Source: Paraspadella gotoi (lineage: Eukaryota > Animalia > Chaetognatha). Taken from it: 64,000 bases of DNA. Below are positions 1 through 64,000 of this stretch, piece after piece. Positions within the stretch are counted from its first letter, which is position 1; the number at the start of each line of letters is the position of its first letter. Where the stretch lies: the NCBI GenBank assembly GCA_051294375.1, contig JBJCIZ010000239.1, positions 6,491,539 through 6,555,538 of the forward strand. The letters run 5' to 3'. Made by a program: the position numbers and the translations under genes. The notes below the pieces were generated by a model. The model made no database searches. It saw only the letters and a program-made list of their open reading frames with translations, and was not told the origin of the DNA.

Positions 1-460
1 GGAGAGGAAGAGGGGGGAGGGGAAAAGGGGAAGGTGGGAGAGAGAGGAGGAGGAGGAAGAGTGAGAGGGGAAAAGGGGAAGGTGGGAGAGAGAGGAGGAG
101 GAGGAAGAGGGGGAGGGGGAAGGGGAAGGTGGGAGAGAGAGGAGGAGGAGGAAGAGAGGGAGGGGAAAAGGGAAGTGGGAGAGAGAGGAGGAGGAGGAAG
201 AGTGAGAGGGGAAAAGGGGAAGGTGGGAGAGAGAGGAGAGGAGGAAGAGGGGGAGGGAGGAGGGGAAAGGTGGGAGAGAGAGGAGGAGGAGGAAGAGGGA
301 GGGAAAAGGGGGAAGGTGGGAGAGAGAGGAGGAGGAGGAAGAGTGGGAGGGGAAAAGGGGATGGTGGGAGAGAGAGGGGAGGAAGAGGGGGAGGAGGAAG
401 GGGAAGGTGGGAGAGAGAGGAGGAGAGGAGGAAGAGGGGGAGAGAGAGGAGGGCGAGGAA
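1..460. repeat. Polypurine (G/A) minisatellite
   Basis: Recurrent GGAAAAGGGGAAGGTGGGAGAGAGAGGAGGAGGAGGAAGAG. Confidence 0.9.
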
Positions 461-687
461 TAAGAAGGGTGGGAATATTGGGAAAAGACGGGATTCCATA
501 AAAAAAATCATAACTTGGAAATGGCATTCCTTGTTTTTTTTATCCTGATAGCCATAATCATTGTATAATGTGTAATCAATGTATAATTACTTTCTCAACG
601 CGTCAACCATGGGGCGACCCAAAGTCTCAAGGCTGCGACACTTTTTCTACAGCATAAAATTGCAGCATCTCTCTGCCGCATAGAAAC

Positions 688-777
688 CTCATGATGTAGA
701 TGGTGATGATGGCGAAGAGAACGTTGATGAAGGCGATGACGAGGTGAACGACGATGGAGACGAACCAGTACATCGAT
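688..777 (-). CDS. ABCA exon (TMD2)
   Basis: [29 protein letters not shown]; CAG/GTTTCT. Confidence 0.85.
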
Positions 778-3700
778 CTGTGAATGAGTGAAAGTGTGAA
801 TGTCTAGATGAATAAGAAGATGAATGATAATGACGAATGGAGGTGAATGGAATTTAAATAATAATAATAATTTAATAATAATTGCAAAATAAAAGAAAGG
901 TGAAAATGACTAATGCCAAACCTTGTTTTAATGCCTTATTTTCCCAAAAAAAGCCCTATCAAATCTTTGGGATGTGAGATCATGGATTAGGGATTTAAGA
1001 TTAGGGTGAAGGATTAATTTTTGGATTAGAGTTAGAGAATTGTGTTATGGATTTGGTAGCGGAGTAGAGCTAAAATTAGGTTCAGGGTTTTATACTTTTT
1101 TAAACCAAAAAACAAAACAAAGAAAAACAAAACCAAAAACGAAACCCAGAATCAAAAGAATTAACGATCCAACCTGGAAATACCCATGAGGGCTAATTGT
1201 GAGCGCAGTCCCGAGGTCCGCATCAGAACTTCCTCCGAACAAATGATGGACGGCAGAGGGATGAAGGAAATGTACTCAAACTCTTGGGTGAATACCATGG
1301 GAGAAAGGTCCATGGGAAACGGGTAAGAGAATCCCTAGTGATAGGAAAATTCCCAAAATATAATTTGCATATAATAGTACATTATTTAAATGGCTATTGA
1401 TTGATTAGTATTCTGTTTTGATATGTTATCAAGTTTTAGGTTTTACGACTATCGTTACTGTTGAATAATATACATTAAGGCGTAGTAAAATTTCTAAATT
1501 TAACTTTAATTAAAATTCTAAAAGTGAGGAACGAACAACATTATATTAATGAACATTTATGTATTAAAAAAATTTATAATAAATTTTACAATTTACGCAG
1601 TAGGCCATATTTATACTAGTACTAAATCAATAAATGTTAAAATTTCAAAACAGTTTTTTCTAAGATTTTTTTGCAGATTTGGATTCGTCATAAAAAGTTG
1701 ATATAAAGAAATATAACTCTTTTTGAAAAATTCCTTCATTAAGTGGGTCAAAAATTAGAAAAAGCTATATTTTAAGCTGAAAATTAACTTTTTATATATT
1801 AAATATAGTTTTTTAAATTTTTAACCCACTTAATGAAATAATTTTTAAAAATGATTTATATTTTCTTATATCAACTTTTGACGAGGAATTCAAATCTGCA
1901 ATCAAAATTAAGAAAAGCTTATTTTGAAATTTTTCGATTTTATAAGGATAGTACTATATATAAATATAGCCTACTGCGAAAATTAAAAAACATAAAATTA
2001 ATTTTTTTTACAAATTAATGTTCACTGATGGTATGTTGTTCATAATTGACTTTTAGAATTTTCGTATGTAACTTTCACTACGCCTTAATATACATATTAA
2101 TGGGTTTTTTTGTTATGTTATTGATAAGGTGATTTAATTATTTTAAACAACTGTGAATTAAACAGAGAGACAGAACGAGCTATTTCAGTGAACACGATGC
2201 GAGAACATTTACAAAAATTAAAGGCTGTACAAAGTCTGCATAATACTATTATGCTATTATTAATAGCAGCAAAGTTTCTAAAAATATATAATTCATAGCC
2301 TCAATGTTAACCCTTCACAGCCTTTCTCTCTCACCACTATGGAAGCGTTGACGGTAGAAGCGATGAGATTACTAACGTAATTGATGACAGCTGGCACGGC
2401 CAAAGTCCCAACCGGGTGATAATAAATGGTGAGGTCGGTGTTGTACTTACTCACCGGCCGCGCGAACGGGTCGAACTTCCTTACCTGCCGAGAAAAAGTG
2501 GGAGGAAATGAATGAATTATGGTGGACTAAAATCCGCCAACCGTTCATCAGCGGCCATTGGTGCCCGAGGCAAGTCATTCGCCTCCCAACCCAAAGGTAC
2601 GGGGTTCAAGCCGGGTGGTCGCATCGAGGTTAAGAGGGACGGGACGCTTAACCCGCCTGTATCATGGTGTTACAGCCTGATCCGAAGCGCAGGGACTGCT
2701 TATATTCTGTCACTAACACATAACAATAGTTACTGTTTCTTCAGAATTATTAATAGCTCAACTTACTCAACTTTTTGTTATGAGCTAAATTAGTTTGTTT
2801 CAATTCGTAATAAGCTTTTTTTCTCCAATCTCATTTATTATTTGCTTTAGCTAAAACTCTAGCTAGTTTTTTTGTCATTGTGAGAAGACATCTTAGTTGA
2901 AGTACAAGATTTAGGGTTAACTATTAGGGTTAGTGATTAGATTAAAGTTAGAAAATAAGATTAGGATTTATATTCTGGATTTGATAAAACTTTTACGAAT
3001 AGATCGGGTAAAAATATTAAGGGTTAAAATCAAATTCCAAATTAAATTCTAAAGAACCGAAAATAGTGCTAGTCTGTTGCATAAAGTCAGCGTTGGTAAC
3101 GCTCCCTTCAAATTCATCATTGATCCAATTTTCCGCTTCAAACCTTCAACCCCATGGGAAACATCTTAAACGTCTTGAACGCTTTTCCGAATCCTTCCTT
3201 CAGTGAATACTTTTTCTCCCCGTATTTGTAAGTCTTTTTCTCACTCATTCGCTTGTAAGTGTTGGTAAAGGCCATGTAATATTGTTTAAATTCTTCAAAG
3301 TAGAGGGATCTGGAAAAAAGAGAGCGTGTGGTTTTTTTTTTTGTTGGTTTGTTTAAAAGCACTGTTGTGGTAGTACGTTTTACCCTTCAACTCGGCTGAG
3401 AATCAACAGCAGCTATGGCGCCGGAGGTAACATGCACTCCTCCCCACTCACCAGGTTAGGGTTCACAACCTGCTAAGGGGCGTCTAGCCCACCTGTAGTG
3501 ACGGCCTACAGCTCGCGGCATTGTCCTCCAGTGGTTAGCCAAAACAATCATGCTGATACGCTACACCTCTGCCCGGGCCTGTTAAAACAACTCTGCCCTC
3601 AACCAATGTGGAAAGACGGGAGCAGGGACAGACAGCCGTCGAAAGGCCACTCAGCAGCATCAGACCAACTGCATTCAGCCATCACACTTTAGGGGCGTCC

Positions 3701-6209
3701 GACGCCGAGGGAGGATTTGTTGTGGTAGTACATAATACCACACAAGTCATCCAAGAATGAGCAGCACTTATGCTGCCAGAGGTAGCAACGCAAAGACTTG
3801 GGTTCGTTCCCTGCTGATTTCAGACAAGTGAGGGTGATGAGGTGTCTAACCCACTTGTAGTGACAGACTACAGCACAGTCTAAAGTTTGGGACCTTGTGT
3901 GCAATGAATGATGGTTCCTGGCATCGTTTTTTACACCACCCTATTTTAACCTCAAATTTTTTCTAAGTTTAAACATTAGGCTCAGGGTGAGGGATTAGAG
4001 TTAAGGACTACTTAATATAGATTAGGTTAGGGATTAGGGTTAGGGATTTTGTTTGTAGTTCTAGATAAAGATTAGGTCTTAGAATTAGGATTAAAGTTAA
4101 GCATTACGGTTAGGGATTGAACATAGTCTCAGTAAAAGATTAAGGTCTAACTTAAAAATTATAACTAGACTTGAGGGATAAAGGAACAGATATAAGGGCT
4201 TTTGTGGAAGAAAGTTTTGGGACTTTTTGAAACTGTTCGATAATTTGAATCATCTCGAGTAAGACAGGTGTCATGCTTAAAGGCGGGGTGAACTTATGCA
4301 CCGACTACACCCCTTGTCACCTTAAAACTCCTTCACCCAATTTCTAACCCACCCCAAAAAATGAAAACCCCTTACCGGTCATCGAAGATGTTTCTGTTAG
4401 AAAAACGAATGTTGTAGAGCGGCCACTGGTGAGGCCACTCGCTAAGCGGCGACCGCCGCGGCGGAGACGGTAGCCGAGGCGGTGGCCGAGGCGATGGCGT
4501 GGAGGGTGTTGTTGAAGGGGGTGGCGACGACGTCGACGACGATGTTGGCTTCTCGGTCCCCTTCTTTGGCGACTTCTTCGGTCGTTTCTTCGGTCGTTTC
4601 TTCGGCAGCGGCGTCTTTGGCATACCGATCATTCCCAGGAGTCGCTCGCAGTGTCGGCATTCGCTCGTGTCCCAGAGGAAAGGATAAAGAGTCATGACTT
4701 TGTCCGGGAGGAAGGGGTAGAGCTGCGGTTTCTTCACGTGCATCTGGTTGATGGCACCAAGGTAAGCAGCGACCTTCGCGTTGAGTTCCAGTTGTTTAGG
4801 GAGAAGACGAACGATTTTTTTTTCGAAGGTTTGTCGCTGTGGATATTGAAGGTTAGGATAGAGTTAGATCGATGGAGGAAGATAAAGATTAAGTCGGGGG
4901 GGCTAAGATGGTCACAAGTTAGTCGCAAGATAGTCTTTTAAGTACATGAATGGCTAGTGCATAGTACAACAAAAGATTCCCTGGTCTAAAATTGGAGGGG
5001 GTTGTCTTATTAAAACATTCATTGAATTATTTATCCATTGATAAGGAAGCCAGATGCACTGGAACTTCCTTAACTAGACTGTGGGAGAGTCTTGATTGAA
5101 AGCTGGCGGAATCTCGCTATGAAATAAGTACCACTTTAATAAAAATTATACTTTTATTGAATAAACAAGTTATCTTGCCCCTGACATTAGTCTCTGGATA
5201 GTCTAGGGTCGGTTTTTGGCCTTCATCGCTCATACAAGATTTTAACAAGATCCTGAACGTTTTCAATTAGGACGCAATCATAGTTTAGTTTACTTACTCC
5301 CTTTGTGCTCGGCTTCCCTATCAACATTATTTCAACGGGATGATTGTAAATATCTTGTAAAAATGGCGGCTCTCTCTCTCTCTCCCTCTCCCAACTTCCT
5401 CCTCCTTTTTTCCCTCCCCCCTTTCCTGCAGAGTAAAAAGGAAGGACTTGTCTTTCAATCTCTTTTCGTTGACGTAGAGTGAGAGATTTGTCCCGTACAC
5501 CGTCGGGTTGGTTGGGAGACAAGTGACCCCAGCCTGACAGGAAGTTTGATGAGAGTACATGACCCCGCTGATGTAGCCGAGGAAGACGGGGCTTTGAATG
5601 AACATCATGAGCATGAGGTAGAGGCCAGGGAAGAGGAAGATCATCACGGCCGACGCTTTCTGCTTAACCTACGGACGGGATGTGCGAATACGGAAGGGGG
5701 GCGGTGGGGTTTAGGGCGTGGGTTAGGTGTTGAGGAAGTAGGGGTGTGGTGAAGGGGGAAACTTTGGACTTTAAGCAAGTCTCTTACCCACATTTTTACG
5801 CCCATACATACTGATGTATTTGAAAAAGCAATTTTGAACTTTAAATGTATCATAAAAATACCGAGACTATGGATAATTTCTTGAAACAGAGCGTCATAAC
5901 GTCTCTGCTCTACAAATAATTTTTTTTTATTTTGAGGCATGCTAAGTACCATGGTTTTGAATTTGATATTAAACATGGCGTTGAGCTTCTGAAAAGTCAG
6001 CTTAGGTCCAGGTTGTGTGACTTTCCCCATTTTAGGCAACTTGGCTCCTCGTCTGACGTGGAGAGAGAAAAAGAAAAAATGGAGGAAAATAAACTAAAAA
6101 AATTAAAATTGTAATATTTGTCCAAATTTCTTTTTTTTAAACATCAATTTTCTGCATCGCATTCTGGCTATTCCATCTAAACAGACGACAAGAACAACAA
6201 CGACAATCA

Positions 6210-6245
<36 letters not shown>

Positions 6246-9200
6246 TTCTCTTTCTTTCTCTTTCTCTTTCTTTCTCTTTGTACGTATATATTCATTGTCA
6301 TTGCTAATGTATTTATTTTATGAAATTCATAATTTTTAATTTCGTGCACTGATTAAAAGAATAGTATATAAATGACAAAAAAATTATATTATATTAGTAA
6401 AATTCCTTTTACAGATAAAACATTACCGATGAGATGAAAAAATGAAATACTAAATATAAAATATTGAATAATAAATAATAAAATAAATCAAATCAAATAT
6501 TACAGATAAAATATTAGAGATTAGTTATGACATAATATATATTAAAGATATATAAATCTAAAAACTTCAAATATTCTTTAAAAGTCATCACTTGTACTTG
6601 CACTGCCTATCCATAGTGAAATACAATCATTACTTATAAATTTTCATAAAAATAAAGCATTATATATAAAATATATATATAACAGATTGAAAAAAAGGCT
6701 ATGCATTCTGGACCCTCGCCTTTTCTGTCCAGCCTTGGGCAACAAATTCAGTGTGGAAAGGTCGATCTTGGATTTCGTTTTCGCTTGTAAAGAAGGGGAA
6801 TCGGAATCGGATTTCTCTGTAGGGGGGGAGGTGGGGGATGAAAAATGGGGTGGCCGGGGGAGGGGGGGTGAATATTAAATCAGAGGGGGAGTTATTAATT
6901 AAGTTAGATGTTAAAATTAAAAAAAAAAACTATAATGTTAACCTAAAAATTAAAAACGGGTATAATAAGTATTATAATTTGATAAAATAATTTTGAAAAC
7001 AATTAATTATACCATCTTTTAACGACTCAAATCTTACCTTATTATTAAAAAACAGATTATTTTAAAATTTTGACTTATTTGTATGTATTACTACTTTTAA
7101 ACATAAAATAAACTTACCAAAATATTTTTAAAGGTTATTATTTTTGTTTTATTCAATCAATTTGACAATCTTTTCTTATATTCAGAATTAAGTTTGTTTC
7201 AAGGTTATGCATTAAGATTTGATTTTAGTTAGGAATTAGGGTTATAGATTAAGGTTTAGGTTTATAAGATAAGGTTAGGGATTTAAGTGAGGAATTAGAA
7301 ATTGAAATTAGAAATTAAGGTTAAGGAATGATAGGTAAAACTGAATATTAACCGTGTAGGATCTTCCCGGTTGGTAATTTGTTTTCTGCTTTAAAGCACT
7401 GACTTAAAAAAATATTTTTTTTGTAAAAAAAAGAATAGTTGTTTTTCAAAAACCACCCCTAACCCTAATATTAACCACCCCTAACCCTTGCTACACTTAA
7501 CCCTAACTACCCCTAATCCTAACCACCTTAACCTTAACCACCCCTAACCATAACCACCCCTAACCCTCGCCACCTCTAAGCTCTAACTTTAAATACCCTT
7601 TACCTTAATCAAACTTTATTTTTTTCCTAATAATATCAAACCAAGGTAATGATATATGCAAATAAAAAAATAACCGACCGTCTCGGTTGTGGTCGGCGAA
7701 AGTACAATTATGCCGAATGATTTTTAGGGCGAGGAATTTGAAAAAAAAAAGTTCAGCTGGATGAGGAAACAGAAATGGGGGCGCTGTCCGGGAAAAAAAA
7801 TAATACTAGGTTTTAAAATTATATAATTATATCTTAATAAATTCTAATACTCACCCATCTGATCCTCCATGCTGACCGCACCCAGCTCGTCGATCATCTT
7901 GAGAAAGACCTCGTCCAAGGACGTCATCGAGATCCCGTAGTTCTCGATCCCGAGATCGGCCAATGTGGCAGGATCCTCCAGGCTGGCGAAGAGAAGCGGG
8001 AACTGAGCCGCGGATTCGCGGGGGAGAGTGAAGATGATTTCCTGTGAATATCGGAGAGTGAGATAGGGGGGTGAAGGGGGAGAGTGAAGATGATTTCCTG
8101 TGAATATCGGAGAGTGAGATAGGGGGTGAAGGGGGAGAGTGAAGATGATTTCCTGTGAATATTGGAGAGTGAGATGGGGGGTTAGGGGGGGGAAGAAAAA
8201 GGGTGAAGTGGAGGAAGGAGGGAGGTAGGGGTTAAGTCAGTGGAGTGCCCAAACCATTCTTTGTAAAGTTGAAGGAAATATAGAATTATTTATGTAACTT
8301 GGCAAAAATGAAATCGGTTTGGGTCTTTTTTTAAAAGAAACCTTAAATGTTATTGGGTATTTTTTCAAATGTCTTAACTTTAATGAAAGTAATTTACTAA
8401 TTATTGTAAATAGAAACTTTGTGTTGGGCCTTAATGTTGTCTTTTAAATTGTTTTTTTTTTACTCAAAGCCTAACCTTTTCCACATCTAAATTCTTACCT
8501 CTTTGGAAGCCTCACCTGGCCGTGCAGCCTCCCCAGCGTCGCCGAAGGCAGATAATTCATCACGAAGTTCGCTATTTTGTCCACGTTCACTGATCCTTTT
8601 GTCACGAGGTTCAGGTGATAACCCAGGCCGAATCTGTAGATAAGTTTGGCCTTTTTTTACCAAAACGTCCCGTTTTATCTTGAATTCGGAATTACATGGC
8701 TGACCAATTTTACAAGCGCCGGTAGAAATACGTTTTCATTTGCAAACCAGTGGTTATTTCATTGATTTAAAAATTAGTTGAGTATAAAATACTAAAACTA
8801 TTTATGTGTTAAAATTTTATATTGATCAGTTAAGATATGTCTTGACAATGAGTGGAGAAAGTTGGCTTTTTCAAATCGGGGTTTAATTTTCCAACTCACT
8901 TTTTTAAATTAAATTTTTTTTTAACTTTTAGCACTTTTTTAAAAAAAAATATTTATTAAATATTAACATTATTAATATCCTCAGAAAGCCTTTAAAAATA
9001 TGAAGAGAATGATATCTTTACGAAAGCTCTAACATAAAAAGTGGCTGCCCAGCCTTGGTTCAATTAAGAGTGTCAAAAGTAAATTATTTAAAATTTTAAA
9101 TTTAAAAAAAAAAAATTTTTATGACCTGTTTAAATTATTATAACATAAAATATTATTATTTATCATGAAAGAGCCTGAGAAAAAAGGATTTAAGATAGCC

Positions 9201-12200
9201 AATCACAATTTAAATTTACTCTCCAGCTATTGATTTTTAAAAAGATGTCTCGTTTTTGAATATCCTAATTAAATTAAAGCTGGGCCAGTTAAATTTTATA
9301 CTACAGTATTTGTAAGTACGTCATTCTTTTTAGATTTGAAAGGGCTTTCAGAAGATAATAAAATTAATATTATTTTTTTTCAAATTTCTTTAGAAAACTT
9401 AAGAGAGAAAAAAATTAAATCTAAAAAAAGTGAGTTGGAAAATAAACCCGATTTTACAAGCCAACTTTCTCCACTCTCATTGTCAAGGCATATCTTAACA
9501 GATCAATATAAAAATTGAACACATAAATTATTTTTATATGTTTTATTTAACTAATTTTTAAAATCATTGAAATAACCACTAGTTTGCAAATGTCAGCGCT
9601 TTTTTACCGGCGCTTGTAAAATTGTCACCATGTAAATCAGATTTTACGTTTTTAAAGCTCAGGTTAGAAATTAAGGTCAAAGATTTAGGGTTAGGGTTAG
9701 GGTTTAGAATTTGGTTCGTCATACAGATTAGGGTAAAAGAATATGTTATGGGTTTTAAAATAAAGGAGAATTAAATATTAATGTTAAAATAAAATTCAGA
9801 GATTAAGGAACAGAAATAGAGCACTTTTTAGAAAAAAAAGTTTAAAGTTGAAACTTTAATCAAATCCATTAGGAACAGAAATGGGGCGGTTTCAGAAAAT
9901 AGTTCTCATACTTATTCTTCAGAAACATTGAGGAGCCCATGCACTGGAGGTATCCGTTGATGAGGATGGCCTTTCTGTCGGCCAGGATGTCGGCTTCGTC
10001 CATGAAGTGTGTCGTCAAGATGATTACCTTTTTTTCGTTTTTTGGGGGTTTTTATAAATAAATTGATGAATAAATAAATAAATGATTAATAAATAGAATG
10101 ATTGATAAACAGTGATTAAGAAAACGTGAGAAAGTGAGAAAGAGAAAAGAGCAAAGAGTGAAAGAAAAATATGTTAAAATTTCAAAAACAGTTTTTTCTA
10201 AGATTTTTTTGCCATATTTGGATTCGTCATAAAGTTGATATAAAGAAATATAACGTCTTTTTGAAAATTCCCTTCATTAAGTGCGGTCCCAAAAATTTTA
10301 GAAAAGATATTTTAGCTGAAAATTAACCCACGTTTCTTTATTATAATTCAAATATAGTTTTTTAAATTTAACCCACTTAATGAAATAATTTTTTAAAAAA
10401 TGATTTTAATATTTCTATTATTCAACTTTTGACGACGGAATTCCCAAAATCTTGCCCAATCCCAAAATGTTTTTGTGTATAATATATGGTACATTGTCTA
10501 TGGTCAATTATATCATTAATCGCACTTTAACATTTATACAATAATATTTATAAATTTAAATTTTTTTTTATTTTTTATCTGCCAGTGATGATTCTTTTCG
10601 AAAACCACATCATGTATATTTTTAAAAATTTTTATTTACTTTTTGTTTTATCTATCTTGTTTTTTCATCAATTCTTTTTTTTTTTTATATAACAAATTTT
10701 TTTATTTTTATATTTCTTTTCTCGCGCCCACCCTATCCCGCTTTTGCTGCGTGTGATACACATCTACTCCGATACGCCTTTCTCTCGCTGCTCCATCATT
10801 TCCTAGCCTTGTGTTTAGAAAATACTTACTTAGGTGGATGTGACTCTGTATTCAAATTTTATATCTTAATTTACTTGTTTAAATTCTTTATTTTAAAACA
10901 ATTTTAATATAATTTCTTTAAATATTTTTCTTTTAATTGAATTTGGTTTATCTTTTAAAAATTGTAATTTAAAAAAAATATATTTTTATAATTTTAAATT
11001 TTTTTTTGTTTAAATAAATCTTGTGTGATTCTCTTTTTCTTGTTGTTTCAAAAAAAAAATATTTTTTAAAATTATTATCTTTAATTTATTTTTAAAAAAT
11101 TGATTTTTGTTTGTTTAAAATTTTGTTAATTAATCATCTTTATTTCAATGTATTTTTCGTCTTATTCCTTTATTATTATCAAATCATTTAATTTTTAATT
11201 AATAATTTTTTTTAAAAATATAAAATTTATAAATTTACTTAAAATCTGTTTTTTAATGTTTTTCAAATTTAAAATAGTTACTTTGTGTCTAATTAATTTA
11301 CCTGATATGTTTCTTCAATGAATTTCAATTTTGTGTAAAGATAAAATATTTTTATTTTTTATTTTAAAATTTATTTGTTTATTGTTTTTGTTGTTTGTTT
11401 TTATTTTTTAATATCTTTTAATTCTTTATGTTTATTTTTGTTAAATTATTTTTTATTTTAATTATTGTTTCTTCATTATATTTTTATTATAAAATTTTTT
11501 TTTTTATTTTTATTTTTTTTAATTTAAATTACTATTTACAAATTTGTTATAATTTTTTTCTTTAAAATTTATTTAAAAGTATATTTGTTCTAATTTATTT
11601 TTTTTCACAAATATAAATTATTTTTATGAAATTCTTTTTATTTTTATTAAAATTTTATCAATTTTATTATTTTTGTTGTTGTATTATTAATTTTTATTTG
11701 TTTTTTATTCTATTATTTTTTTTTAATAATTTTTCTTATTCTTGTAAAAATGATTTATTTTAATTTTTTTAAAAATTTTTCTTTTTTTTATTATTTTTTA
11801 TTATAAAAATTGTAATAATTTTTATTTCAAAAAAATAATTTGTATTCTTTTTTTTATAAAAAATTTATAAATTTAATAAATTTTTTCTTCATTTTATTTC
11901 ATCCATTATATTTTACATTTAATTTTTTTTAATTATTGTTCTTTAAAAAAACCAATAATTTTTATTTATTATTTTTATTATTAATTTTTTTTTTTTTATT
12001 CTATTTCTTTTATTTTTTTTAAAATTAATTAAATTTTGTTTTTAATTTTTTATTATTTTATTTTTGTTAATAAATTTATTTTCTTAAAATGTTTAAAATT
12101 TTTTTTTAATTTTTTTATATTTTTTTTTTTTAAATTTTTTCAAAATTCTTATTTTTTTATAATTATTTTTTTTTTTTTTTTAATAATTTAATCTTTATTA

Positions 12201-15200
12201 TTAGATCAAATTTTTTTTTTTTATTTTATTTTTTTTTTTTTTATTTTTTTTAAATTTATAAATTTTTTTAAATATTTTTTAATTTTTCTTTTTTTAATCT
12301 ATTATTTTGTACGTTTTTAAATGTTATTTTTGGTAATATCTTAAAAAATTTTTTTTTGGTTATTAATTTTACCCATATTAATATTTAATTTTTTATCTAA
12401 TAAATTTCTTCCAAAAATTTTTTTTTTTATGATTCTTTGTTTAATTTCGTTTCTAATTTTTATTTATTATTTTTTATCTGTGTACTATGTACTTAAATTC
12501 TAATAATCTTCTTTTATTTTTTCTTTTTTTTTGTTAACATATCCATAAAATTAAATTTTTTTTAATTTTTTTTCTCTTTTTTTTTTATTAATGCTCTGCA
12601 TTTTCTTTTTATATTGTTTGTCTCTCAAATTTTTGTAATTTTTTTTTTCCCCTTTTTTCTTTTTAAACATCTTATCTCTTTTTATTCTTTTATTCTAAAT
12701 TTTATTCTTTTTTTTTTTTTAAATCTTTATGTTTTTCTTATAGAAAAGCTTATTGAAATTTTTCGATTTTATAAGGATAGTACTATATTATAATATAGCC
12801 TACCTGCGAAAATTAAAAAACATAAATTAATTTTTTTTTTACAAATTAATGTTCACTCATGGTATGTTGTTCATAATTGACTTTTAGAATTTTTCGTATG
12901 TAACTTTCACTACGCCTTAATATGACATATTAATGGGTTTTTTATGTTATTGCATAGGTGATTTAATTATTTTAAACAAACTTGTGAATTAAACAGAGAG
13001 GACAGGAAGAGCTATTTCAGTGAACACGATGCGAGAACATTTACAAAAAAATTAAAGGCTGTACCAAAGTCTGCATAATACTAGTTATGCGTATTATTAA
13101 TAGCACGCAAATTTCTAAAAATATTAATTCATTAGCCTCAATGTTAACCTTCACAGCCTTTCTCTCACACCACTATGGAAGCGTATGACGGTAGAGCGAT
13201 GAGATTACTCTAACGTAATTTGATGACAGCTGGCACGGCCAAAGTCCCAAAACCGGGTGATAATAAAGAGTGAGGTGGTGTTGTACTTACTCACCGGCCG
13301 CGCGAACGGGTCGAACTTCCTTACCTGCCGAGAAAAAGTGGGAGGAAATTGAATGAATTATGGTGGACTAAATCCGCCAACCGTTCATCAGCGGCATTGG
13401 TCCCGAAGGCAAGTCATTCGGCCTCCAACAACCAAAGGATACGGCGGTTCAAGCCGCGGGGTCGTATCGTAGGTTAAGAGGGACGGGACGCTTAACCCGC
13501 CTGTATCATGGTGTTACAGGCCCTGATCCGAAGCGCAGGGACTGCTGATATTCTGTCACTAACAACATAACAATAGTTACTGTTTCTCAGAATTTATTAA
13601 TAGCTCAACTTACTCAACTTTTTTTATGAGCTAAATTAGTTTGTTTCAATTTCGTAATAAGCTTTTTTCTCCAATTCTCATTTATTATTTGCTTTAGCTA
13701 AAACTCTAGCTAGTTTTTTTTGTGCATTGTGAGAAGAATTCTATTGTAGAAGTACAAGATTTAGGGTATAACATTAGGGTTAGTGATTAGATTAAAGTTA
13801 GAAAATATTAATTAGGGATTTATATTCTGGATTTGATAAACTTTACGAATAGATCGGTAAAAATATTAAGGTGTTAAAATCAAATTCCAAATTAAATATC
13901 TAAAGATACCAAAATAGCTGCTATTCTGTTGCATAAGTTCAGCGTTGGTAACGCTCCCTTCAAATTCATCATTGACGAATTTTCTGCTTCAAACCTTCAA
14001 CCCACATGGGAAACATCTTAAACGTCTTGAACGCTTTCCCGAATCCTCCTTCGTGAATACTTTTTCTCCCGTATTTGTAAGTCTTTTTCTCACTCATTCG
14101 CTTGTAAGTGTTGGTAAAGGCCATGTAATATTGTTTTAAATTCTTCAAAGTAGGAGATCTGGAAAAAAAAGAGTCGTGGTTTTTTTTTTTTTTTGTTGGT
14201 TTGTTAAAAGCACTGTTGTGGTAGTACGTTTTACCCTTCAAACTCGGCTGACAGTCAACAACAGCGTATGGCGCCGGAGGTAACATGCACTCCTCCCACT
14301 CACCAGGTTAGGGTTCACAACCTGCTAAGGGGCGTCTAACCCACCTGTAGTGACGGCTAACAGCTCGCGGCATTGTCCTCCAGTGGTTAGCCCAATACAA
14401 TCATGCTGCATCGCTACACCTTCTGCCCCGGGCCTGTTAAAACAACTCTGCCCTCAACCAATGCTGGAAAGACGAGCAGGGGACAGAAGCCGTCGAAAGG
14501 CACTCAGCAGCATCAGCACCAACAGCATTCAGCCATCACACTTTAGGGCGCGGCGATGCCGAGGAGGATTTGTTGTGTTAGTACAATAATACCACACAAG
14601 TTCAGTCCAAGAATGAAGCAGCCACTTATGCTGCAGGACAGGTAACAACCGCCAATGACTTGGGTTCGTTCCCTGCTGATTCAATACAAGTGGAGGGTGA
14701 TGGGTGTCTAACCCACTTTGTAGTGACAGATACAGCACAGTTAAAGTATTGGGACCTTGTGTGCAATGAACGATGGCTTCCTGCATCGTTTTTTTACAAC
14801 CACCTATTTTAACCTCAAATTTTGTCTAAGTTTAAACACATTAGGCTCAGGGTGAGATTAGAGTTAAGGACTACTTAATATAGATTAGTTAGGGGATTAG
14901 GCTTAGGGGATTTTGTTTGTAGTTTGTCTAGATAAGAATTAGTATGTTCTAGAATAGGATTAAAGTTAAGGCATTCGGTTTAGGATTGATATTTCGAAAA
15001 AGATTAAGGTCTAACTTAAAATATAACTAGACTGAGGATAAAGGACACAGATATTAAGGGCTTTGTGGCAAGGAAATAGTTTTTGGGACTTTTTGAAACT
15101 GTTTCGATAAGTTGAATCATCTCGAGTAAGACAGGTTCATGCCTTAAGACGGGGGTGAACTTATGCACCGACTACACCCTTGCTCACCTTTAAAACTCCT

Positions 15201-17091
15201 TCACCCAATTTCTAACCCACCCCAAAAAATGAAAACCCCTTTACCGTGCATCGAAGATGTTTCTGTAGCGAAAAACGAATGTTTGTAGAGCGGCGACTGG
15301 TGAGGCCACTCGCTAAGCGGCGACCGCCGCGGCGGAGACGGTTAGGCGAGGCGCGTGGCCGAGGCTTGTGGCGTGGAGGGAGTGTTGTGAAGGCGGGTGG
15401 CGACGACGTCGACGACGATGTTGGCTTCTCGGTCCCCTTCTTTGGCGACTTCTTCGGTCGTTTCTTTCGTTCGTTCTTCGGCAGCGGCTGTCTTTGGCAT
15501 ACCGATCATTCCCAGGAGTCGCTCGCAGTGTCGGCATTCGCTCGTGTCCAGAGGAAAGGATAAAAGAGTCATGACTTTGTCCGGGAGGAAGGGGTAGAGC
15601 TGCGGTTTCTTCACGTGCATCTGGTTTGATGGCACCAAGGTAAGCAGCGACCTTCTTTCGCGTTGAGTTCCAGTTGTTATAGGGAGAAGACGAACGATTT
15701 TTTTTTTCGAAGGTTTGGCGCTGTGGATATTGAAGCGTTAGGATAGAGTTAGATCGATGGAGGAAGATAAAGATTAAGTCGGGTGGTAAGATGGTCACAA
15801 GTTAGTCGCAGATAGTCTTTTAAGTACATGAATGGCTAGTGCATAGTACAACAAAAGATTCCCTGGTCTAAATTGGAGGGGGTTGTCTTATTAAAACATT
15901 CATTGAATTATTCATCCACTACCATTGATAAGGAGCCAGATGCACTGGAACTTCCTTAACTAGACTGTGGGAGAGTCTTGATTGAAAGCTGCGGAATCTC
16001 GCTATGAAATAAGTACCACTTTATAAAAATTATACTTATATTGAATAAACAAGTTATCTTGCCCCTGACATTATGTCTCTGGATAGTCGTGGTCGGTTTT
16101 TGGCCTTCATCGCTCATACAAGATTTTACAAGATCCTGAACGTTTTCAATTAGGACGCAATCATAGTTTAGTTTACTTACTCCCTTTGTGTCGGCTTCCC
16201 TATCAACATTATTTCAATGGGATGATTGTAAATATCTTGTAAAAATGGATGCAGGCGGCTCTTCTCTCTCTCTCCCTCTCCCAACTTCCTCCTCCTTTTT
16301 CCCTCCCCCCTTTCCTGCAGAGTAAAAAGGAAGGACTTGTCTTTCAATCTCTTTTCGTTGACGTAGAGTGAGAGATTTGTCCCGTACACCGTCGGGTTGG
16401 TTTGGAGGACAAGTGACCCCAGCCTGACAGGAAGTTTGATGAGAGTACATGACCCCGCTGATGTAGCCGAGGAAGACGGGGCTTTGAATGAACATCATGA
16501 GCATGAGGTAGAGGCCAGGGAAGAGGAAGATCATCACGGCCGACGCTTTCTGCTTAACCTACGGACGGGATGTGCGAATACGGAAGGGGGGCGGAGGGTT
16601 TAGGGCGGTGGGTTAGTGTTGAGGAAGTAGGGGTGTGGTGAAGGGGAAACTTTGGACTTTAAGCAAGTCTCTTACCCACATTTTTACGCCCATACATACT
16701 GATGTATTTGAAAAAAAGCAATTTTGAACTTTAAATGTATCATAAAAAATACCGAGACTATGTAATATCTTGAAACAGAGCGTCATAACGTCTCTGCTCT
16801 ACAAATATTTTTTTTTTTTTGAGGCATGCTTAGTACCATGGTTTTGAATTTGATATTAAACATGGCGTTGAGCTTCTGAAAAGTCAGCTTAGGTCCAGGT
16901 TGTGTGACTTTCCCCATTTTAGGCAACTTGGCTCCTCGTCTGACGTGGAGAGAGAAAAGAAAAAATGGAGGAAAATAAACTAAAAAAATTAAAATTGTAT
17001 ATTGTCCAAATTTTCTTTTTTTTAACATCAATTTTTCTGCATCGCATTCTGGCTATTCCATCTAAACAGACGACAAGAACAACAACGACAA

Positions 17092-17140
<49 letters not shown>

Positions 17141-20100
17141 CTCTTTCTCTTTCTTTCTTCTTTCTCTTTGTACGTATATATTCATTGCTCATGCTAATGT
17201 ATTTATTTTATGAAATTCATAATTTTTAATTTCGTGCACTGATTAAAATAATAGTATATAAATGACAAAAAAATTATATTATATTAGTTAAAATTCTCTT
17301 TTACAGATAAAATATTACCGATGAGATGAAAAAATGAAATACTAAATATAAAATATTGAATAATAAATAATAAAATAAATCAAATCAAAAATTACAGATA
17401 AAATATTAGAGATTAGTTATGACATAAGATATATAAATCTAAAAACTTCAAATATTCTTTAAAAGTCATCACTTGACTTGCACTGCCTCTCCATAGTGAA
17501 ATACAATCATTACTTATAAATTTTCATAAAAATAAAGCATTATATATAAAAATATATATAACAGATTGAAAAAAAGGCTATGCATTCTGGACCCTCGCCT
17601 TTTCTGTCCAGCCTTGGGCAACAAATTCAGTGTGGAAGGTCGATCTTGGATTTCGTTTTCGCTTGTAAAGAAGGGGAATCCGAATCGGATTCTCTGTAGG
17701 GGGGGAGGTGGAGATGAAAAATGGGGTGGCGGTGGAGGGGGGTGAATATTAAATCAGAGGGGAGTTATTAATTAAGTTGGATGTTAAAATTTAAAAAAAA
17801 CTATAATGTTAACCTAAAAATTAAAAAACGGGTATAATAAGTATTATAATTTGATAAAATAATTTTGAAAACAATTAATATAATACCATCTTTTAACGAC
17901 TCTCAATCTTACCTTATTATTAAAAAACAGATTATTTTTAAAATTTTGACTTATTTGTATGTATTACTACTTTAAACATAAAATAAACTTACCAAAAATA
18001 TTTTTGAAGGTTATTATTTTTATGTTTATTCAAATCAAATATTATATCAGAATTAAGTTTGTTTCAAGGTTATGCCATTAAGATTTGATTTTAGTTAGGA
18101 ATTAGGGTTATAGATTAAGGTTTAGGTTTATAAGATAAGGTTAGGGATTTAAGTGAGGAATTAGAAATTGAAATTAGGAATTAAGGTTAAGGAATGATAG
18201 GTAAAACTGAATATTAACCGTGTAGGATCTTCCCGGTTGGTAATTTGTTTTCTGCTTTAAAGCACTGACTTAAAAAAATATTTTTTTTGTTAAAAAAAGA
18301 ATAGTTGTTTTTCAAAAACCACCCCTAACCCTAATATTAAACCACCCTTACCCTTGCTACCACTTAACCCTAACTACCCCTAATCCTAACCCACTTAACC
18401 TTAACCACCCCTAACCATAACCACCCCTAACCCTCGCCACCTCTAAGCTCTAACTTTAAATACCCTTACACCTTAATCAAACTTTTATTTTTTTCCTAAT
18501 AATATCAAACCAAGGTAATGATATATGCAAATAAAAAATAACCGACCGTCTCGGTTGTGGTCGGCGAAAAGTACAATTATGCCGAATGATTTTTAGGGCG
18601 AGGATTTTGAAAAAAAAAAGTTCAGCTGGATGAGGAAACAGAAATGGGGGCGCTGTCCGGGAAAAAAAATAATACTAGGTTTTAAAATTATATAATTATA
18701 TCTTTAATAAATTCTAATACTCACCCATCTGATCCTCCATGCTGACCGCACCCAGCTCGTCGATCATCTTGAGAAAGACCTCGTCCAAGGACGTCATCGA
18801 GATCCCGTAGTTCTCGATCCCGAGATCGGCCAATGTGGCAGGATCCTCCAGGCTGGCGAAGAGAAGCGGGAACTGAGCCGCGGATTCGCGGGGAGAGTGA
18901 AGATGATTTCCTGTGAATATCGGAGAGTGAGGATAGGGGGTGAAGGGGGACGAGAGTGAAGATGATGTTCCTGTGAATATTGGAGAGTGAGATGGGGGCG
19001 TTAGGGGGGGAAGAAAAAGGGTGTGAAGTGGAGGAAGGAGGGAGGTAGGGTTAAGTCAGTGGAGTGCCCAACCATTCTTTGTAAAGTTGAAGGAAATATA
19101 GAATTATTTATGTAACTTGGCAAAATGAAATCGGTTTGGGTCTTTTTTTAAAAGAAACCTTAAATGTTATTGGGTAATTTTTTCAAATGTCTTAAGCTTT
19201 AATGAAAGTAATTTATAATTATTGTAAATAGAACTTTGTGTTGGCGCCTTTAATGTTGTCTTTTAAATTGTTTTTTTTTTTACTCAAAGCCCTAACCTTT
19301 TCCACATCTAAATTCTTACCTCTTGGAAGCCTCACCTGGCCGTGCAGCCTCCCAGCGTCGCCGAAGGCAGATAATTCATCACGAAGTTCGCTATTTTGTC
19401 CCACGTTCACTGATCCTTTTGTCACGAGGTTCAGGTGTGATAACCCAGCGCCGAATTCTGTAGAAAGTTTGCCTTTTTTTACCAAAAACGTCCCGTTTTA
19501 TCTTGAATCTCGGAATTACATGGTGACAATTTTACAAGCGCCGGTAGAAATACGTTTTCATTTGCAAACCAGTGGTTATTCTTCATTGATTTTAAAAATT
19601 AGTTGAGTATAAAATACTAAAACTATTTATGTGTTAAAATTTTATATTGATCAGTTAAGATATGTTTGACAATGAGTGGAGAAAGTTGGCTTTTCAAATC
19701 GGGTCTTAATTTTCCAACTCACTGTTTTAAATTAAATTTTTTTTTAACTTTTAGCACTTTTTTAAAAAAAAATATTTATTAAATATTAACATTATTAATA
19801 TCCTCAGAAAGCCTTTAAAAATATGAACGAGAATGATATCCTTACGAAAGCTCTAACATAAAAAGTGAGCTGCCCAGCCTTGGTTCAATTAAGAGTGTCA
19901 AAAGTAAATTATTTAAAATTTTAAATTTAAAAAAAAAAAAATTTTTATGACCCTGTTTAAATTATTATAACATAAAATATTATTATTTATCATGAAGAGC
20001 CTGAGAAAAAAGGATTTAAGATAGCCAATCACAATTTAAATTTACTCTCCAGCTATTGATTTTTAAAAAGATGTCTCGTTTTTGAATATCCTAATTAAAT

Positions 20101-21095
20101 TAAAGCTGGGCCAGTTAAATTTTATACTACAGTATTTGTAAGTACGTCATTTCTTTTTAGATTGAAAGGGCTTTCAGAAGATAATAAAATTAAATATTAT
20201 TTTTTTTCAAATTTCTTTAGAAAACTTAAGAGAGAAAAAAATTAAATCTAAAAAAAGGTGAGTTGGAAAAATAAAACCCGATTTTACAAGCCAACTTTCT
20301 CCACTCTATTGTCAAGGCATATCTTAACAGATCAATATAAAAATTGAACACATAAATTATTTTTATATGTTTTATTTAACTAATTTTTAAAATCATTGAA
20401 ATACACTAGTTGCAAATGTCAGCGCTTTTTTTACCGGCGCTTGTAAAATTGTCACCATGTAAATCAGATTTTACGTTTTTAAAGCTCAGGTTAGAAATTA
20501 AGGTCGAAGATTTAGGTAGGGTTAGGTGTTTGAGAATTTGGTTCCTCATACAGATTAGGGTAAAAGAAATATGTTATGGGTTTTAAAATAAAGGAGAATT
20601 AAATATTATGTTAAATAAAATTCAGAGATTAAGGAATAGAAATAGAGCACTTTTTAGAAAAAAAAGTTTAAAGTTGAAACTTTAATCAAATCCATTAGGA
20701 ACAGAAATGGGCGCGGTTTCAGAAAATAGTTTCTCATACTATATTCTTCAGAAACATTGAGGAGCCCAGATGCACTGGAGGTATCCGTTGATGAGGATGG
20801 CCTTTCTGTCGGCCAGGATGTCGGCTTCGTCCATGAAGTGTGTCGTCAAGATGATTACCTTTTTTTCGTTTTTTGGGGGTTTTTTATAAATAAATTGATT
20901 GAATAAATAAATGATTAATAAATATAGCAAGATTGATAAATACAATGATTAAGGAAAACGCAGGTAATAAAAAAGAGAAGAAAGAGAAAGAGCAAAGAGT
21001 GAAAGAAAAATAAGACAAAGAGAGAGAGATAGGGAACACGAGAGAGCGTGTGATAAAGATGAAAAGAGAGGGAGAGAGAGAGAGAGAGCACAGAG

Positions 21096-21158
<63 letters not shown>

Positions 21159-21323
21159 CGCCAGAACGCCTTCACCTTCCCCTGCTTTATCCTTCCTTCA
21201 GANNNNNNNNNNNNNNNNNNNNNNNNNTTTACAGACAAAGAGAGAGATTAGGAACAGAGAGTAGCGTGTGCATAAAGATGAAAATGAGAGGGAGGGAGAG
21301 AGAGAGAGGAGGATAGAAGGAGA

Positions 21324-21366
<43 letters not shown>

Positions 21367-21795
21367 AGAGAAAGAAGAGACCATGCAACGCCTTCAACCT
21401 TCCCCTGCTTTCCTCCTTCAGACGATCCCACAACGCACGCTCCTCGAGAAAGGGGTTCAACCGGCCGTGGTTCGTCGAAGCAGCACCATCTTCGATTCCC
21501 CGTCAACCGGCGATGGCCGACCCGAAGAGTTTTACCGCTTCTGTCCTCCGCCTCAACTTTCTCGTCCACCGTGCTCTTTCCTTCTCCCAAGGAGAACTTG
21601 TTCAGACGGACTTTTCGATCCCTTGATGCTTGTTCTTGTTTGCGGATGCCCCTGTCGTGGAGAGGAGGGAGGGATGAGGAGAGGGAAAAAGCCCCCTTTT
21701 TTTTACTTCGGCAGGGGAGGAGAAGAGAGAGCAGAAGCGAGAGAGAGAGAGAAGGATGAGAGATCGAGAGAGAGAGAGAGAGAGAGAGAGGAGAG

Positions 21796-21826
<31 letters not shown>

Positions 21827-24800
21827 GAGAGATAAAGATAAAAAAAAAAGAAAATTTATTGTCAATGCTCCAAAGTATTAAAGTTTACACTGACAATAAC
21901 AACCATACAGTACAATTAAAAAAAGTAAAATAAATAACATAAACTTACAATGTAATGTACTACATAGTTTACATTTTCAGTGTATTACACAAAAAAGAGA
22001 GGAAAGAGGGGAGCAGAGGGGAAGAGAGAGAGAACAAGCACTCACCCGCTCACCTGGAATCTGCTGAAGAGGACCAAATGTTCCTTGCAGGTCAAATTTG
22101 TCGGAAGATGATGTCGTGTTTGGGGACAAATGGCCTGTCATCTGGAAGAGGAGAGACGGACGTTGAACGATTCGTGAAAGTGAGTCCCGTCTTTCGTCCT
22201 CTTATCGATACTTGAAAAAAGGCTTTTTCTCTGACCCCTTGTCTGTAAGCTTCTGCCTTTTGTGTCCTTCAATCCTAATCAATCAATCAATCAAGCAATC
22301 ATACCAAACAATCAATCACGATATCAAGTTATATCTCTCAATGCGTCAGCAACCAATCATTTCATTCAATAAATCACTAAGTCGATCAATCACTCAAGTC
22401 AATTCAATCACTTATTATAATCACTCAGTCAATAAACCATTAACTCAATTCAATAACTGCTCAGTCGATCAATCACTAACTCAATCAATCAATGCACTTA
22501 CTCAATCAATCACTCAGTCAATGATTCACTTTTCTCCTTCATAAACCTCAAGTTTTTTTCTTTATTTCTTTAATCTCCCTTCATTACTCTTCCCCCGCTT
22601 CATCGCTCCCCCGCATCCCCACGCACCCCACTAGGGGTGTGTCAAAATTCTAAAAGTTGTTCTGACCTAAATTTACAATCTAACACAAGGGGCAGGGTCA
22701 AAATTAAATAGGTTTGCACGAATCGCCATTCAAATTGGTTTCTAACACCCTTACGTCACCCTTGCTTAAAGACAGTTCTAGCACCACCTTCACATCATAA
22801 GTCACTGTGTCTAAAGTATGAGAGATTTTACGTCTTACCTTTAATTTATTAGTTTAAAAAAATGTGCCCAAAGGGTTAACTATATAAAATTTCAAGTCTC
22901 TACTCCATCTCGTGGCTCCCACAACAGCATCCACAACCTGCTGAGAGAATGTACAAGCCCCATTGCATGATGACATTATCTATGAAGTTGTGGGCAGGTA
23001 ACCTAAATATTTCCAATAAATTTTATTCACAACTAGCGCTACTCTTTGTAATTGAGCCATCATTTTTTTATAAAATAGTGTAGTCACATCCTGGAAGGAT
23101 AAATCCTGTACAGATTCTTTTAAAAAATAAATTATGCCCACAAAATATTTATCAATAATTTTTGTTTATGGCATCAATCAATAAAGGTAGATGGCGGTTA
23201 GCAAGTGGTATTGTTAAATTCATTTGATTTGACCATGTACTTTTCAAGATAGCCCGTTTTAAAGGCATTCTTCAAAAAAAAATTTTAAACACTGCACTCA
23301 GATGGCTAAAAAACCTCCTTCAGCAGATCCCACAACGCCCTCCTCGAGAAGGGGTCCAAGCCGGCCGTGGGTTCGTCGAAGAGCACCATCTTCGGATTCC
23401 CCGTCAACGCGATGGCGACCGAGAGCTTCCGCTTCTGTCCTCCGCTCAACTTTCTAGTCACCGTGTCTTTCTTCTCCCAAAGGAGAACTTGTTTCAGACG
23501 CTTTTCGACTTCGTTCTTGATGTTGCGGATGCCCTGCGTGGAGAGGGAGGGAGGGNNNNNNNNNNNNNNNNNNNNNNNNNATGTTAAAATTTCAAAAACA
23601 GTTTTTTCTAAGATTTTTTTGCCATATTTGGATTCGTCATAAAGTTGATATAAAGAAATATAACGTCTTTTTGAAAATTCCCTTCATTAAGTGCGGTCCC
23701 AAAAATTTTAGAAAAGATATTTTAGCTGAAAATTAACCCACGTTTCTTTATTATAATTCAAATATAGTTTTTTAAATTTAACCCACTTAATGAAATAATT
23801 TTTTAAAAAATGATTTTAATATTTCTATTATTCAACTTTTGACGACGGAATTCCCAAAATCTTGCCCAATCCCAAAATGTTTTTGTGTATAATATATGGT
23901 ACATTGTCTATGGTCAATTATATCATTAATCGCACTTTAACATTTATACAATAATATTTATAAATTTAAATTTTTTTTTATTTTTTATCTGCCAGTGATG
24001 ATTCTTTTCGAAAACCACATCATGTATATTTTTAAAAATTTTTATTTACTTTTTGTTTTATCTATCTTGTTTTTTCATCAATTCTTTTTTTTTTTTATAT
24101 AACAAATTTTTTTATTTTTATATTTCTTTTCTCGCGCCCACCCTATCCCGCTTTTGCTGCGTGTGATACACATCTACTCCGATACGCCTTTCTCTCGCTG
24201 CTCCATCATTTCCTAGCCTTGTGTTTAGAAAATACTTACTTAGGTGGATGTGACTCTGTATTCAAATTTTATATCTTAATTTACTTGTTTAAATTCTTTA
24301 TTTTAAAACAATTTTAATATAATTTCTTTAAATATTTTTCTTTTAATTGAATTTGGTTTATCTTTTAAAAATTGTAATTTAAAAAAAATATATTTTTATA
24401 ATTTTAAATTTTTTTTTGTTTAAATAAATCTTGTGTGATTCTCTTTTTCTTGTTGTTTCAAAAAAAAAATATTTTTTAAAATTATTATCTTTAATTTATT
24501 TTTAAAAAATTGATTTTTGTTTGTTTAAAATTTTGTTAATTAATCATCTTTATTTCAATGTATTTTTCGTCTTATTCCTTTATTATTATCAAATCATTTA
24601 ATTTTTAATTAATAATTTTTTTTAAAAATATAAAATTTATAAATTTACTTAAAATCTGTTTTTTAATGTTTTTCAAATTTAAAATAGTTACTTTGTGTCT
24701 AATTAATTTACCTGATATGTTTCTTCAATGAATTTCAATTTTGTGTAAAGATAAAATATTTTTATTTTTTATTTTAAAATTTATTTGTTTATTGTTTTTG

Positions 24801-27800
24801 TTGTTTGTTTTTATTTTTTAATATCTTTTAATTCTTTATGTTTATTTTTGTTAAATTATTTTTTATTTTAATTATTGTTTCTTCATTATATTTTTATTAT
24901 AAAATTTTTTTTTTTATTTTTATTTTTTTTAATTTAAATTACTATTTACAAATTTGTTATAATTTTTTTCTTTAAAATTTATTTAAAAGTATATTTGTTC
25001 TAATTTATTTTTTTTCACAAATATAAATTATTTTTATGAAATTCTTTTTATTTTTATTAAAATTTTATCAATTTTATTATTTTTGTTGTTGTATTATTAA
25101 TTTTTATTTGTTTTTTATTCTATTATTTTTTTTTAATAATTTTTCTTATTCTTGTAAAAATGATTTATTTTAATTTTTTTAAAAATTTTTCTTTTTTTTA
25201 TTATTTTTTATTATAAAAATTGTAATAATTTTTATTTCAAAAAAATAATTTGTATTCTTTTTTTTATAAAAAATTTATAAATTTAATAAATTTTTTCTTC
25301 ATTTTATTTCATCCATTATATTTTACATTTAATTTTTTTTAATTATTGTTCTTTAAAAAAACCAATAATTTTTATTTATTATTTTTATTATTAATTTTTT
25401 TTTTTTTATTCTATTTCTTTTATTTTTTTTAAAATTAATTAAATTTTGTTTTTAATTTTTTATTATTTTATTTTTGTTAATAAATTTATTTTCTTAAAAT
25501 GTTTAAAATTTTTTTTTAATTTTTTTATATTTTTTTTTTTTAAATTTTTTCAAAATTCTTATTTTTTTATAATTATTTTTTTTTTTTTTTTAATAATTTA
25601 ATCTTTATTATTAGATCAAATTTTTTTTTTTTATTTTATTTTTTTTTTTTTTATTTTTTTTAAATTTATAAATTTTTTTAAATATTTTTTAATTTTTCTT
25701 TTTTTAATCTATTATTTTGTACGTTTTTAAATGTTATTTTTGGTAATATCTTAAAAAATTTTTTTTTGGTTATTAATTTTACCCATATTAATATTTAATT
25801 TTTTATCTAATAAATTTCTTCCAAAAATTTTTTTTTTTATGATTCTTTGTTTAATTTCGTTTCTAATTTTTATTTATTATTTTTTATCTGTGTACTATGT
25901 ACTTAAATTCTAATAATCTTCTTTTATTTTTTCTTTTTTTTTGTTAACATATCCATAAAATTAAATTTTTTTTAATTTTTTTTCTCTTTTTTTTTTATTA
26001 ATGCTCTGCATTTTCTTTTTATATTGTTTGTCTCTCAAATTTTTGTAATTTTTTTTTTCCCCTTTTTTCTTTTTAAACATCTTATCTCTTTTTATTCTTT
26101 TATTCTAAATTTTATTCTTTTTTTTTTTTTAAATCTTTATGTTTTTCTTATAGAAAAGCTTTTGAAATTTTTCGATTTTATAAGGATAGTACTATATTAT
26201 AATATAGCCTACTGCGAAAATTAAAAAACATAAAATTAATTTTTTTTTTACAAATTAAATGTTCACTATGGTATGTTGTTCATAATTGACTTTTAGAATT
26301 TTTCGTACTGTAACTTCACTACGCCTTAATATACATATTAATGGGTTTTTGATGTTATTGATAGGTGATTTAATTATTTTTAAGACAAACTGTGAATTAA
26401 ACAGAGAGACAGGAAGAGCCATTTCAGTGAACACGATGCGAGAACATTACAAAAAAATTAAAGGCTGTACAAAGTCTGCATAATACTAGTTATGCTATTA
26501 TTAATAGCACGCAAAATTTCTAAAAATATTAAATTCATTAGCCTCAATGTTAACCTTCACAGCCTTTCTCTCTCATCCACTATGGAAGCGTATGACGGAT
26601 AGAGCGATGAGATTACTTAACGTAATTTGATGACAGCTGCACGGCCAAAGTCCCAAACCGAGGTGATAATAAAAGGTGACGGTCGGTGATTGTACTTACT
26701 CACCGGCCGCGCGAACGGCGTCGAACTTCCTTACCTGCCGAGAAAAAGTGGGAGAAATTGAATGAATTATGGTGGACTAAATCTCGCCAAACCGTTTCAT
26801 CAGCGGCCATGGTGCCCGCAAGGCAAGTCATTCGCCTCCAACACCAAAGGATACGGCGGTTCAAGCCGCGTGTGGTCGTATCGGAGGTTAAGAGGGACGG
26901 GACGCTTAACCCGCCTGTATCATGGTGTATACAGCCCTGCATCCGAACGCGCAGGGACTGCTGATATTCTGTCACTAAACAACATAACAATAGTTACTGT
27001 TCTCAGAATTATTAAATAGCTCAATTAACTCAACTTTTTTGTATGAGCTTAAAATAGTTGTTTCAATTCCGTAATAAGCTTTTTTCTCTCAATCTCATTT
27101 ATTATTTGCTTTAGGCTAAAACTCTAGCTAGTTTTTTTTGTGCATTGTTGAGAAGAATTCTGTTTAGAAGTACAAGATTTAGGGTAACATTAGGGTTAGT
27201 GATTAGATTAAATTAGAAAAATAAATTAGGATTTATATTCTGGATTTGATAAAACTTTACGAATAGATCGGTAAAAATATTAAGCGTTTAAAATCAAATT
27301 CCAAATTAAATCTAAAGAACCGAAAATAGGCTAGTCTGTTGCATAAAGTCAGCGTTGGTAACGCTCCCTTCAAATTCATCATTGCAACGAATTTTCTGCT
27401 TCAAACCTCAACCCACTGGAAACATCTTAAACGTCTTGAACGCTTTCCGAATCCTCCGTTCGTGAATACTTTTTCTCCCGTAGTTGTGTAAGTCTTTTTC
27501 TCACTCATTCGCTTGTAAGTGTTGTAAAGGCCATGTAATATTGTTTAAATTCTTTCAAAGTAGAGGATCTGGAAAAAAAGAGCGTGGTTTTTTTTTTTTT
27601 TGTTGGTTTGTTATAAAGCACTGTTGTCGGTAGTACGTTTTACCCTTCAACTCGGCTGACCAGATCAACAACAGCTATGGCGCCGGAGGTAACATGCACT
27701 CCTCCCAACTCAACCAGGTTAGGGTTCACAACCTGCTAAGGGGGCGTCTAAACCCACCTGTAAGTGACGGCTAACAGCTCGCGGCATTGTCCTCCAGTGG

Positions 27801-30800
27801 TTAGCCCAATTACAATCATGCTGCATACGCTACACCTTCTGCCCGGGCCTGTTAAAACAACTCTGCCCCTCAACCAATGCTGGAAAGACGGAGCCAGGGG
27901 ACAGAAGCCGTCGAAAGGCACTCAGCAGCATCAACCAACAGCATTCAGACTATCACACTTTAGGGCCGGCGGCGATGCCGAGGAGGATTTGTTCTGTGGT
28001 AGTACAAATAATACCACACAAGTTCATCCAAGAATGAGCAGCACTTATGCTGTCAGACGGTACAACCGCCAAAGACTTGGGTTCGTTCCCTGCCTGATTC
28101 AATACAAGTGGAGGCGTGATGGGGTGTCTAACCCACTTTGTAGTGACAGACTACAGCACAGTTAAAGTATTGGACCTTGTGTGCAATGAACGATGGTCCT
28201 GGCATCGTTTTTTTACAACCACCTATTTTAACCTCAAATTTTGTCTAAGTTTAAACACATAGGCTCAGGGTATTAGAGTTAAGGACTACTTAATATAGAT
28301 TAGTTAGGGATTAGGCGTTAGGGGATTTTGTTTGCTAGTTATCTAGATAAAGAATTAGATTTCTAGAATTAGGATTAAAGTTAAGCATTTCGGTTTAGGG
28401 AATAGTCAGGAAAAGATTAAGGTCTAACTTAAAAATAATAACTAGACTGAGGGAAAGGACCAGATATAAGGCTTTTGTGGAAGAAAAGTTTTTGGGACTT
28501 TTTGAAACTGTTCGATAATTGAATCATCTCGAGTAAGACAGGTGTCATGCTTATAGCGGGGGTGAACTTATGCACCGACTACACCCTTCTCACTTAAAAC
28601 TCCTTCACCAATTTCTAACCCACCCAAAAATGAAAACCCCTTACCGTCATCGAAGATGTTTCTGGTAGCGAAAAAACGAATGTTTGTAGAGCGGCGACTG
28701 GTGAGGCACTCGCTAAGCGGCGACCGCCGCGGCGGAGACGGTAGGCGAGGCGCGTGGCGAGTGCGTGGCGTGGAGGGAGTGTTTGAAGGGGGTGGCGACG
28801 ACGTCGACGACGATGTTGGCTTCTCTGGTCCCCTTCTTTGCGAATTCTTCGGTCGTTTCTTGGTTCGTTTCTTCGGCAGCCGGCTTCCTTTTGGCATTAC
28901 CGATCATTCCCAGGAGTCGCTCGCAAGTGTCGGCATTCGCTCGTGGTCCAGAGGAAAGGATAAAAGAGTCATGACTTTGTCCGGGAGGATAGGGGTAGAC
29001 GCTGCGGTTTCTTCACGTGCATCTGGTTGATGGCACCAAGGTAAGCAGCGACCTTTCGCGTTGAGTTCCAGTGTTTAGGGAGAAGACGAACGATTTTTGT
29101 TTTCGAAGCGTTTGGCGCTGTGGATATTGAAGCGTTTAGGATAGAGTTAGATCGAATAGAGGAAGATAGAAGATAATCGGGTGGTAAGATGGTCACAAGC
29201 TTAGTCGCAGATAGTCTTTACAGTTACATGAAGGCTAGTGCATAGTACAACAAAAGATTCCCTGGTCTAAAATTGGAGGGGGTTGTCTTATAAAACATTC
29301 ATTGAATTATTCTCCATCCCATTATAAGAGGCCAGATGCACTGGAACTTCCTTAACTAGACTGATGGGAGAGTCTGATTGAAAGCTTCGAATCTCGCTAT
29401 GAAATAAAGTACCACCTTATAAAAATTATACTTATATTGGAATAAACAATTATCTTGCCCCTGACATTATGTCTTGGATAGTCTAGGGTCGGTTTTTTTG
29501 GCCTTCATCGCTCATACAAGATTTTACGAAGATCCTTGAACGTTTTCAATTAGACGCAATCATAGTTTAGTTTACTTACTCCCTTTGTCTCGGCTTCCCT
29601 ATCAATATTAATTCAATGGGATGATTGTAAATATCTTGTAAAAATGGATTGCAGGCGGGCTTCTTCCTCTCTCTCCTCCTCTCTCCCAACTCCTCCTCCT
29701 TTTTCCCTCCCCCCTTTCCTGCAGAGTAAAAAGGAAGGACTTTGTCTTTCAATCTCTTTCGTTGACGTAGAGTGCGAGATTGTCCCCGTACACCTGTCGG
29801 GTTTGGTTTGGAGAACAAAGTGACCCCAGCCTGCACAGGAAGTTTGATGAGAGTACATGACCCCGCCTGATGTAGCCGAGGAAGAACGGGGCTTTGAATG
29901 AACATCATGCAGGCATTGGGAAGGTAGAGGCCAGGGAAGAGGAAGATCATCAACGGCGCCGACAGCTTTCTGCTTAACCTACGGACGGGAATGTGCGAAT
30001 TACGGAAGGGGGGCAGGAGGGTGAGGGGCCGGTGGGTAGTGTGTGAGGAAGTAGGGGTGTGGGAAGGGGAAACTTTGGACTCTAAGCAAGTCTCTTACCC
30101 ACATTTTTACGCCCCATACAATACTGATGTATATTGACAAAAAAGCAATTTGAACTTTTACAATGTATCATAAAAAATACCTCGAGACTATGTGATTTCT
30201 TGAAACAGGCAGTCGTCATAACGTCTCTGCTCTATAAATATTTTTTTTTCTTGAGGCATGCTTAGTACCATGGTTTTGAATTTGATATTAAACATGGTCG
30301 TTTGAGCTCTGAAAAGTCAGCTTAGGTCCAGGTTGTTGCTGACTATTTCCCATTTAGCAACTTGGCCTATCCTCGTCTGACGTGGAGAGAGAAAAAGAAA
30401 AAAATGGAGGAAAATAACTAAAAAATTTAAAATTTGTATATTTGTCCAAATTTCTTTTTTTTAAACATCAATTTTTCTGCATCGCATTCTGGCTATATCC
30501 ATCTAAAACAGACGACAAGAACAACAACGACAATCACTCTCTCTCTGTCTCTCTTCTGTCTCTCTCTTCTCTTTCTTTCTCTTTCTCTTTCTTTCTTTCT
30601 TTCTCTTTGTACTATATATTCATTGCTATGCTAATTGTATTTATTTTATGAAATTCATATTTTTAATTTCGGTGTCACTGATTAAAAGAATAGATAAAAT
30701 ATATATAATAGTAATATTATCATATAAATAATTAATTATTATATTAGTTAAAATTTCTTTTACAGATAAAATATTACCGATGAGATGAAAAAATGAAATA

Positions 30801-33800
30801 CTTAAATAAAAATATTGAATAAATAAATAATAAAATAAATCAAATCAAAAATTACAGATAAAATATTAGAGATTAGTTATGACATAAGATATATAAATCT
30901 TAAAAACTTCAAATATTCTTTAAAAGTCATCACTGTACTCTCCATGCCTCTCCATAGTGAAATACAATCATTCTTACAAATTTCATAAAAATAAAAAGCA
31001 TTATATTATAAAATATATATAACAGATTGAAAAAAAAGGCTATGCATTCTGGACCCTCGCCTTTTCTGTCCTAGCCTTGGGCAAACAAATTCAGTGTGGA
31101 GAGGTCGATCTTGGATTTCGTTTTCGTGTAAAGAAGGGGAATCCGAATCGGATTCTCTGTAGGGGGGGAGGTGTGGAGATGAAAAAAATGGGGTGGCGGT
31201 GGAGGGGGGTGTAATATTAAACATCAGAGGGGAGTTATTAATTAAGTTCAGATGGATAAAATTAAATAAAAAAAACTATAATGTTAAACCTAAAAATTAA
31301 AAAACGGGTTAATAATAAGTAATTAATAATTTGATAAATAATTTGAAAACCAATTAATGTATACCATCTTTTTAACGACTCATCAATCTTACCTCCCCCT
31401 ATTATTAAAAAACAGATTTTATTTAAAATTTTGACTTATTTGTATGTATTACTACTTATAAACATAAAATAAACTTACAAAAATATTTTTGAAGGTTTAA
31501 ATTTTTTCTATGTTTATTAAATCAAATATTATTGCAGAATTAAGTTTGCTTTCAAGGTTATTGCGATTAAGATTTGATTTTTAGTTAGGAATCTAGGGTT
31601 ATAGGATTAAGGTTTAGGTTTATAAGATTAAGGTTTAGAGGATTAAGTGAGGAATTTAGAAATTGAAATTAGGAATTAAGGTTAAGAGAAATGATAGGTA
31701 AAACTGAATATTAACCGTGTAGCGACTTCCCTGTTGGTAATTTTGTTTTCTGCTTTTAAAGCACTGACTTAAAAAAATATTTTTTTGCTAAAAAAAGAAT
31801 AGTTGTTTTTCAAAAACCACCCTAACCCTAATATTAAACCACCCTCTTACCCTGTGCTACCCTTAACCCTAACTACCCCTAATCCTAACACCCTTAACCT
31901 TAACCACCCCTAACCATGAACCACCCCCTAACTCCTCGCCATCCTCTAAGCTCCTAACTTTAAAATACCCTTACACTTAATCAAACTTTTATTTTTTCCT
32001 AATAATATCAAACCAAGGTAATGATATATGCAAAAAAATAAATAACCGACCGTCCTCGGATTGTGGTCGGCGAAAAGTACAATTATGCCGAATGATTTTT
32101 TAGGGCGAGGATTTTGAAAAAAAAAAGTTCAGCTGGATGAGAAACAGAAATGGCGGGTCGCTGATCCAGGGAAAAAAAATAATACTAGGTTTTAAAAATT
32201 ATATAATTATATCTTAATTAAATTCCTAATACTCACCCATCTCAATCCTCCATCTGACCGCACCCAGCTTCGTCGATCATCTTGAGAAAGACCTCGTCCA
32301 AGGAGCGTCATCGAGATCCCGTAGTTCTCGATCCGACGATCGGCCAATGGTGGCAGGATCCTCCAGGCTGGCGAAGAGAAGCGGGAACTGAGCCGCGGAT
32401 TCGCGGGGAGAGGTGAAGATGATTTCCTGTGAATATCGGAGAGAATGAGGATAGAGGGTGAAGGGGGTGGCTTTTCCGTGATATGGAGAGGATGGGTAAG
32501 GGAGTGAAGTGTTCCTGTGAATAATCGGAGAGTGAGATGGGGGGGTTAGGGGGAAGAAAAAGGGTGTAAAGTGGAGAAGGAGGAGTGTAGGGTTAAGTCA
32601 GTGGAGTGCCCAACCAATTCTTTGTAAAGTTGAAGGAAATATAGAATTATTTATGTAACTTGGCAAAATGAAATCGGTTTGGGTCTCTTTTTTAAAAGAA
32701 CTCCTTAAATGTTATTGGGTATATTTTTTCAAATGTCTTAAGCTTTAATGAAAGTAATTTACTAATATTTGAAATAGGAACTTTGTGTTGGCGCCTTTAA
32801 TGTTGTCTTTTAAATTGTTTTTTTTTTTACTCAAAGCCCTAACCTTTTCCCACATCTAAATTCTTATACTCTTTGGAACCTCACCTGGCCGTGCACGCCT
32901 CCCAGGCGTCGCCGAAGGCAGATAATTCATCACGAAGTTCGCTTATTTTGTCCCACGTTCATGATCCTTTTGTCACGCAGGGTTCAGGTTGATAACCCAG
33001 CGCCGAATCTGTAGATAAGTTTGTGCCTTTTTTTATTCCAAAAACGTCCCCGTTTTATCTGAATCCGGAATTACATGGTGAAATTTTACAAGCGCCGGAG
33101 AAATACGTTCATTTGCAAACCAGTTGGTATATTCTTCATTGATTTTAAAAATTAGTTGATATAAATACTAAAAACTATTTATGTTGTTAAAATTTTATAT
33201 TGATCACGGTTAAGATAGTTTGACAATGAGTGGAGAAACGTTGGCTTTTCATCGGGTATAATTTTCCAACTCACTGTTTTAAATTAAATTTTTTTTTTAA
33301 CTTTTTAGCACTTTTTTAAAAAAAATATTTATTAAATATTAACAATATTAATATCCTCAGAAAGCCTTTTAAAAATATGAAGAGAATGATATCCTTACGA
33401 AAGCTCTAACATAAAGAAGTGAGCTGCCCAGCCTTGGTTCAATTAAGAGTGTCAAAAGTAATTATTTAAAATTTTAAATTTAAAAAAAAAAAAAGTTTTA
33501 TGACCCTGTTTAACATTATTATAACATAAAATATTATTATTTATCATGAAAGAGCCTGAGAAAAAAGGATTTAAGATAGCCAATCACAATTTAAATTTAC
33601 TCTCCAGCCTATTGATTTTTAAAAAGATGCTCTCGTTTTTGAATATGCCTAATTAATATTAAAGCTGGGCCAGTTAAATTTTATACTACAGTATTTGTAA
33701 AGTACGTCATTCTTTTTAGATTGAAAGGGCTTTCAGAAGATAAAAAATTAATATTTATTTTTTTCAAATTTCTTTAGAAAAACTTAGAGAGAAAAAAATT

Positions 33801-36316
33801 AAATACGTAAAAAAAGTGAGTTGGAACAATAAAACCCGATTTACAACGCCAACTTTCTCCATCTCATTGTCAAGGCATAAATCTTAAAGCAGATCAAATA
33901 TATAAAATTGAAACATAAAATTATTTTTATATGTTTTATTTAACTAATTTTTAAAAATCATTGAAATAACACTAGTTGCAAATGTCAGCGCTTTTTTACC
34001 GGCGCTTGTTAAAATTGTCACATGTTGAAATCAGATTTTACCGTTTTTTAAAGCTCAGGTTAGAAATTAAGGTCAGAAGATTTAGCTAGGGTTTAGGTTT
34101 AGAATTTGGTTCGCTCGATACAGATTAGGGTAAAAGAAATATGTTATGGGCGTTTTAAAATAAAGGAGAATTAAACTATTATGTTAAATAAAAATTCAGA
34201 GATTAAGGAACAGAAATAGAGCACTTTTTACGAACAAAAAAGCTTTTAAAGTCTGAAACTTTAATCAAATCCATTAGGAACAGAAATGAGGCCGGTTTTC
34301 AGAAAATAGTTTCTCATACTTATTTCTTTCAGAAAATTGAGGAGCCCAGATGCACTGGAGGTATCTCGTTGATGAGGATGCGCCTTTCTGTCGGCCAGCG
34401 ATGTCGGCTTTCGTCCATCGAAGTGTGTCTTGTCAAGATGATTACCTTTTTTTCGTTTTTTGGGGGTTTTTTATAAATAATAATTGATGAATAAATAAAT
34501 AAATGGATTTAATACAATAAAAAGATTGATAAATACAATGATTAAGAAAACGCTCGAGGTAAGTCTAAAGAGAAGAAAGAAAAAGAGCAAAGAGTTGAAA
34601 GAAAATTACAGACAAAGAGAGAGAGATAGGAACAGAGAGTAGCGTGTGCATAAAGATGAAAATAGAGGGAGGGAGAGAGAGAGCGATGAAGGAGAGATGA
34701 GAGAGAGGATGAGAGAGAGAGAGAGAGAGAGAGAAGAGAGAGAAAGAGAGAAGATCCGCCAGAACCGCCTTCAACCTTCCCCTGCTTTCCTCCTTCAGAC
34801 GATCCCACGAAGACGCCGCTCCTCGAGAAAGGGTCCAACCGGCCGTGGGTTCGTCGAAGCAGCACCATCTTTCGGATCCCCGTCAACCGCGATGGCGACC
34901 GAAAGTCTTACCGCTTCTGTCCTCCGCCTCAACTTTCTCGTCCACCGTGTCTTTCTTCTCCCAAGGAGAATTGTTCAGACGACTTTTCGCGTCTTTGAGC
35001 GGACTTGTTCTTATTGTTTGCCGGATGCCCTGTCGTGGAGACGGGAGGGAGGGAGCGAAGCTTTGGCGGGAGAGGGGAGCGAGAAGAGACCTTTTTGACT
35101 CGCAGAGTAGCAGAGAGAGAGGAGAGATAGATGAGAGATCGAGAGGAGAGAGAGAGAGAAGAGAGAAGAGAGAGAGCAGAGAGAGAAGAGAGAGAGAGAA
35201 AGCAGAGAGAAGAGAGAAAATAAACAAAGAATTGATTTTTCGAATGCTCCAAAGTTATTAAAGTTTACACGAAAACAAATGATACCATACAATTAAAAAA
35301 AGTAAAATAAATTAACAGAAACTCACAATGTAATGTACTACATAGTTTACATTTTCAGTGTTTACACAAAAAAGAGAGAAAGAGGGGGAGAGAGGGAGAG
35401 AGAGAGACACAAGCCTCACCCGCTCACCTGGAATCTGCTGAAGAGGACCAAATGTTCCTTGCAGGTCAAATTGTCGAAGATGATGTCGTGTTGGGGACAA
35501 ATGCCTGTCATCTGAAGAGGAGAAGGACGTGAACGGTGAACCCGTCTTTCGTCTCTTATCGATATGAAAAAAAGGCTTTTTCTCTGACCCCTTGTCTGTA
35601 AGCTTCTCCTTTTGTGTCCTTCAATCTATCAATCAATCAATCAAGCAATCTACCAAACAATCAATCAATCAGATAATCAAGCTTTCAATCACTCAATTAC
35701 TCAATCGGTCAGTCAACCAATCATTCATTCAATAAATCACTAAGTCGATCAATCACTCAGTCAATCAATCACTTACTTAATCAATCACTCAGTCAATAAA
35801 CCATTAACTCAATCAATAACTCAGTCGATCAATCACTAACTCAATCAATCAATCACTTACTCAATCAATCACTCAGTCAATGATTCACTTTTCTCCTTCA
35901 TAACCTCAAGTTTTTTTCTTTCTTTCTTTAATCTCCCTTCATTCTCTCCCCCCTTCATCCCCCCGATCCCCACGACCCACCCCTCGTATCGCCGTCATCC
36001 CGAACGGGTCCGTGATGTCGTTCCCGTACAGCCGGGCCGTACCGCCCGTGGGCCGGACGAGTCCGATCAACATGTTGATGGTGGTCGTCTTCCCGGCGCC
36101 GTTGGGCCCGAGGATGCACGTGATCTGAGTGGGGGCGCTTAGAGCGGTCTGCATGGGTAGAGAACCGACTGCCGGAGACGGGGAGTGCGTGGGCGGCGTG
36201 AGCTTTGGCGGAGATGGGCGTATCTGAGATGTGGGTAACAGGACGAGGGCGAAATTTGGTTTGTGGCAGGCGGGGGGCACCTCTCTCCTCTACTCTCTGC
36301 GTGCTCGTCTCTCTCT

Positions 36317-36362
<46 letters not shown>

Positions 36363-39300
36363 TTGACACATTTTTGTCTGTGTAAATCAAATTCAATTTT
36401 AACGCTGATGAAGGCTCGCGAATAGAGCCGAAACATGTACGTTTTTTAAATGAAAATAAAATCGTTGTTGTAAACAATTCAAACGCTTTTTCTAAATGAT
36501 AAAAAACTATAATAAAAAACCCTAACCATAACTATCCAAAACCCTAAACCATCCCTAACCCTAAACAGTAAACACCCTGTAACCCGAGTTGGAGAATTTA
36601 AAATTAAGACTCTTTTTTTAATCCCTCAACTTGAATTTTTAAAACTAATATTTAATCCTAATCTGTTATTAAACATGAAACATGATCCAACCTGGACCAT
36701 TTATTCAATATTCATTAATTCTCCTTGACCACTCGTCATACATCAGACCGCGTGGCCAAATGGAGAAGGCGTCTGACTACGAATCAGGAGATTGAGGGTT
36801 CGAGTCCCTCCGCGGTTAACATTCAAAACTATTTAAACTATGCGAAATATTTTGTTTAATTTCTTCAGGCCAATCATATTATCTTTTATCCAAGCTTTTG
36901 CGTCCGAGCTCTTTGAGACTTGTTTACTCCTTTTGCTTTACCTTCAAAGCGATCTTCCCATCCAAGCTTGGGCGTCCAAGCTTTCTCTCTGGCTCAATTT
37001 TAAAACGATCTTCCCATTCAAGCTCTTGGCATCCAAGCTTTCTCTCTGCCTCACTTTTAAAGAGATCTTCGTGTCCAAGCTCTTGGCGTTAAAGCTCTCT
37101 CTCCAACTTATCTTCAAAGCAATCTTCCAATCCAAGCTCTTGGCATCCAAGCTTTCTCTCTGCCTCACTTTTAAAGCAATCTTCACATCCAAGCTCTTGG
37201 CGTCCAAGCTCTCTCTCCGCCTCACCTTTAATGCAATCTTCCCATCCAAGCTCTTGGCATCCAAGATTTTTCTCTGCCTTACCTTTTAAGCGATTATTCA
37301 ATCCAAGCTTTCTCTCTGCCTCACCTTCAATGCGATCATACCATCTTGCATTGCGATGCGATCTTCCCATCCAAGCTTTCTCTCTGCCTCACCTTCAAAG
37401 CAATCTTCCCATCCAAACTTTCTCTCTGCCTCACCTTCAAAGCGATCTTCCCATCCAAACTTTCTCTCTACCTCACCTTCAAAGCTATCTTCCCATCCAA
37501 ACTTTCTCTCTGCCTCACCTTCAAAGTGATCTTCCCATTCAAGCTTTCTCTCTGCCTCACCTTCAAAGCAATCTTCCCATCCAAGCTTTCTCTCAGCCTC
37601 ACCTTCAAAGTGATCTTCCCATCCAAACCAGTATATAAGGTGATAGACAGACGCGGGTCTATTACCCCCTCCTTCTCATTCACCTCCTCTTCATCCTCCT
37701 CCCAGGGATTCGGGGCCGCGTTCACGAGATTCAGTTCACCTTCCTCTATTCTCCTACTAGTTTCTCCCCTTTTTTTACTCTCATGATTGTCGCCGTATAG
37801 ATTTTCCTGCCGTCGTGACTTTACTTCCGGTTAGGATACCTTTTCAGAGCAAACTTTCTCTCTGCCTCACTTTCAAAGCGATCTTCCCATCCAAACTTTC
37901 TCTCTGCCTCACCTACAAAGCGATCTTCCCATCCAAGCTTTCTCTCTGCCTCATCTTCAAAGCGATCTTCCCATCGAAACTTTCTCTCTGCCTCACCTTC
38001 AAAGGGATCTTCCCATCCAAGCTTTCTCTCTGCCTCTCCTTCAAAGCGATCTTCCCATCCAAGCTTTCTCTCTGCCTCACCTTCAAAGCGATCTTCCCAT
38101 CCAAGCTCTTGGGGACGGGTTCAACTACTTCCGACACTAGGTCCGCGTTGGTCGCGTCGTCAGCTTCGATGTTCGGCAACTCTCTCCTTCTGTTTTGACA
38201 GCAGGACCAGTAGTGGGGAGTGCAAAAGAAACAAGGGTTTCTCTGAAGGAGGGGGGGAAGGAAGGGGGCGGGAGGTGGGTTGTGTAGTAAGGCGTAGTGA
38301 AAGTTACATACGAAAATTCTAAAAGTCATTTATGAACAACATACCCTCAGTGAACATTAATTTGTAAAAAAAATTAATTTTATGTTTTTTAATTTTCGCA
38401 GTAGGCTATATTTATATATAGTACTATCCTTATAAAATCAAAAAATTCAAAATAGGCTTTTCTTAATTTTGATTGCAGATTTGAATTCCTCGTCAAAAGT
38501 TGATAAAGAAAATATAAATCATTTTTAAAAATTCTTTCATTAAGTGGGTTAAAAATTAAAAAAACTATATTTAATATATAAAAAGTTAATTTTCAGCTTA
38601 AAATATAGCTTTTTCTAATTTTTGACTCACTTAATGAAGGAATTTTTCAAAAAGTTATATTTCTTTTTACCAACTTTTTATGACGAATCAAATCTGCAAA
38701 AAAATCTTAGAAAAAACTGTTTGAAATTTTAACATTTATGGTTTAGTACTAGTATAAATATGGCCTACTGCGTAAATTGTAAAATTATTAGAATTTTTTT
38801 ATTACAAATGTTTATTAGTATAGATTGGTTCGTTCCTCACTTTTAGAATTTAATTAAAGTTAAATTTAGAAATTTTACTACGCCTTATTGTGTAGTCAGG
38901 CATAGCAAAGTTCACCCCGCCTCTAAGCATGACACCTTCAGTCAAGATCCGGTGGCTCATTGAGTAAAGCCATCAGCTCATAACCACTAGGTACCGGGTT
39001 CAATCCCAACCCGGTACTTCCCTGCGGAAGTGTGAGGACGGCCGTAAGCGCCTTGGGGGCGTGGAAAACCCTCAAGCCTGGTTCCAAGCCCAGGACCCGT
39101 TCCATAGCTGCTAGAGGGGGTTAAAGAAGTTGCGGATAGTCATCTTCAGCCCACTTAGCGCCTTATCCATACTGGTGAGCCCATCCTGTTGAGCATATTC
39201 CAACCTTTTGATTCCAGGCCCATGGACGTGCTGAAGATTGCTCCCCTCCCTCCACTGGAAGCAGTGCAGGTGGGTTACAATCTGGGGGCATGTAGTCGGG

Positions 39301-41233
39301 CATAGCAAAGTTCACCCCGCCTCTCAAGCATGACACCTTAGGTTCGTGACCGTTTGGCTTTGAAATAAAGCAAAGTCAAGCTCATTGAACCTACTAGGTA
39401 TACGAGTTCAATCTCTAACCAGTAACGCCGTAAGACGTTGGGCGTGGAACTCAACTGGTTAACCAGGACTTCATACTCTCGAGGGGTTAAGTAAGTCATC
39501 TTAGCTAGCGCTATTCAAGGTAGTTGTCTTTTATATACTATAATTATATGCTAGTAAAGATTTACAATTTACTTCAGTGTACAGAAGAATATTTTTAGAC
39601 GATCTAGTAGAAGAGATTAGATGAGAGAGACCTTGTACCTAAACCATCTGGAAGAAGTTCTAATGAAATTGTTTATACAGTGTGTCCTATACTACTATAT
39701 GGCTGTGAGGTAAAAACTTTTTTGGGCTAGAGACATGAACAGAATTAATGTTGCTATTAATGATGGTATCATGAAAATTATTCGGATTCAAACCGATGGA
39801 AAGCATTAGAGAGCTTCGGACTTTAGTTTGGTTACTGTGATATTATTACATGTTTAACCAGCGTAAAAAGAACTTTATTTCCAAGATCTATAGTTCGAAA
39901 ATTTAGTTTCAAAAAAATAATCGCATTCTTTAATGATTGAAATATATTAATTGATAATTTGGACCTTTGTTGTCTGTGGTGGTGGTTTTCACGCAATCTT
40001 TAACTTTGTTTGTTTTTAGACTTAGCTTTTTTGATGCTCCTGTATGTAACTGAATCAACCTTGTTGAATCGAAATAAAACGCATTCTAAGCATGACACCT
40101 TCAGTCGTGACCGTGGCTCATTGAGTAAAGCCATCAGCTCATGACCACTAGGTACCGGGTTCAATCCCAACCAAGTGTGAGGACGGCCGTAAGCCGCCTT
40201 GGGGGGTGGAAAACCCTCAAGCCTGGTCCAAGCCCAGGATCCGTTCCATAGCTGCTCGAGGGGTTAAGAAGTTACGGATAGTCATCTTCAGCCCACTAAG
40301 CGCCTTATCCACAGTTGTAGCTTTAATGTTCGTTTATTATACATATAAAATTTTTTATTGCTAGTATTATTAAGATTATTTTATACAATATTTTAACTTT
40401 CAATTGATTGGATTGACGAGAGAGAGAGAAGAAGAAGAGAGAGAAGAGAGAGAGACACCTGCAGCCGGTTCCCGTAGACGGTGGGAAAGAAGTGCTCGAG
40501 ATAAACTGCGATAGCAAGAAGGCGATGAATTCGACAGAGAGAATATAAGACCGAGCCTGAGAAGAAATTTAATGTAATAAATATATAATAAAATACTTAA
40601 TTATATTTCAAATATCTAAATTAATAATTACTTGAAAAAAAATGTGTTGATGAACATTTTACAAATTTAAAAATAGAAAGAAAGAATAAGATTAATCTAT
40701 GAAACTTCGATCCAAAATTAAATTAATTTCAAAGTTAAAGATTAGGTTAAAGATTAAAGTTAGGGATTAGGTTGTGGATTGGCTTAAGAATTAAGATTGG
40801 GATTAAGTTTGTAATAGGGTTTAGGGATTAGAGTGAAGGATCAAAGTTAACATCAGGGATTGAATAAAAATTTGTTAAGAGGTTAGATCTTAGGGTTAAA
40901 ATAAAGTAAAACAGAAATGAGCGCGGTCTCGGTAAATAGTGCCGAAACGTGGGGTCCCTAACTGCGCCGTGAATGTCCAGTAGAGGGAAGTGCCGTCGTC
41001 TCGTTCGTCGGAAGCTCAACTTCTTCGTTGATGAGATCCCATCTGAGAGAAGGAAGAAGGAGAGGGTTGGTGGGGAGTGGGAGGGAGTGGGGAGTGGGGG
41101 AAGGGGAGAGATGGTGGGAGGAGGAGGAGGGGAGGGGAAAGGGAAGATGGGGAAGGGAAAGAATTTTAGGGAAAGGAGAGAGGAAAGGAGGAAGATGAGG
41201 AAGAGAAGAGAGAGGAAAGGAGAGAGGGTTGAT

Positions 41234-41290
<57 letters not shown>

Positions 41291-41535
41291 GGACGTTTGT
41301 AGAAAAAAGAGAAGAAACGAGGAGGGGAAATAAAAGAGAAAAAAAAAATCAGGAGTGGATGTAGGGAAAAATATATCCTTCTCTCTTTTTCTCTCTCTCT
41401 CTCTATCTTTCTGTCTTTTTCTATCTCTTTCTTTTCCCTGTTTTACTCTCTCTCCTCTCTCTCTTCTCTCTCTCTCTCTCTCTCCTGTGTCTCTTCCTCT
41501 CTCTTTCTATCCAACCCTTCCCCCTCTTCCCCCTC

Positions 41536-41600
<65 letters not shown>

Positions 41601-44600
41601 ACGTGACGCTTCGCTCGACGGCGGCGAGCCAGACGCAATGAGTGAGAGCGAGACAGATGGCGACTTGCGGTACGATGGCGAAGATGCAGGCAACGGCGAA
41701 AGGAATCAGCATCATGACGAACATGAGGATGGGTGTGGCCAGAGCAAAGAAGAAGGCGCTGATGATGCTGAAGACTGCGTTCGCGTTTTTTTGTGTGTGC
41801 GTATGTGTGTGTATTCGTGTTTATTTGTGTGGAGGTGGAGTAAGTTAAGAGGGATGGAGAGAAAGCGGGAGGAAAGGGACGGGCATTGCCTAAGTTCAAC
41901 CCGTTTCTGAGCATGACACTTTCAGTCGTGACCCGGCGGCTCATTGAGTAAAGCCATCAGCTCATGACCACTAGTTACCGGGTTCAATCCCAAACCGGGA
42001 AGCGTGAGAACGGCCGTAAGCCGCCTTGGGGGCGTGGAATTCCCAGCCCAGGACCCGTTCCATTGCTTCTAGAGGGTTTAAGGAAGTTGCGGTTAGTCTG
42101 CGGGTAGACTACCAGTCATCCTCGGCCCACTTAGCGCCTTATTCACATTAAGTTCAGGGGTCGTTCCAATGGTGGCGTAGGGTTGAAATCCTTACCCCAT
42201 ACAATTAAATCAAATCAAATCAACTAATCCAATCGATCAATCAAAATCGCATTAATACCTGCGGCGCTTTTCACGCTCTTGAAGAGAACCGAAACGACGA
42301 AGGATTGAGAAATGACGGTGAGAGAGTAAATCCAGAAAAGAATGAAGAAGACGCTCCTGCAGAGCGAATAAATTTTAAAAATATATATTATATACAAATG
42401 TATTAAAATATCTGTTCAATTCTTATCTATCTATTCTAAGCTAAATCTAAATTTATTATTCTTAATATTAATAGAAACAGTTGCTCTCCCCCTGACCATT
42501 CAATGTTGCCCACGATCCAATCCGATCCGACGACCATGATGAGCATTAGGCAACTTAGGATGAGCGCCTCGAAAGCATTGACGACGAGGTAGGACAACCA
42601 GAAGGCAGACTCCAACATGCCCATCACCCGCATCATGTCTTTGATCTGTAGGTTTGAAAAACATGGGAAGGCGTGGTTGAGGGTTGGTAGTTGGCAGGGA
42701 GGGATGGATCTGAAGAAAACTTAATTTCTGATATTATTGTAGTCGGGCATTGCCTAGGTTCACCCCGCCTATAAGCATGACTCTTTCAGTTGTGACCCGG
42801 TGGCTCATTGAGTAAAGCCATCAGCTCATGACCACTAGGTACCGGGTTCAATCCCAACCCGGTACCTACCTTGCGGGAAGAGTGAGGACGGCCGTAAGCC
42901 GCCTTGGGGGCGTGGCAAACCCTCAAGCCTGGTTCCAAGCCCAGGACCCGTTCCATGTCTGCTAGAGGGGGTTATAGAAGTTACGGATAGTCATCTTCAA
43001 CCCACTTATTATTATTATTACGCTCAAAAATTTTGTAAAGAGAGCGAATTTTGTCATTTACACATACAGAGGCAGCAAATAAATATTGTAACATATCCCA
43101 ATCCTTTCATCACCCCTCCCTAAAAATAAATTCGTTCGAAGAAAAAAAAAAAAACTAAAAAAAATAAATCTTCAAGGTTTTTGCGTGTGTAAAAATGTTG
43201 CGCAGTATGCATAGTACGCAATGCATACGAACCTAACCTTGCTCTCTTTCTCGCTGACCAACTGAACGACGAGAGAGACGTAAAATGGAATGAGACCCAA
43301 AGCCGCGGCCACGCCCAACAGATGATATTGGCCGGCGGCGCCGACTGCCGGCCGGCCATCCGGCGTGTAGGTTAGACGAGGGACGGGGAACATCTTGACG
43401 CTGTAGTTGAGACGGAGGCCGCTGATGACGGGCGGGTCGGAGCCTGGCGGGAGAGGGGGGAGGGAGAAGAAGGGAGGGAGAAGAAGGGAGGGAGAATAGG
43501 GGAGGGAGATGGTGGGAGGAAGGGAGGTGGTGGAGTGGGAATGTAAAGAACCCAAAGTTTTGATAAAACGTGATTTACATCTTTTTAAAAATGTTTAACC
43601 TTTTTTTTTTTGTAAGGTGGAAAAGACGTAAAGGGGATTTGTTTATATGTTTATATTTGATTATATATACATTCTATCCCGTGTTTAACAGCAACGTTTG
43701 TTAGAAATGATTTTAATTCAAACAAATTCTCTTCGTGAATATCTGAATTGTTTTTAGTCTCTACTTTAATGATTTTATATCTTTACTCTCATTGGTCGAA
43801 TTCTACCAATAGTAGTTAATGATTGAATTCTCAATAATTTTAAAGAAGATCTCTCTTCTCATTGGTCCATTAAATTTAGTCTTTGTATAAAAGAAAGGGC
43901 AACTTTTATTTTTTGAAGAGATTGCCCTGGGACCATAAGGTAATTGAATGATTTACTGAAATTATTAAATAGTGGAATTAGTATTAATAAATGGTTATAT
44001 TTTGTAGCTTTTGAGCTTCCACAGCTCTTCCAATGGCTCTTCCACAGCTCTTCCAATGGCTCTTCCACAGCTCTTTCAATGGCTCTACTGATTGTTATTT
44101 CGATTGTCCTTATAACTGTCAACTGAATTACAACTAACTTCAATTAATACTACTAATGGCGTTACGGTTATTGATGAGTCAACAATAGAGAAATTAATAT
44201 GAAGGATGCTCAATCGTGTTCCCAAGTCCGTAAGGAAATGTGCAATCTCTAACACCGTTAATGTTATCAGAGTAAATGTATTATGTTTTCCCTTCTCATT
44301 TTTCTTAACATTTTTAGTCGTTTATGATTAATCCCTTCTTTACAATATTAGGAACGCTTCACAATCTTAATTCACATTTCCGTCCTGGTCCAGTATCCTC
44401 CTTAAAACGACCACCCCCAACCACCCCCTCCCCAACCACCCACAACGTCCACCCTTAACCCACTTACCCCGGGTGAGTTCCTCCAAAATGGCGGATTCGA
44501 CGACCATCTGCAGCTGCGCATATCCGCTGAGGAGATAATCGTTCGGCGGGCAGTTTGAGGAGAGACCCTGGTTATTGATAGTGGTTATTGATAGTGGTTA

Positions 44601-47591
44601 ATGATTGGTGGATGGAATTGTGGATGGATCAGAGAATGGTTTTGTGGATGGATCATAGAATGGTTTTGTGGATGGATCAGAGAATGGTTTTGTGGATGGA
44701 TCAGAGAATGGTTTTGTGGATGGATCAGTGGTTAGATTAAAGAAACAAAATTCATTGCTCTTTAACTCTTAAACTGGAAATTCAAAATCGGTATCTAAAA
44801 TTTTTTTTTTTTCACTTTTTTTACCATCTTATTGAAAGAATTTTTTAAAGAAAGAATTATACTTTCTTATAAACTTTCTTATGAAATTGGTACAACCAAT
44901 ATAAAAATTATCCATTCATTTAATAAATAAGCTATCTTGCCCCTGACTTTGGACAGGCTTTGGTGGTTTAAGGCCTCCATCACTCTTACAAGATAATGAC
45001 ATAGCAGGTCCCTGCAAGCTTTCAATCAAGACTCTCTCACAGACTTGTTTATTCACTCCCAGAGTACCTGGCTTCCCTATCAATGAAGTGGAAAATATTT
45101 CAAAGAATGTTTCAATTGTATGAAAAGACCACTCCCTTAAGTATTAGATCGGGGAATACTTATTGTACTCCGCACTAGCATCAAAATACAAGGAGCTGAA
45201 TTTTATGAAATTGGTACAACCAATATAAAAATTATATCATTCCCCCCAAATTTTTTTCCCGCTCCCTACCTTCAAAAGCGGTTGGTAGCAATAACGCGTC
45301 TCCAAATAAGAAGATGCGATCGCTTGAAAATCCGCGCGTGGACCCTTTTTGGGGACCTGGAAGAGGGTGGACGGGGATCGGGAAGAGGGTTTGAGGAAGA
45401 TGAGGCGAGGAAGGGGGTGTTGATCGCCTGATCGAATCCCACCCCCCAAAAAAAAGACTGGTCACGTGACTTTATAAAAGTATGAAATAAATGCAGAGTG
45501 AAATGGAAAATCCTGATGGATCGTCTACTTTTTCCCGGGAAAACTTAACCAAACCGCGGCATTGAGTATGTCATGTCATGTCGCAATAACTCATTGGGCG
45601 TGTGAACGCGTTATCTCGTACTGAACGAGCGACAAAAAGGGAAATTTAATTTCCTGTAAACTATTTTTTTTTTTCATAATATTTTGTATTTATTTGCTTA
45701 ACGCTTTTCTTTTTTCTGAATTTTTTCGAATTTACCTGCAGAACCAAACCCGGGCCGGGCATTCGGATAGCGTATTTGGGTGTCCGGATCTTCATAGGAT
45801 CTGGAAGATATAAACAAAAATTGCGATTCTAAATTGAATCGAATGTCAGGGACGAATTTCCACGCCATCTCGTTCGTTTAATAAAGGAATTTTTGGTTGA
45901 GGCTGAATCACGAAGCTGACATTTTGACTCTATTTAGTATTTACCCTGTCGCCATTTATCACCACAAATATACGGACTTTTGCAGGTTGAATAATACATA
46001 AAACACTTCGGTCAGCTCCTCCCACGCAACTTTGTGTAATTTTGTGCAAGAGTTTCACAATAATACGAAACTGTACATTTACTTTCTGACTTTCATCTTT
46101 ATTCCAGCGACGCTCTATTTAGCTTTTTTTTAAAATGTATTATGTACTAGAAGTGCATTCATATGTTTTAAAGAAAGTAAAACATTTGTCATGTAAACTA
46201 TTCTCACTATACTAGCAAAGTAGATTTATAAAAATTAGAAAATAGAAAATTTCCTTCCAAGATTTTCGTTAAGAATAGTTTCGGGTTCCTAGCGTAGTGA
46301 CATTCTCTTTACAATGCGTATCACTATGCATATTACTATGAATAATATGCTTTTCTTAGTGACTGTTTTGATGTCGAGAAAATTGTTTCTTCAACTTCAT
46401 ACTCACGAGTCAATCGCAGTTGGAGTCCGAACCAAGAATGGAATCTACACATTTAAATGAGGGCACGATCTATAAAAAGGAGCGCCAGCGGATTCTTTAA
46501 AGCGCGAATCGTTGGCGCCGCCAATTCTTTCCCTTTACTGAATTTTCCGGCGCCGCAACCGTCACTGACGGCGTCAGAGCCCAAAAAACTCACATGGAAC
46601 GTAATCCGTGTCTTCGCCTTCGAAAACGATGGCGCCGGCAATGTTGAACTTGTAGATTCGTCGGTAGATCTCGACCAGCTTCTCGTTATTGGCCAGGATT
46701 TGACTCTCTGCCCTCTGAGGATTAATTGATCGATTTTTTGCTAAATTGATTCATAGAGTCGTTCAGATGTTTAATTAATTGTTAATATTGCTTGTTGTTT
46801 TTTTTTTTCAGGCAGGTAACGCCCGTTTTGGGTTGTGTTTGTCAACTTGTCAGAAGTGAAAAAAAAACTGCAATGATATCGATTAATTATTATATCAAAC
46901 ATTAAATCAATTAATAAATCTATCAATCAAACAAACAATCAATCAATCATTCATATTCCCTGATGAATTCCAAGATCTTTGAAAATTCTTCTTGTCATCC
47001 TTTTCACTCTCGTCGAAGATATTCCATTTTGGACGACAAAAAACTGTCGCGAGTCTCTGATGATAAATATGCAATACACAATATAAAATATTATTATATT
47101 ATTTTGTTATTATATAGTATTTTTTAAGGCGACAGACGGATAGACGGATAGTTTCTATTTGAGTACAATAAATAAAGAATTACAACTTTATTGCTGAGTC
47201 AGTATCGATGCTTCATCCGAGAAAGCCCCCCCCCTCGCGGCCCCCACCCCCCCCAAAAAAAAATAATAAAGATTCACTTTTGAGTGGTGAACTGGAAAGG
47301 CTGCTCGTTGTTGAGCGTGAACTTTTTGGGTTTGGCGTTGAAGAGTGGATAAACGGGAAAGTCGACTGCGTTCATCGCTTGATCAACTCCGTCCTTCTTG
47401 AAGATCTGTCCCAGAATGATGAAGAGCAGCACGAAGAGCAGTTCCGAGAAGGTGCGGAGAAAGCTGCGCACTTTGAGCAGAAAGTTGCGGCTCATCAACG
47501 CCCAGAATTGCGGCAGGAATCCGCCGCAACAGAAGATTTTCCTCGCCGTTTTCTTTTTGGGCGGAGGAAGGTTCGCCGGTTTGTCCGGCAT
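688..47591 (-). CDS. ABCA-subfamily ABC transporter, multi-exon gene; 3' part (rest of TMD2, NBD2) lies beyond the left edge; middle region triplicated in the assembly
   Basis: Phase-consistent GT-AG exons give an ABCA N-terminus ([15 protein letters not shown]), ECD1 motifs ([24 protein letters not shown]), [14 protein letters not shown], Walker [11 protein letters not shown]-loop [37 protein letters not shown]-domain FGLGY and [14 protein letters not shown]. Confidence 0.95.
1174..1334 (-). CDS. ABCA exon (TM8 region)
   Basis: [10 protein letters not shown]...[31 protein letters not shown]; TAG/GTTGGA. Confidence 0.85.
1476..2087. mobile_element. hAT-type MITE
   Basis: TIR TAAGGCGTAGT/ACTACGCCTTA, 8-bp TSD ATATACAT, imperfectly palindromic body. 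Confidence 0.85.
2455..2484 (-). CDS. ABCA 30-nt microexon
   Basis: Pyrimidine tract + CAG | [10 protein letters not shown] | GTGAGTAAGT, phase 0/0. Confidence 0.7.
2551..2715 (+). mobile_element. tRNA-Gly-like head (2551-2623) plus twister (family B)
   Basis: 73-nt tRNA-like unit with acceptor GCGGCCA/TGGTCGC-A, CGCCTCCCA and GGTTCAAGCC; the other arms are decayed. Confidence 0.65.
2628..2697 (+). ncRNA. Predicted twister ribozyme, P5-type (family B; assembly copies ~13470-13545 and ~26885-26960)
   Basis: P2 G(A)GG/CCC; GA-CGG; GACGCT; T2649|AA; GC; P3 CTGTA/TACAG; P4 CCTG/CAGG with A-G closure; loop TCCGAAGC; weak P5. Confidence 0.65.
3144..3309 (-). CDS. ABCA ECD2 exon
   Basis: [20 protein letters not shown]...FPMGLK; CAG/GTTTGA. 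Confidence 0.75.
3377..3717 (+). mobile_element. ~340-bp SINE-like insertion with 14-bp target-site duplication, nested in a related element
   Basis: TGTTGTGGTAGTAC at 3363-3376 and 3718-3731; internal TGGCGCCGGAGG / GGTTCACAACC boxes. Confidence 0.7.
3824..3898 (+). ncRNA. Degenerate twister-like motif (family D)
   Basis: P5 ACAAG/CTTGT; GA-TGR; GGTGTC; TAA; CCC; T2 AC/GT; P3 TTGTAG/CTACAG; loop TCTAAAGT; mismatched P2 and P4. Confidence 0.45.
4376..4836 (-). CDS. ABCA ECD2 exon with K/P/S/T-rich segment
   Basis: Open 461-nt frame [36 protein letters not shown]...[11 protein letters not shown]...NIFDDR; CAG/GTAAGG. Confidence 0.75.
5426..5668 (-). CDS. ABCA exon (TM7); donor uncertain
   Basis: [23 protein letters not shown]...KSFLFTLQ; TAG acceptor; donor either CAG|GAAAG or GAA|GTTGGG about 30 nt further. 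Confidence 0.8.
5950..6052 (-). CDS. ABCA exon (start of second half)
   Basis: [34 protein letters not shown]; CAG/GTACTT. Confidence 0.8.
6714..6816 (-). CDS. ABCA linker exon
   Basis: [33 protein letters not shown]; CAG/GTCCAG; phases match. Confidence 0.65.
7855..8041 (-). CDS. ABCA R1 domain exon
   Basis: [23 protein letters not shown]...[19 protein letters not shown]; CAG/GTGAGT. Confidence 0.93.
8022..8180. repeat. ~56-bp tandem repeat x3 spanning an ABCA splice acceptor
   Basis: GAGAGTGAAGATGATTTCCTGTGAATATYGGAGAGTGAGAT repeated. Confidence 0.88.
8516..8633 (-). CDS. ABCA R1 domain exon
   Basis: [39 protein letters not shown]; CAG/GTGAG. Confidence 0.92.
8695..9632. mobile_element. 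Foldback MITE with long TIRs and TA flanks (Tc1/mariner-like); assembly copies ~19519-20459 and ~33074-34024
   Basis: TA-CATGG(C)TGAC..ATTTTACAAGCGCCGGTA ... TACCGGCGCTTGTAAAATTGTCACCATG-TA; inverted similarity extends about 300 bp. Confidence 0.8.
9912..10027 (-). CDS. ABCA NBD1 H-loop exon (copies near 20740-20857 and 34320-34446)
   Basis: [39 protein letters not shown]; AAG/GTATGA. Confidence 0.93.
10171..22640. other. Second copy of the ABCA mid-gene block (probable assembly duplication)
   Basis: Collinear with 1634-10150 and 23581-35990; scattered indels break exons. Confidence 0.8.
23315..23533 (-). CDS. ABCA NBD1 signature/Walker B exon, cleanest copy (3' end truncated)
   Basis: [73 protein letters not shown]. 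Confidence 0.9.
34776..35029 (-). CDS. ABCA NBD1 signature/Walker B exon, indel-laden copy (another at ~21399-21650)
   Basis: Same sequence as the clean copy at 23315-23533, with frameshifts; ends ...KQGK|GTTGAA. Confidence 0.75.
35428..35511 (-). CDS. ABCA NBD1 exon, Q-loop (second, indel-bearing copy at ~22055-22141)
   Basis: [28 protein letters not shown]; CAG/GTGAG. Confidence 0.92.
35981..36223 (-). CDS. ABCA NBD1 exon, Walker A
   Basis: [38 protein letters not shown]; 5' part appears to carry indel errors. Confidence 0.92.
36746..36818 (+). tRNA. tRNA-Arg (anticodon ACG), intronic and antisense to ABCA
   Basis: 73-nt cloverleaf: acceptor GACCGCG/CGCGGTT, A box TGGCCAAATGG, anticodon arm TCTGA-CTACGAA-TCAGG, T arm GAGGG-TTCGAGT-CCCTC. 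Confidence 0.88.
36940..38108. repeat. 42-bp (distally 57-bp) minisatellite built from an ABCA exon end and its splice donor; unique insert at 37628-37850
   Basis: Minus-strand unit AGCTTGGATGGGAAGATCGCTTTGAAG|GTGAGGCAGAGAGAA = [14 protein letters not shown]. Confidence 0.92.
38081..38242 (-). CDS. ABCA exon (TMD1-NBD1 linker)
   Basis: [12 protein letters not shown]...[14 protein letters not shown]; CAG/GTGAGG; its 3' end seeds the 42-bp array. Confidence 0.85.
38288..38887. mobile_element. hAT-type MITE, same family as 1476-2087, opposite orientation
   Basis: Same TIRs; 8-bp TSD TTGTGTAG at 38280-38287 and 38888-38895. Confidence 0.88.
38891..39515 (+). mobile_element. tRNA-Met-derived, twister-bearing SINE/retrozyme-like element (family A): 400-bp monomer plus degraded second unit in tandem
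   Basis: TGTAGTCRGGCATAGCAAAG at 38891 and 39291; A box TGGCTCATTGAG, anticodon loop CTCATAA, B box GGTTCAATCC. Confidence 0.8.
39024..39100 (+). ncRNA. Predicted twister ribozyme (family A copy with two single-base homopolymer losses)
   Basis: Same elements as 42873-42951; predicted site T39045|A. Confidence 0.65.
39570..40080 (+). mobile_element. Degenerate 3' remnant of a non-LTR retrotransposon (LINE)
   Basis: Frameshifted peptide pieces [30 protein letters not shown]-like, typical of LINE ORF2 C-termini; ends near AATAAA. Confidence 0.55.
40085..40312 (+). mobile_element. Family A copy (5' truncated, P5 5' strand deleted)
   Basis: Close match to 38924-39170. Confidence 0.8.
40459..40556 (-). 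CDS. ABCA exon (TM6 end)
   Basis: ...[17 protein letters not shown], matching the ABCA YL..V.P..YG motif; CAG/GTGTCT. Confidence 0.85.
40963..41042 (-). CDS. ABCA exon
   Basis: [16 protein letters not shown]...; CAG/GTTAGG; phases match. Confidence 0.7.
41603..41774 (-). CDS. ABCA exon (TMD1)
   Basis: [18 protein letters not shown]...[11 protein letters not shown]...; CAG/GTGAGA. Confidence 0.85.
41879..42145 (+). mobile_element. Family A copy (internal deletion across P3/P4)
   Basis: Close match to 38897-39170. Confidence 0.8.
42259..42356 (-). CDS. ABCA exon (TMD1)
   Basis: [32 protein letters not shown]; CAG/GTATT. Confidence 0.9.
42497..42645 (-). CDS. ABCA exon (TMD1)
   Basis: [19 protein letters not shown]...; CAG/GTCAGG. 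Confidence 0.9.
42739..43020 (+). mobile_element. Family A copy ending in a (TTA)n tail
   Basis: Leader + tRNA head + twister, then AACCCAC-TTATTATTATTATTA; TATTATT immediately upstream of the element. Confidence 0.85.
42873..42951 (+). ncRNA. Predicted twister ribozyme, P5-type (family A, most intact copy)
   Basis: P5 GCGGG/CCCGT; P2 G(A)GT/GCC; GA-GGA; CGGCCG; T42895|AA; GC; P3 CTTGGGGG/CCCTCAAG; P4 CCTGG/CCAGG; loop TTCCAAGC. Confidence 0.8.
43238..43443 (-). CDS. ABCA exon (TM2)
   Basis: ...VKMFPVP...[21 protein letters not shown]; CAG/GTTAGG. Confidence 0.9.
44468..44567 (-). CDS. ABCA exon (ECD1)
   Basis: [33 protein letters not shown], the ABCA Y..SGF..LQ..V..AI motif; CAG/GTAAGT. 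Confidence 0.9.
44620..44728. repeat. 24-bp tandem repeat x4.5
   Basis: GTGGATGGATCAGAGAATGGTTTT. Confidence 0.85.
44881..45235. repeat. Interspersed repeat related to 4955-5330 and 62780-62920
   Basis: Shared TATCTTGCCCCTGAC, GGCTTCCCTATCAA and TAGTGC..AGTACAA motifs; ATGAAATTGGTACAACCAATATAAAAATTAT at both ends. Confidence 0.6.
45270..45356 (-). CDS. ABCA exon (ECD1)
   Basis: [29 protein letters not shown]; CAG/GTAGGG. Confidence 0.8.
45736..45800 (-). CDS. ABCA exon (ECD1)
   Basis: [21 protein letters not shown]; CAG/GTAAAT, phases match neighbours. Confidence 0.85.
46594..46714 (-). CDS. ABCA exon (ECD1)
   Basis: [40 protein letters not shown]; CAG/GTGAGT. Confidence 0.85.
46960..47056 (-). 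CDS. ABCA exon (ECD1); 3' boundary uncertain
   Basis: CAG acceptor; open frame [20 protein letters not shown]...; donor either internal AGA|GTGAAA or non-canonical CAG|GGAATA. Confidence 0.6.
47278..47591 (-). CDS. ABCA first coding exon
   Basis: [14 protein letters not shown]...[32 protein letters not shown]...; donor GTGAAT. Confidence 0.88.
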
Positions 47592-47899
47592 GATGATTTT
47601 TTTTTTCCCTTTTTTAAGTTACTTTATTTTTTGTAATCTAGTTTTTGTTTGTTTGTTTACAATTCGCTTTTATCTTTTAGTTTCTTTTTGATTCATACTT
47701 TCAACGATTTGTTTTTGTTTTTGTTTTTATATTTTCGTTAAGAATTTTTAAAAATCTTTTGATGTCGAAAAAAAAAATATTTGTTTAAACGTGGATTTTT
47801 CGCCCGCTGTCTTTGAGGGTAAAAAAAATTTAAGGTTGTGTCATTAATGGGCTCCTAAAGTAATATAAATATTACTCTAAACATTTGAATTTTTACTCC

Positions 47900-48190
47900 G
47901 CGCCTCCTCATGTGAAAAATAGTCGTGTGTGGCGATATATTCACACCGCCTCACATCCACCATCATTCAGCCAAATCCATTGGCTCAGAGGGGGAACACA
48001 CCATCCCAGGCGTAGAGTTCCATCCACAGTCCTAATGACTTCCCTCTGCGTTGGCAAAGCGAGACCGTCCTAGGGTAACCGCGCCAGTGACTGGAGGCGT
48101 CACTGAGGGTCGGAAGCCCCCAAAGCCAACAGTGAGATGCCCCATCCCAATGGGCATCACAGGCAACCCGGCTGTTGCCATACGTGCGAG
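47900..48190 (+). mobile_element. tRNA-derived, twister-bearing element (family C) between the MBOAT stop and ABCA start
   Basis: GC-rich island with A box TGGCTCAGAGG (47981) and B-box-like GAGTTCCATCC (48015) just before the twister; boundaries approximate. Confidence 0.6.
48050..48130 (+). ncRNA. Predicted twister ribozyme, P5-type permutation (family C)
   Basis: P5 GTTGGC/GCCAAC; P2 GCG/CGC; GA-CCG; P1 linker TCCTAGGG; T48076|AA; T2 GC; P3 CAGTGAC/GTCACTG; P4 GGG/CCC; loop TCGGAAGC. Confidence 0.8.
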
Positions 48191-48711
48191 CTTTTTCTTT
48201 ATGGTTTTATTTACGGAGCCGATGTTCTGAGACAAGCATGACCTGTTCTGAGACAAGCATGTTCTGAGACAAGCATGACCTCGCTTTACGATAGTTCATT
48301 CCTTTATTAGCAAGCAAGATGTTTTTGGCTTTATCACTCGGTGAAACTTTAGATGTATGTCACTATTGTCACTACTAATTATATGCGTAATAAATAAAAA
48401 AAAGTTTAATAGATACCACGTAAATTTTTTTGATATTTAACTATTTTTACGTATCCTTTACTTTTTCCACTCTTGCGCCTCCATTTTTATGGCTCAAGTC
48501 AAGGATTACGATGTGAAGAATTGAATTCGATTAAACTAATTGTTAGATTTTATTGAATAGAATGGACACAAAAATTAAAACACTAATTTCAAAATTGAAT
48601 TAATATTAAGTTCAGTATAATTCATCGGCGCTACCAAATACTCGGATACTTAATACGAATTAAAAAAGAAAAGAAAATTCATTGGACGGAATTTTAGGTC
48701 AATTGACCTTT

Positions 48712-48798
<87 letters not shown>

Positions 48799-48805
<7 letters not shown>

Positions 48806-50399
48806 GTCTTCCCCTTCTTCTCCCCTCCCTCTCTCCACGCTCCCACGATTGTCGCCACGACGACGACGAGGAGCGCCCCCACGTGTCCGCTCCACCAGAG
48901 GGCCGAGTAACAGTCGCGCGAGGCTTCGTAAGAGAGAAGGAGAAAGGGCGCTCCGCTGTAGGCGATGGCCAGCTGCGTAGCGAGCCACGTGGCGACGTCG
49001 TAGAGACGGCGTCGAATCGAAGCGGCGTCCGAGGCGGCGTCGCCGAGAACGAGTGGACGGACGGAGCGGCGCCATCTGCGGGCAGCCAACGTCATTAAGG
49101 ATATGGAAGAGAAGAAGAAGTAGTAACTGTGGGGAAGAGAGAAGAGGGGGAGAGGGTTTGGGAGATTAAAACCAGAAATGAGTCGCTCTCGGAACATTGA
49201 GCTCCCGTCCGCCCGACCCAAACTCACCCCGGGTAGAATCCGTGCCAAACTGAAGAGACGAAGTATGTGAGAAGAAGATTCGCCGGCGCCGAAAGTCGAA
49301 CGTAGACGAGATGGCGCAACCAACGCGACGTCAATTTGTTCCATTTATCCACCAACATTTTGAGGCCTAAGATTTTTTTTTTTTTAAAGGGTACGGGGGG
49401 GGAAGTGGTTCGTGTGCTGAGTTAATTTCATTATAATGTTTCGTTTACGATTTGATTATTTATTTCTAAATGTCATGAACCTCATTTTTTTTTCAAGCGG
49501 CGGCCGTGTTCGTTTAATTTCTAATTGTCTAAATTTAAACTCTGAAATGATTCCAGCTCATTTGATTTCGCGCCATTTTCTCATTCGAGTTTTCGTCGAT
49601 TGTTGGATTTTTGATGATTGATGACGATTGATGATGATGATGATGATGATGATTAATATCGATTATATCATTCCACTAAACGCAGTTCAATAAATGTAAA
49701 GACAAAAAGAAAAAGGAGGAAAAAAAATAAAAAGAAGTCAAACAAACAAACAAACAAACAAACAAAATAAACCGAACCAACTCTATAACAAAATCCCAAC
49801 TACCCCCTCACCCCTTTCCCGCCACCCCCAACTCACTCGTCGCCCCCTCTATGTCCCAGACGTTGACGTTTTCGCAAAGCGTCCACTGGTGAGTCTGCGT
49901 CCTAGAGTCGAAGCCCTCGTAACCAAATCCGCGCGCGAGGTTGACGATGTCGCCGATGATCCAACCGAAGTAATAACGGAAACGACTCTATTATTTTGGG
50001 GGGGGGTGTTGTGAAAAAGGGATTCGGGGGGGGGGGGGGAAGGGAGAAGCTGGGGATGTTACGGTTTTCGATGCCTTCGCTCTTCAAGGATCGTCTGCCA
50101 CCGTTCATCTACGATTCATTAACTCGTATTTACGGAACTTTTTCCTAAACTTTTTATATTTGGTTTTTCTTACGTTTACTTATCTCTTGTCTGTTCTTGT
50201 TATTAATTCTGATGATATTTCTGGGTGACCCTGTCTTAATATTGCAAGGTATTGTCCGGATCATTGACCATCCGCATAGTAAATTATAGTGGAAAAAGAT
50301 AGTGGAAATGACATGTGTTTTCTTTCCTTTAATGCCTTAACTTCTTGCTCTAACATTCTTTTTCTCTTTCTTTTTCACTTTTTCTAATTTCTAAAAATT

Positions 50400-50470
<71 letters not shown>

Positions 50471-53235
50471 ATAACATAAGGTAAACCACGACGAAAACAA
50501 CAACAAAAACAATAATTATAACAAAAACAACAACGTCAACAACTAAAACATCAAAACACCAATGACAACAACAACTAGAATATAGAAACAATGACTACAA
50601 AACAAGAACAACAACAACGACATCTCTCCCCCCTTCTCTCTAACCAGAGACGTAGCGACGAAGAGATAAGCGGCCGCAGCGAGAATCCCTTTCTCTCCGA
50701 CGAACCCTTCCTCCACGAATCGACGGACGGGGAAGAGCGGGGAGACGCCGAAGCCCACGACGCAGCAGAGCAGCGCCTGCAGCAGCTTGCGGAAGATGGC
50801 GGAGAGAGGGGAGGGGGATTGGGAGAGAGGGGTGGGTTCCGACGGGTGGGTCTGGATTTTTGGGGGGTAAGAGGGTGAGATGGGGTGGAAAGGGCGAAAG
50901 TGGGAAAGGATGAGCGGAAAAACATTTTTTTTATTACAAAACTTTCAGATTCCAATATTTTTTTATATCACTTTCCTATTCTCATTCTCTTAACCCTTAA
51001 CTTAGTCTTAAAATGGGGTTATTTGTGAAAATATAGACGATTTTTAAGGCCAGGCATTTGAAAAAAAAAAGATTAAAGAACAAGTCAATGATTCTTTCTA
51101 TTTGCAAATGAAAAAAACGAACAAAAAACATTTTAAGTTGCGCCGCGAGTACTAGCGGTGCAACTGTCGGTCGGTCGGTCAATCAATCGGTCGGTCGGTT
51201 TGTCGGATGGTCTGTCGGTCGGTCCGTTGATCTATCCCACTTACGTTTAAATGCTCATAAGTCAGGTAATACTGCATCAATTAAATTCGGATTTGGTAGG
51301 AAGGTAAGGTATCATAAGATCTTTCTTGTGCATATGTACTATACTTGTGCAGTTCTTTTTATAGTTATAATAATTAAAAGTTGTTTTTTTTACTACTGTC
51401 CGCTACCTAATCCTCCCATCTACACCCTGCCCCCACAAAATCCCCCCCCTACCCCCCCCCTCGGCAATCGACCCACAAACCCCGGTTCTCGTATCCACGT
51501 AATTCGTTCCTTCCACGAATCTCTTGTAGTCGTGATAAAAAGCGATGGGTCCGATCAAAACTCCGTGAAAGGAAAATAGGTAGGAGAAATATTCCAGCGC
51601 CGTCGGGAGGCGTCGGTAACAGGCGTCGTTCCACGGCGCCGCGGGAACGTACGGCGTCGACGACGCCGTTTCCGGGCTGACGGGATCCTGGTCGGCGGCG
51701 TTGGTGGCGGCGGTGGCGGCTTCGTCTTCCGGCGGGCGATTGTCGTAGAGAGCGAAAGCGAGAGAAGTGGTTTTCTGAGAAAAGACGGATGTAAAAAAAA
51801 TGTAAAAAAAGGGGTAAAATTTTAAAGTGTACATATAATATAATATTGAAAAATGTAAAAATATAAAAATGTATTGTAATGACCACTCGTTTTGAAAAAT
51901 AAATATTCGCTTTCAATGAAATTCAAGAGACTTTTGTTTTTCTTCTCTATTGTCTCCAGTTCGAACTGCCCTCTAACCTTCCTCCCGTTAAACCAAAAAG
52001 GAACCGTAACGGCGAACAAAAAAAAAAGAACAGTCGACGAGCGAAAGAGGAATATCGAATTCGAAATGGCCTTTTAAACGACTCTCTCTCACTCTCACTA
52101 TCCCCTCCTTCTCCCCCCCCACATCCTGCACCTCCCCGGTGCACCTCCTACCCTCCCGTCTTCCACACCTGCACCGCCAGCGATGACGGAAGTCGCCACC
52201 GTCAACGTCCATCCTCCGTAATCGTCCACCATCCGTTCCAGGTGCAGCGCGGAGAGATAGACGAAGACCTCGGACGCCACCGCCACGTGGGACCACTTCC
52301 GGTCCACGATGGACAGCGTGATGAAGGTCGTCGTCGCCAGCGCCGCCATGTGCAGCGTGGCGACGCCGTAGCAGACGACGCAGAGCGCGAATCCGACGAG
52401 GAACTCGATCCAGTGACGGAAGCGTGGCCCGACGCGGAGTGGATGGAGGACGAAACGGAAGAAGAGGCCGAAGACGAGGGAGGCCATCTGGAAATTGGAG
52501 GATGTGGGTAAGGGGATGTGGGGGAGTAAAGTGTGGGTGGAGGATGTGGGGAAATGTTGTGGGAGGGGGAAATTGTGGTTTCGGATTGAGGTGGACGGAG
52601 GCGAGGTGAAAAAATGTAGAGATTTCATTTACTACAACTTCTTTTACATCGGCCTTACTATTTGGCTCTCTTTTTCAAACGCCCCGTTTCTGTCCTTTCA
52701 ACCCATTAACTTAATTTTAACTTTAATATATAACCCCAATTTATTGATAAACCCAATTCCTAATCTTAATTCCTAACCTTAACCTAATTTTAAACCTTAA
52801 CCCTAAACCCTAATGTTTAACCATAATTCCTAAACCTAAACTCTCGTCCCTAACCTTAATCCCAAACCTTAATCCATAACCTATTCCTCATCTCTAACCT
52901 AATCTTCAAACCAACTTGATTAAGAAATTTAAGACGAAATGGGTGGTCTTACGGAAAATGTAACCACCCCCTCCCACTTGACTCCACGATCCCTCAACAT
53001 CCACCATCCCACCCTGAGCCCTAAAGCCCAACCCCAAACCCCAAGACCCCAAACTCCTCTCCTTCCTCCCAACCTCGCAGAAGAAGACGAGGAGGATGTC
53101 CTCCGAAACGCCGATCGAGTCAGAGAGAGAGACGAGGACGGCGAAGGAGGAGGAGGAAGAGGAGGGGGGCGTGGCGACGTCTCCGTCGACGATGGACGAG
53201 GGAGAAGTCGCCGTTTGAGCAGAGACGATCGTCAT
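48799..53235 (-). CDS. MBOAT-family lysophospholipid acyltransferase (MBOAT1/2-like), 7 coding exons
   Basis: Exons 53074-53235, 52169-52487 (one apparent 1-bp error), 51481-51774, 50645-50851, 49837-49987, 49228-49366, 48799-49126. Motifs: DYGGW, QKTTSLAFALYD, LEYFSYLFSF..GP..YHDY..F.EG, RYYFGW...GFG, WNKLTSRWLR, catalytic SSVWHGFYPGYY, C-terminal KKGKTE. Confidence 0.93.
49228..49366 (-). CDS. MBOAT catalytic exon
   Basis: LKMLVDKWNKLTSRWLRHLVYVRLSAPANLLLTYFVSSVWHGFYP. Confidence 0.92.
50400..50470. repeat. (ATC)n microsatellite in an MBOAT intron
   Basis: Perfect trinucleotide run. Confidence 0.95.
51481..51774 (-). CDS. MBOAT exon
   Basis: KTTSLAFALYD...PTALEYFSYLFSFHGVLIGPIAFYHDYKRFVEG. 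Confidence 0.92.
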
Positions 53236-54813
53236 GGCGAAGGCGAAGAAAGGCGAAGAAACTAAAAGTTCAGCCTGCAGGAATTGGCAAGAAAATAGTT
53301 GGGGGGGGGTAAAGTGAGGAGGTGGGAAAATAGATGATGACTAATCAGTGTCAGATCGACGGCAAAGATCAGGACTACAATCAAACAGTTTAGTGGCCGG
53401 TGAAATCTGACCCGCGCAGCTATGGACATGATAAAAAAAATATTTCTACCGATTCAACTGTTTTAATAAAATTTTATTATTTATAATTAAATTTTTACGA
53501 TAAAACTTTATCGTCGATTCCGTTTATTATTAAACTTTATAATTTTTTTAATAATTTTATTAATTGAATTCGCATTGCGTCAAAAGTATTTATCAAAAGT
53601 CAGGGACAAAAAAGCTTATCTATGGAATGAATAGAAAAAATTCACATTGATTGTAATAACTTGATAATCGTTTGTTTGAAAAATCTGTTCCCATCGAATT
53701 ATGATAAGAAAAATATGGTTAAAAGTTAAAGATAAAGTCGCTAAAATTGAGCCTAACTGATGCCTTATAAAACGTTACCTCTAATGCGTCTCCGGCGATA
53801 AATTAATCAAATTAATTAAATTAAACTTCGCCCCGAAAAAAACTCAGTCACGAACGAATAACGAAATTTGTTTTCTTTTCTCTCTTTTTTTTTCGTAGAT
53901 AAACGAATTTCGACGGTATCGACTAGAAAATTGGGTTCGCAACGAATTTAAGACCATTTTCTTTTTTTAGCGATTCGCTTTTTCGAGTTCGCGTGCTCAG
54001 CGGGATTGCGCAACGGTATAGAAGAGAGAAGCGACTATTGTGTATCGTGACAGAACATGGCAAAAGTTTACAGGGCATGGGAAAGGTTTGGTATTATTCT
54101 CTGCTTCGGTATTTTCGACGGACGAGAAAAAAAAAGATACGGAGAATCCGTCCGGTTTGACCTCTCGGTGACAATTTTGGTATAATTAAAAGGAGGAAAT
54201 ATTTGTTATGAAAAAAAAGGGGGAAAATGCTTTAAATTTAAATTTGATCGATTGATAAATAACTTTCGATTGGGATTTAAGGATTAGTTCAATGTTTTTT
54301 TTTTTTGTTTTTTTTATGATTCGCGCGAGAAATTTTGTTGTTGTATTGTGATAATAACTGAAAATTTATATTTTGTTATCTCGCGACCCCGCAGGCATAG
54401 AAAATACAATATATTTGGGTAGAGAGTTAGTTTAAAAAGTATATACAAATATGATAGACCTATTGAATTGAAAAGCGGTAAAAACTGCAATTTTTAAATT
54501 AGAAAGAGTTATCACAGGAATTGGATCAAGGGACCTCCAACACATGTTTTAGCCATTGTCGCCATAGAATAAATAAATACTTAAAATATTGGTCTGATTA
54601 AGAATAAGCAAAAATTTAATCCTAAATTTTATTGTGACTGGTAGTGGTAAATTTTAACAATTCTTGTCTTTACATAATAATTGGGGATGAGCATCGTTTC
54701 TAAACAACTCATTNNNNNNNNNNNNNNNNNNNNNNNNNNNNNNNNNNNNNNNNNNNNNNNNNNNNNNNNNNNNNNNNNNNNNNNNNNNNNNNNNNNNNNN
54801 NNNNNNNNNNNNN

Positions 54814-57800
54814 TTTCTTTGTTTCAAAAGTTTTTATCTCTTTGGAAAAGTCGCTTGCTGGTGTTTTAAACGTTTTTATCTCTTTTCACTTAGGAAATGT
54901 CGTCTGCCGATGTTTTTAACGTTTTTATCTATTTTTACATTGGAAAAGTCGTTTGTCGGTATTTTTTATCTTTTTTTACATTGGAAAAATCGTTTGCCGG
55001 TTTTTTTAAAGTTTTTATCTTTTTTTATATTGGAAAAGAAGTTTGCTAGTGTTTTTAACGTTTTTATCTCTTTTTACATAGGAAATGTGGTCTGCCGGTC
55101 TATTTAACGTTTTTATCTCTTTTTACATTGGAAAAGTCGTTTGTCGATGTTTTGAACCTTTTCATCTCTTTTTATATTGAAAAAGTTGTTTGACGAAGTT
55201 TTTACCGTTTTTATTTCTTTTTACATTGAAAATATCGTTTGCCGGTGTTTTCTACGTTTTTGTCTCTTTTTACATTTGAAAAAGCGATTTTCTTTGTTTC
55301 AAAAGTTTTCATCTCTTTTTATATTGGCAAAGTCGTTTTCTGGTGTTTTTAACGTTTTTATCTCTTTTTACATAGGAAATGTCGTCTGCCGGTGTATTTA
55401 ACGTTTTTATCTCTTTTTACATTGGAAAAGTCGTTTGTCGGTGTTTTTTATCTCTTTTTACATTGGAAAAATCGTTTTCCAGTGTTTTTGACTTTTTTAT
55501 CCATTTTTAAATTAAAAAAGTCGATTGTCGTTGTGAAAGTCGTTTGCCAAAGTTTTTAACGTTTTTATTTCTTTTTACATTGAAAAAGTTGTTTGCCGAT
55601 GTTTTCAACGTTTTTATCTCTCTTTACATTGGAAAAGTCGTTTGTCAACTTTTACCCTTTTTACATTGGAAATGTCGTTCTGCCGGTTTGTATTTAACGT
55701 TTTATCTTTTTACATTGGAATGTCTTCTGGCGGTGTATTTAACGTTTTTTATATCTTTTTTACATTGGAAAGTCGTTTGGCGATGTTTTAACCTTTTTAT
55801 CTCTTTTTATATTGAAAAAGTTTTGTTGCCGAAGTTTGTTTAACGTTTTGATTTTCTTTTTACATTGAATATTCGTTTTCGCCGGTGTTTTCTACGTTTT
55901 TATCTTTTTTTACGATGGGAAAAGCGTTTTCTAAAGTTTTTTATGTACTTTTTATATTTGAAAAGGTCGTTTGTCGTCTGTTTTTAACACATTTATTTCT
56001 TTTTTACATTTGGAATAAATCGTGTTTCTATTAATTTTTAACGTTTTTCATTTATTTCTTTACACAAGGAAAAGTCGGTTTTCTGTTTGTTTTTTAACGT
56101 TATTCTATTCTCTTTTTCTTTGAAAATATCGTTTTTTCCGGTTGTTTTTCACGTTTTATCTCTTTTACATTGGAAAAAAGCGTTTTTCTTTGTTTTAAAG
56201 TTTTTATCTTCCTTTACATTGAAGAAGTTGTTTTCTGGTGTTTTCAACCTTTTTTTATCCTTTTCTTACAATGGAAAAGACGTTGTGTTTCGGTGTTTTA
56301 CGTTTTTTATCTTTTTTGGTTTGGAAAAGTTCGTTTTCTGGTGTTTTTTAAAGTTTTCAGCTCCTTTACATAGGCAAAAGACAAAGGAAAAGTCCTTTTT
56401 CGGTGTTTTTAACGTTTTCTCTATTTTTACAAAAGAAAAGTCGCTTTTTTGTTTTAACGTTTTTAGCTTTTTTACGACGAATAGTCGTTTGACAGGTTTT
56501 TTAACGTTTTATTTCTTTTTTATTGGAAAAGTCGTTTGCCAAAGTGTTAGACGTTTTATCTCTATTTTTACATTGGAAAAAGCGTTTTGCTTTTTCTTTG
56601 TTTTTTAATAGTTATTATCTTTTTGGAAAAGTCGTTTTGCTTGTGTTTCTTTAACGTGTTTTATCTCTTTTTACATAGGAAATGTCGTCTGCCCGGAGTG
56701 TATTTAACGTTTTATTGTTTTTACATTAGAAAAGTCGTTTATCGGTATTTTTTATCTTTTTTTACATTGCGAAAAATCGTTTGGCCGGTTTTTTTTAAAG
56801 TTTTTTATCTCTTTTTTACATTGAAAAGTTGTTGTGTCGAGTTTTTAACCTCTTTTACCTCTTTTTATATTGCAAAATGTTTTCCAAGTTTTTAGTTTTT
56901 TTCTTTCATTATAAATTGTTTCACGTTTTTACTTTTAATGTTTTACATTGGAAAAAGTATTCTTTCTTTGTTTTTAAATTTGTTTATCTCTTTAACTTGG
57001 AAAAATCAGTTCCGTGTCTTTAAGTTCTAATTGTTCTCTTTTATAATGGAAAAGTCGTTTGCGGAATTTTTTAACGCATTTATTTTCTTTTACATTGGAA
57101 AAAATCCGTCTTTTCTGTCATTTTTAACGTTGTTTCATATCTTTTTACCAAACGGCAAGTCAGTTTTCTTGGTGTTTTAAACGTTTTTATCTCTTTGAGA
57201 GTGAGATGAAAGCTACAGATAATTAACAAGAGAAAAAGGCCGAAGATGAAGAAGAGTAATAAGAGAGAAATTGTTTGTTTTGATAAATTGTAAAAAAAAA
57301 CATTAAAATTTAATAACTCTCCTCACCCAGCGATGATGTTTGCAGAAGTTTTTAACGTTTTTTTTTTCTTTTTTCTTTGAAAAACGTTTTGAGGTGTTTT
57401 CTACGTTTTATCTCTTCTATACATTGAAAAAAGCGTTGTCTTTCATCTCGTTTGTACATTGAAGAAGTTGTTATCTTGGTGTTTTCAACCTTTTTATCCT
57501 TTTTACAATGGAAAAGGACGTTTTTTCGGTTTTTTTAACGGTTTTATTTCTTTTGACATTTGGAAAAAGTCGTTTTCTGGGTTTTTAACGTTTTTAGATC
57601 TTGTTTACATAGGCGAAAGAAAACGTGAGAATTCGTTTTTCGGCTGTTTTCTAACGTTTTTTAGCTCTTCTTTACATAGGAAAGAAAAGGAAAAGTCGGT
57701 TTTTCGGGATGTTTTTTAACGTTTTTTTCTCTTTTTACAAAGAAAGTCGTCTTTTTTTGATGTTTTTTAACGTTTTTAGCTTTTTTCTTACATTCAGTAA

Positions 57801-60800
57801 TAGTCGTTTGACGGGTTTCTTCAACGGCTTTATTGTCTTTTTTTATTGAAAAGTCGTTTGCCAAAGGTTTTAACGGTTTTTATCTCTTTTACATTGGAAA
57901 AAGCGTTTTTCGTTGTTTTTTTAAAGTTTTTATCTCTTTGGAAAAAGTCGTTTTGCTTGGTGTTTTTTAAAGTTTTATCTCTTTTTACATAGGGAAATGT
58001 CGTCTTGCCGCGTGTAATTTAACGTTTTTATCTCTTTTCTACTTTAGAAAAAGTCGTTTTATCGTTGTTTTTTATCTCTCTTTTAGCATTGGAAAAATCG
58101 TTTTCCGCGTTTTTTTAAAGTTTTTTATCTTTTTTTATTTGGAAAAGAAGTTTGCAAGCGTGTTTTTAAACTTTTATCTCTATGTTACATTGCGCAAATG
58201 TCGTCTGTCGGTGTATTTAACGTTTTTTTTTATCTTTTTTTTTACTTTTGGAAAGTCGTTTGGCGATGTTTTTTAACCTTTTTATTATTATTTTATATCT
58301 GAAAAGGTTGTTTGCCGAACTTTTTTAAAGTTTTTTATTTCTTTTTACATGAAAAATAAAAAAGTTTACATTGAAAATATCGTTTTGCGGTGGTTTTCTA
58401 CGTTTTTATCTCTTTTTTACATTGGAAAATCGTTTTTTCTTTGTTTTTAAAGTTTTTATCTCTTTTACATTGAGAAGTTGTTTTTTTTGGTGTTATTCAA
58501 CGTTTTTTATCCTTTTTTTACAATGGAAAAGATGTTTTTCACGTGTTTTTATTTTTTTTTATTTTCTTTTTCGACATTGCAAAAGTTTTTTTCCGGTGTT
58601 TTGTAGTTCACGTTTTTAGCTCACTTTTAATAGGCAAAGTCGTTTCTACAGATATCTGTTGTTAACGTTTTTATCTATTTTTACATGGTAAAGAAGAAGT
58701 GTTTGTCGGTGTTTTTAATCTTGTATTTTATTTTTATATTGCAAAAAAAACGTTGCCGAATTTTTTAACGTATTTATTTTCTTTTTACATTGAAAAATAT
58801 CGTTTGCCGGTATTTCTACCGTTTTTATCACTTTTACATTGGAAAAAGTGTTTTCTTTGGTTTTTTAAAAGTTTTTACTCTTTAGAAAAGTCGTTTGCTT
58901 AGTGTTTTTTAATGTTTTTATCTCTTTTTACATAAGAAATATCGGTCTTCCCGGTTTGTTATTTAACGTTTTTTATTTCTTTTTTACATTAAGAAAAAGA
59001 CGTTTATCGTTGTTTTTTATTCTCTTTTTACAATTGGAAAATATCGCTTTTGCGTGTTTTTTTAAAGTTTTTTATCTTTTTTATTATTGGAAAAGAAGTT
59101 TGCAAGTTGTTTATAAACTTTTTATCATCTTTTTACATTAGAAATGTTCGTCTGCCGCGCTCTGTATTTAACGTTTTTATCTCTTTTTACATTGGAAAAG
59201 TCGTTTGGCATGTTTTTAACCTTTTTATCTCTTTTTACATTGAAAAAGTGTGCCGAACGTTTTTAACGTTTTTTATCGTTTTATCGTTTGCCGGTGTTTT
59301 TCTTACGTTTTATTCTTTTTTTACGATGGAAAAAAGCGCGTTATTTATTGTTTCTAAAGTTTTATCTCTTTTTATATTTGAAAAGTCTTGTCGGTGTTTT
59401 GAACACATTTATTTCTTTTTACAATTGGAAAATCGTTTTCTGTTATTTTAACGTTTTTCATATCTTTTTACAAAGGAAAAGTCGTTTTCTAGTGTTTTTA
59501 ACTTTTTAATTTCTTTTTTCTTGAAAATATTGTTTGCCGGTGTTTTTCTACGTTTTTATCTCTTGTTGTACACTTGAAGAAGCGTTTTTCTTATGTTTTT
59601 AAAGCTTTTTATCTCTTTTTACATTGATGAAGTTGTTTTTGTGTTTTCAAACGTTTTTTTCCTTTTTTACAATGGAAAGGAGTTTTTTCGGTTTTATTGT
59701 TTTTATCTTCTTTGACATTGGAAAAGTCGTTTTCCGGTGTTTTTAACGGTTTTTAGATAATTTTACATAGGAAAAGTCGTTTGCCGATGATTTAACGTTT
59801 TTACCTCTTTTACATTGGCATCAAATTGTTTGTCGGTGTTTTTTAACCTTTTTATTTATTTTTATATGCCAAAAAATGTTGCCGAATTTCTTTAACGTTT
59901 TTATTTCTTTGTTGTTTTTTGTACATTGAAAAATATCGTTTGCGTATTTTCTACGTTTTATCTCCTTTTTATAATTGAAAAAGCGTTTTTCTTTTTTTTT
60001 TTAAAGTTTTTAATCTCTGTTAGAAAAGTAGCGTTTGAACTAGTGTATTTACGTTTTTATTTCTCTTTTTACATTAAGAAAAGTCGTTTAATCGGTATTT
60101 TTTATCTTTTTTTACATTTATTTCTTTTTACATTGAAAAAAGTTGGTTTGCCAGATGTTTTCAACGTTTTTATCTCTCTTTACATTGGAAAAGTCGTTTG
60201 TCGGGGTTTTTAAACATTTTGATTTCTTTTTATATTTTGAAAAAATTATTTCCCGTTTTTTAACGTTTTTATCTCTTTTGACATTGGAAAAGCGTTTTCA
60301 GTGTTTTTAACGTTTTTAGCTCTTTTACAGTGTTTTAACGTTTTTCATTTTTTTTACTAGGAAAAAGTCGTTTTACGTTTTGTTTTTAACGTTTTATCTT
60401 CATTCTACAAAATAAAAGTCGTTTTCTGGTTTTTCAAAGTTTTACTTTTTTTACATTGTAAAAGCTATGTTTTTGCCAAAGTTTTTAGCGTTTTATTTCT
60501 TTTTTATTTAAAAAGTCGTTTGCCGGTTGTTTTCAACGTTTATCTTTTTACATTGGAAAGTCGTCTACGGTGTTTTTAACTTTTTAATTTTTTTACAAAG
60601 GAAAGTCGTTTGTGTGTGTTTTTTAACTTTTTAATTAAAAATTCGTATTGTCGGTGTTTTTAACTTTTATATCTCTTTATAGATAGGAAAAGTCGTACGC
60701 CGATGTTTTTAACGTTTTTATCTTTTTATACATTGGAAAATTGTTTGGCCAGTGTTTTTAACATTTTAACTATTTTTACATAGGAAGACCTTGTTTGACC

Positions 60801-62280
60801 GGGGTTTTCAACGTTTTTTTTTTCTTTTTTTATTGGAAAATTCGTTTTGTTAAAGTTTTTAANNNNNNNNNNNNNNNNNNNNNNNNNTTTAACGTTTTTA
60901 TTTCTTTTTACATTGAAAAAGTTTTTTGCCGGTGTTTTCAACGTTTTTATCTCTTGTTAAATTGGAAAAGTCGTTTTACAGTATTTTTAACGTTTTCATC
61001 TTTTTTTACTAAAGAAAAGTCGTTTTCCGGTGTTTTTAACGTTTTTATCTCATTCTACAAAAGAAAAGTCGTTTTCTGGTGTTTTTAACGTTTTTATCTC
61101 TTTTTACAACCAAAAAGTCGTTTGCTGGTGTTTTTAACCTTTTTACCTCTTTTTATATTGAAAAAATTGTTTTCCAAAGTTTTTAATGTTTTTTTTCCTT
61201 TTACATAGAAAATATCGTTTGCCGGTGTTTTTTTACGTTTTTATCTCTTTTTACATTGAAAAAATCTTTTTTCCTTGTTTTTAACGTTTTCATCTCCTTT
61301 TACCAAAGAAAAGTCGTTTTCCGGTGTTTTTAACGTTTTTAGCTCTTTTTACATATGAAAAGTCCATGTTTTTAACCTTTTTATCTTTTTTATATTGAAA
61401 AAGTTTTTTGCCGAAGTTTTTAATGTTTTTATTTCTTTTTACATTGAAAATATCGTTTGCCGGTGTTTTCTACGTTTTTTTCTCTTTTTACATTGGAAAA
61501 AGCGATTTTCTTTGTTTTTAAAGTTTTTATCTCTTTTTATATTGGAAATGTCGTCTGCCGGTGTATTTAACGTTTTTATCTCTTTTTACATTGGAAAAGT
61601 CGTTTGTCGGTGTTTTTAATGCATTTATCTCTTTTTACATTGGAAAAATCGTTTTCTGTTATTTTCAACGTTTTCATATCTTTTTCTCGTGTTTTTAACG
61701 TTTTTATCTCTAGAGAGTGAGAGAGAGCTACATGTAATTAAAAGAGAAAAGAGAGAGAGAAGGAGACATAAAAATAAAAGAGAGGAAATTTGTTTGTTTT
61801 GATAAAACGTAAAAAAAACATATTTAATAACTGTTCTCACCCAATTTTAACAACCTCGATGATGTGAAGCTGTATGTCGTATTGAACCACGAACTTTCAG
61901 GGTCGCTCTCTCTTTCTTTGTGGCTATCGCCACTCCGGTTTTTAATAAATAGATATTCCATCCCCTCTATAACTATTGTAGCCTGTAAATTGAAAATATT
62001 GTTTGCCGGTGTTTTCTACGTGTTTATTTTTTTTACATTGAAAAAATCGTTTTTCCTTGTTTTTAACTTTTTTATCCATTTTTAAATTGAAAAAGTCGAT
62101 TGTCGCTGGGAAAATCGTTTGCCACAGTTTTTAACGTTTTTATTTCTTTTTACATTGAAAAAGTTGTTTGCCGGTGTTTTCAATGTTTTTAGCTCTTTTT
62201 ACATTGGAAAAGTTGTTTTCCGGTGTTTTTAACGTTTTTATCTCTTTCTACAAAAGAAAAGTCGATTTCTGGTGTTTTTA
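54814..62280. repeat. 49-bp AT-rich satellite array
   Basis: Consensus TTTTTACATTGGAAAAGTCGTTTGYCGGTGTTTTTAACGTTTTTATCTC; period 49 seen at 61561/61610. Confidence 0.92.
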
Positions 62281-62284
62281 GTCT

Positions 62285-62920
62285 GATCTGTTTATCAGCA
62301 GATCCCGACTCTATAATTCACTTTGTCGGTCCGTCGGTCCGCCCCCTCAATATTGTCGGGCACACTCTTGTATCATGTCAGAACATCGAATTATGATTAA
62401 TTATGCAAAAAAAACGATGTCCGTCCGTCCGTCTGTCCGTCCGTCCGTCCGTCCGTCCGTCCCACCTTAGCAAAAAACTCCAATTACTCGTGATTGGATG
62501 GATGGATTGGTATGAAATTTTGTGTGTGGGTAGGAAACTGTGTGATTGAGATGGATATGCGGTTTCGAAGGAATCGTGCGAGTGGAAATTGGTTTAAATG
62601 GAAAAAACAAAAAAATATATTTCACTATTTGAACGCCAATTGCTCATGAGTGGATAAGGCAATTGACTTGAAATTTTGTTTGATGGTAGGACAGTGTGTG
62701 ATCGAGCTGGATATAAAGTTTCGATGGAATCGATAAAATTGATAAATTATTATTCCGATAACATTGTTTTATCACATGAAAGCTTGCAGGGACCTGCTAT
62801 GTAATTATCTTGTAAGAGTGATGGAGGCCTTAAACACCAAAGCCTGTCCAAAATCAGGGGCAAGATAGCTTATTTATTAAATGAATGGATAATTTTTATA
62901 TTGGTTGTACCAATTTCATG
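62285..62920 (+). mobile_element. Helentron/DINE-1-like non-autonomous element(s)
   Basis: (GTCC)n tract at 62419-62461 and repeated TGAAATTTTG; 62780-62920 is the reverse complement of 44881-45025. Confidence 0.5.
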
Positions 62921-63843
62921 CAATATTCTAGTAAGGCGGGCCAAAATTGAACACTTTTTATTAACTTCTAGTTCTCTCAAAAAAATTTATTTTTCCTTCT
63001 ACTACTAAATCGATTTTCAATGTAATTTTTTGAATTAGTTCATTGGGTTGTTGCACTGAAGCTTTTAAATATTTATTAATATATAAAAATGACAAAAAAA
63101 ATTTTTTAATGTGATTTTTTAAGAACGGGTTCTTGTAGAGCTAAAAAGTTAAATGAAAGTTAGTACTATAATTTTTTTTCAAATTTTGACAATAAATTGT
63201 TAAAAATAGAAAAAACCTTAAAAAATCATCATCATCATCATTATTGGCTGAATTTTATTTTTTTTAATTTTTCATTAATAAAACAAAAAAAATTTAAAAA
63301 GTTGTATTAATAACTTTTATCTAACTTTTAAAGCTCTATCAGAATCTATAAAAAAATTGATAAGCATAATTTTAAAAATTATTTTCATTTTCATATTATT
63401 TAATAGTCGCTTAACCATTATTTATTTGACAGAACTTCTAGTTTTCAACCTGTTTCGGCCTAAATATCTAGTAAAGCGGGCCAAATTGAACACTTTTTTA
63501 TAACTTCTAGTTCTCTTTTAAATTTTTTTTTTCCTTTTACTACTAAATCGATTTTCAATGTAACTTTTTGAATTAGTTCATTGGGTTGTTGCACTGAAGC
63601 TTTTAAATATTTATTAATATATAATAATTATATAAAGTTTTGACGGAATTGTGCCAGTGGAAATGAGTTTAGATGGAAAAAACATAAGTCACATTTACTT
63701 GAATCTCTAATATTAATGATTACTAATAAATGTTTTAATTAATGAATTAATTAATGAATTAATTAATTAATGTGAAAAAATGATGTAAGTTAAAAAATCT
63801 TAAAAGCATAAAGATCGTCGCAATTGCATAAAGAGAGAGAGAT

Positions 63844-63908
<65 letters not shown>

Positions 63909-64000
63909 AAGAGAAGGAGACATAAAATAAAATAGAGGATATTTGTTTGTTTTGATAAAATGTAAACAAAACATATTTAATAACTGTCCTAACCCAATTT

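Follow-up and report, generated by a model that had tools for sequence, protein, structure and literature searches.

The repeats in this stretch raise the question whether short mobile elements of Paraspadella gotoi carry a twister ribozyme and, if so, what kind of element they are. The initial annotation of the window (the whole stretch, 64,000 nucleotides) described four unrelated families, A to D, as a radiation of one design, a tRNA-derived Pol III head followed by a P5-type twister. The twister sequence pattern of these repeats is real; self-cutting is a prediction drawn from it, and we consider it likely that the RNA cleaves itself. The ordered elements P5, P2', GA-NNN, short linker, TAA, P2, T2, P3 and P4 with the L4 loop TNNNAAGY, closed by P5', were found where described in A, B and C, and in decayed form in D; all five claimed copies of A were present. 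What stands of the radiation is the twister identity and the idea that several repeat families have one design in common; the position of the head does not fit it, nor does a fifth family, E, which had been missed, is promoter-less and carries the best twister. The copies are listed below, with bit scores from R1, a model trained on families A, B and D with E and C held out.

2520-2715, plus strand: family B copy with leader hairpin, tRNA-like region (2551-2622; acceptor-like 7-bp stem, B box 2603-2613) and twister (2627-2699, without the invariant G-C pair; predicted cut after 2649); ends not read-defined; duplicates at ~13340-13590 and ~26750-27005
3363-3717, plus strand: Dx, which lies upstream of D in tandem and is related to it (64% alike across 158 bases); broken twister, good A (3416) and B (3460) boxes
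3718-3940, plus strand: family D copy (D1) with B box 3801-3811 and decayed twister 3824-3898; ends not read-defined; duplicates at ~14570 and ~27990
4266-4309, minus strand: family A leader fragment without tRNA part or ribozyme, present in both duplicates too
4953-5324: two decayed pieces of E in opposite orientation, abutting at ~5118-5121, also in both duplicates
38891-39170, plus strand: A1, P2/T2 short by one base, R1 training sequence; has the optional 3' tail of family A (~14 bases), and a tail-like 8-mer immediately 5' of the element start as well
39291-39520, plus strand: A2, 400 bases past A1 and separated from it by a T4 run; divergent, most of the twister deleted, no match to R1
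40086-40312, plus strand: A3, 5'-truncated, without the 5' arm of P5 and one L4 base (53.5 bits)
41881-42142, plus strand: A4, P3/P4 partly deleted, T1' altered (35.8 bits)
42738-43008, plus strand: A5, with leader (42738-42793), tRNA-like region (~42794-42866; A box 42801, B box 42845-42855) and the sole complete twister core of family A (42873-42951; predicted cut after the U at 42895); terminates in (TTA)n
44879-45235, minus strand: E1, best twister (P5 44995-44933; predicted cut after 44970), no A or B box found
47928-48182, plus strand: C, 255 bases, both ends defined by contigs, single copy in the window; A box 47981-47991, weak B box near 48017, twister 48050-48130 with a palindromic linker of 8 bases (predicted cut after 48076)
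62777-62919, plus strand: E2, 5'-truncated, 98% like E1, P2/T2 minus one base, T2 base of L4 changed (16.1 bits)

A first, loose descriptor gave no excess in the window (8 matches vs 9.4 in shuffles). A strict P5-type descriptor, tightened only once the sequences had been inspected, returned eight rows at five loci (A5, C, two B duplicates and E), against a mean of 0.15 and a maximum of 4 rows in 300 shuffled windows; with P5 of at least 5 bp there were six rows at three loci against 0.013 per shuffle, 297 of the 300 shuffles being empty. R1 recovered the held-out E1 (26.1 bits, E-value 2.9e-6) and missed family C. The Rfam covariance search proposed in the initial annotation gave sub-threshold matches to E1 and A5 (25.8 and 16.3 bits with Twister-P5, RF02684; gathering cut-off 37.6) and to C (15.2 bits with twister-P1, no gathering-level match); RF02684 matched neither B nor C, B had no twister match in Rfam at all, and no copy in the window reached a gathering score. 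In E1 and A5 the Rfam model and the descriptor pointed to identical places. RF02684 has no long P3 and expects a longer P1 and P2 than these repeats have.

The U|AA in L1 and the GA that would supply the general base G and the trans A-A partner occur in permuted order in A5, B1, B2, C, E1 and D1. The pseudoknots T1 (3 bp) and T2 (2 bp) are fully Watson-Crick in A5, B, C and E1 with differing sequences, T1 being GGA/TCC in A, CGG/CCG in B and CCG/CGG in C, as claimed. The pairing claimed for D does not hold in the copy at 3732-3900, where T1 is mismatched because T1' reads TGA, not TGG; TGG occurs in the duplicates only, and there L4 is broken. T2 is GC/GC, but AC/GT in D, as had been stated, and also in E. 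Among six related rows T1 is paired in 94% of cells, with double-sided changes at two of three pairs, and T2 has such changes at one of its two pairs. A5, C and E1 have the near-invariant G-C pair that closes the U...A pair in L4, a feature of twisters (PMC5408937); in its place there is A.G in all three B copies and G.U in D1. P5 has 5, 6 and 9 pairs in A5, C and E1, respectively, and is weak in B. Judged from sequence, the catalytic and pseudoknot features are intact in A5, C and E1. The P3 stems of B and D look like the Rfam twister-P1 consensus.

Other helices depart from the expected form. Of the five copies of A, one, A5, has the full core, and most copies of the repeats are decayed. Instead of 4 bp, P2 spans 3 nt in four of the five families: A, B and E have 2 bp and a mismatch there, and D has the same length; in C, 3/4 bp are formed. 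P1 is only 1-2 bp, with a linker of 6-8 bases that is palindromic in A, C and E (calculated self-duplex -10.7, -11.0 and -9.1 kcal/mol for A, C and E). Imperfections in P1 and P2 are tolerated in tested twisters of type P1 (PMC11662667), the repeats here being of type P5, and one structural paper raises the possibility that an altered P2 length perturbs the active site (PMC5408937).

A, C and E are high-copy, interspersed, non-coding repeats with sharp ends. In the public contigs they lie ~10^4-fold above unique DNA: over A5, E1 and C the contig depths add up to 6e5-2.4e6, vs ~60-250 in unique bins of contig set X1, and loose contig ends pile up at the element ends, leading into unrelated AT-rich flanks. 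The 5' end of A5 at 42738 is marked by 134 contigs in X1 and 104 in set X2, its 3' ends at 43003-43008 by 2 contig pieces, and the 3' end of E1 at 44879-44881 by 593 contigs of X1. The distance from L4 to the 3' end is 76 (71-76), 73 and 74 bases in A, C and E, and that from the predicted cut 113, 106 and 90 bases. Within the window B and D are confined to a three-fold segmental duplication, plus the tandem relative Dx. There are no long tandem arrays in the window, only two loose pairs (A1-A2 and Dx-D), and between the Dx promoter and the end of D there is no T4 run. E1, a unit of 324 bases plus 33, has a 33-base direct repeat at each terminus, a duplication of termini that by analogy is of the Penelope type. 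Depth over family E is lower in the 5' half in the public contigs. E1 is intact and lies in the sense strand of an intron of a spliced gene.

The tRNA-like part is evident in A and plausible in both B and D; that of C is weak, and E has none. The family A head aligns over its full length with the tRNA-Arg of the window (p 0.01), and its B box is perfect (equalled in 4 of 300 shuffles); the boxes of B, C and D do not individually beat shuffles (66, 53 and 41 of 300 as good). The heads of A, B and Dx align among themselves (p 0.0005 each for A-B and B-Dx), that of C with no other head. The tRNA part had been taken for the 5' head; it is internal, with ~50-55 bases of element upstream, and the 5' ends precede the A box by 63 bases in A (42738) and 53 bases in C (47928). 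The families are mostly unrelated, as described, but the leaders of A and C align (p 0.009), as the only one of ten leader pairs with D/Dx set aside. Because the twister of E stands without A and B boxes, the shared module would be the twister plus the 3' end, and the promoter an add-on. Of the independent intronic insertions with a tRNA head, all six run antisense to the ABCA gene that hosts them (p 0.03), a bias that is gone once E is counted (6/8, p 0.29).

We put at roughly 55% the probability that these are non-autonomous retrozyme- or SINE-like repeats of the SMalpha kind, equipped with a twister and probably spread as RNA by Penelope-like enzymes; by analogy the Naiad clade, which is without hammerheads, would be the likeliest partner. 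Transcription would begin with Pol III at a unit's internal tRNA-like promoter or come from Pol II read-through, and in the resulting tandem or longer-than-unit transcript successive twisters would cut at U|A and release permuted unit-length RNA with the promoter in its 3' half, which may become a ligated circle. A Penelope-type RT/endonuclease would then start internally, at the fixed 3' end ~90-113 bases past the cut, and copy through the twister, the promoter and then the leader; a leader upstream of the promoter would be inherited because copying runs in this direction. Most genomic copies would subsequently decay. E would be the promoter-less form, whereas A, and probably also B, C and D, would have captured a tRNA promoter. 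In a Penelope-like element (PLE) the RT starts inside a stem-loop 85-92 bases past the hammerhead cut, with a tail of 30-40 bases as the mark of a second RT start; it counts against the proposal that insertion of the one PLE tested did not need hammerhead cleavage (PMC11167929). Tails, partial tandems, inverted neighbours and 5' truncation are typical of PLEs and Naiads according to the part of PMC8557442 available to us; E shows all of them, A has the optional tail, and they were not seen in C. No PLE protein was found, and a peptide search with family E gave no PLE. The window has no hammerhead match at E <= 1; the twister is in that position.

An extended form of this Penelope-based reading, which we regard as somewhat unlikely, posits a second, twister-based retrozyme world in animals or other eukaryotes, parallel to that of the hammerheads: Naiads with P1-reduced type-P5 twisters in their terminal repeats would have non-autonomous offspring that captured tRNA promoters more than once, reached ~10^4 copies each, circulated as circles and cleaved, via the palindromic P1, as domain-swapped dimers, the first natural dimeric twister.

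It is unlikely that the fold is kept mainly for binding by a partner RT, or cuts only with protein or as a dimer, free co-transcriptional cutting being weak. The P1 of 1-2 bp under a palindromic tetraloop is reminiscent of axolotl hammerheads, which, in the sections of PMC7229834 considered, cut well only as dimers; the PAc hammerhead was cleaved only when protein was present (PMC11167929), and E1 sits intact in the sense strand of an intron. However, twister cleavage in vitro does not need P1 (PMC5408937; PMC11662667), and the linker duplex is weak in B (-2.1 kcal/mol) and unstable in D (+2.5 kcal/mol).

We find it improbable that the repeats are ordinary LINE-mobilised tRNA SINEs of the bipartite RTE type, their twister a mostly dead relic of an RTE 5' end. 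Twisters do occur at RTE 5' ends (PMC7761336 and, as far as its accessible text goes, PMC8501958), SINE bodies can derive from RTE 5' parts (PMC5786205), the P3 resemblance of B and D to the twister-P1 consensus, the majority of decayed copies and the (TTA)n end of A5 would fit. But RTE twisters are P1-type and begin at the cut site. The order in these repeats is permuted: UAA comes after GA-T1', T1 is compensatory and a P5 stem closes the fold, which is not what the 5' end of an RTE would provide. In addition, the tRNA part has a leader upstream and is missing from E, and a SINE whose head is followed by an intact ribozyme should be truncated (PMC5786205).

Non-autonomous DNA transposons (MITE or Helentron-like) with the tRNA part and twister as cargo are quite improbable. 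C would also be compatible with descent from a DNA transposon: both its ends are sharp, they form 10 bp with each other (equalled by 7 of 1000 shuffled tails), and the 4-mer found in both flanks may be a target duplication. A has a sharp 5' end, yet its ends do not pair significantly (266 and 140 of 1000 shuffles as good); E has a single sharp end, is 5'-truncated and carries a direct repeat at its termini, and pseudoknot covariation and the fixed distance from ribozyme to end would be left without a reason. Chance resemblance among GC-rich, hairpin-rich repeats, which the loose descriptor and the sub-cut-off Rfam scores would allow, is highly improbable in view of the strict descriptor excess, the recovery of the held-out E and one geometry in three families with ends fixed by read data.

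It is useful to compare these repeats with known systems. Schistosoma SMalpha/Sj-alpha are likewise short repeats in which a self-cleaving ribozyme comes after a Pol III promoter and encloses the remaining unit in its open stem, and the promoter is placed in the 3' part of the cleaved monomer, at the 3' end of monomers, in the portion of PMC6765202 at hand. Compared at the sequence level, the P. gotoi repeats differ in having a type-P5 twister for the hammerhead, at least four or five families and mostly dispersed single copies. Metazoan non-LTR retrozymes share non-coding units of 170-400 bases, a ribozyme type whose permutation suits the cutting of tandem transcripts, a closing helix reduced to a minimum under a palindromic tetraloop, and proposed PLE mobilisation, to the extent covered by the available text of PMC7229834 and bioRxiv 10.64898/2026.07.22.740005; they use type I hammerheads, unlike our repeats with a twister, an internal tRNA-like promoter and few tandem arrays in the window, and retrozymes are said to be promoter-less (PMC7761336). 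With Penelope-like elements and Naiads the likeness, clearest in E, lies in a fixed internal 3' end ~90-115 bases past the ribozyme cut, the 30-40 base tail, partial tandem, inverted neighbour, 5' truncation and AT-rich targets (PMC8557442, in its available part; PMC11167929); unlike them, no ORF or autonomous partner was found here. Naiads are described as without hammerheads, and PMC8557442 does not contain the word twister.

U|AA, the GA general base, the L4 pattern and both pseudoknots are shared with type-P5 twisters (RF02684) and with the T-variant twisters of RTE/Perere-3, the latter also sharing the association with retrotransposons; the repeats differ from RF02684 in a P1 of 1-2 bp with palindromic loop, a 3-nt P2, a long P3 and sub-threshold scores, and from RTE twisters, which are P1-type and at the 5' end in what we could consult of PMC8501958, in an internal, permuted twister. 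They also differ from tRNA-derived SINEs, the tRNA part not being at the element's 5' end. Since elements with a hammerhead already combine a Pol III promoter and a ribozyme in this order, going by the same portion of PMC6765202, the novelty would lie in which class of ribozyme is used and in how many families there are, not in the design.

Because sub-threshold P5 twisters appear in at least three ~10^4-fold families, Rfam-based counts would miss a large class. To our knowledge, the proposed role of eukaryotic twisters is restricted to RTE 5' ends, and a large activity survey reportedly excluded type-P5 twisters. If the repeats cleave, hammerheads would not be the sole ribozyme of retrozyme- and SMalpha-type elements, and there would be a possible answer to how Naiads thrive without hammerheads. 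The repeats would then also offer short substrates for studying the PLE mechanism, the survival of a SINE with a ribozyme behind its promoter, and twister dimerisation.

The initial annotation was confirmed in part as an observation and supported in part as an interpretation. Its claim of a twister pattern stands as regards the order of the elements, which is that of the Rfam Twister-P5 consensus (stem P5, P2', the general-base GA, pseudoknot strand T1', linker, TAA at the cleavage site, P2, T2, P3, P4 with its loop L4, P5'), but it needed corrections in copy quality, in T1' of D1 and in the position of the tRNA-like part. An initial loose descriptor did not discriminate (8 matches in the window vs. 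9.4 in shuffles, n=30). A strict descriptor (GC-containing P4, linker of 4-14, P2 of 3-4 with one mismatch), composed with the sequences already known, returned 8 rows from 5 loci (B1, B2, A5, C and E1) vs. 0.15 rows per shuffle (n=300); a minimum P5 of 5 bp left 3 loci vs. 0.013 per shuffle. Less circular was a covariance model trained on six cores of families A, B and D, for which C and E, a fifth family found in this work, were unseen. It recovered E1 at 44934-44992 with 26.1 bits (E 2.9e-6) and E2 with 16.1 bits, the top unrelated match scoring 11.9, and missed C in the window search. The Rfam Twister-P5 model, proposed earlier as a check, did match E1 (25.8 bits) and A5 (16.3 bits; cut-off 37.6), and Rfam twister-P1 matched C (15.2 bits), but all these scores were sub-threshold, and B had no Rfam twister match. 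In the six-row alignment of the A, B and D cores T1 was 94% and T2 100% paired, with double-sided changes in two of the three T1 pairs and one of the two T2 pairs; because each of the three families contributes two rows, and these same rows supplied the structure, this covariation describes more than it proves. We consider it very likely that A, C and E carry a genuine twister-derived motif.

The copies of family E are the following:

44879-45235, minus strand: E1, which holds the window's best P5 twister, lacks A/B boxes and has a 33-base terminal repeat
62777-62919, plus strand: E2
4953-5324, 15835-16206, 29234-29606 and 53593-53667: further family E places

A complete core was present in one of the five A copies, A5. 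An A.G replaces, in all three B copies, a G-C pair described as essentially invariant in twister crystal structures (PMC5408937), and D1 reads TGA at T1', where TGG had been annotated, which results in a T1 mismatch. In A, B, D and E, P2 measures 3 nt. Imperfections in P1/P2 are described as well tolerated in a survey covering more than 2,600 P1-type twisters (PMC11662667), and pseudoknot mismatches and changes of the top P4 pair as not tolerated. If the core defects are set beside this survey, ribozyme activity appears plausible for A5, C and E1 and doubtful for B, and D1 is probably inactive. It is likely that at least one family cleaves. P1 is reduced to a linker of 6-8 bases, which can pair with itself in A, C and E but not stably in B or D. 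The A, C and E linkers recall axolotl hammerheads, which are reported to have a 1-bp helix III with a palindromic tetraloop and to cut efficiently only as dimers (PMC7229834). Since P1 is described as dispensable for twisters (PMC5408937), cleavage of A, C and E as dimers through the palindromic P1 would be only a lead. That the fold serves protein binding, or assisted or dimeric cleavage, is unlikely, though it is the best placed of the alternatives.

The window (GC content 35.5%) contains the following other features:

~47700/47701 to below 2353, minus strand: ABCA5-like transporter gene
51400-52630, minus strand: exons of a highly divergent MBOAT-family acyltransferase gene
1911-10171, 12742-21012 and 26152-34608, also 10171-21202 with 23581-34799: triplicated ABCA segment
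1469-2094, 38281-38894, 10171-10452, 23581-23862 and 12742-12922: AT-rich, MITE-like fold-back element (~550-630 bases) whose inverted repeats are long and imperfect
8683-9644, 19510-20468 and 33068-34025: imperfect palindrome of ~960 bases, a fold-back element within the triplicated segment
54814-62280: degenerate AT-rich satellite, 7.5 kb

The closest match of an ABCA exon was 68%, and the best named relatives of that protein were mollusc ABCA5-like (~37%). A contig of X9, a run that is RNA by our guess, bridges the ABCA exons 43238-43442 and 47278-47701. A search with an MBOAT exon returned no homolog. A stretch of 8-11 kb of the ABCA gene is present in three versions, 89-93% identical to one another and differing by numerous 1-base indels and N gaps. 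Noisy long reads may have produced this in assembly, in place of a true triplication; because of these indels, single-base defects in any copy may be assembly errors. Within the window B and D are confined to this segment, D accompanied by its tandem upstream relative Dx. GC-rich spacers between Dx and D (3520-3715) and between A1 and A2 (39170-39290) match nothing else in the window. Of the independent insertions in introns that have a tRNA head, 6 of 6 run antisense to the host gene (p 0.03); with E1 and E3 added, the figure is 6/8 (p 0.29). C, which lies immediately upstream of the first exon identified, is outside the count.

Contigs of four public runs (three studies; four of nine runs listed) were mapped on 41800-48260, which covers A5, C and E1. 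Summed depth in run X1 was ~60-250 in unique bins, 6-7e5 over A5, 8e5 over C and 1.3-2.4e6 over E1, and the other three runs peaked at the same places. A, C and E are thus very abundant repeats, E being the most abundant of the three measured families; their excess over unique DNA (X1, rescaled) is ~10^4-fold, which is not a copy number. X9 contigs also cover A, C and E, but as contigs carry no transcript start, end, strand or level, they were kept out of any reading of expression or cleavage. Loose contig ends cluster at 42738 (5' end of A), 47928 and 48182 (C) and 44879-81 (3' end of E), and the sequence beyond them is unrelated AT-rich DNA. Contigs of all four runs join 45098 to 47928, fusing a C-family end to an oppositely oriented E-family copy and suggesting a nested insertion elsewhere in the genome. 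Additional repeats with raised contig depth lie at 43950-44390 and 46900-46990.

A/B boxes had been annotated in families A to D; they are clear in A, which has a perfect B box with the A box 44 bases upstream, but the scores of B, C and D were no better than those of shuffles (66, 53 and 41 of 300), and E has no such boxes (280 of 300). The tRNA-like part of A aligns end to end with the tRNA-Arg of the window (p 0.01), and those of A, B and Dx are mutually alignable. It is not a head as had been proposed: 63 (A) and 53 (C) bases of element precede the A box. Pol III starts ~10-20 bases upstream of the A box. The element's own promoter would therefore yield transcripts that exclude the leader, the DNA upstream of the tRNA-like part, and the leader could be inherited only through a circle, read-through or a further unit upstream. 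The leader of A is related to that of C (p 0.009), thus the families, previously called unrelated, are not all independent. The intact tRNA-Arg(ACG) gene (36746-36818, plus strand) lies in an ABCA intron, antisense to ABCA, and is directly followed by a tandem array of 42/84-base periodicity (36934-38112).

At the 3' side the spacing is constant. The read-defined end lies 71-76 (A), 73 (C) and 74 (E) bases after the first base of L4 and 113, 106 and 90 bases, respectively, after the predicted cut; of the 10 pairings of the five families' tails, 0 reached p < 0.01 for similarity. The reverse transcriptase of Penelope-like elements (PLEs) initiates internally, 85-92 bases past the hammerhead cut (PMC11167929). 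Terminal repeats, 5' truncation, inverted neighbours and tails are described as PLE marks (PMC8557442). The likeness here consists in this cut-to-end geometry, in the terminal repeat of E (E1 is a 324-base unit plus 33 bases), in contig depth of E that halves toward the 5' end, in two E pieces that abut in inverted orientation, and in an optional ~14-base tail in three A copies. A reading of the 5' half of E as the end of a PLE reading frame gained no support (copies 39% identical in amino acids, nothing in Pfam, one spurious repeat protein), and terminal inverted repeats in A were rejected by an end-pairing test.

The hammerhead SINE-like elements of Schistosoma are named SMalpha and Sj-alpha. 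They are described as a Pol III promoter followed by a hammerhead, whose cleavage leaves the promoter within the 3' part of the monomer (PMC6765202). For non-LTR retrozymes, defined by the hammerhead, a non-autonomous PLE nature is now argued (bioRxiv 10.64898/2026.07.22.740005). The present elements appear to work like both but have a twister; since the window contains no hammerhead match, they belong neither to SMalpha nor to non-LTR retrozymes as defined, and because the tRNA-like part is internal, they are not canonical SINEs. Among the papers listed by searches of the open literature, no title or abstract opening describes repeats of SINE, retrozyme or PLE type that carry P5 twisters, although the supplement lists of Roth 2014 and PMC11662667, or Repbase/Dfam, could already include such. 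Scans with an A/E-like core pattern gave 0 matches in metagenome contigs and 0 in viral contigs. Four near-identical metagenome loci (L001-L004) matching a looser pattern lacked GA-T1 and P5, looked protein-coding and were set aside as chance.

RTE-type SINEs with a relic twister are an unlikely explanation: twisters are known from retrotransposons, but those described are P1-type and lie at RTE 5' ends (PMC8501958, PMC7761336), whereas the twisters here are P5-type. A ribozyme behind a SINE head is expected, according to one report, to cause truncation (PMC5786205). That the repeats are DNA-transposon cargo is improbable, in spite of C ends that pair over 10 bp and a 4-base flank repeat. Chance resemblance is very improbable beside the recovery of the unseen E1.

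Starting from the observed motif, the abundance and ends of A, C and E, the internal promoter-like region and the constant spacing, we favour, with a probability of about 0.55, a model in which the elements would be transcribed, cleaved by the twister between tandem units, possibly circularised upon release, and mobilised by a PLE-type reverse transcriptase through internal priming at AT-rich targets.

Follow-up and report, generated by a model that had tools for sequence, protein, structure and literature searches.

The repeat that starts at 38891 in the window (a 64,000-nt stretch of the chaetognath Paraspadella gotoi genome, analysed as a whole) is very probably a miniature, non-autonomous LTR retrotransposon, consisting of a 281-bp LTR, a 119-bp internal region, and a 4-bp target duplication. 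The full element comprises 281 + 119 + 281 bp, i.e. 681 bp in total, with the 3' LTR interrupted at this locus, and its LTR contains tRNA-derived Pol III promoter boxes and a motif resembling the type-P5 twister ribozyme. The features of the locus, in window positions, are as follows.

38279-38282, plus strand: left 4-bp target duplication GTTG, with a MITE between it and the LTR
38288-38887, no strand assigned: MITE with short terminal inverted repeats, inserted 5 nt into the 5' LTR; 8-bp target duplication 38280-38287 / 38888-38895
38891-39171, plus strand: 5' LTR, 281 bp, starting with TG; this copy ends in TA, most contigs in CA
38891-38945, plus strand: leader preceding the tRNA-like head, a putative U3-like segment, assigned from the sequence and LTR anatomy
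38946-39017, plus strand: tRNA-Met-like head with A box (38953-38964), CAT anticodon-like loop, and B box (38997-39007)
39030-39094, plus strand: type-P5 twister-like motif, Twister-P5 17.3 bits; predicted cut between 39045 and 39046
39172-39290, plus strand: internal region of 119 bp; contig variants show it to be multi-copy in the genome
39173-39190, plus strand: PBS-like site, with TGG one base past the LTR end
39284-39288, plus strand: PPT-like short G-run, two bases ahead of the 3' LTR
39291-39339, plus strand: start of the 3' LTR, clean sequence (copy alignment and contigs)
39340-39670, plus strand: indel-ridden duplicate of the LTR remainder (40102) plus flank, by alignment; probably unpolished read sequence
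39670-40084, plus strand: broken 3' fragment of a LINE-like element, apparently interrupting the 3' LTR (17-nt duplication)
40085-40313, plus strand: remainder of the 3' LTR (LTR positions 32-281) with a CA end; twister loop one base short in this assembly
40314-40317, plus strand: right 4-bp target duplication GTTG, directly after the LTR end at 40313

The initial annotation had noted that the sequence restarts 400 bp downstream (38891 and 39291), which BLAST bears out (79% over 136 nt, E 3e-19), and had regarded the 400 nt as a single repeat unit. The spacing instead equals the 281-bp LTR plus the 119-bp internal region: other copies in the window share only the first ~280 nt of the 400 nt, and 39172-39290 is single-copy within the window and, according to the contigs, multi-copy genome-wide. 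There is no circular permutation of the kind proposed earlier, the 281-nt repeat having two fixed ends. The TG start is common to three of the five forward copies in the window, and the end is fixed at ~280 nt in three of the five. In addition, 22 contigs (X5) run from unrelated sequence into the LTR start, and 96 (X1) and 100 (X2) contigs diverge into unrelated flank after 39169, where the flank consensus opens with CA and agreement among the departing contigs is 0.41. Position 39170 reads C instead of T in 99% of contig depth, giving the CA end. A Penelope-type pseudo-LTR reading and a reverse-strand reading were dropped because both repeat ends are fixed.

The LTR-to-internal junction is crossed by contigs in all four runs, covering all three studies, and in X1 and X2 the variant sites of the internal region are supported by 17-44 contigs per run. 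On its other side, the internal region is followed by a new LTR start (X1, joint 39307-38910; X5, five loose ends). In the contigs of the three studies, numerous copies show these ends together with this internal region. The PBS-like site matched neither the sole tRNA in the window, the one tRNA compared, nor any self-priming sequence. The G-run at 39284-39288, which has one extra G in many contigs, is short, yet resembles the published internal ends of Helenus elements. The GTTG duplication is evidence from a single element in a noisy assembly; the copy at 42738 is compatible with a 4-bp duplication, but the TTA run in which it ends confounds this.

This anatomy fits that of Helenus TRIMs, whose LTRs contain tRNA-derived Pol III boxes. 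Helenus TRIMs (TRIMp3; Kojima 2024, PMC10886601) have the same layout and 4-bp TSDs in animals, and the likeness includes two short LTRs carrying A and B boxes of tRNA origin, many solo LTRs (PMC10886601), and a non-coding internal region that opens with TGG and closes with a G-run; at 681 bp, the locus lies within the Helenus range of 311-1263 bp. The box at 38953 and the box at 38997 agree with the TRGCY and GGTTC motifs of PMC10886601, and neither ARAGORN nor Rfam called a tRNA in the head at 38946-39017. In the part of the published Helenus set considered here (25 LTRs, judged by eye), the B box is no more than ~65 nt away from the LTR end and is mostly followed by a T-run, whereas 174 nt follow the B box at this locus, with the twister-like motif and no T-run. 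A T4 run is absent from all four clean LTR copies, and that of the internal region reads otherwise at position 39208 in 99% of contig depth. No ribozyme is named for Helenus in PMC10886601.

Further copies of the LTR were found at the following positions.

41882-42147, plus strand: solo LTR with damage at its 5' end and in twister P4
42738-43008, plus strand: solo LTR; final 14 nt absent, twister motif (42880-42945) intact
4266-4309, minus strand: isolated fragment of the LTR leader; a single locus, seen three times owing to a triplicated block

The presence of a leader upstream of the tRNA-like head had been interpreted as a sign of a circular RNA. The copies at 38891, 39291, and 42738 do begin upstream of the head, sharing a TGTAGTC start that lies 62 nt ahead of the A box, whereas those at 41882 and 40085 are truncated, lacking the first 8 and 31 nt, respectively. 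Given the anatomy of Helenus TRIMs, the 55-nt leader is normal LTR sequence lying ahead of the start, and LTR reverse transcription restores it, making a circle unnecessary. The isolated, reverse-oriented leader was also seen. Its further occurrences, 28540-28583 and ~15135-15177, are the 4266-4309 locus within the triplicated 11-kb block, so all three represent one event.

The degraded second unit is not an independent diverged copy and is probably assembly noise or an artefact overlying a 3' LTR, since the unit and its flank duplicate the LTR at 40085. The segment 39320-39680 aligns with that LTR plus its right flank, with 28 mismatches, 124 gap columns, and 34 gap events, whereas clean LTR copies differ by 4 and 8 gap events. 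Alignment of the flank alone scored 90, compared with a best score of 75 both in 1000 shuffles and among 252 other window segments. Contig cover of 39384-39611 is zero at 80% likeness in all four runs, a hole that by itself proves nothing, and none of the 15 joints listed, of 195, belongs to a contig spanning it. A 17-nt duplication (39322-39339 / 40085-40101) brackets the insertion at 39670-40084, which we take to be LINE-like from a short peptide motif. The X9 contigs, which may derive from RNA, cover 39686-40011 almost exactly, and X9 record 30 extends only 17 nt into the second LTR. We infer that 39339 and 40085 belonged to a once-continuous 3' LTR.

The twister invoked by the initial annotation is represented by a twister-like motif that was not reported in the whole-window Rfam scan. 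Within 39030-39094, it comprises, in order, GA-GGA, the loopless palindrome CGGCCG, TAA, GC, a P3 hairpin, and P4 with an 8-nt loop. Compared with the type-P5 twister (Rfam RF02684), the order of parts, GA-nnn, UAA, the 8-nt P4 loop, and both pseudoknots are shared, and the pseudoknots are complementary and intact, as are the catalytic bases. It differs in that the P1 hairpin has shrunk to a loopless 6-nt palindrome, P2 is limited to two pairs followed by a mismatch (three to four pairs in metagenome controls), and P3 carries a long insertion. When the motif alone was scanned, the scores were 16.3 and 17.3 bits, far under the gathering score of 37.6, and the Twister-P5 model selected exactly the motif stretch in both intact copies. 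GA-nnn, UAA, the 8-nt L4, and the two pseudoknots are conserved in two of the four clean copies of this family (family A) and in an unrelated repeat family (family B); the entire core is kept in only two of the four clean window copies. A strict descriptor, built post hoc, gave three matches in the window and none in 300 shuffled windows; a loose one gave 16 matches in 40 shuffles, i.e. 0.4 chance matches per window. A loose-descriptor match at 45913-45851 is likely due to chance. No hammerhead was detected in the LTR by Rfam or a motif scan, and a type-P1 twister reading using a downstream GAGGG was rejected for lack of P2.

In the X1 contigs, variation stays at or below 2.7% of depth throughout the 34 core positions. 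Five sites exceed 5%: three in the P3 loop, one unpaired, and one changing G.U to A-U. Common variants avoid the core (hypergeometric P 0.003, with classes set after the data were seen), although the low core variation may stem from a young family and the 80% cut-off. Folding without pseudoknots gave P4 pair probabilities of 0.89-0.99 but 0.01 for P3 of the 42738 copy, with core bases paired elsewhere, and cofolding of two motif copies did not yield the palindrome helix. Folded as a circle, the 400-nt unit was no more stable than shuffles (z -0.16), unlike described retrozyme circles. According to PMC11662667, natural twisters can bear defects in P1 and P2, unlike defects in the pseudoknots; the twisters concerned are type P1, whereas the LTR motif is P5.

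The same layout occurs in family B, where it was first detected by Rfam.

44942-44985, minus strand: same twister variant in family B; Twister-P5 25.8 bits, E 0.32, below the gathering score

Relative to family A, GGA:UCC is replaced by UGG:CCA, GC:GC by AC:GU, and CGGCCG by AGGCCU, and both pseudoknots, P4, and the palindrome show compensatory changes. A metagenome scan for the P4 arm returned 47 loci and no LTR relative (20 of the 47 were run against Rfam); six loci sharing this P4 arm could be parsed as type-P5 twisters and have identical GAGGA and UAA. A viral scan for the palindrome half returned 29 loci, 11 of them in coding-like contexts, with no matching P4 seen; the prokaryote genome scan gave 0 matches and the protein search no match. 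Literature searches found no twister-bearing LTR element, and motif searches of the Helenus supplement found no twister-like LTR in the passages returned, in which line breaks may mask matches.

Part of the earlier proposal of Pol III transcription with ribozyme cleavage is retained, namely Pol III boxes without T4 in the LTR, the twister-like motif, and a 400-nt cut-to-cut length; the class of element was misjudged, because the LTR-internal-LTR structure, PBS-like and PPT-like sites, and 4-bp duplication are lacking in animal non-LTR retrozymes (PMC7229834). By analogy with plant LTR retrozymes, the motifs of the two LTRs may pair via the palindrome and excise a ~400-nt RNA for circularisation and reverse transcription, the likeliest of the models considered, though with a slightly less than even chance. 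Pol III would start near 38946 in the 5' LTR and continue through the 3' LTR. The motif would probably fold as a dimer because the P1 position holds only six palindromic bases; the 5' and 3' LTR copies of one transcript would pair and both be cut at U^A, as modelled on dimeric hammerheads with a short palindromic stem, and solo LTRs would be expected to cut poorly. The excised piece would contain one permuted LTR, the PBS, and the PPT without terminal redundancy, so that ligation to a circle, conceivably by an RtcB-type ligase, would be needed before reverse transcription. A borrowed, host-tRNA-primed Gypsy-type enzyme would then rebuild LTR-internal-LTR from the circle. In contigs, the predicted circle junction is indistinguishable from the genomic internal-LTR junction. 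The more specific proposal of an animal twister LTR retrozyme, Pol III-driven, cut as an obligate dimer by the 6-nt palindrome into a ~400-nt circle, and with this same dimer twister also acquired by a second, Penelope-like repeat of the genome, is tentative and rather doubtful.

LTR elements need no ribozyme for their replication, which counts against the retrozyme model. The locus could be an ordinary Helenus-type TRIM in which the twister is a dead or dispensable relic and a linear, terminally redundant Pol III RNA, passing the 5' and then the 3' LTR and stopping at the first T-run of the flank, undergoes the usual LTR reverse transcription. The sub-threshold Rfam scores, the weak P2 and loopless P1, the competing folds, the unremarkable stability of the circle, and the lack of ribozymes in published descriptions of Helenus all favour such a relic. 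Nevertheless, the intact pseudoknots and catalytic bases, the avoidance of the core by common variants, and the retention of the odd layout with compensatory changes in unrelated family B lead us to consider a relic possible but on the unlikely side. An active twister might alternatively substitute for a terminator, only the 3' LTR copy cutting in time to leave a linear RNA with 100-nt terminal redundancy and no circle. The absence of T4 from all four clean LTRs, the loss of the internal T4 (39208) in 99% of depth, the T-run after the tRNA part in most of the published Helenus LTRs examined, and the start-to-cut distance of 100 nt are consistent with this, but one-sided cutting of identical LTR copies needs an extra rule and a palindrome-paired dimer would form both active sites together, making it improbable.

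Two further explanations deny the LTR structure itself, and we regard both as very improbable. A non-LTR retrozyme or SINE would yield head-to-tail 400-nt arrays from circular RNA and permuted dispersed copies, in line with the 400-bp restart, the combination of Pol III boxes and ribozyme in Schistosoma SINE-like repeats, and the tandem arrays of some Helenus elements, which may also exist elsewhere in this genome. The fixed TG and CA ends already refute this model in large part; the PBS-like and PPT-like sites, 4-bp TSD, and solo 280-nt copies also conflict with it, and the second unit duplicates another locus including its flank. In the other explanation, a tRNA-derived SINE of ~280 nt is present in two copies and the 119-nt piece is a separate repeat lying between them by chance. 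The TTA run of copy 42738 does resemble a LINE-type tail, but in other, diverged copies the 119-nt piece is joined to an LTR end at its left and to an LTR start at its right, and a fixed 55-nt stretch lies ahead of the tRNA head.

LTR retrozymes have been described from plants, with hammerheads, whereas animal retrozymes lack LTRs, PBS, and PPT according to a review (PMC7761336). The element resembles plant LTR retrozymes (Cervera 2016, PMC4918200) in having a ribozyme motif per LTR, PBS-like and PPT-like sites, and a 4-bp TSD, and in a cut-to-cut RNA without terminal redundancy that needs circularisation, which is predicted here. Plant elements carry type III hammerheads and yield RNAs of 600-1000 nt, whereas this locus has a type-P5 twister-like motif, ~400 nt, tRNA-derived Pol III boxes, a circle that is predicted, and no unusual folding stability. 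It is not an LTR retrozyme by definition, having no hammerhead, but may work like one. Animal non-LTR retrozymes share the predicted RNA size (170-400 nt) and possibly dimer-acting ribozymes but are devoid of LTRs, PBS, and PPT and are characterized by arrays, type I hammerheads, and Penelope-like ties (PMC7229834; bioRxiv 10.64898/2026.07.22.740005). The Schistosoma T-variant twisters of Perere-3 are likewise weakened-P1 variants in an animal retroelement, but are type P1 at the 5' end of an autonomous LINE rather than type P5 inside an LTR (PMC8501958). Cassandra TRIMs also have a Pol III promoter within the LTR, but this is 5S-derived and the elements are from plants, with no ribozyme described in PMC10886601.

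If cutting is confirmed, a twister and a tRNA-derived promoter in each LTR would make this element an animal equivalent of the plant retrozymes. A Pol III-driven TRIM carrying a twister would unite two separately described classes and would mean that LTR elements evolved the ribozyme-to-circle route once more, using another ribozyme. The palindrome-paired dimer twister would be a new structural form missed by Rfam thresholds, and eukaryotic twisters, mostly without a role, would gain a testable one. If the motif is dead, the element is a new Helenus family of modest interest.

The LTR start at 38891 overlaps the target duplication (38888-38895) of the MITE at 38288-38887. This MITE, presumably hAT-like judging from the length of the duplication, has a sister copy at 1469-2094 (94.6%).

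A BLAST search of the window with 38891–39290 as the query returned matches at 39291 (79% over 136 nt), 40085, 41882, and 42738, together with short reverse matches at 4309 and 28583. The restart at 39291, from which the initial annotation had derived a 400-nt head-to-tail unit, was recovered, but only ~280 nt are common to the forward copies, and the last 119 nt are single-copy in the window. A lone reverse leader does exist, although both reverse matches are one locus within an 11-kb block present three times. This leader (4266–4309, minus strand) stops directly before the tRNA head and lies after a purine run; it may be an LTR that was truncated, or one of a related type that lacks the tRNA part. 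The three copies of the ~11-kb block (1911–35978; 85–93% identity) are joined across N gaps and probably reflect duplication of haplotypes or of noisy reads, which indicates that the assembly is of low quality here.

The boundaries of this repeat family (family A) were examined using contigs from coded runs of three studies, one of which (P1) may be the source of the assembly itself. The repeat starts with TG and finishes with CA. Position 39170 is C in 99% of the contig depth, and here 96 (run X1) and 100 (run X2) contigs depart into unrelated sequence, while 22 contigs (run X5) enter the LTR start from unrelated sequence. Contigs leading from the LTR into the internal region are present in all four runs, and those leading from the internal region into a new LTR start were found in X1 and X5. 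The 119-nt internal region, which is multi-copy (variant sites appear in 17–44 contigs in each of X1 and X2), contains TGG one base past the LTR and a G-run at its end. A and B boxes flank a CAT loop in the LTR, and neither ARAGORN nor Rfam called a tRNA in this part. GTTG precedes the 5′ LTR and recurs after the LTR end at 40313, the true left flank lying at 38282 because the following element has inserted 5 nt into the beginning of the first copy:

38288–38887, MITE of 600 bp with an 8-bp target duplication, presumably hAT-like

The same MITE family, with 8-bp target duplications, also occurs at 1469–2094, with partial copies at 10171, 12742, 23581, and 26152.

In the second unit, the first 49 nt are clean, and many small indels occur from about 39340 onward (28 mismatches and 124 gap columns in a 449-column alignment), a pattern consistent with unpolished long reads. 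Beyond the unit, the sequence resembles the flank following the 40085 copy, with a flank-only score of 90 vs. a maximum of 75 in controls (1000 shuffles and 252 other window segments); the flanks beside the remaining two copies score 48 and 36. A common flank would not arise from two independent insertions. The simplest reading appears to be a single 3′ LTR, interrupted at about position 32–50 by a fragment that we take to be LINE-like (39670–40084), plus a noisy assembler duplicate of this LTR in place of the proposed tandem copy.

Helenus TRIMs, as described in PMC10886601, carry tRNA-derived boxes in the LTR, a PBS, a PPT, and, in animals, a 4-bp TSD. Family A has the same layout (LTR boxes, PBS-like TGG, G-run, and 4-bp GTTG duplication) and can be classed as a Helenus-type TRIM, which is an established kind of element. 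The 55-nt leader ahead of the tRNA head is present, but in this layout it is nothing more than the LTR stretch preceding the start. The element first described is real and unusual, though its class was misread: the LTR–internal–LTR layout, the TG/CA ends, and GTTG on both sides contradict a non-LTR retrozyme. A non-LTR array, for which the restart at 39291 could speak, and a SINE are both very improbable.

The LTR also contains a twister-like motif, which has a counterpart in a second repeat family (family B):

44879–45235; 62777–62919; 4953–5324 (copies near 15835–16206 and 29234–29606), family B repeat

The LTR motif runs in the order GA-GGA, CGGCCG, TAA, GC, P3, P4, with two pseudoknots, both Watson–Crick. 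It was absent from the whole-window Rfam scan, in which a weak Twister-P5 match fell in family B (44942–44984); scanned alone, it scored 16.3 and 17.3 bits as Twister-P5 vs. a gathering threshold of 37.6. In family B the parts follow the same layout, and concerted changes have affected both pseudoknots, P4, and the palindrome. A metagenome scan with the P4 arm of the LTR yielded 47 loci, none of them LTR relatives; six can be parsed as type-P5 twisters carrying GAGGA on their upstream side, which shows the right register of the LTR motif. A strict descriptor, composed only after the LTR and family B motifs had been seen, gave three matches in the window and none in 300 shuffled windows. Across 3311 X1 contigs aligned to the 42738 copy, variation does not exceed 2.7% of depth (depth shares, not copy counts) at any of 34 core positions, and the five common variants are structure-neutral. 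A second LTR subfamily is also represented among the contigs (loose ends on 42850–42975); its tRNA-head end and downstream part differ, yet it still aligns to the twister region at ≥80%. Just past P4, 39097–39135 can pair either with the twister GGACGG or with a downstream RCGG, where a common G/A variant preserves pairing; this alternative, seen in some folds only, is possibly a folding switch.

Several observations count against a twister and would fit a dead motif: P2 has only two pairs, the core is damaged in two of the four clean copies, pseudoknot-free folding backs P4 only and does not pair two copies via the palindrome, and the unit folded as a circle gives a z of −0.16. In the covered part of a study of tested natural type-P1 twisters, P1 and P2 flaws were tolerated and pseudoknot flaws were not (PMC11662667). 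With the intact pseudoknots and the low core variation also considered, we regard a dead motif as unlikely, though a serious alternative. The six palindromic bases are too few to close a normal P1 hairpin, and the palindrome self-pairs as a duplex (computed, −10.7 kcal/mol). Hammerheads with a short palindromic stem are described, in the parts of the reports covered, as cutting as dimers in tandem repeats (PMC6765202, PMC7229834). A T4 run is absent from all four clean LTRs, so Pol III would read through. A terminator-like role of the motif, which this absence would suit, is improbable. We tentatively propose, inferring every step beyond the sequence anatomy, that a Pol III transcript reads through both LTRs, whose two copies may pair via the palindrome and then be cut, by analogy with the dimeric hammerheads. 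Cutting would free 400 nt holding the PBS and PPT without terminal redundancy, and this RNA might go through a circle, as proposed for cut RNA of that composition in plant retrozymes (PMC4918200, in the part covered). This paired-twister route is a possibility to which we give somewhat less than even weight, but more than to any of the alternatives.

The literature covered contained no LTR element with a twister, no dimeric twister, and no ribozyme in Helenus, 10 of the 11 Helenus supplement parts being covered by motif search only; the variant may nevertheless be listed in the first twister report or in the supplements of the twister surveys. The unusual-form twister-like motif sets the element apart as a new variant of Helenus-type TRIM and makes it a candidate animal LTR retrozyme.

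Family B, which looks Penelope-like to us, has 33-bp direct repeats 324 bp apart, and its minus strand carries the same twister form with a loopless palindrome; its diverged copies form inverted pairs. It is a better candidate than family A for the non-LTR retrozyme idea. A motif scan also found a minimal hammerhead-like core (CTGATGA, hairpin, GAAA) at 36405–36433 (plus strand), of a kind that we associate with Penelope-like elements. Two of the metagenome loci, L032 and L033, lie on a single viroid-like contig in which type-P1 twister matches and, on the opposite strand, hairpin ribozymes recur. Other features of the window are as follows:

36746–36818, tRNA-Arg(ACG) gene
36934–38112 and 54814–62280, two degenerate satellite arrays
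51406–52628 (−), MBOAT (lysophospholipid acyltransferase) exons

The host is probably an animal: the closest relative of one MBOAT exon (P0001, 53%) has named matches that come nearly all from animals, at about 33%. The exons have only two relatives, at 50–53%, which suggests a lineage that evolves fast and has been sampled sparsely.

What the first reader, a model, noticed from the sequence alone, without database searches (positions are those of the whole stretch)
48050..48130. Near-canonical twister in the 1.2-kb gap between MBOAT and ABCA
Seen: 6-bp P5, 7-bp P3, fully Watson-Crick T1 (CCG/CGG) and all core nucleotides, with predicted cleavage at T48076|A48077. It lies on the strand opposite both genes, about 460 bp upstream of the ABCA ATG and 670 bp past the MBOAT stop. 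Inference: best single candidate for testing; any effect on the neighbouring genes is speculative.
Basis: partly seen in the sequence, partly recalled or inferred. Interest (0 to 1): 0.75.

Follow-up and report, generated by a model that had tools for sequence, protein, structure and literature searches.

The report
Twister ribozyme inside an animal LTR
The self-cutting RNA motif is really there, but it sits inside a 255-base repeat found at very many places in this genome, with the ends of a retrotransposon's terminal repeat, so it likely cuts the jumping element's own RNA rather than regulating the two neighbouring genes; twister ribozymes in such terminal repeats were not found in the papers searched.

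Summary
The twister is confirmed as described: type P5, with an extra P3 and a predicted cut at 48076|48077. Shuffled windows give 0.03-0.07 such motifs each. Its setting was missed. It lies in a 255-bp high-copy repeat (47928-48182) with TGT...ATA ends, a 4-bp target duplication (CGTG) and sharp ends in four runs. Some other copies run on into TGGTGAGCCC, the tRNA-Trp primer site of CsRn1-type Ty3/gypsy elements. So it is most likely a solo LTR. A sister family in the window shows LTR - primer site - 119-bp internal part - LTR, with tRNA-like promoter boxes and its own twister. Both A-C mismatches are the family's majority state, and such mismatches are tolerated in tested twisters. Best reading: an animal 'LTR retrozyme' using a twister, likely transcribed by Pol III and cut once in each LTR. 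Cleavage, circles and Pol III use are untested, and a competing fold is about 10 kcal/mol more stable. No support for an effect on MBOAT or ABCA. All three twisters in the window have a palindromic P1, hinting at cleavage as dimers.

The parts
47928..48182 (+). 255-bp high-copy repeat (family A), TGTGG...CCATA; most likely a solo LTR
   Evidence: summed contig depth about 1.7-1.9 million inside vs 152-182 in flanks (X2); loose ends pile at 47927-28 and 48181-83
47924..47927 (+). target-site duplication, left copy (CGTG)
   Evidence: sequence
48183..48186 (+). target-site duplication, right copy (CGTG)
   Evidence: sequence
48050..48130 (+). type-P5 twister ribozyme motif with extra P3; predicted cut 48076|48077; palindromic P1 segment 48068-48075
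47981..47991 (+). tRNA-type A-box-like word (TGGCTCAGAGG)
   Evidence: sequence; matches TRGCY of Helenus A boxes but not the YGG
48016..48025 (+). B-box-like word (GTTC core, imperfect)
   Evidence: sequence; 4 of 5 letters of GGTTC
47969..47969 (+). possible RNA 5' end (weak hint)
   Evidence: one X6 contig carries adapter-like letters before 47969 (adapter identity recalled); depth rises about 12-fold from 47955-65 to 47977-87 in X6, flat in DNA run X2
48192..48196 (+). first run of 5 T after the element; would end a Pol III transcript of this copy
   Evidence: no run of 4 T inside the LTR
38891..39171 (+). family B 5' LTR (TGTAG...CCATA), tRNA-like boxes, twister-like core with a one-base gap
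39172..39290 (+). family B internal region, 119 bp: primer site TGGTGAGCCC at 39173-82, short G run before the 3' LTR
39291..39525 (+). family B 3' LTR, many small gaps
   Evidence: alignment to the 5' LTR
42737..43008 (+). family B LTR copy with an intact short-P2 type-P5 twister motif (42873-42951, predicted cut 42895|42896)

Best explanation
The twister motif lies inside a 255-bp high-copy repeat that is most likely the solo LTR of a short, likely non-autonomous retrotransposon moved by CsRn1-type Ty3/gypsy machinery, and the ribozyme likely serves to cut that element's own RNA. Shown: the motif, the repeat's ends, the 4-bp duplication, the primer site in other copies, and the two-LTR layout of sister family B. 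Inferred: Pol III would start near 47969 from the tRNA-like boxes. In a full element it would read through both LTRs, which hold no T-run terminator. [quoted passage not shown] A host ligase would close it into a circle; tRNA-Trp would prime a helper's reverse transcriptase and the helper's integrase would insert the copy, as proposed for plant retrozymes. This solo copy has one ribozyme, so it would at most give an RNA of about 230 nt cut into pieces of about 108 and 120 nt. It is likely a passenger between MBOAT and ABCA.
For: Sharp, shared ends with unrelated flanks in X2, X5 and X8 and X6 and X9. TGT...ATA ends, 4-bp duplication and primer site TGGTGAG/CCCCG are the described CsRn1-clade features. 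11 X2 contigs and 1 X10 contig continue from the right end into the primer-site word. Family B has the same word right after its LTR, then 119 bp and a second LTR. Variants at 5% or more: 13 of 122 positions upstream of the twister, 2 of 7 in the P3 loop, 0 of 74 in the rest of the twister. The two sides of one P3 pair (48090, 48100) vary in matching numbers of contigs, 12/12, 13/11 and 5/4. About 94% of natural twisters tested were active, and P1, P2 and most P4 flaws were tolerated. Plant LTR retrozymes work this way and can yield solo LTRs. By eye, two published tRNA-Trp-primed Helenus LTRs carry a hammerhead core after the same promoter boxes and lack a T-run.
Against: No cleavage, circle or Pol III transcript was observed; only contigs were available and no pile of RNA ends was listed. 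Without pseudoknot energy, the twister fold is 9.6-10.1 kcal/mol above a competing fold that traps the cut site. Family A's internal region was seen for 30 letters only, so it could belong to a full coding element. Its A and B boxes are imperfect. Family B's internal region has one TTTT that could stop Pol III, and only 1 of 5 family B LTR copies passes the twister descriptor. The 52 bases after the twister are just as invariant (0 of 52), so the low variation is not specific to the ribozyme. No target duplication could be read around the two-LTR B element.
Confidence: 0.62

Rival explanations
1. Solo LTR of a full, protein-coding CsRn1-type Ty3/gypsy element; the twister trims or tunes a Pol II genomic RNA and no circle is involved.
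For: Ends, duplication and primer site fit autonomous CsRn1 elements as well; family A's internal part is unseen beyond 30 letters.
Against: tRNA-like boxes inside the LTR; sister family B with the same primer site has only 119 bp between LTRs; efficient cutting in both LTRs would remove the terminal repeat that a linear template needs.
Confidence: 0.15
2. An LTR element, but the twister is a slow or dead passenger because the competing fold dominates.
For: Predicted fold gap of about 10 kcal/mol and P2/P4 pair probabilities of 0.04 or less in three of four contexts; no step in RNA contig depth at 48076; below the Rfam threshold.
Against: Both pseudoknots and all catalytic positions are intact and nearly invariant; the model cannot score pseudoknots or Mg2+; three unrelated repeats in the window keep complementary T1/T2 with different letters.
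Confidence: 0.13
3. A tRNA-derived SINE with a ribozyme, like the promoter-plus-hammerhead repeats of schistosomes, moved by a non-LTR element.
For: tRNA-like boxes; short, high copy; twisters are known from non-LTR elements.
Against: The boxes start 53 bases inside the left end; both ends are sharp, with no A-rich or repeat tail; 4-bp duplication, TGT...ATA ends and a primer site.
Confidence: 0.05
4. A host-adopted ribozyme that cuts antisense or read-through RNA between MBOAT and ABCA and so affects those genes.
For: It lies 227 bp from the end of the ABCA transcript contig, and a nearby Pol III unit could influence a promoter. In X2 the flank contig runs unbroken into the element, so the insertion is shared by a second sample.
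Against: It is antisense to both genes, so it would not fold in their RNAs. It is one of very many copies and differs from the majority letter at only 4 of 255 places, so it is a young insertion. RNA-type runs do not cover the flanks on either side.
Confidence: 0.05

Closest known systems
Plant LTR retrozymes (PMC4918200, PMC7761336)
   Same: Self-cleaving ribozyme inside LTRs, 4-bp duplication, primer site, short non-coding internal part (family B), Ty3/gypsy helper, solo LTRs.
   Different: Twister instead of type III hammerhead; tRNA-Trp-type instead of tRNA-Met primer site; tRNA-like promoter boxes; likely animal host. Those papers describe animal retrozymes as lacking LTRs, PBS and PPT. 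Circles are shown in plants, untested here.
Helenus / TRIMp3 (Kojima 2024, PMC10886601)
   Same: Short LTR elements with tRNA-like A/B boxes in the LTR, 4-bp duplication in animals, primer site, Gypsy dependence, many solo LTRs.
   Different: The paper's text names no ribozyme in them ('twister' 0 times, 'ribozyme' once, in a reference). Here a twister follows the boxes and no T-run does. Family A's boxes are imperfect.
CsRn1-clade Ty3/gypsy elements (PwRn1, AgCR; PMC2582038)
   Same: TGT...ATA ends, 4-bp duplication, primer site TGGTGAG/CCCCG.
   Different: No gag-pol was seen or could be tested; no ribozyme appears in the section and passages read.
Type-P5 twister ribozyme (Rfam RF02684); twisters of Schistosoma Perere-3 (PMC8501958)
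   Same: Same element order, pseudoknots and catalytic core.
   Different: Extra 7-bp P3, C-A in place of the first U-A pair of P2, palindromic P1; internal position in an LTR, not at the 5' end of a non-LTR element.

Membership tests
twister ribozyme (type P5) | UAA cut-site loop, P2, P4 and conserved core nucleotides in P5 order | tested here: met
   one A-C mismatch each in P2 and P4
twister ribozyme (type P5) | both pseudoknots T1 and T2 complementary | tested here: met
   3 of 3 and 2 of 2 pairs
twister ribozyme (type P5) | reaches the Rfam gathering score | tested here: not met
   only a partial twister-P1 match, 15.2 bits; the model lacks a long P3, so this lowers the Rfam label, not the fold
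twister ribozyme (type P5) | site-specific self-cleavage | not testable with these tools
   only contigs available
LTR of a CsRn1-type Ty3/gypsy system | TGT...ATA/AAA ends and 4-bp duplication | tested here: met
LTR of a CsRn1-type Ty3/gypsy system | tRNA-Trp-type primer site after the LTR | tested here: met
   other copies in X2 (11 contigs) and X10 (1 contig); family B at 39173. The host's tRNA-Trp was not compared.
LTR of a CsRn1-type Ty3/gypsy system | gag-pol with CHCC Gag signature | not testable with these tools
   no genome held
TRIM / Helenus (TRIMp3) | two LTRs around a short non-coding internal part with PBS and PPT | tested here: inconclusive
   seen for family B (119 bp, short G run, damaged 3' LTR); not seen for family A
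TRIM / Helenus (TRIMp3) | tRNA-like A and B boxes in the LTR (TRGCY, YGG, GGTTC) | tested here: inconclusive
   family A has TRGCY, lacks YGG, has 4 of 5 of GGTTC; family B has TRGCY and GGTTC
LTR retrozyme | hammerhead ribozyme in each LTR | tested here: not met
   the ribozyme is a twister; it works like a retrozyme but is not a member by this feature
LTR retrozyme | unit-length circular RNA | not testable with these tools
   no joint going back from the right end to the left among the joints shown (tables cut)

The most novel reading that the evidence does not exclude
Animals carry a so far unrecognised class of Pol III-driven LTR retrozymes in which a ribozyme (twister here, hammerhead in gall-wasp Helenus) replaces the T-run terminator and makes circular transposition intermediates. 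Here the twisters, all with a palindromic P1, work as domain-swapped double twisters, so that only RNA holding both LTRs (or a packaged RNA dimer) cuts well, while the many solo-LTR transcripts stay mostly uncut.
Probability: 0.25. Interest if true: 0.87.

Novelty: new variant of a known kind. Interest (0 to 1): 0.68.

Why it matters
Twister ribozymes in eukaryotes have a proposed role mainly at the 5' ends of non-LTR elements, and LTR retrozymes were described only from plants and with hammerheads. A twister in an animal LTR with a tRNA primer site would show that the retrozyme strategy arose again with another ribozyme and another promoter type. It gives a high-copy, apparently transcribed family in which cleavage, circle formation and a double-twister mechanism can be tested directly. 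It also suggests that published animal TRIM libraries hide ribozymes. For the MBOAT-ABCA locus itself the finding is probably ordinary.

Tried and rejected
No whole genome is held, so copy number and full-length family A elements could not be counted; the depth ratio of about 10,000 in X2 is not a copy number. A pattern scan for 'twister end + LTR end + primer site' gave 3 viral and 117 metagenome loci; 0 of 120 passed the twister descriptor or matched families A or B by BLAST, so they are chance hits. No run is on record as RNA. X8 behaves as RNA (it joins the ABCA exon at 47278 to the exon ending at 47056), X9 looks like the same data, and X5/X6 look like cDNA; contigs cannot show level, start or cleavage, so these are hints only. 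X10 (organism B) has a single contig at depth 6 and no flank cover; not used as evidence of transfer. No second family A copy in the window. Pfam on whole ORFs found nothing useful; a PDB search with ABCA exon 1 was uninformative; a homologue search with an MBOAT exon found none; the protein atlas did not answer. Earlier scan findings: none in three look-ups. The Helenus supplement held none of my first four twister/primer words; the few hits for shorter words were not twister-like by eye. Motifs at 2601, 13443, 23351 and 26855 resemble the twister L4 loop but fail both descriptors. Obligate dimer action is not claimed, because P1 is reported to be dispensable.

Full report
1. The observation. 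Distances to the ABCA ATG (459) and the MBOAT stop (669) hold. MBOAT is supported by Pfam on 2 of 5 exon pieces, ABCA by an NBD exon. The named hits for that exon are almost all animal ABCA5-like proteins, with one fungal exception among the rows listed, so the host is likely an animal. Rfam finds no twister at its gathering score and only a partial match here. My own descriptor finds 2 (strict) or 3 (relaxed) sites in the window, against 0.03 and 0.07 per shuffled window (100 shuffles each). The motif is not chance.

2. What it sits in. Contigs of four public runs were laid on 47270-48700. In DNA run X2 the summed depth is 152-182 in the flanks and about 1.7-1.9 million from 47942 to 48181. 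Among the loose-end rows shown (20 of 438), contigs leave the sequence at 47927-47928 (19 and 72 contigs in X2) and at 48181-48183 (19, 166 and 61) into unrelated flanks. X8 shows the same ends, as do X6 and X9. The repeat is 255 bp, begins TGTGG, ends CCATA and is flanked by CGTG on both sides. Eleven X2 contigs and one X10 contig match to 48186 and go on with GTGAGCCC, which reads as LTR end, two bases, then TGGTGAGCCC. PMC2582038 (section 6 read) gives 4-bp duplications, TGT...ATA or TGT...AAA ends and the tRNA-Trp primer site TGGTGAG/CCCCG as features of CsRn1-clade Ty3/gypsy elements. The copy is therefore most likely a solo LTR. It differs from the majority letter at 4 of 255 places, none in the twister, so it is young.

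3. A sister family shows the full layout. A different repeat of about 280 bp (family B) occurs five times at 38.9-43.0 kb, with three short 5' fragments elsewhere. At 38891-39525 it reads LTR, the same primer site (39173), 119 bp in all, a short G run, and a second LTR whose first 34 bases match the first LTR at 33 places; the rest has many gaps. Family B LTRs have clear tRNA-like boxes followed by a twister-like core; only the copy at 42737 passes the descriptor (1 of 5). No target duplication could be read around the two-LTR unit. Families A and B share no significant sequence, only the architecture.

4. Is the ribozyme kept intact? Variants at 5% or more in any of four runs fall at 13 of 122 positions upstream of the twister, 2 of 7 in the P3 loop and 0 of 74 elsewhere in it (Fisher p 0.002). 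They also fall at 0 of 52 positions downstream, so the constraint is not specific to the ribozyme. At 2% there are 14 rows inside the twister, most reaching the threshold only in X6. Two of them, 48090 and 48100, are the two sides of one P3 pair and occur in 12/12, 13/11 and 5/4 contigs, which fits a compensatory change, though they were not shown on the same contigs. Both A-C pairs are the family norm. PMC11662667 (abstract and passages) reports about 94% of tested natural twisters active, P1 dispensable, and P2 and P4 mismatches tolerated except at the loop-side P4 pair; ours is at the other end. Against activity: the nested twister fold is 9.6-10.1 kcal/mol above a fold that pairs the cut-site strand with P4, with pseudoknots not scored.

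5. Transcription. No run is on record as RNA. X8 joins two ABCA exons, and X5 and X8 lack the intergenic flanks. X9 looks like the same data as X8, and an X6 contig carries letters I recall as a template-switch adapter just before 47969. In X6 depth rises from 1,425 (47955-65) to 16,690 (47977-87); in X5 from 1,749 (47955) to 29,703 (47998); in DNA run X2 it is flat; in X8 the rise is only 2.4-fold. An A-box-like word starts at 47981 and an imperfect B box at 48016. These are weak hints of a plus-strand Pol III start: contigs cannot show starts or levels, and no cleavage signal was seen. Neither family's LTR holds a run of 4 T; the first after this copy is at 48192; family B's internal part has one.

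6. Mechanism. Shown: motif, LTR-type ends, primer site in other copies, two-LTR layout of family B. Inferred: Pol III reads from the boxes through both LTRs; the twisters cut once per LTR; the unit-length RNA is circularised, primed by tRNA-Trp, and copied and inserted by a CsRn1-type helper. This follows the plant retrozyme model, which also yields solo LTRs (PMC4918200 passages). The solo copy would give at most 108- and 120-nt pieces. It is antisense to both neighbours and outside their contigs, so an effect on them is unsupported. Estimated odds: LTR identity 0.9, active twister 0.75, short non-coding family A 0.75, circle route 0.55.

7. Palindromic P1. In all three passing twisters, which lie in three unrelated repeats, the P1 segment is a palindrome (CCUAGG, CGGCCG, AGGCCU) that cannot fold as a hairpin alone but gives a duplex of -9 to -11 kcal/mol with a second copy. 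A domain-swapped pair lowers the gap to the best rival fold from 10.1 to 5.0 kcal/mol per strand in family A and from 10.5 to 6.5 in family B, but does not become the best fold. Hammerheads with weak stems act as dimers (PMC7761336 and PMC7229834 passages). Since P1 is dispensable in other twisters, this remains a hypothesis.

8. What is known. Closest are plant LTR retrozymes and Helenus TRIMs. PMC7761336 and PMC7229834 state that animal retrozymes lack LTRs, PBS and PPT. Kojima 2024 (parts 1-4 of 6 of the text; term search) describes tRNA-box TRIMs with 4-bp duplications in animals and names no ribozyme in them. In part 9 of 11 of its supplement, read by eye only, Helenus-2_SyJa and Helenus-2_SyUm, both tRNA-Trp primed, begin TGTGG and carry a type III hammerhead core after the boxes. 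These 2 lack a 4-T run, whereas the other 10 of 10 Helenus LTRs in that part have one. I read only parts 1 and 9 of the supplement, plus three word searches. Twisters in retroelements are reported for non-LTR elements (PMC8501958 passages; PMC6765202 passages). Searches listed no paper whose title or abstract start describes a twister in an LTR or a dimeric twister. The library lacks most subscription papers, including the original twister paper, and Repbase and Dfam could not be searched. PMC12471100 and PMC3286476 (passages) added nothing used.

9. Verdict. The twister is real; it is part of a solo LTR and probably irrelevant to MBOAT and ABCA. The family is a new variant of a known kind: a twister-bearing, likely Pol III-driven LTR retrozyme in a likely animal host. 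Interest 0.68.

Noticed in passing
window 44879-45235 (twister on minus strand, U at 44970); partial copy at 62777-62919: A third type-P5 twister (short P2, AC/GU in T2, 9-bp P5; Rfam 25.8 bits) in an AT-rich element bounded by 33-bp direct repeats; no tRNA-like boxes or primer site noticed. It may be a non-LTR retrozyme-like unit.
   Followed up: partly
window 38891-43008: Family B LTR copies in ABCA introns, antisense to the gene; one two-LTR unit with primer site and 119-bp internal part; 1 of 5 copies has an intact twister motif.
   Followed up: partly
PMC10886601 supplement, DataS1, Helenus-2_SyJa-LTR and Helenus-2_SyUm-LTR: By eye, a type III hammerhead core with complementary loops follows the tRNA-like boxes; the paper's text does not mention it. 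Not computed.
   Followed up: partly
window about 2000-34000: Three diverged copies, 10.8-13.5 kb apart, of a segment holding ABCA exons, with many small indels between copies: a tandem duplication or redundant assembly of noisy long reads.
   Followed up: no
window 2601, 13443, 26855, 23351: Words resembling the twister L4 loop or a tRNA B box in other repeats; they fail both twister descriptors.
   Followed up: partly
window 36746-36818: tRNA-Arg(ACG) gene on the plus strand, followed by 57-bp and 42-bp tandem arrays.
   Followed up: no
window 54800-62300: Large 49-bp satellite array next to an assembly gap.
   Followed up: no
window 47992-48186, run X10: One contig from a run labelled as another organism matches the LTR with 4 differences in 195 bases and continues into the primer site; contamination, a close relative and transfer cannot be told apart.
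   Followed up: no
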